Notes under the pieces: generated by a model
The model's input: only the letters and a program-made list of their open reading frames with translations
What the model was told of the DNA's origin: nothing
Databases searched by the model: none
Shown here: piece after piece, positions 1 to 64,000 of the stretch
How the letters are laid out: each line of letters starts with the position of its first letter
Position numbering within the stretch: the stretch's first letter is position 1
NCBI GenBank assembly: GCA_964016885.1
Contig: OZ024761.1
Span: 16,988,001-17,052,000 of the forward strand
DNA length: 64,000 nucleotides
Origin: Eledone cirrhosa
Lineage: Eukaryota
Reading direction: 5' to 3'
Program-made: the position numbers and the translations under genes

Positions 1-510
1 CTGTAAGTCAAATACAATGTATTTAAATGAATCTACAGATGGAGTTGCAATATCTGCCAGGACTTTGGAAATAGGGAAATATATAATTTTTTAAATTAAA
101 ACTACTTTTCAAAGGAATAATAAAGATATATACACACACACACACACAGACATCTCTAGTGGAGATATTTCTGAGATTGGAAACCCTATCGATGTATGTA
201 TTTTGTCACTGAAAAGTTATCAAAAAATTATTATTATATATACATGTTTGTGTTTTTGACGTAAGTAAAACGAATCTATATACGAGGTTTTCGATACCTG
301 CCAGAGCTTATGAAATAGTAAAAGAATATTTTTATTTTTCAATTATGTCAAACATCGTATGTGGTTCTTTATTAAAGAAATGCTAAAATAGATTTAAATA
401 TATGAAATTTGCACAGTAGAATTACGGCCGCTTGGCGGGCGTCTGGTAAAGTGGTGGTAGTGTAGGTTCGAGCGGAGGGGAAACTAAAAAGGTGGCTCAG
501 AGATGATCGT

Positions 511-600
511 GGCCCCGGGTAGCTCAGAAGATAGAGACCAATCTCTTAAATTAAAACAATAAAAATGTTTTAAACATAAGATCGAAACCCTATCTCCAAA
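511..600 (+). pseudogene. tRNA-Lys(CTT)-like 5' half / SINE-head remnant (one per unit)
   Basis: GCCCCGGGTAGCTCAGAAGATAGAGACCAATCTCTTAA resembles the canonical GCCCGGCTAGCTCAGTCGGTAGAGCATGAGACTCTTAA. A B-box-like GATCGAAACC lies downstream after an AT-rich insert. There is no complete cloverleaf. Confidence 0.35.
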
Positions 601-759
601 TCTATACACACTCAATTGATGCATAGATACACCACAACTACCCACACGACCACCTACAGACCAACAAATACGGAGTGAAAATAAACACATTTAAAGCTAT
701 TTTATTGTTAGACTAAAAATAAGTTTATATATGTAAATATTCAAAAGAAAATCACTTAA

Positions 760-830
760 GTCTTTATAGTCTAGTGGTAAGACATAAGACTGGGGAATGC
801 CGTGTTTGGATTTCGAATCAACTTAAAACA
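760..830 (+). pseudogene. Degenerate tRNA-like sequence (one per unit; best preserved at 32130-32200 and 57073-57143)
   Basis: GTCTTTA-TA-GTCT-AGTGGTA-AGAC forms a perfect D-arm/A-box. A T-loop-like TTCGAAT and a partial acceptor 3' strand TTAAAAC-A follow, then a T8 run at 835-842. The anticodon and T stems are defective and the isotype cannot be assigned. Confidence 0.45.
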
Positions 831-1234
831 TTAATTTTTTTTATCCTCACACTGTAAGGAATTTGTTTGATTTGAACACGTAGTCATACCATTTAAAGCT
901 TTATTTTTCTCTTTCTAGTGGTAACACAGTCAGCATATAAGTAAACGTGATTCACTTCAACACTTTGCCATACCATTTAAAACTTTATTTGGAGATGAGA
1001 CAAAGACACATAAATACACCAAGTAGTAAACCCTTGATTTAACTTACTATGAAGATGAAGAATGTCTTAATATCAAAGTGACGTTAAATTTAGGGGCCAC
1101 TTTCATTGTTTTTAATTTACAGAAACTCCTTAATATAACACAATATACAAGATATATATATCAGAAGGAATATTTTTTATTTTCTTGTTCCGTCAAACCT
1201 TGCGTTTATTCTACACACACACACACGTCGAAAC

Positions 1235-1410
1235 ACTTGCTTGAGGTGGCTTTCTTAGACATAATGAAAAGTGTTGGCTTTGTGGAGATTGATACAACTT
1301 TGGGTGATGTTACGAGGAGGGGCAAGGCTATGGAGAGTGTCTTAGTGGAAGAGATGATATCAGAGCAGTAACCTCCAAAGAGATGAAATTAGTGACTGAG
1401 ATGCTATCAT
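1235..1410 (-). mobile_element. Possible non-LTR retrotransposon (CR1/Jockey-group) ORF2 C-terminal remnant (one per unit)
   Basis: The minus strand reads IASQSL/FHLFGGYCSDIISS...PKVVSI, similar to the VASLSLFYRYFxGYCSxELxS...HPxxVxI tail of such LINEs. Recognised by eye only. Confidence 0.35.
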
Positions 1411-1429
1411 TGGATAGTTAAGAATATAT

Positions 1430-1655
1430 ATAACAAACATATACTATAAATTTAACAAGTCAAACTACAGTTATACTCTAACACGGAAGACAAATAAAAC
1501 TTTACCTCTATCATGCACGTCGTATCCAGTGTGTTGTTATAAGAAAACCGGTGAAACACTAAATATGCCACCAGTGTAGCGATTTTATACTCTCTCTGCT
1601 TCATCGTACCACCCAGTAACATGAAACTGTGTTCAAATCCCTGGGTGGTAGAATT
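1430..1655 (+). repeat. Diverged ~200-bp element, copy 1 of 3 per unit
   Basis: CAAGTCAAACTACAGTTATACTCTA...ACCGGTGAAACACTAAATATGCCACCAGTGTAG aligns with the reverse complement of 3945-4155 and with 2100-2275. Confidence 0.75.
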
Positions 1656-2099
1656 ACGTCGCTTTAAAATAAACACACTGGGGTCAGTTTGAATATTGAT
1701 TTCATGTGAAAAATATAAACATATTATGATTGTACTCCGAACTATCAATATTGAAACAATTCTAATGCGCCAATAAAATTTATATATATATATACAGCAA
1801 CAGTGTTTTCGATCTTTCTTACTTTTTTTATTCACATTCTACAGTCACTTTAACTCTGTAATAAAAGCCAACACGAGACGAACGTTAACTGCAGTTACCC
1901 ACGAAATTAACGCACACACAAATGAATATACTACGAAAATGTATTTAAAATAAAAAAATAAATACTTAAATTCAATGTATGTATAATTACACATACAATA
2001 TGTTTTGTTGTAAAACCCTAAATAATGATTTAAGAAATGATGTCAATCTTTGTACAGAGATAAACATTAATTTATGTATATGGATTGTGTGTGCGTATA

Positions 2100-2275
2100 T
2101 ACTCCATTTAAGACAGCGAAAAAACCAGTACCTCCTTCGAAGAATGCCAAATAGCTTATGCCTCAGGGATACCGGTGTAACACTAATTAAGTTACCGGTG
2201 TAGATATTTCAGTTGAACCCTGCTTCAACAAACTACCCGGTAATTTGAAATCGAGTTTAGAGTGAGGGGTGTAAA
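2100..2275 (+). repeat. Diverged element, copy 2 of 3 per unit
   Basis: Core ATACCGGTGTAACACTAATTAAGTTACCGGTGTAGATATTTCAGTTGAACCCT. Confidence 0.8.
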
Positions 2276-2376
2276 ACAGAATTCTGTTTGGAAAATAGTA
2301 AATTCTAAACCTGCTAGAATTAGCAGCCAAATGTCGTACTTTGGGTACGAGGTGCGACTCGTCTTACCTCTTCTAA

Positions 2377-2691
2377 TATATATATATATATAAATATATA
2401 TGTGTGTGTGTGTGTATATATATATATGCGTATGTAGATTCACGGGTCGCGCCGGAGAGAAACCACAATAAATACAATGTACTCAATAGATTGGCACAGT
2501 ATATATATATATATGTGGGTGTGTGTGTACATATAAATATGTGTGTGTGTGTGTGTGTGTGTATGTATATATATATATATATGTATAAATGCATATATAC
2601 ATATAAATACTTATATATATACATAAACATATGTATACATACACACATATATAGATATATATGTGTGTATATATATATATATCTGTGTGTC

Positions 2692-2752
<61 letters not shown>

Positions 2753-2790
2753 GTGTGTCTATTTCTATATATATATATAAATATATATAA
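2377..2790. repeat. Compound (TA)n/(TG)n/(CA)n microsatellite block left of the palindrome (length varies between units)
   Basis: Seen directly; source of the spurious YIYI/CVCV ORFs. Confidence 0.97.
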
Positions 2791-2882
2791 TTATTACTTA
2801 GGTTCTAAGGAATATCCCGCGAATGTCGGGGTTTACTGTGTATATATATATATATGTATGTATATACATATTTATTACTTTC

Positions 2883-3243
2883 ACTGTTATTTCTAGCATG
2901 AAAAAGAAAAACCGGAAGAGGAGAAAATTGAAAAACATCTTCTTTTTCCCCCCTCTAACTTTTCAAACAAAAGAGAATTTTATGTAAACAAAAACGAAAT
3001 TTTTGCCAAGAAAGATAACTCTTCTCTGACTTAAATCCAAAATTGGGATACAAAAAGAATTCCGCAATTTTTTGTATCCCAATTTTGGATTTAAGTCAGA
3101 GAAGAGTTATCTTTCTTGGCAAAAATTTCGTTTTTGTTTACATAAAATTCTCTTTTGTTTGAAAAGTTAAAGGGAGGAAAAAGAAGATGTTTTTCAATTT
3201 TCTCCCCTTCCGGTTTTTTCTAGTGTATACTAGAAATAGCAGT
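2883..3243. repeat. 361-bp near-perfect palindrome (foldback/MITE-like), unit 1
   Basis: Left arm ACTGTTATTTCTAG...AAATCCAAAATTGGGATACAAAAA is the reverse complement of right arm TTTTTGTATCCCAATTTTGGATTT...CTAGAAATAGCAGT. The loop is at ~3057-3069. Confidence 0.97.
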
Positions 3244-3529
3244 CAAAGCAATATATATATGCCTTTTGTGACAATATATATTGTTTTAACGCTAGATTAT
3301 TAACAACAATATATTGTATTTGTTGGCCTATTGGACGCAGAAGACGCTCACTCGATTTTTATTATATTTTACGTTGTATTTTGAGGTTTATAGGCTTTTC
3401 TATGGACCACCTACAATATTCGCGATTTTTCTCTATTCTCGGGTTCTCTAGGACTGTAAACCCCACGAATGCCGGGGGGTAACTGTATATGAATATATCG
3501 ACTAATAATATACAGTATAATTGTACGAG

Positions 3530-3721
3530 TATGCATATACATAGCAATGTATATACATATTTACACATATATGTACATATATATATATATAGACACACAT
3601 GTATATATATATATATATAGACACACATGTATATATATATTTATATATATATGCATGTATGTATGTATGTATATATGTATACATATATATACATATATAT
3701 ATATGCATGTATGTATATATG

Positions 3722-3757
<36 letters not shown>

Positions 3758-3845
3758 TATACATAGACATGTGTGTGTGTGTATGTACATTCTTAGGTAT
3801 ATACATATATATTTATACACACATACATACAAATATATATATTTC
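3530..3845. repeat. Compound (TA)n/(TATG)n/(TG)n microsatellite block right of the palindrome (length varies between units)
   Basis: Seen directly. Confidence 0.97.
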
Positions 3846-3944
3846 TATGAGTCCCGGTTTATTACACATTGGAGACAGAGTGAGAGATTTAGCTTTCATT
3901 TTTAGCAGATTTAGAAACTTTGCAAACGCTTTATTTTTTCTTAT

Positions 3945-4155
3945 TGCCGGTACTCTGAACACGATTTGAAATGACTGGAGTGAGTTTATAAAAGGGTAAA
4001 CTGAAATAGTTGCACCGGTAATATATTTAGTGTTACACCGGTATTTTTGAAACAATCTCTTTCGCATTCGTCTGCAAGCGGTAACGTTTTCTATGCCGTC
4101 TCTGGTAGTGTAGAACTGTAGGTTGACTTGCTTGGGTTTTACAAATGTTTGTCAA
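3945..4155 (-). repeat. Diverged element, copy 3 of 3 per unit (inverted)
   Basis: Reverse complement reads ATACCGGTGTAACACTAAATATATTACCGGTGCAACTATTTCAGTTTACCCT. Confidence 0.8.
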
Positions 4156-4289
4156 CATGCATATTATTATTATTATTATATACTTTCAAACACACTTACA
4201 TATATTATATTTATAAACATATAGGATTTTACTAAGTTTTTATTCTTTCTAATGTGAAGAGATAGAAATAATAAGTTAAAGCTAAAGTA

Positions 4290-5325
4290 TAATGATATAA
4301 CAACAGTATATAATAGTTTTCTCCACTTTATTGAGATGCAAACGTTTTAAAGAAAGAACATGACAGTATAAGAAATATTTAATATCATAACATATAATAT
4401 TTCAGGTAGGATGGTCGTTTCTCTTGTCTTCCACCTCTAGTTGTAGATTCTTCATGTCCTCTCTAGCCATAATTATGTCGTCGACATATGCATAAGTTTG
4501 ATTTCTTCTTGAATGAATTGCAAATCTTGAGGTAGCCTTCTTGGTACATTTATTAGCTTTAATTCGTGTTTACACTGCTTGTAATAATTCGTACGTTTTT
4601 TACTTTAGATGAAACATATATATATAAAAACGTCTGTGGCTTTAGTATACCTTTAAGTTTGATTTCAATAGAAAAATACTTACTGAACATGTGTAACACA
4701 ATTATAACTGGAGCTACTAAGTTCCTAGCCACTAGAAAATCTATTTGATAGAAGTTATTTCTTAGTTCTATGCACTGTCAATATCCCTTCTACTTTTTAT
4801 ATGCTTGTGTTTGTTAAAGAAACATTCTCTGATTTAGAAACCACGATCTTCTCGCACCACCGTTGTAGTAATTCTTGTTAAATGTTTTGTCTGGTCTATT
4901 GTCAATAAGTGGCCTTGTTTTCTGATTATTAATAAAGTTAAGTGGTCTACTGAATTGTCTTCATTATTGCCTATTTATAAGTTTTGTTTAACTGCCGATA
5001 ACTTTAAAATGTATTTCTTAGGTTGCTTAGGCCTACAAACCTTATATCAGTGTCCCTTCTTTTGACACTTTCTACGAGTGAATCCTTAAATTGACATTTT
5101 ATTTTGGGTTGTACTGCCTTATCCCACCTATAACAGCTTGAAGCAGATATAGTAAAAACAGGTCCTTGACTGTGGAGACTAATATGAGTTATGTTGAATA
5201 TACTTGTTGAGGTTTATTCAATCTAAGAGAAGAAAAAGGAATTATAAGTAAAGTGCAAAATAAATCGGCTGCTTTTAAACCTAGAGGAGGGGAGGATTGA
5301 CTTAGTCAGGTTTAAATGCCCACAT
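4290..5325 (-). mobile_element. Decayed, internally deleted Ty3/Gypsy LTR-retrotransposon remnant (gag Zn knuckles, protease, RT), unit 1; boundaries approximate
   Basis: Manual minus-strand translation, with frameshifts and stops, gives motifs in gag-pro-RT order: SCYRWDK...KCQFKD / T(C>R)RKCQKKGH*YKVC (CX2CX4HX4C, 5035-5135); FINNQKTRPLIDNRPDKTF (degenerate LIDSG protease, ~4880-4935); FLVARNLVAPVIIV; PRRLPQDLQFIQEEIK (RT start); TYAYVDDIIMA (YxDD, 4477-4488). Confidence 0.8.
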
Positions 5326-5788
5326 GACGGTAATTACGGCACCCCTACAACAACAGTTAAGTGTCGATAACCACCACGCATTTATGAGACTAAAAACCTT
5401 GCTAGTGTATTTTTATTTTGGTACAAAAGTTTTTAAATTCAAGTCCAATATAATGTATTTAAACGAATCTATAGATAGGATTTCAATACCTGCCAGAGCT
5501 TATGAAATAGTAAAACAAATTTTTTTTTTCAATTATGTCAAATACCAAAAGTTGTTCTTTATTAAAGAAATGCTAAAATAGATTTAGTTAGTATGACTCT
5601 GAACTGTGTTCAGAAACGGTAATGTTATGTTTTGCTGAGAGCCTGTCTGTCTTACAGTATGTTTACACACAATACATACATGCATATACATAAATTAATT
5701 GTTTATTAGCTATATTCATCTGTTTACACTCCTCGTAATAATTCGAGCGGTTTTGTTTTTGTTTTTTCTTCAGGAGAGACGTAGATAG

Positions 5789-6690
5789 AAAAACGTTTGT
5801 GGCTTTAGTATTGCTTATTTTTAAGTTTTGTTTAATTGCCGATAAATTTGAAATATATTTGTTAGGTTTCTTAGAACTACAAATCTTTCTTATGACACTT
5901 ACTACGGAATAAATTCTTAGCTGGATACTTTACTTTGAATCAGATGTAGCAAAAACTTGTGAAGACTGACATGAGTTATGTTGAATATAAGTGTAGACGT
6001 CAAATATTTTTGTTTATTCAATCTAAAGGGAAGGCAAAAGAATTATAAGTCAAGTGCAAAATTAACGTTTAAAGGCATAAGAAAGGTATCTCGCTTTCTC
6101 TCCTGTAAAATAAATAGGCTGTTTTTAGACCAGGAGGATGGGAGGATTGACTCAGTCAGATTTAAATGCACACATGACGGTAAATACGACAGTTCTATAA
6201 CAACCATGCATTTAAAAGACTGAAAACCTTACTAATTTGTTTTTATTTTGGTACTTGAAAACAAAATTTAAAAACAAATTATATATTTAATTTCCTGTAA
6301 GTCAAATACAATGTATTTAAATGAATCTACAGATGGAGTTGCAATATCTGCCAGGACTTTGGAAATAGGGAAATATATAATTTTTTAAATTAAAACTACT
6401 TTTCAAAGGAATAATAAAGATATATATACACACACACACACAGACATCTCTAGTGGAGATGTTTCTGAGATTGGAAACCCTATCGATGTATGTATTTTGT
6501 CACTGAAAAGTTATCAAAAAATTATTATTATATATACATGTTTGTGTTTTTGACGTAAGTAAAACGAATCTATATACGAGGTTTTCGATACCTGCCAGAG
6601 CTTATGAAATAGTAAAAGAATATTTTTATTTTTCAATTATGTCAAACATCGTATGTGGTTCTTTATTAAAGAAATGCTAAAATAGATTTA
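5789..6690 (-). repeat. Diverged, further-deleted internal paralogue of 4626-5586 (second copy of the gag-side region and its flank; present in each unit)
   Basis: Shared blocks in the same order: AAAAACGT(C/T)TGTGGCTTTAGTAT; AAGTTTTGTTTAA(C/T)TGCCGATAA; ATGAGTTATGTTGAATATA; GGGAGGATTGACT(T/C)AGTCAG...CACATGACGGTAA; TTTTTATTTTGGTAC; ATACCTGCCAGAGCTTATGAAATAGTAAAA...AAGAAATGCTAAAATAGATTTA. Confidence 0.85.
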
Positions 6691-8686
6691 AATATATGAA
6701 ATTTGCACAGTAGAATTACGGCCGCTTGGCGGGCGTCTGGTAAAGTGGTGGTAGTATAGGTTCGAGCGGAGGAGAAAGGTGGCTCAGAGATGATCGTGGC
6801 CCCGGGTAGCTCAGAAGATAGAGACCAATCTCTTAAATTAAAACAATAAAAATGTTTTAAACATAAGATAAAGTAGAAGATCGAAACCCTATCTCCAAAT
6901 CTATACACACTCAATTGATGCATAGATACACCACAACTACCCACACGACCACCTACAGACCAACAATTACGGAGTGAAAATAAACACATTTAAAGCTATT
7001 TTATTGTTAGACTAAAAATAAGTTTATATATGTAAATATTCAAAAGAAAATCACTTAAGTCTTTATAGTCTAGTGGTAAGACATAAGACTGGGGAATGCC
7101 GTGTTTGGATTTCGAATCAACTTAAAACATTAATTTTTTTTATCCTCACACTGTAATGAATTTGTTTGATTTGAACACGTAGTCATACCATTTAAAGCTT
7201 TATTTTTCTCTTTCTAGTGGTAACACAGTCAGCATATAAATAAACGTGATTCACTTCAACACGTTGCCATACCATTTAAAACTTTATTTGGAGATGAGAC
7301 AAAGACACATAAATACACCAAGTAGTAAACCCTTGATTTAACTTACTATGAAGATGAAGAATGTCTTAATATCAAAGTGACGTTAAATTTAGGGGCCACT
7401 TTCATTGTTTTTAATTTACAGAAACTCCTTAATATAACACAATATACAAGATATATATATCAGAAGGAATATTTTTTATTTTCTTGTTCCGTCAAACCTT
7501 GCGTTTATTCTACACACACACACGTCGAAACACTTGCTTGAGGTGGCTTTCTTAGACATAATGAAAAGTGTTGGCTTTGTGGAGATTGATACAACTTTGG
7601 GTGATGTTACGAGGAGGGGCAAGGCTATGGAGAGTGTCTTAGTGGAAGAGATGATATCAGAGCAGTAACCTCCAAAGAGATGAAATTAGTGACTGAGATG
7701 CTATCATTGCATAGTTAAGAATATATATAACAAACATATACTATAAATTTAACAAGTCAAACTACAGTTATACTCTAACACGGAAGACAAATAAAACTTT
7801 ACCTCTATCATGCACGTCGTATCCAGTGTGTTGTTATAAGAAAACCGGTGAAACACTAAATATGCCACCAGTGTAGCGATTTTATACTCTCTCTGCTTCA
7901 TCGTACCACCCAGTAACATGAAACTGTGTTCAAATCCCTGGGTGGTAGAATTACGTCGCTTTAAAATAAACACACTGGGGTCAGTTTGAATATTGATTTC
8001 ATGTGAAAAATATAAACATATTATGATTGTACTCCGAACTATCAATATTGAAACAATTCTAATGCGCCAATAAAATTTATATATATATACAGCAACAGTG
8101 TTTTCGATCTTTCTTACTTTTTTTATTCACATTCTACAGTCACTTTAACTCTGTAATAAAAGCCAACACGAGACGAACGTTAACTGCAGCTACCCACGAA
8201 ATTAACGCACACACAAATGAATATACTACGAAAATGTATTTAAAATAAAAAAATAAATACTTAAATTCAATGTATGTATAATTACACATACAATATGTTT
8301 TGTTGTAAAACCCTAAATAATCATTTAAGAAATGATGTCAATCTTTGTACAGAGATAAACATTAATTTATGTATATGCATTGTGTGTGCGTATATACTCC
8401 ATTTAAGACAGCGAAAAAACCAGTACCTCCTTCGAAGAATGCCAAATAGCTTATGCCTCAGGGATACCGGTGTAACACTAATTAAGTTACCGGTGTAGAT
8501 ATTTCAGTTGAACCCTGCTTCAACAAACTACCCGGTAATTTGAAATCGAGTTTAGAGTGAGGGGTGTAAAACAGAATTCTGTTTGGAAAATAGTAAATTC
8601 TAAACCTGCTAGAAATAGCAGCCAAATGTCGTACTTTGGGTACGAGGTGCGACTCGTCTTACCTCTTATAATATATATATATATAA

Positions 8687-8729
<43 letters not shown>

Positions 8730-9105
8730 ATAACGGGTCGCGTCGGAGAGAAACCACAATAAATACAATGTACTCAATAGATTGGCACAGTATATATATA
8801 TATATGTGGGTGTGTGTGTACATATAAATATGTGTGTGTGTGTGTATGTATATATATATATATATGTATAAATGCATATATACATATAAATACTTATATA
8901 TATACATAAACATATGTATACATACACACATATATAGATATATATGTGTGTATATATATATATATATATCTGTGTGTCTATTTCTATATATATATATAAA
9001 TATATATAATTATTACTTAGGTTCTAAGGAATATCCCGCGAATGTCGGGGTTTACTGTATATATATATATATATATATGTATGTATATACATATTTATTA
9101 CTTTC

Positions 9106-9466
9106 ACTGTTATTTCTAGCATGAAAAAGAAAAACCGGAAGAGGAGAAAATTGAAAAACATCTTCTTTTTCCTCCCTTTAACTTTTCAAACAAAAGAGAA
9201 TTTTATGTAAACAAAAACGAAATTTTTGCCAAGAAAGATAACTCTTCTCTGACTTAAATCCAAAATTGGGATACAAAAAGAATTCAGCAATTTTTTGTAT
9301 CCCAATTTTGGATTTAAGTCAGAGAAGAGTTATCTTTCTTGGCAAAAATTTCGTTTTTGTTTACATAAAATTCTCTTTTGTTTGAAAAGTTAAAGGGAGG
9401 AAAAAGAAGATGTTTTTCAATTTTCTCCCCTTCCGGTTTTTTCTAGTGTATACTAGAAATAGCAGT
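9106..9466. repeat. 361-bp palindrome, unit 2
   Basis: Same as unit 1. Confidence 0.95.
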
Positions 9467-9944
9467 CAAAGCAATATATATATGCCTTTTGTGACAATAT
9501 ATATTGTTTTAACGCTAGATTATTAACAACAATATATTGTATTTGTTGGCCTATTGGACGCAGAAGACGCTCACTCGATTTTTATTATATTTTACGTTGT
9601 ATTTTGAGGTTTATAGGCTTTTCTATGGACCACCTACAATATTCGCGATTTTTCTCTATTCTCGGGTTCTCTAGGACTGTAAACCCCACGAATGCCGGGG
9701 GGTAACTGTATATGAATATATCGACTAATAATATACAGTATAATTGTACGAGTATGCATATACATAGCAATGTATATACATATTTACACATATATGTACA
9801 TATATATATATATAGACACACATGTATATATATATATATATAGACACACATGTATATATATATTTATATATATATGCATGTATGTATGTATGTATATATG
9901 TATACATATATATACATATATATATATGCATGTATGTATATATG

Positions 9945-9980
<36 letters not shown>

Positions 9981-10512
9981 TATACATAGACATGTGTGTG
10001 TGTGTATGTACATTCTTAGGTATATACATATATATTTATACACACATACATACAAATATATATATTTCTATGAGTCCCGGTTTATTACACATTGGAGACA
10101 GAGTGAGAGATTTAGCTTTCATTTTTAGCAGATTTAGAAACTTTGCAAACGCTTTATTTTTTCTTATTGCCGGTACTCTGAACACGATTTGAAATGACTG
10201 GAGTGAGTTTATAAAAGGGTAAACTGAAATAGTTGCACCGGTAATATATTTAGTGTTACACCGGTATTTTTGAAACAATCTCTTTCGCATTCGTCTGCAA
10301 GCGGTAACGTTTTCTATGCCGTCTCTGGTAGTGTAGAACTGTAGGTTGACTTGCTTGGGTTTTACAAATGTTTGTCAACATGCATATTATTATTATTATT
10401 ATATACTTTCAAACACACTTACATATATTATATTTATAAACATATAGGATTTTACTAAGTTTTTATTCTTTCTAATGTGAAGAGATAGAAATAATAAGTT
10501 AAAGCTAAAGTA

Positions 10513-11546
10513 TAATGATATAACAACAGTATATAATAGTTTTCTCCACTTTATTGAGATGCAAACGTTTTAAAGAAAGAACATGACAGTATAAGAAATA
10601 TTTAATATCATAACATATAATATTTCAGGTAGGATGGTCGTTTCTCTTGTCTTCCACCTCTAGTTGTAGATTCTTCATGTCCTCTCTAGCCATAATTATG
10701 TCGTCGACATATGCATAAGTTTGATTTCTTCTTGAATGAATTGCAAATCTTGAGGTAGCCTTCTTGGTACATTTATTAGCTTTAATTCGTGTTTACACTG
10801 CTTGTAATAATTCGTACGTTTTTTACTTTAGATGAAACATATATATAAAAACGTCTGTGGCTTTAGTATACCTTTAAGTTTGATTTCAATAGAAAAATAC
10901 TTACTGAACATGTGTAACACAATTATAACTGGAGCTACTAAGTTCCTAGCCACTAGAAAATCTATTTGATAGAAGTTATTTCTTAGTTCTATGCACTGTC
11001 AATATCCCTTCTACTTTTTATATGCTTGTGTTTGTTAAAGAAACATTCTCTGATTTAGAAACCACGATCTTCTCGCACCACCGTTGTAGTAATTCTTGTT
11101 AAATGTTTTGTCTGGTCTATTGTCAATAAGTGGCCTTGTTTTCTGATTATTAATAAAGTTAAGTGGTCTACTGAATTGTCTTCATTATTGCCTATTTATA
11201 AGTTTTGTTTAACTGCCGATAACTTTAAAATGTATTTCTTAGGTTGCTTAGGCCTACAAACCTTATATCAGTGTCCCTTCTTTTGACACTTTCTACGAGT
11301 GAATCCTTAAATTGACATTTTATTTTGGGTTGTACTGCCTTATCCCACCTATAACAGCTTGAAGCAGATATAGTAAAAACAGGTCCTTGACTGTGGAGAC
11401 TAATATGAGTTATGTTGAATATACTTGTTGAGGTTTATTCAATCTAAGAGAAGAAAAAGGAATTATAAGTAAAGTGCAAAATAAATCGGCTGCTTTTAAA
11501 CCTAGAGGAGGGGAGGATTGACTTAGTCAGGTTTAAATGCCCACAT
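10513..11546 (-). mobile_element. Gypsy remnant, unit 2
   Basis: Copy of 4290-5325; YVDD at 10700-10711. Confidence 0.75.
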
Positions 11547-14500
11547 GACGGTAATTACGGCACCCCTACAACAACAGTTAAGTGTCGATAACCACCACGC
11601 ATTTATGAGACTAAAAACCTTGCTAGTGTATTTTTATTTTGGTACAAAAGTTTTTAAATTCAAGTCCAATATAATGTATTTAAACGAATCTATAGATAGG
11701 ATTTCAATACCTGCCAGAGCTTATGAAATAGTAAAACAAATTTTTTTTTTCAATTATGTCAAATACCAAAAGTTGTTCTTTATTAAAGAAATGCTAAAAT
11801 AGATTTAGTTAGTATGACTCTGAACTGTGTTCAGAAACGGTAATGTTATGTTTTGCTGAGAGCCTGTCTGTCTTACAGTATGTTTACACACAATACATAC
11901 ATGCATATACATAAATTAATTGTTTATTAGCTATATTCATCTGTTTACACTCCTCGTAATAATTCGAGCGGTTTTGTTTTTGTTTTTTCTTCAGGAGAGA
12001 CGTAGATAGAAAAACGTTTGTGGCTTTAGTATTGCTTATTTTTAAGTTTTGTTTAATTGCCGATAAATTTGAAATATATTTGTTAGGTTTCTTAGAACTA
12101 CAAATCTTTCTTATGACACTTACTACGGAATAAATTCTTAGCTGGATACTTTACTTTGAATCAGATGTAGCAAAAACTTGTGAAGACTGACATGAGTTAT
12201 GTTGAATATAAGTGTAGACGTCAAATATTTTTGTTTATTCAATCTAAAGGGAAGGCAAAAGAATTATAAGTCAAGTGCAAAATTAACGTTTAAAGGCATA
12301 AGAAAGGTATCTCGCTTTCTCTCCTGTAAAATAAATAGGCTGTTTTTAGACCAGGAGGATGGGAGGATTGACTCAGTCAGATTTAAATGCACACATGACG
12401 GTAAATACGACAGTTCTATAACAACCATGCATTTAAAAGACTGAAAACCTTACTAATTTGTTTTTATTTTGGTACTTGAAAACAAAATTTAAAAACAAAT
12501 TATATATTTAATTTCCTGTAAGTCAAATACAATGTATTTAAATGAATCTACAGATGGAGTTGCAATATCTGCCAGGACTTTGGAAATAGGGAAATATATA
12601 ATTTTTTAAATTAAAACTACTTTTCAAAGGAATAATAAAGATATATATACACACACACACACACAGACATCTCTAGTGGAGATGTTTCTGAGATTGGAAA
12701 CCCTATCGATGTATGTATTTTGTCACTGAAAAGTTATCAAAAAATTATTATTATATATACATGTTTGTGTTTTTGACGTAAGTAAAACGAATCTATATAC
12801 GAGGTTTTCGATACCTGCCAGAGCTTATGAAATAGTAAAAGAATATTTTTATTTTTCAATTATGTCAAACATCGTATGTGGTTCTTTATTAAAGAAATGC
12901 TAAAATAGATTTAAATATATGAAATTTGCACAGTAGAATTACGGCCGCTTGGCGGGCGTCTGGTAAAGTGGTGGTAGTGTAGGTTCGAGCGGAGGGGAAA
13001 CGAAAAAGGTGGCTCAGAGATGATCGTGGCCCCGGGTAGCTCAGAAGATAGAGACCAATCTCTTAAATTAAAACAATAAAAATGTTTTAAACATAAGATA
13101 AAGTAGAAGATCGAAACCCTATCTCCAAATCTATACACACTCAATTGATGCATAGATACACCACAACTACCCACACGACCACCTACAGACCAACAATTAC
13201 GGAGTGAAAATAAACACATTTAAAGCTATTTTATTGTTAGACTAAAAATAAGTTTATATATGTAAATATTCAAAAGAAAATCACTTAAGTCTTTATAGTC
13301 TAGTGGTAAGACATAAGACTGGGGAATGCCGTGTTTGGATTTCGAATCAACTTAAAACATTAATTTTTTTTATCCTCACACTGTAATGAATTTGTTTGAT
13401 TTGAACACGTAGTCATACCATTTAAAGCTTTATTTTTCTCTTTCTAGTGGTAACACAGTCAGCATATAAATAAACGTGATTCACTTCAACACGTTGCCAT
13501 ACCATTTAAAACTTTATTTGGAGATGAGACAAAGACACATAAATACACCAAGTAGTAAACCCTTGATTTAACTTACTATGAAGATGAAGAATGTCTTAAT
13601 ATCAAAGTGACGTTAAATTTAGGGGCCACTTTCATTGTTTTTAATTTACAGAAACTCCTTAATATAACACAATATACAAGATATATATATCAGAAGGAAT
13701 ATTTTTTATTTTCTTGTTCCGTCAAACCTTGCGTTTATTCTACACACACACACGTCGAAACACTTGCTTGAGGTGGCTTTCTTAGACATAATGAAAAGTG
13801 TTGGCTTTGTGGAGATTGATACAACTTTGGGTGATGTTACGAGGAGGGGCAAGGCTATGGAGAGTGTCTTAGTGGAAGAGATGATATCAGAGCAGTAACC
13901 TCCAAAGAGATGAAATTAGTGACTGAGATGCTATCATTGCATAGTTAAGAATATATATAACAAACATATACTATAAATTTAACAAGTCAAACTACAGTTA
14001 TACTCTAACACGGAAGACAAATAAAACTTTACCTCTATCATGCACGTCGTATCCAGTGTGTTGTTATAAGAAAACCGGTGAAACACTAAATATGCCACCA
14101 GTGTAGCGATTTTATACTCTCTCTGCTTCATCGTACCACCCAGTAACATGAAACTGTGTTCAAATCCCTGGGTGGTAGAATTACGTCGCTTTAAAATAAA
14201 CACACTGGGGTCAGTTTGAATATTGATTTCATGTGAAAAATATAAACATATTATGATTGTACTCCGAACTATCAATATTGAAACAATTCTAATGCGCCAA
14301 TAAAATTTATATATATATACAGCAACACTGTTTTCGATCTTTCTTACTTTTTTTATTCACATTCTACAGTCACTTTAACTCTGTAATAAAAGCCAACACG
14401 AGACGAACGTTAACTGCAGTTACCCCCCACGAAATTAACGCACACACAAATGAATATACTACGAAAATGTATTTAAAATAAAAAAATAAATACTTAAATT

Positions 14501-14913
14501 CAATGTATGTATAATTACACATACAATATGTTTTGTTGTAAAACCCTAAATAATCATTTAAGAAATGATGTCAATCTTTGTACAGAGATAAACATTAATT
14601 TATGTATATGCATTGTGTGTGCGTATATACTCCATTTAAGACAGCGAAAAAACCAGTACCTCCTTCGAAGAATGCCAAATAGCTTATGCCTCAGGGATAC
14701 CGGTGTAACACTAATTAAGTTACCGGTGTAGATATTTCAGTTGAACCCTGCTTCAACAAACTACCCGGTAATTTGAAATCGAGTTTAGAGTGAGGGGTGT
14801 AAAACAGAATTCTGTTTGGAAAATAGTAAATTCTAAACCTGCTAGAAATAGCAGCCAAATGTCGTACTTTGGGTACGAGGTGCGACTCGTCTTACCTCTT
14901 ATAATATATATAA

Positions 14914-14956
<43 letters not shown>

Positions 14957-15330
14957 ATAACGGGTCGCGTCGGAGAGAAACCACAATAAATACAATGTAC
15001 TCAATAGATTGGCACAGTATATATATATATATGTGGGTGTGTGTGTACATATAAATATGTGTGTGTGTGTGTATGTATATATATATATATATGTATAAAT
15101 GCATATATACATATAAATACTTATATATATACATAAACATATGTATACATACACACATATATAGATATATATGTGTGTATATATATATATATATCTGTGT
15201 GTCTATTTCTATATATATATATAAATATATATAATTATTACTTAGGTTCTAAGGAATATCCCGCGAATGTCGGGGTTTACTGTATATATATATATATATA
15301 TATGTATGTATATACATATTTATTACTTTC

Positions 15331-15691
15331 ACTGTTATTTCTAGCATGAAAAAGAAAAACCGGAAGAGGAGAAAATTGAAAAACATCTTCTTTTTCCTCC
15401 CTTTAACTTTTCAAACAAAAGAGAATTTTATGTCAACAAAAACGAAATTTTTGCCAAGAAAGATAACTCTTCTCTGACTTAAATCCAAAATTGGGATACA
15501 AAAAGAATTCAGCAATTTTTTGTATCCCAATTTTGGATTTAAGTCAGAGAAGAGTTATCTTTCTTGGCAAAAATTTCGTTTTTGTTTACATAAAATTCTC
15601 TTTTGTTTGAAAAGTTAAAGGGAGGAAAAAGAAGATGTTTTTCAATTTTCTCCCCTTCCGGTTTTTTCTAGTGTATACTAGAAATAGCAGT
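15331..15691. repeat. 361-bp palindrome, unit 3
   Basis: Same as unit 1. Confidence 0.95.
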
Positions 15692-16173
15692 CAAAGCAAT
15701 ATATATATGCCTTTTGTGACAATATATATTGTTTTAACGCTAGATTATTAACAACAATATATTGTATTTGTTGGCCTATTGGACGCAGAAGACGCTCACT
15801 CGATTTTTATTATATTTTACGTTGTATTTTGAGGTTTATAGGCTTTTCTATGGACCACCTACAATATTCGCGATTTTTCTCTATTCTCGGGTTCTCTAGG
15901 ACTGTAAACCCCACGAATGCCGGGGGAGGGGTAACTGTATATGAATATATCGACTAATAATATACAGTATAATTGTACGAGTATGCATATACATAGCAAT
16001 GTATATACATATTTACACATATATGTACATATATATATATATAGACACACATGTATATATATATATATATAGACACACATGTATATATATATTTATATAT
16101 ATATGCATGTATGTATGTATGTATATATGTATACATATATATACATATATATATATGCATGTATGTATATATG

Positions 16174-16225
<52 letters not shown>

Positions 16226-16739
16226 GACATGTGTGTGTGTGTATGTACATTCTTAGGTATATACATATATATTTATACACACATACATACAAATATATAT
16301 ATTTCTATGAGTCCCGGTTTATTACACATTGGAGACAGAGTGAGAGATTTAGCTTTCATTTTTAGCAGATTTAGAAACTTTGCAAACGCTTTATTTTTTC
16401 TTATTGCCGGTACTCTGAACACGATTTGAAATGACTGGAGTGAGTTTATAAAAGGGTAAACTGAAATAGTTGCACCGGTAATATATTTAGTGTTACACCG
16501 GTATTTTTGAAACAATCTCTTTCGCATTCGTCTGCAAGCGGTAACGTTTTCTATGCCGTCTCTGGTAGTGTAGAACTGTAGGTTGACTTGCTTGGGTTTT
16601 ACAAATGTTTGTCAACATGCATATTATTATTATATACTTTCAAACACACTTACATATATTATATTTATAAACATATAGGATTTTACTAAGTTTTTATTCT
16701 TTCTAATGTGAAGAGATAGAAATAATAAGCTAAAGTATA

Positions 16740-17771
16740 ATGATATAACAACAGTATATAATAGTTTTCTCCACTTTATTGAGATGCAAACGTTTTAAAG
16801 AAAAAACATGACAGTATAAGAAATATTTAATATCATAACATATAATATTTCAGGTAGGATGGTCGTTTCTCTTGTCTTCCACCTCTAGTTGTAGATTCTT
16901 CATGTCCTCTCTAGCCATAATTATGTCGTCGACATATGCATAAGTTTAATTTCTTCTTGAATGAATTGCAAATCTTGAGGTAGCCTTCTTGGTACATTTA
17001 TTAGCTTTAATTCGTGTTTACACTGCTTGTAATAATTCGTACGTTTTTTACTTTAGATGAAACATATATATAAAAACGTCTGTGGCTTTAGTATACCTTT
17101 AAGTTTGATTTCAATAGAAAAATACTTACTGAACATGTGTAACACAATTATAACTGGAGCTACTAAGTTCCTAGCCACTAGAAAATCTATTTGATAGAAG
17201 TTATTTCTTAGTTCTATGCACTGTCAATATCCCTTCTACTTTTTATATGCTTGTGTTTGTTAAAGAAACATTCTCTGATTTAGAAACCACGATCTTCTCG
17301 CACCACCGTTGTAGTAATTCTTGTTAAATGTTTTGTCTGGTCTATTGTCAATAAGTGGCCTTGTTTTCTGATTATTAATAAAGTTAAGTGGTCTACTGAA
17401 TTGTCTTCATTATTGCCTATTTATAAGTTTTGTTTAACTGCCGATAACTTTAAAATGTATTTCTTAGGTTGCTTAGGCCTACAAACCTTATATCAGTGTC
17501 CCTTCTTTTGACACTTTCTACGAGTGAATCCTTAAATTGACATTTTATTTTGGGTTGTACTGCCTTATCCCACCTATAACAGCTTGAAGCAGATATAGTA
17601 AAAACAGGTCCTTGACTGTGGAGACTAATATGAGTTATGTTGAATATACTTGTTGAGGTTTATTCAATCTAAGAGAAGAAAAAGGAATTATAAGTAAAGT
17701 GCAAAATAAATCGGCTGCTTTTAAACCTAGAGGAGGGGAGGATTGACTTAGTCAGGTTTAAATGCCCACAT
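16740..17771 (-). mobile_element. Gypsy remnant, unit 3
   Basis: YVDD at 16925-16936. Confidence 0.75.
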
Positions 17772-20700
17772 GACGGTAATTACGGCACCCCTACAACAAC
17801 AGTTAAGTGTCTAGAACCACCACGCATTTATGAGACTAAAAACCTTGCTAGTGTATTTTTATTTTGGTACAAAAGTTTTTAAATTCAAGTCCAATATAAT
17901 GTATTTAAACGAATCTATAGATAGGATTTCAATACCTGCCAGAGCTTATGAAATAGTAAAACAAATTTTTTTTTTCAATTATGTCAAATACCAAAAGTTG
18001 TTCTTTATTAAAGAAATGCTAAAATAGATTTAGTTAGTATGACTCTGAACTGTGTTCAGAAACGGTAATGTTATGTTTTGCTGAGAGCCTGTCTGTCTTA
18101 CAGTATGTTTACACACAATACATACATGCATATACATAAATTAATTGTTTATTAGCTATATTCATCTGTTTACACTCCTCGTAATAATTCGAGCGGTTTT
18201 GTTTTTGTTTTTTCTTCAGGAGAGACGTAGATAGAAAAACGTTTGTGGCTTTAGTATTGCTTATTTTTAAGTTTTGTTTAATTGCCGATAAATTTGAAAT
18301 ATATTTGTTAGGTTTCTTAGAACTACAAATCTTTCTTATGACACTTACTACGGAATAAATTCTTAGCTGGATACTTTACTTTGAATCAGATGTAGCAAAA
18401 ACTTGTGAAGACTGACATGAGTTATGTTGAATATAAGTGTAGACGTCAAATATTTTTGTTTATTCAATCTAAAGGGAAGGCAAAAGAATTATAAGTCAAG
18501 TGCAAAATTAACGTTTAAAGGCATAAGAAAGGTATCTCGCTTTCTCTCCTGTAAAATAAATAGGCTGTTTTTAGACCAGGAGGATGGGAGGATTGACTCA
18601 GTCAGATTTAAATGCACACATGACGGTAAATACGACAGTCCTACAACAACAGTTAAGTGTCTATAACAACCATGCATTTAAGAGACTGAAAACCTTACTA
18701 ATTTGTTTTTATTTTGGTACTTGAAAACAAAATTTAAAAACAAATTATATATTTAATTTCCTGTAAGTCAAATACAATGTATTTAAATGAATCTACAGAT
18801 GGAGTTGCAATATCTGCCAGGACTTTGGAAATAGGGAAATATATAATTTTTTAAATTAAAACTACTTTTCAAAGGAATAATAAAGATATATATACACACA
18901 CACACACAGACATCTCTAGTGGAGATATTTCTGAGATTGGAAACCCTATCGATGTATGTATTTTGTCACTGAAAAGTTATCAAAAAATTATTATTATATA
19001 TACATGTTTGTGTTTTTGACGTAAGTAAAACGAATCTATATACGAGGTTTTCGATACCTGCCAGAGCTTATGAAATAGTAAAAGAATATTTTTATTTTTC
19101 AATTATGTCAAACATCGTATGTGGTTCTTTATTAAAGAAATGCTAAAATAGATTTAAATATATGAAATTTGCACAGTAGAATTACGGCCGCTTGGCGGGC
19201 GTCTGGTAAAGTGGTGGTAGTGTAGGTTCGAGCGGAGGGGAAACGAAAAAGGTGGCTCAGAGATGATCGTGGCCCCGGGTAGCTCAGAAGATAGAGACCA
19301 ATCTCTTAAATTAAAACAATAAAAATGTTTTAAACATAAGATAAAGTAGAAGATCGAAACCCTATCTCCAAATCTATACACACTCAATTGATGCATAGAT
19401 ACACCACAACTACCCACACGACCACCTACAGACCAACAATTACGGAGTGAAAATAAACACATTTAAAGCTATTTTATTGTTAGACTAAAAATAAGTTTAT
19501 ATATGTAAATATTCAAAAGAAAATCACTTAAGTCTTTATAGTCTAGTGGTAAGACATAAGACTGGGGAATGCCGTGTTTGGATTTCGAATCAACTTAAAA
19601 CATTAATTTTTTTTATCCTCACACTGTAATGAATTTGTTTGATTTGAACACGTAGTCATACCATTTAAAGCTTTATTTTTCTCTTTCTAGTGGTAACACA
19701 GTCAGCATATAAATAAACGTGATTCACTTCAACACGTTGCCATACCATTTAAAACTTTATTTGGAGATGAGACAAAGACACATAAATACACCAAGTAGTA
19801 AACCCTTGATTTAACTTACTATGAAGATGAAGAATGTCTTAATATCAAAGTGACGTTCAATTTAGGGGCCACTTTCATTGTTTTTAATTTACAGAAACTC
19901 CTTAATATAACACAATATACAAGATATATATATCAGAAGGAATATTTTTTATTTTCTTGTTCCGTCAAACCTTGCGTTTATTCTACACACACACACGTCG
20001 AAACACTTGCTTGAGGTGGCTTTCTTAGACATAATGAAAAGTGTTGGCTTTGTGGAGATTGATACAACTTTGGGTGATGTTACGAGGAGGGGCAAGGCTA
20101 TGGAGAGTGTCTTAGTGGAAGAGATGATATCAGAGCAGTAACCTCCAAAGAGATGAAATTAGTGACCGAGATGCTATCATTGCATAGTTAAGAATATATA
20201 TAACAAACATATACTATAAATTTAACAAGTCAAACTACAGTTATACTCTAACACGGAAGACAAATAAAACTTTACCTCTATCATGCACGTCGTATCCAGT
20301 GTGTTGTTATAAGAAAACCGGTGAAACACTAAATATGCCACCAGTGTAGCGATTTTATACTCTCTCTGCTTCATCGTACCACCCAGTAACATGAAACTGT
20401 GTTCAAATCCCTGGGTGGTAGAATTACGTCGCTTTAAAATAAACACACTGGGGTCAGTTTGAATATTGATTTCATGTGAAAAATATAAACATATTATGAT
20501 TGTACTCCGAACTATCAATATTGAAACAATTCTAATGCGCCAATAAAATTTATATATATATACAGCAACACTGTTTTCGATCTTTCTTACTTTTTTTATT
20601 CACATTCTACAGTCACTTTAACTCTGTAATAAAAGCCAACACGAGACGAACGTTAACTGCAGTTACCCCCCACGAAATTAACGCACACACAAATGAATAT

Positions 20701-21303
20701 ACTACGAAAATGTATTTAAAATAAAAAAATAAATACTTAAATTCAATGTATGTATAATTACACATACAATATGTTTTGTTGTAAAACCCTAAATAATCAT
20801 TTAAGAAATGATGTCAATCTTTGTACAGAGATAAACATTAATTTATGTATATGCATTGTGTGTGCGTATATACTCCATTTAAGACAGCGAAAAAACCAGT
20901 ACCTCCTTCGAAGAATGCCAAATAGCTTATGCCTCAGGGATACCGGTGTAACACTAATTAAGTTACCGGTGTAGATATTTCAGTTGAACCCTGCTTCAAC
21001 AAACTACCCGGTAATTTGAAATCGAGTTTAGAGTGAGGGGTGTAAAACAGAATTCTGTTTGGAAAATAGTAAATTCTAAACCTGCTAGAATTAGCAGCCA
21101 AATGTCGTACTTTGGGTACGAGGTGCGACTCGTCTTACCTCTTCTAATATATATATATAAATATATATGTGTGTGTGTATATATATATATGCGTATGTAG
21201 ATTCACGGGTCGCGCCGGGGAGAAACCACAATAAATACAATGTACTCAATAGATTGGCACAGTATATATATATATGTGTGGGTGTGTGTGTACATATAAA
21301 TAT

Positions 21304-21343
<40 letters not shown>

Positions 21344-21589
21344 ATATATATATATATGTATAAATGCATATATACATATAAATACTTATATATATACATA
21401 AACATATGTATACATACACACATATATAGATATATATGTGTGTATATATATATATATCTGTGTGTCTATTTCTATATATATATATAAATATATATAATTA
21501 TTACTTAGGTTCTAAGGAATATCCCGCGAATGTCGGGGTTTACTGTATATATATATATATATATATGTATATACATATATATTACTTTC

Positions 21590-21950
21590 ACTGTTATTTC
21601 TAGCATGAAAAAGAAAAACCGGAAGAGGAGAAAATTGAAAAACATCTTCTTTTTCCCCCCTCTAACTTTTCAAACAAAAGAGAATTTTATGTAAACAAAA
21701 ACGAAATTTTTGCCAAGAAAGATAACTCTTCTCTGACTTAAATCCAAAATTGGGATACAAAAAGAATTCAGCAATTTTTTGTATCCCAATTTTGGATTTA
21801 AGTCAGAGAAGAGTTATCTTTCTTGGCAAAAATTTCGTTTTTGTTTACATAAAATTCTCTTTTGTTTGAAAAGTTAAAGGGGGGAAAAAGAAGATGTTTT
21901 TCAATTTTCTCCCCTTCCGGTTTTTTCTAGTGTATACTAGAAATAGCAGT
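21590..21950. repeat. 361-bp palindrome, unit 4
   Basis: Same as unit 1. Confidence 0.95.
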
Positions 21951-22932
21951 CAAAGCAATATATATATGCCTTTTGTGACAATATATATTGTTTTAACGCT
22001 AGATTATTAACAACAATATATTGTATTTGTTGGCCTATTGGACGCAGAAGACGCTCACTCGATTTTTATTATATTTTACGTTGTATTTTGAGGTTTATAG
22101 GCTTTTCTATGGACCACCTACAATATTCGCGATTTTTCTCTATTCTCGGGTTCTCTAGGACTGTAAACCCCACGAATGCCGGGGGGTAAATGTATATGAA
22201 TATATCGACTGATAATATACAGTATAATTGTACGAGTATGCATATACATAGCAATGTATATACATATTTACACATATATGTACATATATATATATATATA
22301 GACACACATGTATATATATATATATATAGACACACATGTATATATATATTTATATATATATGCATGTATGTATGTATGTATATATGTATATATATATATA
22401 TATATATATACATAGACATGTGTGTGTGTGTATGTACATTCTTAGGTATATACATATATATTTATACACACATACATACAAATATATATATTTCTATGAG
22501 TCTCGGTTTATTACACATTGGAGACAGAGTGAGAGATTTAGCTTTCATTTTTAGCAGATTTAGAAACTTTGCAAACGCTTTATTTTTTCTTATTGCCGGT
22601 ACTCTGAACACGATTTGAAATGACTGGAGTGAGTTTATAAAAGGGTAAACTGAAATAGTTGCACCGGTAATATATTTAGTGTTACACCGGTATTTTTGAA
22701 ACAATCTCTTTTGCATTCGTCTGCACGCGGTAACGTTTTCTATGCCGTCTCTGGTAGTGTAGAACTGTAGGTTGACTTGCTTGGGTTTTACAAATGTTTG
22801 TCAACATGCATATTATTATTATATACTTTCAAACACACTTACATATATTATATTTATAAACATATAGGATTTTACTAAGTTTTTATTCTTTCTAATGTGA
22901 AGAGATAGAAATAATAAGTTAAAGCTAAAGTA

Positions 22933-24156
22933 TAATGATATAACAACAGTATATAATAGTTTTCTCCACTTTATTGAGATGCAAACGTTTTAAAGAAAAA
23001 ACATGACAGTATAAGAAATATTTAATATCATAACATATAATATTTCAGGTAGGATGGTCGTTTCTCTTGTCTTCCACCTCTAGTTGTAGATTCTTCATGT
23101 CCTCTCTAGCCATAATTACGTCGTCGACATATGCACACGTTTGATTTCTTCTTGAACGAATTGCAAATCTTGAGGTAGCCTTCTTGGTACATTTATTAGC
23201 TTTAATTCGTGTTTACACTGCTTGTAATAATTCGTACGTTTTTTACTTTAGATGAAACATATATATAAGAACGTCTGTGGCTTTAGTATACCTTTAAGTT
23301 TGATTTCAATAGAAAAATACTTACTGAACATGTGTAACACAATTATAACTGGAGCTACTAAGTTCCTAGCCACTAGAAAATATATTTGATAGAAGTTATT
23401 TCTTAGTTCTATGCACTGTCAATATCCCTTCTACTTTTTATATGCTTGTGTTTGTTAAAGAAACATTCTCTGATTTAGAAACCACGATCTTCTCGCACCA
23501 CCGTTGTAGTAATTCTTGTTAAATGTTTTGTCTGGTCTATTGTCAATAAGTGGCCTTGTTTTCTGATTATTAATAAAGTTAAGTGGTCTACTGAATTGTC
23601 TTCATTAAGGGCGGTGGATTGGCAGTATCGGTAGAGGCTCGGACGCTATGCTTTCCAGCATAGTTACGTCCCTTTACGATCTGAGTTCAATTCCCGCCGA
23701 GGTTGACTTTGCCTTTCATCCTTACGGGGTCGATAAAATAAAGTACCAGTAATGCACTGAGTAATTGCTGGCCTTGTGCCTAAAGTAGAAACAATTATTG
23801 CCTATTTATAAATTTTGTTTAACTGCCGATAACTTTAAAATGTATTTCTTAGGTTGCTTAGGCCTACAAACCTTATATCAGTGTCCCTTCTTTTGACACT
23901 TTCTACGAGTGAATCCTTAAATTGACATTTTATTTTGGGTTGTACTGCCTTATCCCACCTATAACAGCTTGAAGCAGGTATAGTAAAAACAGGTCCTTGA
24001 CTGTGGAGACTAATATGAGTTATGTTGAATATACTTGTTGAGGTTTATTCAATCTAAGAGAAGAAAAAGGAATTATAAGTAAAGTGCAAAATAAATCGGC
24101 TGCTTTTAAACCTAGAGGAGGGGAGGATTGACTTAGTCAGGTTTAAATGCCCACAT
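22933..24156 (-). mobile_element. Gypsy remnant, unit 4 (interrupted by the SINE)
   Basis: TCAYVDDVIMA variant; YVDD at 23120-23131. Confidence 0.75.
23608..23793 (+). mobile_element. Full-length tRNA-derived SINE (octopus-type) inserted in unit 4
   Basis: Absent from the same site in other units (empty site TTCATTATTGCC). It has an A-box-like TGGCAGTATCGG, a B-box GAGTTCAATTCC, a central GACTTTGCCTTTCATCCTTACGGGGTCGATAAAATAAAGTACCAG domain, a 3' GCTGGCCTTGTGCCTAAAGTAGAAACA end and a 4-bp ATTA duplication. The match to abundant Octopus SINEs is from memory, not from a search. Confidence 0.9.
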
Positions 24157-27100
24157 GACGGTAATTACGGCACCCCTACAACAACAGTTAAGTGTCTATA
24201 ACCACCACGCATTTATGAGACTAAAAACCTTGCTAGTGTATTTTTATTTTGGTACAAAAGTTTTTAAATTCAAGTAAGTCCAATATAATGTATTTAAACG
24301 AATCTATAGATAGGATTTCAATATCTGCCAGAGCTTATGAAATAGTAAAACAATTTTTTTTTTTCAATTGTGTCAAATACCAAAAGTTGTTCTTTATTAA
24401 AGAAATGCTAAAATAGATTTAGTTAGTATGACTCTGAACTGTGTTCAGAAACGGTAATGTTATGTTTTGCTGAGAGCCTGTCTGTCTTACAGTATGTTTA
24501 CACACAATACATACATGCATATACATAAATTAATTGTTTATTAGCTATATTCATCTGTTTACACTCCTCGTAATAATTCGAGCGGTTTTGTTTTTGTTTT
24601 TTCTTCAGGAGAGACGTAAATAGAAAAACGTTTGTGGCTTTAGTATTGCTTATTTTTAAGTTTTGTTTAATTGCCGATAAATTTGAAATATATTTGTTAG
24701 GTTTCTTAGAACTACAAATCTTTCTTATGACACTTACTACGGAATAAATTCTTAGCTGGATACTTTACTTTGAATCAGATGTAGCAAAAACTTGTGAAGA
24801 CTGACATGAGTTATGTTGAATATAAGTGTAGACGTCAAATATTTTTGTTTATTCAATCTAAAGGGAAGGCAAAAGAATTATAAGTCAAGTGCAAAATTAA
24901 CGTTTAAAGGCATAAGAAAGGTATCTCGCTTTCTCTCCTGTAAAATAAATAGGCTGTTTTTAGACCAGGAGGATGGGAGGATTGACTCAGTCAGATTTAA
25001 ATGCACACATGACGGTAAATACGACAGTCCTACAACAACAGTTAAGTGTCTATGACAACCATGCATTTAAGAGACTGAAAACCTTACTAATTTGTTTTTA
25101 TTTTGGTACTTGAAAACAAAATTTAAAAACAAATTATATATTTAATTTCCTGTAAGTCAAATACAATGTATTTAAATGAATCTACAGATGGAGTTGCAAT
25201 ATCTGCCAGGACTTTGGAAATAGGGAAATATATAATTTTAAAAATTAAAACTACTTTTCAAAGGAATAATAAAGATATATATACACACACACACAGACAT
25301 CTCTAGTGGAGATATTTCTGAGATTGGAAACCCTATCGATGTATGTATTTTGTCACTGAAAAGTTATCAAAAAATTATTATTATATATACATGTTTGTGT
25401 TTTTGACGTAAGTAAAACGAATCTATATACGAGGTTTTCGATACCTGCCAGAGCTTATGAAATAGTAAAAGAATATTTTTATTTTTCAATTATGTCAAAC
25501 ATCGTATGTGGTTCTTTATTAAAGAAATGCTAAAATAGATTTAAATATATGAAATTTGCACAGTAGAATTACGGCCGCTTGGCGGGCGTCTGGTAAAGTG
25601 GTGGTAGTGTAGGTTCGAGCGGAGGGGAAACTAAAAAGGTGGCTCAGAGATGATCGTGGCCCCGGGTAGCTCAGAAGATAGAGACCAATCTCTTAAATTA
25701 AAACAATAAAAATGTTTTAAACATAAGATAAAGTAGAAGATCGAAACCCTATCTCCAAATCTATACACACTCAATTGATGCATAGATACACCACAACTAC
25801 CCACACGACCACCTACAGACCAACAATTACGGAGTGAAAATAAACACATTTAAAGCTATTTTATTGTTAGACTAAAAATAAGTTTATATATGTAAATATT
25901 CAAAAGAAAATCACTTAAGTCTTTATAGTCTAGTGGTAAGACATAAGACTGGGGAATGCCGTGTTTGGATTTCGAATCAACTTAAAACATTAATTTTTTT
26001 TATCCTCACACTGTAAGGAATTTGTTTGATTTGAACACGTCGTCATACCATTTAAAGCTTTATTTTTCTCTTTCTAGTGGTAACACAGTCAGCATATAAA
26101 TAAACGTGATTCACTTCAACACGTTGCCATACCATTTAAAACTTTATTTGGAGATGAGACAAAGACACATAAATACACCAAGTAGTAAACCCTTGATTTA
26201 ACTTACTATGAAGATGAAGAATGTCTTAATATCAAAGTGACGTTAAATTTAGGGGCCACTTTCATTGTTTTTAATTTACAGAAACTCCTTAATATAACAC
26301 AATATACAAGATATATATATCAGAAGGAATATTTTTTATTTTCTTGTTCCGTCAAACCTTGCGTTTATTCTACACACACACACACGTCGAAACACTTGCT
26401 TGAGGTGGCTTTCTTAGACATAATGAAAAGTGTTGGCTTTGTGGAGATTGATACAACTTTGGGTGATGTTACGAGGAGGGGCAAGGCTATGGAGAGTGTC
26501 TTAGTGGAAGAGATGATATCAGAGCAGTAACCTCCAAAGAGATGAAATTAGTGACTGAGATGCTATCATTGCATAGTTAAGAATATATATAACAAACATA
26601 TACTATAAATTTAACAAGTCAAACTACAGTTATACTCTAACACGGAAGACAAATAAAACTTTACCTCTATCATGCACGTCGTATCCAGTGTGTTGTTATA
26701 AGAAAACCGGTGAAACACTAAATATGCCACCAGTGTAGCGATTTTATACTCTCTCTGCTTCATCGTACCACCCAGTAACATGAAACTGTGTTCAAATCCC
26801 TGGGTGGTAGAATTACGTCGCTTTAAAATAAACACACTGGGGTCAGTTTGAATATTGATTTCATGTGAAAAATATAAACATATTATGATTGTACTCCGAA
26901 CTATCAATATTGAAACAATTCTAATGCGCCAATAAAATTTATATATATATACAGCAACAGTGTTTTCGATCTTTCTTACTTTTTTTATTCACATTCTACA
27001 GTCACTTTAACTCTGTAATAAAAGCCAACACGAGACGAACGTTAACTGCAGTTACCCCCCACGAAATTAACGCACACACAAATGAATATACTACGAAAAT

Positions 27101-27952
27101 GTATTTAAAATAAAAAAATAAATACTTAAATTCAATGTATGTATAATTACACATACAATATGTTTTGTTGTAAAACCCTAAATAATGATTTAAGAAATGA
27201 TGTCAATCTTTGTACAGAGATAAACATTAATTTATGTATATGCATTGTGTGTGCGTATATACTCCATTTAAGACAGCGAAAAAACCAGTACCTCCTTCGA
27301 AGAATGCCAAATAGCTTATGCCTCAGGGATACCGGTGTAACACTAATTAAGTTACCGGTGTAGATATTTCAGTTGAACCCTGCTTCAACAAACTACCCGG
27401 TAATTTGAAATCGAGTTTAGAGTGAGGGGTGTAAAACAGAATTCTGTTTGGAAAATAGTAAATTCTAAACCTGCTAGAAATAGCAGCCAAATGTCGTACT
27501 TTGGGTACGAGGTGCGACTCGTCTTACCTCTTCTAATATATATATATAAATATATATGTGTGTGTGTGTATATATATATATATGCGTATGTAGATTCACG
27601 GGTCGCGCCGGGGAGAAACCACAATAAATACAATGTACTCAATAGATTGGCACAGTATATATATATGTGTGTTTATACATATAAATATATGTGTGTGTGT
27701 ATGTATATATATATATATGTATAAATGCATATATACATATAAATACTTATATATATACATAAACATATGTATACATACACACATATATAGATATATATGT
27801 GTGTATGTATATATATATCTGTGTGTCTATTTCTATATATATATATATAAATATATATAATTATTACTTAGGTTCTAAGGAATATCCCGCGAATGTCGGG
27901 GTTTACTGTATATATATATATATATGTATGTATATACATATTTATTACTTTC

Positions 27953-28313
27953 ACTGTTATTTCTAGCATGAAAAAGAAAAACCGGAAGAGGAGAAAATTG
28001 AAAAACATCTTCTTTTTCCCCCCTTTAACTTTTCAAACAAAAGAGAATTTTATGTAAACAAAAACGAAATTTTTGCCAAGAAAGATAACTCTTCTCTGAC
28101 TTAAATCCAAAATTGGGATACAAAAAGAATTCAGCAATTTTTTGTATCCCAATTTTGGATTTAAGTCAGAGAAGAGTTATCTTTCTTGGCAAAAATTTCG
28201 TTTTTGTTTACATAAAATTCTCTTTTGTTTGAAAAGTTAAATGGGGGAAAAAGAAGATGTTTTTCAATTTTCTCCCCTTCCGGTTTTTTCTAGTGTATAC
28301 TAGAAATAGCAGT
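27953..28313. repeat. 361-bp palindrome, unit 5
   Basis: Same as unit 1. Confidence 0.95.
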
Positions 28314-28791
28314 CAAAGCAATATATATATGCCTTTTGTGACAATATATATTGTTTTAACGCTAGATTATTAACAACAATATATTGTATTTGTTGGCCTA
28401 TTGGACGCAGAAGACGCTCACTCGATTTTTATTATATTTTACGTTGTATATTGAGGTTTATAGGCTTTTCTATGGACCACCTACAATATTCGCGATTTTT
28501 CTCTATTCTCGGGTTCTCTAGGACTGTAAACCCCACGAATGCCGGGGGGTAAATGTATATGAATATATCGACTAATAATATACAGTATAATTGTACGAGT
28601 ATGCATATACATAGCAATGTATATACATATTTACACATATATGTACATATATATATATATAGACACACATGTATATATATATATATATAGACACACATGT
28701 ATATATATATTTATATATATATGCATGTATGTATGTATGTATATATGTATACATATATATACATATATATATATGCATGTATGTATATATG

Positions 28792-28851
<60 letters not shown>

Positions 28852-29335
28852 GACATGTGTGTGTATGTACATTCTTAGGTATATACATATATATTTATAC
28901 ACACATACATACAAATATATATATTTCTATGAGTCCCGGCTTATTACACATTTTTAGCAGATTTAGAAACTTTGCAAACGCTTTATTTTTTCTTATTGCC
29001 GGTACTCTGAACACGATTTGAAATGACTGGAGTGAGTTTATAAAAGGGTAAACTGAAATAGTTGCACCGGTAATATATTTAGTGTTACACCGGTATTTTC
29101 GAAACAATCTCTTTCGCATTCGTCTGCAAGCGGTAACGTTTTCTATGCCGTCTCTGGTAGTGTAGAACTGTAGGTTGACTTGCTTGGGTTTTACAAATGT
29201 TTGTCAACATGCATATTATTATTATATACTTTCAAACACACTTACATATATTATATTTATAAACATATAGGATTTTACTAAGTTTTTATTCTTTCTAATG
29301 TGAAGAGATAGAAATAATAAGTTAAAGCTAAAGTA

Positions 29336-30369
29336 TAATGATATAACAACAGTATATAATAGTTTTCTCCACTTTATTGAGATGCAAACGTTTTAAAGAA
29401 AAAACATGACAGTATAAGAAATATTTAATATCATAACATATAATATTTCAGGTAGGATGGTCGTTTCTCTTGTCTTCCACCTCTAGTTGTAGATTCTTCA
29501 TGTCCTCTCTAGCCATAATTATGTCGTCGACATATGCATAAGTTTGATTTCTTCTTGAATGAATTGCAAATCTTGAGGTAGCCTTCTTGGTACATTTATT
29601 AGCTTTAATTCGTGTTTACACTGCTTGTAATAATTCGTACGTTTTTTACTTTAGATGAAACATATATATAAAAACGTCTGTGGCTTTAGTATACCTTTAA
29701 GTTTGATTTCAATAGAAAAATACTTACTGAACATGTGTAACACAATTATAACTGGAGCTACTAAGTTCCTAGCCACTAGAAAATCTATTTGATAGAAGTT
29801 ATTTCTTAGTTCTATGCACTGTCAATATCCCTTCTACTTTTTATATGCTTGTGTTTGTTAAAGAAACATTCTCTGATTTAGAAACCACGATCTTCTCGCA
29901 CCACCGTTGTAGTAATTCTTGTTAAATGTTTTGTCTGGTCTATTGTCAATAAGTGGCCTTGTTTTCTGATTATTAATAAAGTTAAGTGGTCTACTGAATT
30001 GTCTTCATTATTGCCTATTTATAAGTTTTGTTTAACTGCCGATAACTTTAAAATGTATTTCTTAGGTTGCTTAGGCCTACAAACCTTATATCAGTGTCCC
30101 TTCTTTTGACACTTTCTACGAGTGAATCCTTAAATTGACATTTTATTTTGGGTTGTACTGCCTTATCCCACCTATAACAGCTTGAAGCAGATATAGTAAA
30201 AACAGGTCCTTGACTGTGGAGACTAATATGAGTTATGTTGAATATACTTGTTGAGGTTTATTCAATCTAAGAGAAGAAAAAGGAATTATAAGTAAAGTGC
30301 AAAATAAATCGGCTGCTTTTAAACCTAGAGGAGGGGAGGATTGACTTAGTCAGGTTTAAATGCCCACAT
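29336..30369 (-). mobile_element. Gypsy remnant, unit 5
   Basis: YVDD at 29523-29534. Confidence 0.75.
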
Positions 30370-33300
30370 GACGGTAATTACGGCACCCCTACAACAACAG
30401 TTAAGTGTCTATAACCACCACGCATTTATGAGACTAAAAACCTTGCTAGTGTATTTTTATTTTGGTACAAAAGTTTTTAAATTCAAGTCCAATATAATGT
30501 ATTTAAACGAATCTATAGATAGGATTTCAATATCTGCCAGAGCTTATGAAATAGTAAAACAATTTTTTTTTTTCAATTATGTCAAATACCAAAAGTTGTT
30601 CTTTATTAAAGAAATGCTAAAATAGATTTAGTTAGTATGACTCTGAACTGTGTTCAGAAACGGTAATGTTATGTTTTGCTGAGAGCCTGTCTGTCTTACA
30701 GTATGTTTACACACAATACATACATGCATATACATAAATTAATTGTTTATTAGCTATATTCATCTGTTTACACTCCTCGTAATAATTCGAGCGGTTTTGT
30801 TTTTGTTTTTTCTTCAGGAGAGACGTAGATAGAAAAACGTTTGTGGCTTTAGTATTGCTTATTTTTAAGTTTTGTTTAATTGCCGATAAATTTGAAATAT
30901 ATTTGTTAGGTTTCTTAGAACTACAAATCTTTCTTATGACACTTACTACGGAATAAATTCTTAGCTGGATACTTTACTTTGAATCAGATGTAGCAAAAAC
31001 TTGCGAAGACTGACATGAGTTATGTTGAATATAAGTGTAGACGTCAAATATTTTTGTTTATTCAATCTAAAGGGAAGGCAAAAGAATTATAAGTCAAGTG
31101 CAAAATTAACGTTTAAAGGCATAAGAAAGGTATCTCGCTTTCTCTCCTGTAAAATAAATAGGCTGTTTTTAGACCAGGAGGATGGGAGGATTGACTCAGT
31201 CAGATTTAAATGCACACATGACGGTAAATACGACAGTCCTACAACAACAGTTAAGTGTCTATAACAACCATGCATTTAAGAGACTGAAAACCTTACTAAT
31301 TTGTTTTTATTTTGGTACTTGAAAACAAAATTTAAAAACAAATTATATATTTAATTTCCTGTAAGTAACATACAATGTATTTAAATGAATCTACAGATGG
31401 AGTTGCAATATCTGCCAGGACTTTGGAAATAGGGAAATATATAATTTTTTAAATTAAAACTACTTTTCAAAGGAATAATAAAGATATATATACACACACA
31501 CACACAGACATCTCTAGTGGAGATATTTCTGAGATTGGAAACCCTATCGATGTATGTATTTTGTCACTGAAAAGTTATCAAAAAATTATTATTATATATA
31601 CATGTTTGTGTTTTTGACGTAAGTAAAACGAATCTATATACGAGGTTTTCGATACCTGCCAGAGCTTATGAAATAGTAAAAGAATATTTTTATTTTTCAA
31701 TTATGTCAAACATCGTATGTGGTTCTTTATTAAAGAAATGCTAAAATAGATTTAAATATATGAAATTTGCACAGTAGAATTACGGCCGCTTGGCGGGCGT
31801 CTGGTAAAGTGGTGGTAGTGTAGGTTCGAGCGGAGGGGAAACGAAAAAGGTGGCTCAGAGATGATCGTGGCCCCGGGTAGCTCAGAAGATAGAGACCAAT
31901 CTCTTAAATTAAAACAATAAAAATGTTTTAAACATAAGATAAAGTATAAGATCGAAACCCTATCTCCAAATCTATACACACTCAATAGATGCATAGATAC
32001 ACCACAACTACCCACACGACCACCTACAGACCAACAATTACGGAGTGAAAATAAACACATTTAAAGCTATTTTATTGTTAGACTAAAAATAAGTTTATAT
32101 ATGTAAATATTCAAAAGAAAATCACTTAAGTCTTTATAGTCTAGTGGTAAGACGTAGCACTGGGGAATGCCGTGTTTGGATTTCGAATCAACTTAAAACA
32201 TTAATTTTTTTTATCCTCACACTGTAAGGAATTTGTTTGATTTGAACACGTCGTCATACCATTTAAAGCTTTATTTTTCTCTTTCTAGTGGTAACACAGT
32301 CAGCATATAAATAAACGTGATTCACTTCAACACGTTGCCATACCATTTAAAACTTTATTTGGAGATGAGACAAAGACACATAAATACACCAAGTAGTAAA
32401 CCCTTGATTTAACTTACTATGAAGATGAAGAATGTCTTAATATCAAAGTGACGTTAAATTTAGGGGCCACTTTCATTGTTTTTAATTTACAGAAACTCCT
32501 TAATATAACACAATATACAAGATATATATATCAGAAGGAATATTTTTTATTTTCTTGTTCCGTCAAACCTTGCGTTTATTCTACACACACACACACACGT
32601 CGAAACACTTGCTTGAGGCGGCTTTCTTAGACATAATGAAAAGTGTTGGCTTTGTGGAGATTGATACAACTTTGGGTGATGTTACGAGGAGGAGCAAGGC
32701 TATGGAGAGTGTCTTAGTGGAAGAGATGATATCAGAGCAGTAACCTCCAAAGAGATGAAATTAGTGACTGAGATGCTATCATTGCATAGTTAAGAATATA
32801 TATAACAAACATATACTATAAATTTAACAAGTCAAACTACAGTTATACTCTAACACAGAAGACAAATAAAACTTTACCTCTATCATGCACGTCGTATCCA
32901 GTGTGTTGTTATAAGAAAACCGGTGAAACACTAAATATGCCACCAGTGTAGCGATTTTATACTCTCTCTGCTTCATCGTACCACCCAGTAACATGAAACT
33001 GTGTTCAAATCCCTGGGTGGTAGAATTACGTCGCTTTAAAATAAACACACTGGGGTCAGTTTGAATATTGATTTCATGTGAAAAATATAAACATATTATG
33101 ATTGTACTCCGAACTATCAATATTGAAACAATTCTAATGCGCCAATAAAATTTATATATATATACAGCAACAGTGTTTTCGATCTTTCTTACTTTTTTTA
33201 TTCACATTCTACAGTCACTTTAACTCTGTAATAAAAGCCAACACGAGACGAACGTTAACTGCAGTTACCCACGAAATTAACGCACACACAAATGAATATA

Positions 33301-34178
33301 CTACGAAAATGTATTTAAAATAAAAAAATAAATACTTAAATTCAATGTATGTATAATTACACATACAATATGTTTTGTTGTAAAACCCTAAATAATGATT
33401 TAAGAAATGATGTCAATCTTTGTACAGAGATAAACATTAATTTATGTATATGCATTGTGTGTGCGTATATACTCCATTTAAGACAGCGAAAAAACCAGTA
33501 CCTCCTTCGAAGAATGCCAAATAGCTTATGCCTCAGGGATACCGGTGTAACACTAATTAAGTTACCGGTGTAGATATTTCAGTTGAACCCTGCTTCAACA
33601 AACTACCCGGTAATTTGAAATCGAGTTTAGAGTGAGGGGTGTAAAACAGAATTCTGTTTGGAAAATAGTGAATTCTAAACCTGCTAGAAATAGCAGCCAA
33701 ATGTCGTACTTTGGGTACGAGGTGCGACTCGTCTTACCTCTTCTAATATATATATATATATATAAATATATATGTGTGTGTGTGTATATATATATATATG
33801 CGTATGTAGATTCACGGGTCGCGCCGGGGAGAAACCACAATAAATACAATGTACTCAATAGATTGGCACAGTATATATATATATGTGTGGGTGTGTGTGT
33901 ACATATAAATATGTGTGTGTGTGTGTGTGTGTGTGTATGTATATATATGTATAAATGCATATATACATATAAATACTTATATATATACATAAACATATGT
34001 ATACATACACACATATATAGATATATATGTGTGTATATATATATATCTGTGTGTCTATTTCTATATATATATATAAATATATATAATTATTACTTAGGTT
34101 CTAAGGAATATCCCGCGAATGTCGGGGTTTACTGTATATATATATATATATGTATGTATATACATATTTATTACTTTC

Positions 34179-34539
34179 ACTGTTATTTCTAGCATGAAAA
34201 AGAAAAACCGGAAGAGGAGAAAATTGAAAAACATCTTCTTTTTCCCCCCTTTAACTTTTCAAACAAAAGAGAATTTTATGTAAACAAAAACGAAATTTTT
34301 GCCAAGAAAGATAACTCTTCTCTGACTTAAATCCAAAATTGGGATACAAAAAGAATTCAGCAATTTTTTGTATCCCAATTTTGGATTTAAGTCAGAGAAG
34401 AGTTATCTTTCTTGGCAAAAATTTCGTTTTTGTTTACATAAAATTCTCTTTTGTTTGAAAAGTTAAAGGGGGGAAAAAGAAGATGTTTTTCAATTTTCTC
34501 CCCTTCCGGTTTTTTCTAGTGTATACTAGAAATAGCAGT
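34179..34539. repeat. 361-bp palindrome, unit 6
   Basis: Same as unit 1. Confidence 0.95.
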
Positions 34540-35017
34540 CAAAGCAATATATATATGCCTTTTGTGACAATATATATTGTTTTAACGCTAGATTATTAAC
34601 AACAATATATTGTATTTGTTGGCCTATTGGACGCAGAAGACGCTCACTCGATTTTTATTATATTTTACGTTGTATATTGAGGTTTATAGGCTTTTCTATG
34701 GACCACCTACAATATTCGCGATTTTTCTCTATTCTCGGGTTCTCTAGGACTGTAAACCCCACGAATGCCGGGGGGTAAATGTATATGAATATATCGACTA
34801 ATAATATACAGTATAATTGTACGAGTATGCATATACATAGCAATGTATATACATATTTACACATATATGTACATATATATATATATAGACACACATGTAT
34901 ATATATATATATATAGACACACATGTATATATATATTTATATATATATGCATGTATGTATGTATGTATATATGTATACATATATATACATATATATATAT
35001 GCATGTATGTATATATG

Positions 35018-35065
<48 letters not shown>

Positions 35066-35573
35066 GACATGTGTGTGTATGTACATTCTTAGGTATATAC
35101 ATATATATTTATACACACATACATACAAATATATATATTTCTATGAGTCCCGGTTTATTACACATTGGAGACAGAGTGAGAGATTTAGCTTTCATTTTTA
35201 GCAGATTTAGAAACTTTGCAAAAGCTTTATTTTTTCTTATTGCCGGTACTCTGAACACGATTTGAAATGACTGGAGTGAGTTTATAAAAGGGTAAACTGA
35301 AATAGTTGCACCGGTAATATATTTAGTGTTACACCGGTATTTTCGAAACAATCTCTTTCGCAGTTGTCTGCAAGCGGTAACGTTTTCTATGCCGTCTCTG
35401 GTAGTGTAGAACTGTAGGTTGACTTGCTTGGGTTTTACAAATGTTTGTCAACATGCATATTATTATTATATACTTTCAAACACACTTACATATATTATAT
35501 TTATAAACATATAGGATTTTACTAAGTTTTTATTCTTTCTAATGTGAAGAGATAGAAATAATAAGTTAAAGTA

Positions 35574-36607
35574 TAATGATATAACAACAGTATATAATAG
35601 TTTTCTCCACTTTATTGAGATGCAAACGTTTTAAAGAAAAAACATGACAGTATAAGAAATATTTAATATCATAACATATAATATTTCAGGTAGGATGGTC
35701 GTTTCTCTTGTCTTCCACCTCTAGTTGTAGATTCTTCATGTCCTCTCTAGCCATAATTATGTCGTCGACATATGCATAAGTTTGATTTCTTCTTGAATGA
35801 ATTGCAAATCTTGAGGTAGCCTTCTTGGTACATTTATTAGCTTTAATTCGTGTTTACACTGCTTGTAATAATTCGTACGTTTTTTACTTTAGATGAAACA
35901 TATATATAAAAACGTCTGTGGCTTTAGTATACCTTTAAGTTTGATTTCAATAGAAAAATACTTACTGAACATGTGTAACACAATTATAACTGGAGCTACT
36001 AAGTTCCTAGCCACTAGAAAATCTATTTGATAGAAGTTATTTCTTAGTTCTATGCACTGTCAATATCCCTTCTACTTTTTATATGCTTGTGTTTGTTAAA
36101 GAAACATTCTCTGATTTAGAAACCACGATCTTCTCGCACCACCGTTGTAGTAATTCTTGTTAAATGTTTTGTCTGGTCTATTGTCAATAAGTGGCCTTGT
36201 TTTCTGATTATTAATAAAGTTAAGTGGTCTACTGAATTGTCTTCATTATTGCCTATTTATAAGTTTTGTTTAACTGCCGATAACTTTAAAATGTATTTCT
36301 TAGGTTGCTTAGGCCTACAAACCTTATATCAGTGTCCCTTCTTTTGACACTTTCTACGAGTGAATCCTTAAATTGACATTTTATTTTGGGTTGTACTGCC
36401 TTATCCCACCTATAACAGCTTGAAGCAGATATAGTAAAAACAGGTCCTTGACTGTGGAGACTAATATGAGTTATGTTGAATATACTTGTTGAGGTTTATT
36501 CAATCTAAGAGAAGAAAAAGGAATTATAAGTAAAGTGCAAAATAAATCGGCTGCTTTTAAACCTAGAGGAGGGGAGGATTGACTTAGTCAGGTTTAAATG
36601 CCCACAT
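35574..36607 (-). mobile_element. Gypsy remnant, unit 6
   Basis: YVDD at 35761-35772. Confidence 0.75.
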
Positions 36608-39600
36608 GACGGTAATTACGGCACCCCTACAACAACAGTTAAGTGTCTATAACCACCACGCATTTATGAGACTAAAAACCTTGCTAGTGTATTTTTATTT
36701 TGGTACAAAAGTTTTTAAATTCAAGTCCAATATAATGTATTTAAACGAATCTATAGATAGGATTTCAATATCTGCCAGAGCTTATGAAATAGTAAAACAA
36801 TTTTTTTTTTTCAATTATGTCAAATACCAAAAGTTGTTCTTTATTAAAGAAATGCTAAAATAGATTTAGTTAGTATGACTCTGAACTGTGTTCAGAAACG
36901 GTAATGTTATGTTTTGCTGAGAGCCTGTCTGTCTTACAGTATGTTTACACACAATACATACATGCATATACATAAATTAATTGTTTATTAGCTATATTCA
37001 TCTGTTTACACTCCTCGTAATAATTCGAGCGGTTTTGTTTTTGTTTTTTCTTCAGGAGAGACGTAGATAGAAAAACGTTTGTGGCTTTAGTATTGCTTAT
37101 TTTTAAGTTTTGTTTAATTGCCGATAAATTTGAAATATATTTGTTAGGTTTCTTAGAACTACAAATCTTTCTTATGACACTTACTACGGAATAAATTCTT
37201 AGCTGGATACTTTACTTTGAATCAGATGTAGCAAAAACTTGCGAAGACTGACATGAGTTATGTTGAATATAAGTGTAGACGTCAAATATTTTTGTTTATT
37301 CAATCTAAAGGGAAGGCAAAAGAATTATAAGTCAAGTGCAAAATTAACGTTTAAAGGCATAAGAAAGGTATCTCGCTTTCTCTCCTGTAAAATAAATAGG
37401 CTGTTTTTAGACCAGGAGGATGGGAGGATTGACTCAGTCAGATTTAAATGCACACATGACGGTAAATACGACAGTCCTACAACAACAGTTAAGTGTCTAT
37501 AACAACCATGCATTTAAGAGACTGAAAACCTTACTAATTTGTTTTTATTTTGGTACTTGAAAACAAAATTTAAAAACAAATTATATATTTAATTTCCTGT
37601 AAGTAACATACAATGTATTTAAATGAATCTACAGATGGAGTTGCAATATCTGCCAGGACTTTGGAAATAGGGAAATATATAATTTTTTAAATTAAAACTA
37701 CTTTTCAAAGGAATAATAAAGATATATATACACACACACACACAGACATCTCTAGTGGAGATATTTCTGAGATTGGAAACCCTATCGATGTATGTATTTT
37801 GTCACTGAAAAGTTATCAAAAAATTATTATTATATATACATGTTTGTGTTTTTGACGTAAGTAAAACGAATCTATATACGAGGTTTTCGATACCTGCCAG
37901 AGCTTATGAAATAGTAAAAGAATATTTTTATTTTTCAATTATGTCAAACATCGTATGTGGTTCTTTATTAAAGAAATGCTAAAATAGATTTAAATATATG
38001 AAATTTGCACAGTAGAATTACGGCCGCTTGGCGGGCGTCTGGTAAAGTGGTGGTAGTGTAGGTTCGAGCGGAGGGGAAACTAAAAAGGTGGCTCACAGAT
38101 GATCGTGGCCCCGGGTAGCTCAGAAGATAGAGACCAATCTCTTAAATTAAAACAATAAAAATGTTTTAAACATAAGATAAAGTAGAAGATCGAAACCCTA
38201 TCTCCAAATCTATACACACTCAATTGATGCATAGATACACCACAACTACCCACACGACCACCTACAGACCAACAATTACGGAGTGAAAATAAACACATTT
38301 AAAGCTATTTTATTGTTAGACTAAAAATAAGTTTATATATGTAAATATTCAAAAGAAAATCACTTAAGTCTTTATAGTCTAGTGGTAAGACGTAGCACTG
38401 GGGAATGCCGTGTTTGGATTTCGAATCAACTTAAAACATTAATTTTTTTTATCCTCACACTGTAAGGAATTTGTTTGATTTGAACACGTCGTCATACCAT
38501 TTAAAGCTTTATTTTTCTCTTTCTAGTGGTAACACAGTCAGCATATAAATAAACGTGATTCACTTCAACACGTTGCCATACCATTTAAAACTTTATTTGG
38601 AGATGAGACAAAGACACATAAATACACCAAGTAGTAAACCCTTGATTTAACTTACTATGAAGATGAAGAATGTCTTAATATCAAAGTGACGTTAAATTTA
38701 GGGGCCACTTTCATTGTTTTTAATTTACAGAAACTCCTTAATATAACACAATATACAAGATATATATATCAGAAGGAATATTTTTTATTTTCTTGTTCCG
38801 TCAAACCTTGCGTTTATTCTACACACACACACGTCGAAACACTTGCTTGAGGTGGCTTTCTTAGACATAATGAAAAGTGTTGGCTTTGTGGAGATTGATA
38901 CAACTTTGGGTGATGTTACGAGGAGGAGCAAGGCTATGGAGAGTGTCTTAGTGGAAGAGATGATATCAGAGCAGTAACCTCCAAAGAGATGAAATTAGTG
39001 ACTGAGATGCTATCATTGCATAGTTAAGAATATATATAACAAACATATACTATAAATTTAACAAGTCAAACTACAGTTATACTCTAACACAGAAGACAAA
39101 TAAAACTTTACCTCTATCATGCACGTCGTATCCAGTGTGTTGTTATAAGAAAACCGGTGAAACACTAAATATGCCACCAGTGTAGCGATTTTATACTCTC
39201 TCTGCTTCATCGTACCACCCAGTAACATGAAACTGTGTTCAAATCCCTGGGTGGTAGAATTACGTCGCTTTAAAATAAACACACTGGGGTCAGTTTGAAT
39301 ATTGATTTCATGTGAAAAATATAAACATATTATGATTGTACTCCGAACTATCAATATTGAAACAATTCTAATGCGCCAATAAAATTTATATATATATACA
39401 GCAACAGTGTTTTCGATCTTTCTTACTTTTTTTATTCACATTCTACAGTCACTTTAACTCTGTAATAAAAGCCAACACGAGACGAACGTTAACTGCAGTT
39501 ACCCACGAAATTAACGCACACACAAATGAATATACTACGAAAATGTATTTAAAATAAAAAAATAAATACTTAAATTCAATGTATGTATAATTACACATAC

Positions 39601-40137
39601 AATATGTTTTGTTGTAAAACCCTAAATAATGATTTAAGAAATGATGTCAATCTTTGTACAGAGATAAACATTAATTTATGTATATGCATTGTGTGTGCGT
39701 ATATACTCCATTTAAGACAGCGAAAAAACCAGTACCTCCTTCGAAAAATGCCAAATAGCTTATGCCTCAGGGATACCGGTGTAACACAAATTAAGTTACC
39801 GGTGTAGATATTTCAGTTGAACCCTGCTTCAACAAACTACCCGGTAATTTGAAATCGAGTTTAGAGTGAGGGGTGTAAAACAGAATTCTGTTTGGAAAAT
39901 AGTAAATTCTAAACCTGCTAGAAACAGCAGCCAAATGTCGTACTTTGGGTACGAGGTGCGACTCGTCTTACCTCTTCTAATATATATATATAAATATATA
40001 TGTGTGTGTGTGTGTATATATATATGCGTATGTAGATTCACGGGTCGCGCCGGGGAGAAACCACAATAAATACAATGTACTCAATAGATTGGCACAGTAT
40101 ATATATATATGTGTGGGTGTGTGTGTACATATAAATA

Positions 40138-40168
<31 letters not shown>

Positions 40169-40408
40169 ATATATATGTATAAATGCATATATACATATAA
40201 ATACTTATATATATACATAAACATATGTATACATACACACATATATAGATATATATGTGTGTATATATATATATATCTGTGTGTCTATTTCTATATATAT
40301 ATATAAATATATATAATTATTACTTAGGTTCTAAGGAATATCCCGCGAATGTCGGGGTTTACTGTATATATATATATATATGTATGTATATACATATTTA
40401 TTACTTTC

Positions 40409-40769
40409 ACTGTTATTTCTAGCATGAAAAAGAAAAACCGGAAGAGGAGAAAATTGAAAAACATCTTCTTTTTCCCCCCTTTAACTTTTCAAACAAAAGA
40501 GAATTTTATGTAAACAAAAACGAAATTTTTGCCAAGAAAGATAACTCTTCTCTGACTTAAATCCAAAATTGGGATACAAAAAGAATTCAGCAATTTTTTG
40601 TATCCCAATTTTGGATTTAAGTCAGAGAAGAGTTATCTTTCTTGGCAAAAATTTCGTTTTTGTTTACATAAAATTCTCTTTTGTTTGAAAAGTTAAAGGG
40701 GGGAAAAAGAAGATGTTTTTCAATTTTCTCCCCTTCCGGTTTTTTCTAGTGTATACTAGAAATAGCAGT
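40409..40769. repeat. 361-bp palindrome, unit 7
   Basis: Same as unit 1. Confidence 0.95.
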
Positions 40770-41749
40770 CAAAGCAATATATATATGCCTTTTGTGACAA
40801 TATATATTGTTTTAACGCTAGATTATTAACAACAATATATTGTATTTGTTGGCCTATTGGACGCAGAAGACGCTCACTCGATTTTTATTATATTTTACGT
40901 TGTATTTTGAGGTTTATAGGCATTTCTATGGACCACCTACAATATTCGCGATTTTTCTCTATTCTCGGGTTCTCTAGGACTGTAAACCCCACGAATGCCG
41001 GGGGGTAACTGTATATGAATATATCGACTGATAATATACAGTATAATTGTACGAGTATGCATATACATAGCAATGTATATACATATTTACACATATATGT
41101 ACATATATATATATATATAGACACACATGTATATATATATATATATATAGACACACATGTATATATATATTTATATATATATGCATGTATGTATGTATGT
41201 ATATATGTATATATATATATATATATACATAGACATGTGTGTGTGTGTATGTACATTCTTAGGTATATACATATATATTTATACACACATACATACAAAT
41301 ATATATATTTCTATGAGTCTCGGTTTATTACACATTGGAGACAGAGTGAGAGATTTAGCTTTCATTTTTAGCAGATTTAGAAACTTTGCAAACGCTTTAT
41401 TTTTTCTTATTGCCGGTACTCTGAACACGATTTGAAATGACTGGAGTGAGTTTATAAAAGGGTAAACTGAAATAGTTGCACCGGTAATATATTTAGTGTT
41501 ACACCGGTATTTTTGAAACAATCTCTTTTGCATTCGTCTGCACGCGGTAACGTTTTCTATGCCGTCTCTGGTAGTGTAGAACTGTAGGTTGACTTGCTTG
41601 GGTTTTACAAATGTTTGTCAACATGCATATTATTATTATATACTTTCAAACACACTTACATATATTATATTTATAAACATATAGGATTTTACTAAGTTTT
41701 TATTCTTTCTAATGTGAAGAGATAGAAATAATAAGTTAAAGCTAAAGTA

Positions 41750-42783
41750 TAATGATATAACAACAGTATATAATAGTTTTCTCCACTTTATTGAGATGCA
41801 AACGTTTTAAAGAAAAAACATGACAGTATAAGAAATATTTAATATCATAACATATAATATTTCAGGTAGGATGGTCGTTTCTCTTGTCTTCCACCTCTAG
41901 TTGTAGATTCTTCATGTCCTCTCTAGCCATAATTACGTCGTCGACATATGCACACGTTTGATTTCTTCTTGAACGAATTGCAAATCTTGAGGTAGCCTTC
42001 TTGGTACATTTATTAGCTTTAATTCGTGTTTACACTGCTTGTAATAATTCGTACGTTTTTTACTTTAGATGAAACATATATATAAGAACGTCTGTGGCTT
42101 TAGTATACCTTTAAGTTTGATTTCAATAGAAAAATACTTACTGAACATGTGTAACACAATTATAACTGGAGCTACTAAGTTCCTAGCCACTAGAAAATAT
42201 ATTTGATAGAAGTTATTTCTTAGTTCTATGCACTGTCAATATCCCTTCTACTTTTTATATGCTTGTGTTTGTTAAAGAAACATTCTCTGATTTAGAAACC
42301 ACGATCTTCTCGCACCACCGTTGTAGTAATTCTTGTTAAATGTTTTGTCTGGTCTATTGTCAATAAGTGGCCTTGTTTTCTGATTATTAATAAAGTTAAG
42401 TGGTCTACTGAATTGTCTTCATTATTGCCTATTTATAAGTTTTGTTTAACTGCCGATAACTTTAAAATGTATTTCTTAGGTTGCTTAGGCCTACAAACCT
42501 TATATCAGTGTCCCTTCTTTTGACACTTTCTACGAGTGAATCCTTAAATTGACATTTTATTTTGGGTTGTACTGCCTTATCCCACCTATAACAGCTTGAA
42601 GCAGGTATAGTAAAAACAGGTCCTTGACTGTGGAGACTAATATGAGTTATGTTGAATATACTTGTTGAGGTTTATTCAATCTAAGAGAAGAAAAAGGAAT
42701 TATAAGTAAAGTGCAAAATAAATCGGCTGCTTTTAAACCTAGAGGAGGGGAGGATTGACTTAGTCAGGTTTAAATGCCCACAT
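41750..42783 (-). mobile_element. Gypsy remnant, unit 7
   Basis: YVDD at 41937-41948. Confidence 0.75.
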
Positions 42784-45700
42784 GACGGTAATTACGGCAC
42801 CCCTACAACAACAGTTAAGTGTCTATAACCACCACGCATTTATGAGACTAAAAACCTTGCTAGTGTATTTTTATTTTGGTACAAAAGTTTTTAAATTCAA
42901 GTAAGTCCAATATAATGTATTTAAACGAATCTATAGATAGGATTTCAATATCTGCCAGAGCTTATGAAATAGTAAAACAATTTTTTTTTTTCAATTGTGT
43001 CAAATACCAAAAGTTGTTCTTTATTAAAGAAATGCTAAAATAGATTTAGTTAGTATGACTCTGAACTGTGTTCAGAAACGGTAATGTTATGTTTTGCTGA
43101 GAGCCTGTCTGTCTTACAGTATGTTTACACACAATACATACATGCATATACATAAATTAATTGTTTATTAGCTATATTCATCTGTTTACACTCCTCGTAA
43201 TAATTCGAGCGGTTTTGTTTTTGTTTTTTCTTCAGGAGAGACGTAAATAGAAAAACGTTTGTGGCTTTAGTATTGCTTATTTTTAAGTTTTGTTTAATTG
43301 CCGATAAATTTGAAATATATTTGTTAGGTTTCTTAGAACTACAAATCTTTCTTATGACACTTACTACGGAATAAATTCTTAGCTGGATACTTTACTTTGA
43401 ATCAGATGTAGCAAAAACTTGTGAAGACTGACATGAGTTATGTTGAATATAAGTGTAGACGTCAAATATTTTTGTTTATTCAATCTAAAGGGAAGGCAAA
43501 AGAATTATAAGTCAAGTGCAAAATTAACGTTTAAAGGCATAAGAAAGGTATCTCGCTTTCTCTCCTGTAAAATAAATAGGCTGTTTTTAGACCAGGAGGA
43601 TGGGAGGATTGACTCAGTCAGATTTAAATGCACACATGACGGTAAATACGACAGTCCTACAACAACAGTTAAGTGTCTATGACAACCATGCATTTAAGAG
43701 ACTGAAAACCTTACTAATTTGTTTTTATTTTGGTACTTGAAAACAAAATTTAAAAACAAATTATATATTTAATTTCCTGTAAGTCAAATACAATGTATTT
43801 AAATGAATCTACAGATGGAGTTGCAATATCTGCCAGGACTTTGGAAATAGGGAAATATATAATTTTTAAAATTAAAACTACTTTTCAAAGGAATAATAAA
43901 GATATATATACACACACACACAGACATCTCTAGTGGAGATATTTCTGAGATTGGAAACCCTATCGATGTATGTATTTTGTCACTGAAAAGTTATCAAAAA
44001 ATTATTATTATATATACATGTTTGTGTTTTTGACGTAAGTAAAACGAATCTATATACGAGGTTTTCGATACCTGCCAGAGCTTATGAAATAGTAAAAGAA
44101 TATTTTTATTTTTCAATTATGTCAAACATCGTATGTGGTTCTTTATTAAAGAAATGCTAAAATAGATTTAAATATATGAAATTTGCACAGTAGAATTACG
44201 GCCGCTTGGCGGGCGTCTGGTAAAGTGGTGGTAGTGTAGGTTCGAGCGGAGGGGAAACTAAAAAGGTGGCTCAGAGATGATCGTGGCCCCGGGTAGCTCA
44301 GAAGATAGAGACCAATCTCTTAAATTAAAACAATAAAAATGTTTTAAACATAAGATAAAGTAGAAGATCGAAACCCTATCTCCAAATCTATACACACTCA
44401 ATTGATGCATAGATACACCACAACTACCCACACGACCACCTACAGACCAACAATTACGGAGTGAAAATAAACACATTTAAAGCTATTTTATTGTTAGACT
44501 AAAAATAAGTTTATATATGTAAATATTCAAAAGAAAATCACTTAAGTCTTTATAGTCTAGTGGTAAGACATAAGACTGGGGAATGCCGTGTTTGGATTTC
44601 GAATCAACTTAAAACATTAATTTTTTTTATCCTCACACTGTAAGGAATTTGTTTGATTTGAACACGTAGTCATACCATTTAAAGCTTTATTTTTCTCTTT
44701 CTAGTGGTAACACAGTCAGCATATAAATAAACGTGATTCACTTCAACACGTTGCCATACCATTTAAAACTTTATTTGGAGATGAGACAAAGACACATAAA
44801 TACACCAAGTAGTAAACCCTTGATTTAACTTACTATGAAGATGAAGAATGTCTTAATATCAAAGTGACGTTAAATTTAGGGGCCACTTTCATTGTTTTTA
44901 ATTTACAGAAACTCCTTAATATAACACAATATACAAGATATATATATCAGAAGGAATATTTTTTATTTTCTTGTTCCGTCAAACCTTGCGTTTATTCTAC
45001 ACACACACACACGTCGAAACACTTGCTTGAGGTGGCTTTCTTAGACATAATGAAAAGTGTTGGCTTTGTGGAGATTGATACAACTTTGGGTGATGTTACG
45101 AGGAGGGGCAAGGCTATGGAGAGTGTCTTAGTGGAAGAGATGATATCAGAGCAGTAACCTCCAAAGAGATGAAATTAGTGACTGAGATGCTATCATTGCA
45201 TAGTTAAGAATATATATAACAAACATATACTATAAATTTAACAAGTCAAACTACAGTTATACTCTAACACGGAAGACAAATAAAACTTTACCTCTATCAT
45301 GCACGTCGTATCCAGTGTGTTGTTATAAGAAAACCGGTGAAACACTAAATATGCCACCAGTGTAGCGATTTTATACTCTCTCTGCTTCATCGTACCACCC
45401 AGTAACATGAAACTGTGTTCAAATCCCTGGGTGGTAGAATTACGTCGCTTTAAAATAAACACACTGGGGTCAGTTTGAATATTGATTTCATGTGAAAAAT
45501 ATAAACATATTATGATTGTACTCCGAACTATCAATATTGAAACAATTCTAATGCGCCAATAAAATTTATATATATATACAGCAACAGTGTTTTCGATCTT
45601 TCTTACTTTTTTTTATTCACATTCTACAGTCACTTTAACTCTGTAATAAAAGCCAACACGAGACGAACGTTAACTGCAGTTACCCACGAAATTAACGCAC

Positions 45701-46315
45701 ACACAAATGAATATACTACGAAAATGTATTTAAAATAAAAAAATAAATACTTAAATTCAATGTATGTATAATTACACATACAATATGTTTTGTTGTAAAA
45801 CCTTAAATAATGATTTAAGAAATGATGTCAATCTTTGTACAGAGATAAACATTAATTTATGTATATGCATTGTGTGTGCGTATATACTCCATTTAAGACA
45901 GCGAAAAAACCAGTACCTCCTTCGAAGAATGCCAAATAGCTTATGCCTCAGGGATACCGGTGTAACACTAATTAAGTTACCGGTGTAGATATTTCAGTTG
46001 AACCCTGCTTCAACAAACTACCCGGTAATTTGAAATCGAGTTTAGAGTGAGGGGTGTAAAACAGAATTCTGTTTGGAAAATAGTAAATTCTAAACCTGCT
46101 AGAAATAGCACCCAAATGTCGTACTTTGGGTACGAGGTGCGACTCGTCTTACCTCTTCTAATATATATATATAAATATATATGTGTGTGTGTATATATAT
46201 ATATATGCGTATGTAGATTCACGGGTCGCGCCGGGGAGAAACCACAATAAATACAATGTACTCAATAGATTGGCACAGTATATATATATATGTGTGGTTG
46301 TGTGTGTACATATAA

Positions 46316-46361
<46 letters not shown>

Positions 46362-46601
46362 ATATATATGTATAAATGCATATATACATATAAATACTTA
46401 TATATATACATAAACATATGTATACATACACACATATATAGATATATATGTGTGTATATATATATATATCTGTGTGTCTATTTCTATATATATATATAAA
46501 TATATATAATTATTACTTAGGTTCTAAGGAATATCCCGCGAATGTCGGGGTTTACTGTATATATATATATATATGTATGTATATACATATTTATTACTTT
46601 C

Positions 46602-46962
46602 ACTGTTATTTCTAGCATGAAAAAGAAAAACCGGAAGAGGAGAAAATTGAAAAACATCTTCTTTTTCCCCCCTTTAACTTTTCAAACAAAAGAGAATTTT
46701 ATGTAAACAAAAACGAAATTTTTGCCAAGAAAGATAACTCTTCTCTGACTTAAATCCAAAATTGGGATACAAAAAGAATTCAGCAATTTTTTGTATCCCA
46801 ATTTTGGATTTAAGTCAGAGAAGAGTTATCTTTCTTGGCAAAAATTTCGTTTTTGTTTACATAAAATTCTCTTTTGTTTGAAAAGTTAAAGGGGGGAAAA
46901 AGAAGATGTTTTTCAATTTTCTCCCCTTCCGGTTTTTTCTAGTGTATACTAGAAATAGCAGT
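46602..46962. repeat. 361-bp palindrome, unit 8
   Basis: Same as unit 1. Confidence 0.95.
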
Positions 46963-47440
46963 CAAAGCAATATATATATGCCTTTTGTGACAATATATAT
47001 TGTTTTAACGCTAGATTATTAACAACACTATATTGTATTTGTTGGCCTATTGGACGCAGAAGACGCTCACTCGATTTTTATTATATTTTACGTTGTATTT
47101 TGAGGTTTATAGGCTTTTCTATGGACCACCTACAATATTCGCGATTTTTCTCTATTCTCGGGTTCTCTAGGACTGTAAACCCCACGAATGCCGGGGGGTA
47201 ACTGTATATGAATATATCGACTAATAATATACAGTATAATTGTACGAGTATGCATATACATAGCAATGTATATACATATTTACACATATATGTACATATA
47301 TATATATATAGACACACATGTATATATATATATATATAGACACACATGTATATATATATTTATATATATATGCATGTATGTATGTATGTATATATGTATA
47401 CATATATATACATATATATATATGCATGTATGTATATATG

Positions 47441-47476
<36 letters not shown>

Positions 47477-48008
47477 TATACATAGACATGTGTGTGTGTG
47501 TATGTACATTCTTAGGTATATACATATATATTTATACACACATACATACAAATATATATATTTCTATGAGTCCCGGTTTATTACACATTGGAGACAGAGT
47601 GAGAGATTTAGCTTTCATTTTTAGCAGATTTAGAAACTTTGCAAACGCTTTATTTTTTCTTATTGCCGGTACTCTGAACACGATTTGAAATGACTGGAGT
47701 GAGTTTATAAAAGGGTAAACTGAAATAGTTGCACCGGTAATATATTTAGTGTTACACCGGTATTTTTGAAACAATCTCTTTCGCATTCGTCTGCAAGCGG
47801 TAACGTTTTCTATGCCGTCTCTGGTAGTGTAGAACTGTAGGTTGACTTGCTTGGGTTTTACAAATGTTTGTCAACATGCATATTATTATTATTATTATAT
47901 ACTTTCAAACACACTTACATATATTATATTTATAAACATATAGGATTTTACTAAGTTTTTATTCTTTCTAATGTGAAGAGATAGAAATAATAAGTTAAAG
48001 CTAAAGTA

Positions 48009-49098
48009 TAATGATATAACAACAGTATATAATAGTTTTCTCCACTTTATTGAGATGCAAACGTTTTAAAGAAAGAACATGACAGTATAAGAAATATTTA
48101 ATATCATAACATATAATATTTCAGGTAGGATGGTCGTTTCTCTTGTCTTCCACCTCTAGTTGTAGATTCTTCATGTCCTCTCTAGCCATAATTATGTCGT
48201 CGACATATGCATAAGTTTGATTTCTTCTTGAATGAATTGCAAATCTTGAGGTAGCCTTCTTGGTACATTTATTAGCTTTAATTCGTGTTTACACTGCTTG
48301 TAATAATTCGTACGTTTTTTACTTTAGATGAAACATATATATAAAAACGTCTGTGGCTTTAGTATACCTTTAAGTTTGATTTCAATAGAAAAATACTTAC
48401 TGAACATGTGTAACACAATTATAACTGGAGCTACTAAGTTCCTAGCCACTAGAAAATCTATTTGATAGAAGTTATTTCTTAGTTCTATGCACTGTCAATA
48501 TCCCTTCTACTTTTTATATGCTTGTGTTTGTTAAAGAAACATTCTCTGATTTAGAAACCACGATCTTCTCGCACCACCGTTGTAGTAATTCTTGTTAAAT
48601 GTTTTGTCTGGTCTATTGTCAATAAGTGGCCTTGTTTTCTGATTATTAATAAAGTTAAGTGGTCTACTGAATTGTCTTCATTATTGCCTATTTATGCACT
48701 GGATAATTGCTGGCCTTGTGCCTAAAGTAGAAACAATTATTGCCTATTTATAAGTTTTGTTTAACTGCCGATAACTTTAAAATGTATTTCTTAGGTTGCT
48801 TAGGCCTACAAACCTTATATCAGTGTCCCTTCTTTTGACACTTTCTACGAGTGAATCCTTAAATTGACATTTTATTTTGGGTTGTACTGCCTTATCCCAC
48901 CTATAACAGCTTGAAGCAGATATAGTAAAAACAGGTCCTTGACTGTGGAGACTAATATGAGTTATGTTGAATATACTTGTTGAGGTTTATTCAATCTAAG
49001 AGAAGAAAAAGGAATTATAAGTAAAGTGCAAAATAAATCGGCTGCTTTTAAACCTAGAGGAGGGGAGGATTGACTTAGTCAGGTTTAAATGCCCACAT
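48009..49098 (-). mobile_element. Gypsy remnant, unit 8 (interrupted by the truncated SINE)
   Basis: YVDD at 48196-48207. Confidence 0.75.
48696..48735 (+). mobile_element. 5'-truncated copy (3'-terminal 40 bp) of the same SINE in unit 8, with a 16-bp TSD
   Basis: GCACTGGATAATTGCTGGCCTTGTGCCTAAAGTAGAAACA is flanked by the direct repeat ATTATTGCCTATTTAT (48680-48695 and 48736-48751). It matches the 3' end of the 23608 element except GAGT vs GGAT. Confidence 0.9.
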
Positions 49099-52000
49099 GA
49101 CGGTAATTACGGCACCCCTACAACAACAGTTAAGTGTCGATAACCACCACGCATTTATGAGACTAAAAACCTTGCTAGTGTATTTTTATTTTGGTACAAA
49201 AGTTTTTAAATTCAAGTCCAATATAATGTATTTAAACGAATCTATAGATAGGATTTCAATACCTGCCAGAGCTTATGAAATAGTAAACAAATTTTTTTTT
49301 TCAATTATGTCAAATACCAAAAGTTGTTCTTTATTAAAGAAATGCTAAAATAGATTTAGTTAGTATGACTCTGAACTGTGTTCAGAAACGGTAATGTTAT
49401 GTTTTGCTGAGAGCCTGTCTGTCTTACAGTATGTTTACACACAATACATACATGCATATACATAAATTAATTGTTTATTAGCTATATTCATCTGTTTACA
49501 CTCCTCGTAATAATTCGAGCGGTTTTGTTTTTGTTTTTTCTTCAGGAGAGACGTAGATAGAAAAACGTTTGTGGCTTTAGTATTGCTTATTTTTAAGTTT
49601 TGTTTAATTGCCGATAAATTTGAAATATATTTGTTAGGTTTCTTAGAACTACAAATCTTTCTTATGACACTTACTACGGAATAAATTCTTAGCTGGATAC
49701 TTTACTTTGAATCAGATGTAGCAAAAACTTGTGAAGACTGACATGAGTTATGTTGAATATTAGTGTAGACGTCAAATATTTTTGTTTATTCAATCTAAAG
49801 GGAAGGCAAAAGAATTATAAGTCAAGTGCAAAATTAACGTTTAAAGGCATAAGAAAGGTATCTCGCTTTCTCTCCTGTAAAATAAATAGGCTGTTTTTAG
49901 ACCAGGAGGATGGGAGGATTGACTCAGTCAGATTTAAATGCACACATGACGGTAAATACGACAGTTCTATAACAACCATGCATTTAAAAGACTGAAAAAC
50001 CTTACTAATTTGTTTTTATTTTGGTACTTGAAAACAAAATTTAAAAACAAATTATATATTTAATTTCCTGTAAGTCAAATACAATGTATTTAAATGAATC
50101 TACAGATGGAGTTGCAATATCTGCCAGGACTTTGGAAATAGGGAAATATATAATTTTTTAAATTAAAACTACTTTTCAAAGGAATAATAAAGATATATAT
50201 ACACACACACACACAGACATCTCTAGTGGAGATGTTTCTGAGATTGGAAACCCTATCGATGTATGTATTTTGTCACTGAAAAGTTATCAAAAAATTATTA
50301 TTATATATACATGTTTGTGTTTTTGACGTAAGTAAAACGAATCTATATACGAGGTTTTCGATACCTGCCAGAGCTTATGAAATAGTAAAAGAATATTTTT
50401 ATTTTTCAATTATGTCAAACATCGTATGTGGTTCTTTATTAAAGAAATGCTAAAATAGATTTAAATATATGAAATTTGCACAGTAGAATTACGGCCGCTT
50501 GGCGGGCGTCTGGTAAAGTGGTGGTAGTGTAGGTTCGAGCGGAGGGGAAACGAAAAAGGTGGCTCAGAGATGATCGTGGCCCGGGGTAGCTCAGAAGATA
50601 GAGACCAATCTCTTAAATTAAAACAATAAAAATGTTTTAAACATAAGATAAAGTAGAAGATCGAAACCCTATCTCCAAATCTATACACACTCAATTGATG
50701 CATAGATACACCACAACTACCCACACGACCACCTACAGACCAACAATTACGGAGTGAAAATAAACACATTTAAAGCTATTTTATTGTTAGACTAAAAATA
50801 AGTTTATATATGTAAATATTCAAAAGAAAATCACTTAAGTCTTTATAGTCTAGTGGTAAGACATAAGACTGGGGAATGCCGTGTTTGGATTTCGAATCAA
50901 CTTAAAACATTAATTTTTTTTATCCTCACACTGTAATGAATTTGTTTGATTTGAACACGTAGTCATACCATTTAAAGCTTTATTTTTCTCTTTCTAGTGG
51001 TAACACAGTCAGCATATAAATAAACGTGATTCACTTCAACACGTTGCCATACCATTTAAAACTTTATTTGGAGATGAGACAAAGACACATAAATACACCA
51101 AGTAGTAAACCCTTGATTTAACTTACTATGAAGATGAAGAATGTCTTAATATCAAAGTGACGTTAAATTTAGGGGCCACTTTCATTGTTTTTAATTTACA
51201 GAAACTCCTTAATATAACACAATATACAAGATATATATATCAGAAGGAATATTTTTTATTTTCTTGTTCCGTCAAACCTTGCGTTTATTCTACACACACA
51301 CACGTCGAAACACTTGCTTGAGGTGGCTTTCTTAGACATAATGAAAAGTGTTGGCTTTGTGGAGATTGATACAACTTTGGGTGATGTTACGAGGAGGGGC
51401 AAGGCTATGGAGAGTGTCTTAGTGGAAGAGATGATATCAGAGCAGTAACCTCCAAAGAGATGAAATTAGTGACTGAGATGCTATCATTGCATAGTTAAGA
51501 ATATATATAACAAACATATACTATAAATTTAACAAGTCAAACTACAGTTATACTCTAACACGGAAGACAAATAAAACTTTACCTCTATCATGCACGTCGT
51601 ATCCAGTGTGTTGTTATAAGAAAACCGGTGAAACACTAAATATGCCACCAGTGTAGCGATTTTATACTCTCTCTGCTTCATCGTACCACCCAGTAACATG
51701 AAACTGTGTTCAAATCCCTGGGTGGTAGAATTACGTCGCTTTAAAATAAACACACTGGGGTCAGTTTGAATATTGATTTCATGTGAAAAATATAAACATA
51801 TTATGATTGTACTCCGAACTATCAATATTGAAACAATTCTAATGCGCCAATAAAATTTATATATATATACAGCAACAGTGTTTTCGATCTTTCTTACTTT
51901 TTTTATTCACATTCTACAGTCACTTTAACTCTGTAATAAAAGCCAACACGAGACGAACGTTAACTGCAGCTACCCACGAAATTAACGCACACACAAATGA

Positions 52001-52869
52001 ATATACTACGAAAATGTATTTAAAATAAAAAAATAAATACTTAAATTCAATGTATGTATAATTACACATACAATATGTTTTGTTGTAAAACCCTAAATAA
52101 TCATTTAAGAAATGATGTCAATCTTTGTACAGAGATAAACATTAATTTATGTATATGCATTGTGTGTGCGTATATACTCCATTTAAGACAGCGAAAAAAC
52201 CAGTACCTCCTTCGAAGAATGCCAAATAGCTTATGCCTCAGGGATACCGGTGTAACACTAATTAAGTTACCGGTGTAGATATTTCAGTTGAACCCTGCTT
52301 CAACAAACTACCCGGTAATTTGAAATCGAGTTTAGAGTGAGGGGTGTAAAACAGAATTCTGTTTGGAAAATAGTAAATTCTAAACCTGCTAGAAATAGCA
52401 GCCAAATGTCGTACTTTGGGTACGAGGTGCGACTCGTCTTACCTCTTCTAATATATATATATATATATATAAATATATATATATATGTGTGTGTGTGTAG
52501 AATAACGGGTCGCGTCGGAGAGAAACCACAATAAATACAATGTACTCAATAGATTGGCACAGTATATATATATATATGTGGGTGTGTGTGTACATATAAA
52601 TATGTGTGTGTGTGTGTGTGTGTATGTATATATATATATATATGTATAAATGCATATATACATATAAATACTTATATATATACATAAACATATGTATACA
52701 TACACACATATATAGATATATATGTGTATATATATATATATCTGTGTGTCTATTTATATATATATATATATAATTATTACTTAGGTTCTAAGGAATATCC
52801 CGCGAATGTCGGGGTTTACTGTATATATATATATATATATATGTATGTATATACATATTTATTACTTTC

Positions 52870-53230
52870 ACTGTTATTTCTAGCATGAAAAAGAAAAACC
52901 GGAAGAGGAGAAAATTGAAAAACATCTTCTTTTTCCTCCCTTTAACTTTTCAAACAAAAGAGAATTTTATGTAAACAAAAACGAAATTTTTGCCAAGAAA
53001 GATAACTCTTCTCTGACTTAAATCCAAAATTGGGATACAAAAAGAATTCAGCAATTTTTTGTATCCCAATTTTGGATTTAAGTCAGAGAAGAGTTATCTT
53101 TCTTGGCAAAAATTTCGTTTTTGTTTACATAAAATTCTCTTTTGTTTGAAAAGTTAAAGGGAGGAAAAAGAAGATGTTTTTCAATTTTCTCCCCTTCCGG
53201 TTTTTTCTAGTGTATACTAGAAATAGCAGT
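52870..53230. repeat. 361-bp palindrome, unit 9
   Basis: Same as unit 1. Confidence 0.95.
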
Positions 53231-53708
53231 CAAAGCAATATATATATGCCTTTTGTGACAATATATATTGTTTTAACGCTAGATTATTAACAACAATATA
53301 TTGTATTTGTTGGCCTATTGGACGCAGAAGACGCTCACTCGATTTTTATTATATTTTACGTTGTATTTTGAGGTTTATAGGCTTTTCTATGGACCACCTA
53401 CAATATTCGCGATTTTTCTCTATTCTCGGGTTCTCTAGGACTGTAAACCCCACGAATGCCGGGGGGTAACTGTATATGAATATATCGACTAATAATATAC
53501 AGTATAATTGTACGAGTATGCATATACATAGCAATGTATATACATATTTACACATATATGTACATATATATATATATAGACACACATGTATATATATATA
53601 TATATAGACACACATGTATATATATATTTATATATATATGCATGTATGTATGTATGTATATATGTATACATATATATACATATATATATATGCATGTATG
53701 TATATATG

Positions 53709-53744
<36 letters not shown>

Positions 53745-54276
53745 TATACATAGACATGTGTGTGTGTGTATGTACATTCTTAGGTATATACATATATATT
53801 TATACACACATACATACAAATATATATATTTCCATGAGTCCCGGTTTATTACACATTGGAGACAGAGTGAGAGATTTAGCTTTCATTTTTAGCAGATTTA
53901 GAAACTTTGCAAACGCTTTATTTTTTCTTATTGCCGGTACTCTGAACACGATTTGAAATGACTGGAGTGAGTTTATAAAAGGGTAAACTGAAATAGTTGC
54001 ACCGGTAATATATTTAGTGTTACACCGGTATTTTTGAAACAATCTCTTTCGCATTCGTCTGCAAGCGGTAACGTTTTCTATGCCGTCTCTGGTAGTGTAG
54101 AACTGTAGGTTGACTTGCTTGGGTTTTACAAATGTTTGTCAACATGCATATTATTATTATTATTATATACTTTCAAACACACTTACATATATTATATTTA
54201 TAAACATATAGGATTTTACTAAGTTTTTATTCTTTCTAATGTGAAGAGATAGAAATAATAAGTTAAAGCTAAAGTA

Positions 54277-55310
54277 TAATGATATAACAACAGTATATAA
54301 TAGTTTTCTCCACTTTATTGAGATGCAAACGTTTTAAAGAAAGAACATGACAGTATAAGAAATATTTAATATCATAACATATAATATTTCAGGTAGGATG
54401 GTCGTTTCTCTTGTCTTCCACCTCTAGTTGTAGATTCTTCATGTCCTCTCTAGCCATAATTATGTCGTCGACATATGCATAAGTTTGATTTCTTCTTGAA
54501 TGAATTGCAAATCTTGAGGTAGCCTTCTTGGTACATTTATTAGCTTTAATTCGTGTTTACACTGCTTGTAATAATTCGTACGTTTTTTACTTTAGATGAA
54601 ACATATATATAAAAACGTCTGTGGCTTTAGTATACCTTTAAGTTTGATTTCAATAGAAAAATACTTACTGAACATGTGTAACACAATTATAACTGGAGCT
54701 ACTAAGTTCCTAGCCACTAGAAAATCTATTTGATAGAAGTTATTTCTTAGTTCTATGCACTGTCAATATCCCTTCTACTTTTTATATGCTTGTGTTTGTT
54801 AAAGAAACATTCTCTGATTTAGAAACCACGATCTTCTCGCACCACCGTTGTAGTAATTCTTGTTAAATGTTTTGTCTGGTCTATTGTCAATAAGTGGCCT
54901 TGTTTTCTGATTATTAATAAAGTTAAGTGGTCTACTGAATTGTCTTCATTATTGCCTATTTATAAGTTTTGTTTAACTGCCGATAACTTTAAAATGTATT
55001 TCTTAGGTTGCTTAGGCCTACAAACCTTATATCAGTGTCCCTTCTTTTGACACTTTCTACGAGTGAATCCTTAAATTGACATTTTATTTTGGGTTGTACT
55101 GCCTTATCCCACCTATAACAGCTTGAAGCAGATATAGTAAAAACAGGTCCTTGACTGTGGAGACTAATATGAGTTATGTTGAATATACTTGTTGAGGTTT
55201 ATTCAATCTAAGAGAAGAAAAAGGAATTATAAGTAAAGTGCAAAATAAATCGGCTGCTTTTAAACCTAGAGGAGGGGAGGATTGACTTAGTCAGGTTTAA
55301 ATGCCCACAT
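54277..55310 (-). mobile_element. Gypsy remnant, unit 9
   Basis: YVDD at 54464-54475. Confidence 0.75.
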
Positions 55311-58300
55311 GACGGTAATTACGGCACCCCTACAACAACAGTTAAGTGTCGATAACCACCACGCATTTATGAGACTAAAAACCTTGCTAGTGTATTTTTA
55401 TTTTGGTACAAAAGTTTTTAAATTCAAGTCCAATATAATGTATTTAAACGAATCTATAGATAGGATTTCAATACCTGCCAGAGCTTATGAAATAGTAAAA
55501 CAAATTTTTTTTTTCAATTATGTCAAATACCAAAAGTTGTTCTTTATTAAAGAAATGCTAAAATAGATTTAGTTAGTATGACTCTGAACTGTGTTCAGAA
55601 ACGGTAATGTTATGTTTTGCTGAGAGCCTGTCTGTCTTACAGTATGTTTACACACAATACATACATGCATATACATAAATTAATTGTTTATTAGCTATAT
55701 TCATCTGTTTACACTCCTCGTAATAATTCGAGCGGTTTTGTTTTTGTTTTTTCTTCAGGAGAGACGTAGATAGAAAAACGTTTGTGGCTTTAGTATTGCT
55801 TATTTTTAAGTTTTGTTTAATTGCCGATAAATTTGAAATATATTTGTTAGGTTTCTTAGAACTACAAATCTTTCTTATGACACTTACTACGGAATAAATT
55901 CTTAGCTGGATACTTTACTTTGAATCAGATGTAGCAAAAACTTGTGAAGACTGACATGAGTTATGTTGAATATAAGTGTAGACGTCAAATATTTTTGTTT
56001 ATTCAATCTAAAGGGAAGGCAAAAGAATTATAAGTCAAGTGCAAAATTAACGTTTAAAGGCATAAGAAAGGTATCTCGCTTTCTCTCCTGTAAAATAAAT
56101 AGGCTGTTTTTAGACCAGGAGGATGGGAGGATTGACTCAGTCAGATTTAAATGCACACATGACGGTAAATACGACAGTCCTACAACAACAGTTAAGTGTC
56201 TATAACAACCATGCATTTAAGAGACTGAAAACCTTACTAATTTGTTTTTATTTTGGTACTTGAAAACAAAATTTAAAAACAAATTATATATTTAATTTCC
56301 TGTAAGTAACATACAATGTATTTAAATGAATCTACAGATGGAGTTGCAATATCTGCCAGGACTTTGGAAATAGGGAAATATATAATTTTTTAAATTAAAA
56401 CTACTTTTCAAAGGAATAATAAAGATATATATATACACACACACACACAGACATCTCTAGTGGAGATATTTCTGAGATTGGAAACCCTATCGATGTATGT
56501 ATTTTGTCACTGAAAAGTTATCAAAAAATTATTATTATATATACATGTTTGTGTTTTTGACGTAAGTAAAACGAATCTATATACGAGGTTTTCGATACCT
56601 GCCAGAGCTTATGAAATAGTAAAAGAATATTTTTATTTTTCAATTATGTCAAACATCGTATGTGGTTCTTTATTAAAGAAATGCTAAAATAGATTTAAAT
56701 ATATGAAATTTGCACAGTAGAATTACGGCCGCTTGGCGGGCGTCTGGTAAAGTGGTGGTAGTGTAGGTTCGAGCGGAGGGGAAACTAAAAAGGTGGCTCA
56801 GAGATGATCGTGGCCCCGGGTAGCTCAGAAGATAGAGACCAATCTCTTAAATTAAAACAATAAAAATGTTTTAAACATAAGATAAAGTAGAAGATCGAAA
56901 CCCTATCTCCAAATCTATACACACTCAATAGATGCATAGATACACCACAACTACCCACACGACCACCTACAGACCAACAATTACGGAGTGAAAATAAACA
57001 CATTTAAAGCTATTTTATTGTTAGACTAAAAATAAGTTTATATATGTAAATATTCAAAAGAAAATCACTTAAGTCTTTATAGTCTAGTGGTAAGACGTAG
57101 CACTGGGGAATGCCGTGTTAGGATTTCGAATCAACTTAAAACATTAATTTTTTTTATCCTCACACTGTAAGGAATTTGTTTGATTTGAACACGTCGTCAT
57201 ACCATTTAAAGCTTTATTTTTCTCTTTCTAGTGGTAACACAGTCAGCATATAAATAAACGTGATTCACTTCAACACGTTGCCATACCATTTAAAACTTTA
57301 TTTGGAGATGAGACAAAGACACATAAATACACCAAGTAGTAAACCCTTGATTTAACTTACTATGAAGATGAAGAATGTCTTAATATCAAAGTGACGTTAA
57401 ATTTAGGGGCCACTTTCATTGTTTTTAATTTACAGAAACTCCTTAATATAACACAATATACAAGATATATATATCAGAAGGAATATTTTTTATTTTCTTG
57501 TTCCGTCAAACCTTGCGTTTATTCTACACACACACACGTCGAAACACTTGCTTGAGGTGGCTTTCTTAGACATAATGAAAAGTGTTGGCTTTGTGGAGAT
57601 TGATACAACTTTGGGTGATGTTACGAGGAGGAGCAAGGCTATGGAGAGTGTCTTAGTGGAAGAGATGATATCAGAGCAGTAACCTCCAAAGAGATGAAAT
57701 TAGTGACTGAGATGCTATCATTGCATAGTTAAGAATATATATAACAAACATATACTATAAATTTAACAAGTCAAACTACAGTTATACTCTAACACAGAAG
57801 ACAAATAAAACTTTACCTCTATCATGCACGTCGTATCCAGTGTGTTGTTATAAGAAAACCGGTGAAACACTAAATATGCCACCAGTGTAGCGATTTTATA
57901 CTCTCTCTGCTTCATCGTACCACCCAGTAACATGAAACTGTGTTCAAATCCCTGGGTGGTAGAATTACGTCGCTTTAAAATAAACACACTGGGGTCAGTT
58001 TGAATATTGATTTCATGTGAAAAATATAAACATATGATTGTACTCCGAACTATCAATATTGAAACAATTCTAATGCGCCAATAAAATTTATATATATATA
58101 CAGCAACAGTGTTTTCGATCTTTCTTACTTTTTTTTATTCACATTCTACAGTCACTTTAACTCTGTAATAAAAGCCAACACGAGACGAACGTTAACTGCA
58201 GTTACCCACGAAATTAACGCACACACAAATGAATATACTACGAAAATGTATTTAAAATAAAAAAATAAATACTTAAATTCAATGTATGTATAATTACACA

Positions 58301-58840
58301 TACAATATGTTTTGTTGTAAAACCCTAAATAATCATTTAAGAAATGATGTCAATCTTTGTACAGAGATAAACATTAATTTATGTATATGCATTGTGTGTG
58401 CGTATATACTCCATTTAAGACAGCGAAAAAACCAGTACCTCCTTCGAAGAATGCCAAATAGCTTATGCCTCAGGGATACCGGTGTAACACTAATTAAGTT
58501 ACCGGTGTAGATATTTCAGTTGAACCCTGCTTCAACAAACTACCCGGTAATTTGAAATCGAGTTTAGAGTGAGGGGTGTAAAACAGAATTCTGTTTGGAA
58601 AATAGTAAATTCTAAACCTGCTAGAATTAGCAGCCAAATGTCGTACTTTGGGTACGAGTTGCGACTCGTCTTACCTCTTCTAATATATATATATAAATAT
58701 ATATGTGTGTGTGTATATATATATATATGCGTATGTAGGTTCACGGGTCGCGCCGGGGAGAAACCACAATAAATACAATGTACTCAATAGATTGGCACAG
58801 TATATATATATATATGTGGGTGTGTGTGTACATATAAATA

Positions 58841-58871
<31 letters not shown>

Positions 58872-59115
58872 ATATATATATATGTGTATAAATGCATATA
58901 TACATATAAATACTTATATATATACATAAACATATGTATACATACACACATATATAGATATATATGTGTGTATATATATATATCTGTGTGTCTATTTCTA
59001 TATATATATATAAATATATATAATTATTACTTAGGTTCTAAGGAATATCCCGCGAATGTCGGGGTTTACTGTATATATATATATATATGTATGTATATAC
59101 ATATTTATTACTTTC

Positions 59116-59476
59116 ACTGTTATTTCTAGCATGAAAAAGAAAAACCGGAAGAGGAGAAAATTGAAAAACATCTTCTTTTTCCCCCCTTTAACTTTTCAAA
59201 CAAAAGAGAATTTTATGTAAACAAAAACGAAATTTTTGCCAAGAAAGATAACTCTTCTCTGACTTAAATCCAAAATTGGGATACGAAAAGAATTCAGCAA
59301 TTTTTTGTATCCCAATTTTGGATTTAAGTCAGAGAAGAGTTATCTTTCTTGGCAAAAATTTCGTTTTTGTTTACATAAAATTCTCTTTTGTTTGAAAAGT
59401 TAAAGGGGGGAAAAAGAAGATGTTTTTCAATTTTCTCCCCTTCCGGTTTTTTCTAGTGTATACTAGAAATAGCAGT
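59116..59476. repeat. 361-bp palindrome, unit 10
   Basis: Same as unit 1. Confidence 0.95.
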
Positions 59477-59838
59477 CAAAGCAATATATATATGCCTTTT
59501 GTGACAATATATATTGTTTTAACGCTAGATTATTAACAACAATATATTGTATTTGTTGGCCTATTGGACGCAGAAGACGCTCACTCGATTTTTATTATAT
59601 TTTACGTTGTATTTTGAGGTTTATAGGCTTTTCTATGGACCACCTACAATATTCGCGATTTTTCTCTATTCTCGGGTTCTCTAGGACTGTAAACCCCACG
59701 AATGCCGGGGGGTAAATGTATATGAATATATCGACTGATAATATACAGTATAATTGTACGAGTATGCATATACATAGCAATGTATATACATATTTACACA
59801 TATATGTACATATATATATATATATATAGACACACATG

Positions 59839-59870
<32 letters not shown>

Positions 59871-60462
59871 TGTATATATATATTTATATATATATGCATG
59901 TATGTATGTATGTATATATGTATATATATATATATATATACATAGACATGTGTGTGTGTGTATGTACATTCTTAGGTATATACATATATATTTATACACA
60001 CATACATACAAATATATATATTTCTATGAGTCTCGGTTTATTACACATTGGAGACAGAGTGAGAGATTTAGCTTTCATTTTTAGCAGATTTAGAAACTTT
60101 GCAAACGCTTTATTTTTTCTTATTGCCGGTACTCTGAACACGATTTGAAATGACTGGAGTGAGTTTATAAAAGGGTAAACTGAAATAGTTGCACCGGTAA
60201 TATATTTAGTGTTACACCGGTATTTTTGAAACAATCTCTTTTGCATTCGTCTGCACGCGGTAACGTTTTCTATGCCGTCTCTGGTAGTGTAGAACTGTAG
60301 GTTGACTTGCTTGGGTTTTACAAATGTTTGTCAACATGCATATTATTATTATATACTTTCAAACACACTTACATATATTATATTTATAAACATATAGGAT
60401 TTTACTAAGTTTTTATTCTTTCTAATGTGAAGAGATAGAAATAATAAGTTAAAGCTAAAGTA

Positions 60463-61496
60463 TAATGATATAACAACAGTATATAATAGTTTTCTCCACT
60501 TTATTGAGATGCAAACGTTTTAAAGAAAAAACATGACAGTATAAGAAATATTTAATATCATAACATATAATATTTCAGGTAGGATGGTCGTTTCTCTTGT
60601 CTTCCACCTCTAGTTGTAGATTCTTCATGTCCTCTCTAGCCATAATTACGTCGTCGACATATGCACACGTTTGATTTCTTCTTGAACGAATTGCAAATCT
60701 TGAGGTAGCCTTCTTGGTACATTTATTAGCTTTAATTCGTGTTTACACTGCTTGTAATAATTCGTACGTTTTTTACTTTAGATGAAACATATATATAAGA
60801 ACGTCTGTGGCTTTAGTATACCTTTAAGTTTGATTTCAATAGAAAAATACTTACTGAACATGTGTAACACAATTATAACTGGAGCTACTAAGTTCCTAGC
60901 CACTAGAAAATATATTTGATAGAAGTTATTTCTTAGTTCTATGCACTGTCAATATCCCTTCTACTTTTTATATGCTTGTGTTTGTTAAAGAAACATTCTC
61001 TGATTTAGAAACCACGATCTTCTCGCACCACCGTTGTAGTAATTCTTGTTAAATGTTTTGTCTGGTCTATTGTCAATAAGTGGCCTTGTTTTCTGATTAT
61101 TAATAAAGTTAAGTGGTCTACTGAATTGTCTTCATTATTGCCTATTTATAAGTTTTGTTTAACTGCCGATAACTTTAAAATGTATTTCTTAGGTTGCTTA
61201 GGCCTACAAACCTTATATCAGTGTCCCTTCTTTTGACACTTTCTACGAGTGAATCCTTAAATTGACATTTTATTTTGGGTTGTACTGCCTTATCCCACCT
61301 ATAACAGCTTGAAGCAGGTATAGTAAAAACAGGTCCTTGACTGTGGAGACTAATATGAGTTATGTTGAATATACTTGTTGAGGTTTATTCAATCTAAGAG
61401 AAGAAAAAGGAATTATAAGTAAAGTGCAAAATAAATCGGCTGCTTTTAAACCTAGAGGAGGGGAGGATTGACTTAGTCAGGTTTAAATGCCCACAT
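60463..61496 (-). mobile_element. Gypsy remnant, unit 10
   Basis: YVDD at 60650-60661. Confidence 0.75.
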
Positions 61497-62489
61497 GACG
61501 GTAATTACGGCACCCCTACAACAACAGTTAAGTGTCTATAACCACCACGCATTTATGAGACTAAAAACCTTGCTAGTGTATTTTTATTTTGGTACAAAAG
61601 TTTTTAAATTCAAGTAAGTCCAATATAATGTATTTAAACGAATCTATAGATAGGATTTCAATATCTGCCAGAGCTTATGAAATAGTAAAACAATTTTTTT
61701 TTTTCAATTGTGTCAAATACCAAAAGTTGTTCTTTATTAAAGAAATGCTAAAATAGATTTAGTTAGTATGACTCTGAACTGTGTTCAGAAACGGTAATGT
61801 TATGTTTTGCTGAGAGCCTGTCTGTCTTACAGTATGTTTACACACAATACATACATGCATATACATAAATTAATTGTTTATTAGCTATATTCATCTGTTT
61901 ACACTCCTCGTAATAATTCGAGCGGTTTTGTTTTTGTTTTTTCTTCAGGAGAGACGTAAATAGAAAAACGTTTGTGGCTTTAGTATTGCTTATTTTTAAG
62001 TTTTGTTTAATTGCCGATAAATTTGAAATATATTTGTTAGGTTTCTTAGAACTACAAATCTTTCTTATGACACTTACTACGGAATAAATTCTTAGCTGGA
62101 TACTTTACTTTGAATCAGATGTAGCAAAAACTTGTGAAGACTGACATGAGTTATGTTGAATATAAGTGTAGACGTCAAATATTTTTGTTTATTCAATCTA
62201 AAGGGAAGGCAAAAGAATTATAAGTCAAGTGCAAAATTAACGTTTAAAGGCATAAGAAAGGTATCTCGCTTTCTCTCCTGTAAAATAAATAGGCTGTTTT
62301 TAGACCAGGAGGATGGGAGGATTGACTCAGTCAGATTTAAATGCACACATGACGGTAAATACGACAGTCCTACAACAACAGTTAAGTGTCTATGACAACC
62401 ATGCATTTAAGAGACTGAAAACCTTACTAATTTGTTTTTATTTTGGTACTTGAAAACAAAATTTAAAAACAAATTATATATTTAATTTC

Positions 62490-64000
62490 CTGTAAGTCAA
62501 ATACAATGTATTTAAATGAATCTACAGATGGAGTTGCAATATCTGCCAGGACTTTGGAAATAGGGAAATATATAATTTTTAAAATTAAAACTACTTTTCA
62601 AAGGAATAATAAAGATATATATACACACACACACAGACATCTCTAGTGGAGATATTTCTGAGATTGGAAACCCTATCGATGTATGTATTTTGTCACTGAA
62701 AAGTTATCAAAAAATTATTATTATATATACATGTTTGTGTTTTTGACGTAAGTAAAACGAATCTATATACGAGGTTTTCGATACCTGCCAGAGCTTATGA
62801 AATAGTAAAAGAATATTTTTATTTTTCAATTATGTCAAACATCGTATGTGGTTCTTTATTAAAGAAATGCTAAAATAGATTTAAATATATGAAATTTGCA
62901 CAGTAGAATTACGGCCGCTTGGCGGGCGTCTGGTAAAGTGGTGGTAGTGTAGGTTCGAGCGGAGGGGAAACTAAAAAGGTGGCTCAGAGATGATCGTGGC
63001 CCCGGGTAGCTCAGAAGATAGAGACCAATCTCTTAAATTAAAACAATAAAAATGTTTTAAACATAAGATAAAGTAGAAGATCGAAACCCTATCTCCAAAT
63101 CTATACACACTCAATTGATGCATAGATACACCACAACTACCCACACGACCACCTACAGACCAACAATTACGGAGTGAAAATAAACACATTTAAAGCTATT
63201 TTATTGTTAGACTAAAAATAAGTTTATATATGTAAATATTCAAAAGAAAATCACTTAAGTCTTTATAGTCTAGTGGTAAGACATAAGACTGGGGAATGCC
63301 GTGTTTGGATTTCGAATCAACTTAAAACATTAATTTTTTTTATCCTCACACTGTAAGGAATTTGTTTGATTTGAACACGTAGTCATACCATTTAAAGCTT
63401 TATTTTTCTCTTTCTAGTGGTAACACAGTCAGCATATAAATAAACGTGATTCACTTCAACACGTTGCCATACCATTTAAAACTTTATTTGGAGATGAGAC
63501 AAAGACACATAAATACACCAAGTAGTAAACCCTTGATTTAACTTACTATGAAGATGAAGAATGTCTTAATATCAAAGTGACGTTAAATTTAGGGGCCACT
63601 TTCATTGTTTTTAATTTACAGAAACTCCTTAATATAACACAATATACAAGATATATATATCAGAAGGAATATTTTTTATTTTCTTGTTCCGTCAAACCTT
63701 GCGTTTATTCTACACACACACACACGTCGAAACACTTGCTTGAGGTGGCTTTCTTAGACATAATGAAAAGTGTTGGCTTTGTGGAGATTGATAGAACTTT
63801 GGGTGATGTTACGAGGAGGGGCAAGGCTATGGAGAGTGTCTTAGTGGAAGAGATGATATCAGAGCAGTAACCTCCAAAGAGATGAAATTAGTGACTGAGA
63901 TGCTATCATTGCATAGTTAAGAATATATATAACAAACATATACTATAAATTTAACAAGTCAAACTACAGTTATACTCTAACACGGAAGACAAATAAAACT
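62490..64000. repeat. Repeat unit 11 (partial, cut by the window end)
   Basis: Matches the first ~1.5 kb of the unit. Confidence 0.95.

What the first reader, a model, noticed from the sequence alone, without database searches (positions are those of the whole stretch)
23604..48751. Two apparently independent SINE insertions at the same position in different repeat units
Seen: unit 4 has a full-length SINE (23608-23793, 4-bp ATTA duplication) and unit 8 has only its 3' 40 bp (48696-48735, 16-bp TSD). Both have the same 3' junction ...GTAGAAACA|ATTATTGCCTATTTAT. They differ in TSD length, in internal sequence (GCACTGAGTAA vs GCACTGGATAA) and in host haplotype, so deletion of one to give the other is unlikely. 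Known: in target-primed reverse transcription, the first-strand nick or priming site fixes the 3' junction, while the second nick and truncation vary. Inference: the only two insertions in ~62 kb hit one site of a 6.2 kb unit, although other ATTATT tracts are available (e.g. ~4163-4180). This suggests a SINE and partner LINE endonuclease that target this macrosatellite, analogous to R1/R2 in rDNA.
Basis: partly seen in the sequence, partly recalled or inferred. Interest (0 to 1): 0.8.

Follow-up and report, generated by a model that had tools for sequence, protein, structure and literature searches.

The report
SINE lands twice at one site
A very common jumping repeat sits at the same spot in two of ten copies of a 6-kb tandem unit, likely because it inserted twice at a favoured landing site, but it is scattered across the genome and so is not a specialist of this array.

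Summary
The window is about 10 copies of a 6.2-kb unit. Two of ten equivalent sites carry the same tRNA-type SINE: full length in unit 4, a 40-bp 3' piece with a 16-bp duplication in unit 8. The host units differ at 26 of 3,767 columns, and each has near-identical empty sisters (2-4 differences in ~3,800).

The R1/R2 analogy fails. Public runs show a huge dispersed family (133,573 contigs laid in one run) with unrelated 3' flanks. Those copies also end in ATTATT, so the 'identical junction' is fixed only to within six bases shared by tail and target.

Tail pairing alone gives this site at most 0.7% of insertions in my model (4% in a flat one), so some extra site preference is likely. About 9-10% of counted 3' ends lie directly before another copy, which fits re-use of sites but also tandem duplication.

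Best reading: two independent insertions at a hot spot, like the twice-used sites in human NF1 (0.62). Main rival: one insertion partly copied by break repair (0.17). The partner LINE was not found, and no reads confirming either allele were seen.

The parts
1..64000 (.). Tandem array of a 6.2-kb unit (site spacing 6176-6403 bp, 96-99.9% identity), about 10.3 copies, running off both window ends
23604..23607 (+). Left part of the target kept before the unit-4 SINE (apparent 4-bp duplication; true length uncertain because of tail-target overlap)
23608..23793 (+). Full-length SINE, short form (lacks the ~32-39 nt segment that many genomic copies carry between 23759 and 23763)
23610..23700 (+). 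tRNA-type head: A-box-like 23620-23631 (1 mismatch to a recalled consensus), B box 23685-23693 (exact); folds as a long hairpin, z = -5.45; not called as a tRNA gene
23794..23799 (+). ATTATT shared by SINE tail and target; genomic copies align through 23799 and then diverge
   Evidence: table 7
23794..23809 (+). Intact 16-bp target after the unit-4 SINE; a private base change follows at +19
48680..48695 (+). Left copy of the 16-bp duplication in unit 8 (last 2 bases also fit the SINE)
48696..48735 (+). 5'-truncated SINE, last 40 bp, two adjacent differences from the unit-4 copy
48736..48751 (+). Right copy of the 16-bp duplication in unit 8
42421..42436 (+). Empty sister of the unit-4 site (3 differences in 3,800 columns)
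61134..61149 (+). Empty sister of the unit-4 site (4 differences in 3,800 columns)
11184..11199 (+). Empty sister of the unit-8 site (2 differences in 3,797 columns)
4963..4978 (+). Empty sister of the unit-8 site (4 differences in 3,790 columns)
17409..17424 (+). Empty site (further empty sites start at 30007, 36245 and 54948)

Best explanation
A dispersed, very high-copy tRNA-type SINE with an ATT tail sits at the same site in two distinct units of the array, likely by two separate target-primed insertions at a site that its partner enzyme is predicted to favour. Inferred mechanism: a LINE endonuclease (likely RTE clade, not found) nicks the bottom strand at or within ATTATT; the freed end pairs with the RNA's AUU tail and primes copying; the second nick and the extent of copying differed, giving a full-length copy with a 0-4 bp duplication in unit 4 and a 40-bp copy with an 8-16 bp duplication in unit 8. 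The preference would be a genome-wide, short-motif one, and the array simply offers the same good site many times. Shown: structures, haplotypes, dispersal, tail identity. Inferred: independence, priming, enzyme, hot spot.
For: Host units differ at 26 of 3,767 columns, each differs from its empty sisters at 2-4 of ~3,800; a tree holding the two together is rejected, p-AU 5e-47. The two SINE pieces differ at two adjacent bases; at the sister divergence about 0.04 changes are expected in 42 bp (my arithmetic), and genomic copies vary at exactly 23758-23761 (tables 4 and 7). The unit-8 duplication is of normal size (RTE: mostly 7-15 bp, PMC6007223) with a 2-base 5' overlap. Family dispersed with an ATT tail; 14,290 of 133,573 contigs in X1 are 99% or more alike, so young copies are common. 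Tail-to-SINE joints with 0-40 letters between: 190 contigs against 1,966 loose 3' ends in X1 (8.8%) and 24 against 211 in X4 (10.2%), versus 0.1-1.2% by chance; the four spacers shown are 3, 11, 12 and 17 letters and the second copy starts at many places, the geometry of unit 8. Precedent: three NF1 sites each used twice, one with different duplication lengths; 6 of 66 disease sites reused (PMC3219598, passages).
Against: Only two events. Tail pairing alone ranks this site 9th in the unit and gives it at most 0.7%, while longer ATT tracts are unhit, so the extra preference is assumed, not shown. The strict RTE signature (TTT about 10 bases upstream) is not met here, though 32 of 165 T|ATT sites in the unit meet it. 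The head-to-tail copies could be tandem duplications of SINE plus duplication rather than new insertions (lead e1-629088, untested), and the counts come from 15 of 525 joint rows and 24 of 1,515 loose-end rows. Both copies carry no ATT beyond the target's own two, as a shared origin would also give. No partner LINE found.
Confidence: 0.62

Rival explanations
1. One insertion only. The unit-8 piece was copied from a SINE-bearing unit: after a break about 16 bases right of the site in an empty unit, the right end invaded a filled unit, copied 56 bases leftwards, and was end-joined on a 2-base overlap. Or a single original insertion moved between haplotypes by gene conversion and then lost parts by deletion.
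For: Explains the same junction and same tail length with no site preference. The nearest sites that separate the haplotypes are at -222 and +185, so a short tract would leave no trace. Units are mosaics, so exchange is frequent. Extension of one end followed by end joining makes tandem duplications in C. elegans (PMC8654963, passages), and repair copies nearby DNA into breaks in vertebrates (PMC2671141, passages).
Against: Needs an adjacent two-base change in 42 bp in a very short time. The break must fall at a distance that mimics a normal duplication. Reported tracts are longer (duplications ~100 bp-10 kb, median ~1 kb, in a mutant; proximal captures median 147 bp, though that survey excluded short and tandem cases). 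None of 39 proximal captures had a target duplication in the table rows seen.
Confidence: 0.17
2. Two independent insertions, but the shared site is luck on top of a weak liking for ATT tracts; this site is no better than the other two dozen.
For: 26 ATT-phase tracts of 6 or more bases per unit give 1 in 26 in a flat model. The scan covers very many windows, so such coincidences will be picked up. Precise parallel SINE insertions make up 0.18-0.29% of cases in toothed whales (PMC10531181, passages).
Against: Under graded weights the site gets 0.02-0.7%. Copies behind copies are far more frequent than chance.
Confidence: 0.13
3. One reading: a SINE, or a young subfamily of it, with a sequence-specific partner LINE that targets this macrosatellite as R1/R2 target rDNA.
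For: Both insertions in 64 kb share site and orientation; fixed 3' end with variable 5' end; both are the short form.
Against: Depth on the SINE is thousands of times that of the unit, 3' flanks are unrelated, and none of the 15 joint rows shown links SINE to unit flank. In X7, 31,420 of 51,062 plus-strand molecules are laid through to 23766, which suggests the short form is itself abundant (inference). Only 2 of 10 sites are filled and no LINE lies at the site. No gene or RNA family found in the unit.
Confidence: 0.05
4. The unit-8 structure is an assembly error.
For: No read support could be obtained: the runs found differ from the window at fixed sites and so are other individuals, and most rows were hidden.
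Against: Unit 8 matches its sisters at all but 2-4 of ~3,800 columns, and the piece differs from the only other copy in the window at two bases; a misjoin would copy it exactly.
Confidence: 0.03

Closest known systems
Twice-used L1/Alu integration sites in human NF1 (PMC3219598) and precise parallel SINE insertions in whales (PMC10531181)
   Same: A dispersed SINE found twice at one position, with different duplication lengths or variants.
   Different: Here the two hits are in paralogous units of one tandem array, not in different people or species; the tail is ATT, not poly(A); independence is inferred.
RTE-clade LINEs and their SINEs (PMC6007223, PMC13295347)
   Same: Microsatellite-like tail that overlaps the start of the target duplication; duplication of about 7-15 bp fits unit 8; a nick at T|A is possible.
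   Different: No TTT about 10 bases upstream; the overlap is 6 bases where the paper reports one to several; no shared tail with an RTE could be shown; unit 4 has a duplication of 4 bp or less.
R1/R2, Utopia and other target-specific non-LTR elements (PMC4640811)
   Same: Constant 3' end and variable 5' end at one site of a multicopy unit.
   Different: The family is dispersed; no gene was found in the unit; no autonomous element at the site.
Dong (R4 clade), which sits behind TAA repeats (PMC3774820)
   Same: Association with a repeat of two like bases and one other.
   Different: Dong has TAA on its sense strand; this SINE has ATT, the opposite strand; the longest tracts in the unit are unhit.
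Octopus tRNA-derived SINEs (OK, OR1, OR2; Ohshima and Okada 1994, not read)
   Same: The element resembles octopod SINEs as I recall them; no call tested this.

Membership tests
tRNA-derived SINE | Short (<1 kb), interspersed, high copy | tested here: met
   186-192 bp; 133,573 contigs laid in X1, 10,260 in X4, unrelated 3' flanks
tRNA-derived SINE | Pol III A and B boxes in the head | tested here: met
   B box exact, A box with 1 mismatch against recalled consensus patterns; ARAGORN and Rfam call no tRNA
tRNA-derived SINE | Simple-repeat tail and target duplication | tested here: met
   ATT tail; 8-16 bp duplication in unit 8, 4 bp or less in unit 4
tRNA-derived SINE | Transcribed by Pol III | not testable with these tools
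   No RNA run was laid
R1/R2-type target-specific element | Most copies lie at one site of one repeat | tested here: not met
   SINE depth ~7,000x (X1) and ~3,000x (X7) the unit flank; flank agreement 0.38-0.46
R1/R2-type target-specific element | Constant 3' junction, variable 5' junction at the target | tested here: met
   Two cases; junction fixed only to within 6 bases
R1/R2-type target-specific element | Target is a conserved multicopy gene or simple repeat | tested here: not met
   No tRNA, no Rfam match at the curated score, none of 8 frames scanned reaches a Pfam cut-off (8 of 75 frames listed)
R1/R2-type target-specific element | Autonomous partner with a sequence-specific endonuclease at the same site | tested here: inconclusive
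   None in 10 sites of the window; no genome held; pattern scans empty or chance
RTE-mobilised SINE | 3' end shared with an RTE LINE | not testable with these tools
   No genome or repeat library held
RTE-mobilised SINE | Microsatellite tail matching the first bases of the duplication | tested here: met
   ATT tail, duplication starts with ATT
RTE-mobilised SINE | Tn-TA signature: TTT about 10 bases upstream of a T|A cut | tested here: not met
   T|A possible, TTT absent at -13..-7; one site only, and the signature is statistical
Dong/R4-mobilised element | Insertion into TAA repeats read on the element's sense strand | tested here: not met
   Sense strand reads ATT; tracts of 11-18 bases in the unit are unhit

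The most novel reading that the evidence does not exclude
A young short-form subfamily of this SINE rides a LINE whose endonuclease reads a longer sequence than the ATT tail, and this macrosatellite unit holds its best target, so that the array is hit at this one position again and again: a SINE-LINE pair part-way to R2-like specificity on a non-genic repeat.
Probability: 0.07. Interest if true: 0.7.

Novelty: new member of a known kind. Interest (0 to 1): 0.27.

Why it matters
Re-use of one insertion site by a dispersed SINE is known from human disease genes and from phylogenetic homoplasy. This is a clean case inside one tandem array, where near-identical empty sisters show the state before insertion. 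Its use is practical: an array offers one target in many copies, so a full survey of it would measure how strongly an ATT-tailed SINE prefers one site, and it warns against treating such insertions as unique markers of array history. Only if many more insertions fall at this one position, and few elsewhere, would it point to a new kind of targeting.

Tried and rejected
No whole genome is held, so flank logos and the partner LINE could not be built or found. Pattern scans for the SINE tail and body: 0 hits in metagenome contigs, 0 in viral contigs; 6 hits of a 19-mer in prokaryote genomes, against 4.3 expected by chance, none aligning over more than 36 bases: rejected. No RNA holder listed. Of 9 runs listed, 4 were laid; none of the rows shown holds either filled allele. 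Run X5 (organism B, 249 contigs) was too thin to use. Pile-ups of read ends at 23763, 23766 and 23796 in X7 fall on AATT and are likely restriction cuts of the RAD library, not element ends: rejected as biology. A 55-residue frame at 23048-23212 (minus) with a YVDD motif looked like a reverse-transcriptase remnant: no homologue, no relevant Pfam match, two hits to repetitive proteins whose scores are summed over 7-10 stretches: not supported. Rfam matches by E-value are all below the curated scores and nearly all on microsatellites or the palindrome. Earlier findings of this scan: nothing by place or sequence. A paper search for SINE insertions targeted to macrosatellites (20 of 43 papers listed, titles and abstract starts only) showed none; this is a thin search and no claim of absence. 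PMC11699766 (passages) was not relevant. SINEBase supplements could not be read; they bear on naming the family.
Full report
What is there. The window is a tandem array of a 6.2-kb unit. One anchor finds the same site ten times, at 4963, 11184, 17409, 23604, 30007, 36245, 42421, 48680, 54948 and 61134 (S1-S10). Eight are empty. S4 holds a 186-bp element (23608-23793) after the first four target bases and before the whole 16-bp target. S8 holds the last 40 bp of that element between two copies of the 16-bp target. No other SINE match exists in the window. The element has a B box and a near A box by recalled consensus patterns and a strongly folding head; it is not a tRNA gene. I found no gene in the unit: no Rfam match at the curated score and no Pfam match at cut-off in the 8 frames scanned of 75 listed.

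Host haplotypes. Around the site, S4 groups with empty S7 and S10, and S8 with empty S1 and S2. Over 1,000 bases left and 2,800 right, S4 differs from S7 and S10 at 3 and 4 of 3,800 columns, S8 from S2 and S1 at 2 of 3,797 and 4 of 3,790, and S4 from S8 at 26 of 3,767. A tree that holds S4 and S8 together is rejected (p-AU 5e-47). So both structures are recent and sit on separate lineages. This rules out plain descent from one filled unit. It does not rule out a short conversion, because the nearest distinguishing sites are 222 bases left and 185 right.

The family is dispersed. No genome is held, so I laid 4 of 9 listed public runs on 22600-27500. Run X1 laid 133,573 contigs, X4 10,260, X5 249, X7 179,247 reads. 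Summed depth in the SINE bin is 7.9 million in X1 against 420-2,814 in the 28 flank bins. Copies align through 23799 and then diverge: 446 and 1,520 loose ends in X1, 211 in X4, 12 in X5, 6,148 in X7, with agreement 0.38-0.46 and an ATT-repeat consensus in X1 and X7. Two things follow. The SINE is not confined to this array, so the defining feature of R1/R2-type elements (PMC4640811, passages) is not met. And ATTATT is the SINE's own tail, so the shared junction is located only to within six bases, and both duplication lengths are upper bounds. Many copies carry a 32-39 nt segment that both array copies lack, and the family varies at 23758-23761, exactly where S4 and S8 differ. The call does not give the frequency of the exact S4 and S8 variants. 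The runs differ from the window at fixed sites, so they are other individuals; none of the 15 of 525 joint rows shown links the SINE to the unit flank.

How unlikely is the coincidence. Uniform insertion gives 8e-5, or 5.6e-4 with seven possible nicks. The unit has 26 ATT-phase tracts of six or more bases on both strands, 80 of five or more. Weighting sites by tail match gives this one 0.02-0.7% and rank 9 (rank 3 with no weighting), since longer tracts exist and are unhit. So tail pairing helps but does not account for the result. The strict RTE signature, TTT about ten bases upstream of a T|A cut (PMC6007223, parts 1-4 of 6 read; PMC13295347, abstract, results and section 4.1), is not met at this site.

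Evidence that the family re-uses sites. Eleven of the 15 joint rows shown run from a SINE tail straight into another copy, full length or 5'-truncated. The three rows with 40 or fewer letters between hold 190 contigs against 1,966 loose 3' ends in X1 (8.8%) and 24 against 211 in X4 (10.2%); all eleven give 21% and 22%; chance is 0.1-1.2% for a family covering 1-12% of a genome. Raw reads show the joints too (168 reads from 19 starts for the commonest). The four spacers shown are 3, 11, 12 and 17 letters, the geometry of unit 8. This fits new insertions at the target left behind an older copy. It also fits tandem duplication of a SINE with its duplication, a lead from earlier finding e1-629088 that I could not test. 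The counts are partial, and X1 was not fully counted.

Mechanism. Most likely a LINE endonuclease nicked at ATTATT twice, in two units; the RNA tail paired with the freed end; second nick and copying length differed. Human NF1 has three sites each used twice, one with unequal duplications (PMC3219598, passages); precise parallel insertions make up 0.18-0.29% in toothed whales (PMC10531181, passages). The partner is likely RTE clade from the microsatellite tail and duplication size, but it was not found. Dong fits less well, since its TAA repeat is on the other strand (PMC3774820, passages). The element resembles octopod SINEs as I recall them; no call tested this. RTE and Dong LINEs are reported in octopus (PMC9115989 and PMC13282606, passages), which bears on this case only if the recall is right. 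PMC5786205, PMC4758252, PMC4824008 and PMC3531059 (passages) gave no sequence to compare.

Main rival. A break just right of the site in an empty unit, repaired by copying 56 bases from a filled unit and end joining, gives the unit-8 structure exactly, junction included (mechanism as in PMC8654963 and PMC2671141, passages). Against it: an adjacent two-base change in 42 bp where about 0.04 changes are expected, and a duplication that happens to have the normal size. I put it at 0.17.

Verdict. Observation confirmed; independence and some site preference likely; array-specific targeting not supported. A new member of a known kind (site re-use by a dispersed SINE), resting on two events. Interest 0.27.

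Noticed in passing
window 21614-21925 and the same place in all ten units: A near-perfect palindrome (150-bp arms, 99% complementary, 12-bp loop) with further imperfect arms outside, 98.7-100% conserved across units; could be a fold-back or MITE-like element fixed in the unit.
   Followed up: partly
sites S4, S7, S10 (23604, 42421, 61134); units after S3, S6, S9: Haplotypes recur every third unit (about 18.7 kb), a higher-order repeat, overlaid with mosaic tracts that suggest gene conversion.
   Followed up: partly
window 17400-17990, 18240-18860, 19040-19160, 23210-23320: The unit contains older internal duplications (65-90% alike). The two paralogues of the target segment lack the first ATT, so only one of three offers the tail match.
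   Followed up: partly
window 23812: A base change private to unit 4 lies 19 bases right of the SINE junction, one of only two private changes in about 2,360 columns; it may have arisen with the insertion.
   Followed up: no
window 23746-23772: The two bases that differ between the copies lie at the top of a predicted hairpin, and the unit-8 truncation falls in its 5' arm (z = -1.15 for the 60-base piece, so weak).
   Followed up: partly
window 23759-23763, run data: The family has a long form with a 32-39 nt C-rich segment here and a short form without it; both array copies are short.
   Followed up: partly
window 23644-23650 to 23608, run data: Some genomic copies repeat the first ~40 bases of the head in tandem (9 contigs in X1, 12 reads in X7).
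   Followed up: no
window 23048-23212 minus strand: A 55-residue frame with a YVDD motif in every unit; no support as a reverse-transcriptase remnant.
   Followed up: yes
run X1 against window 22600-27500: That sample's array differs from the window at many sites in all its contigs, so the array has homogenised differently between individuals or close species.
   Followed up: no
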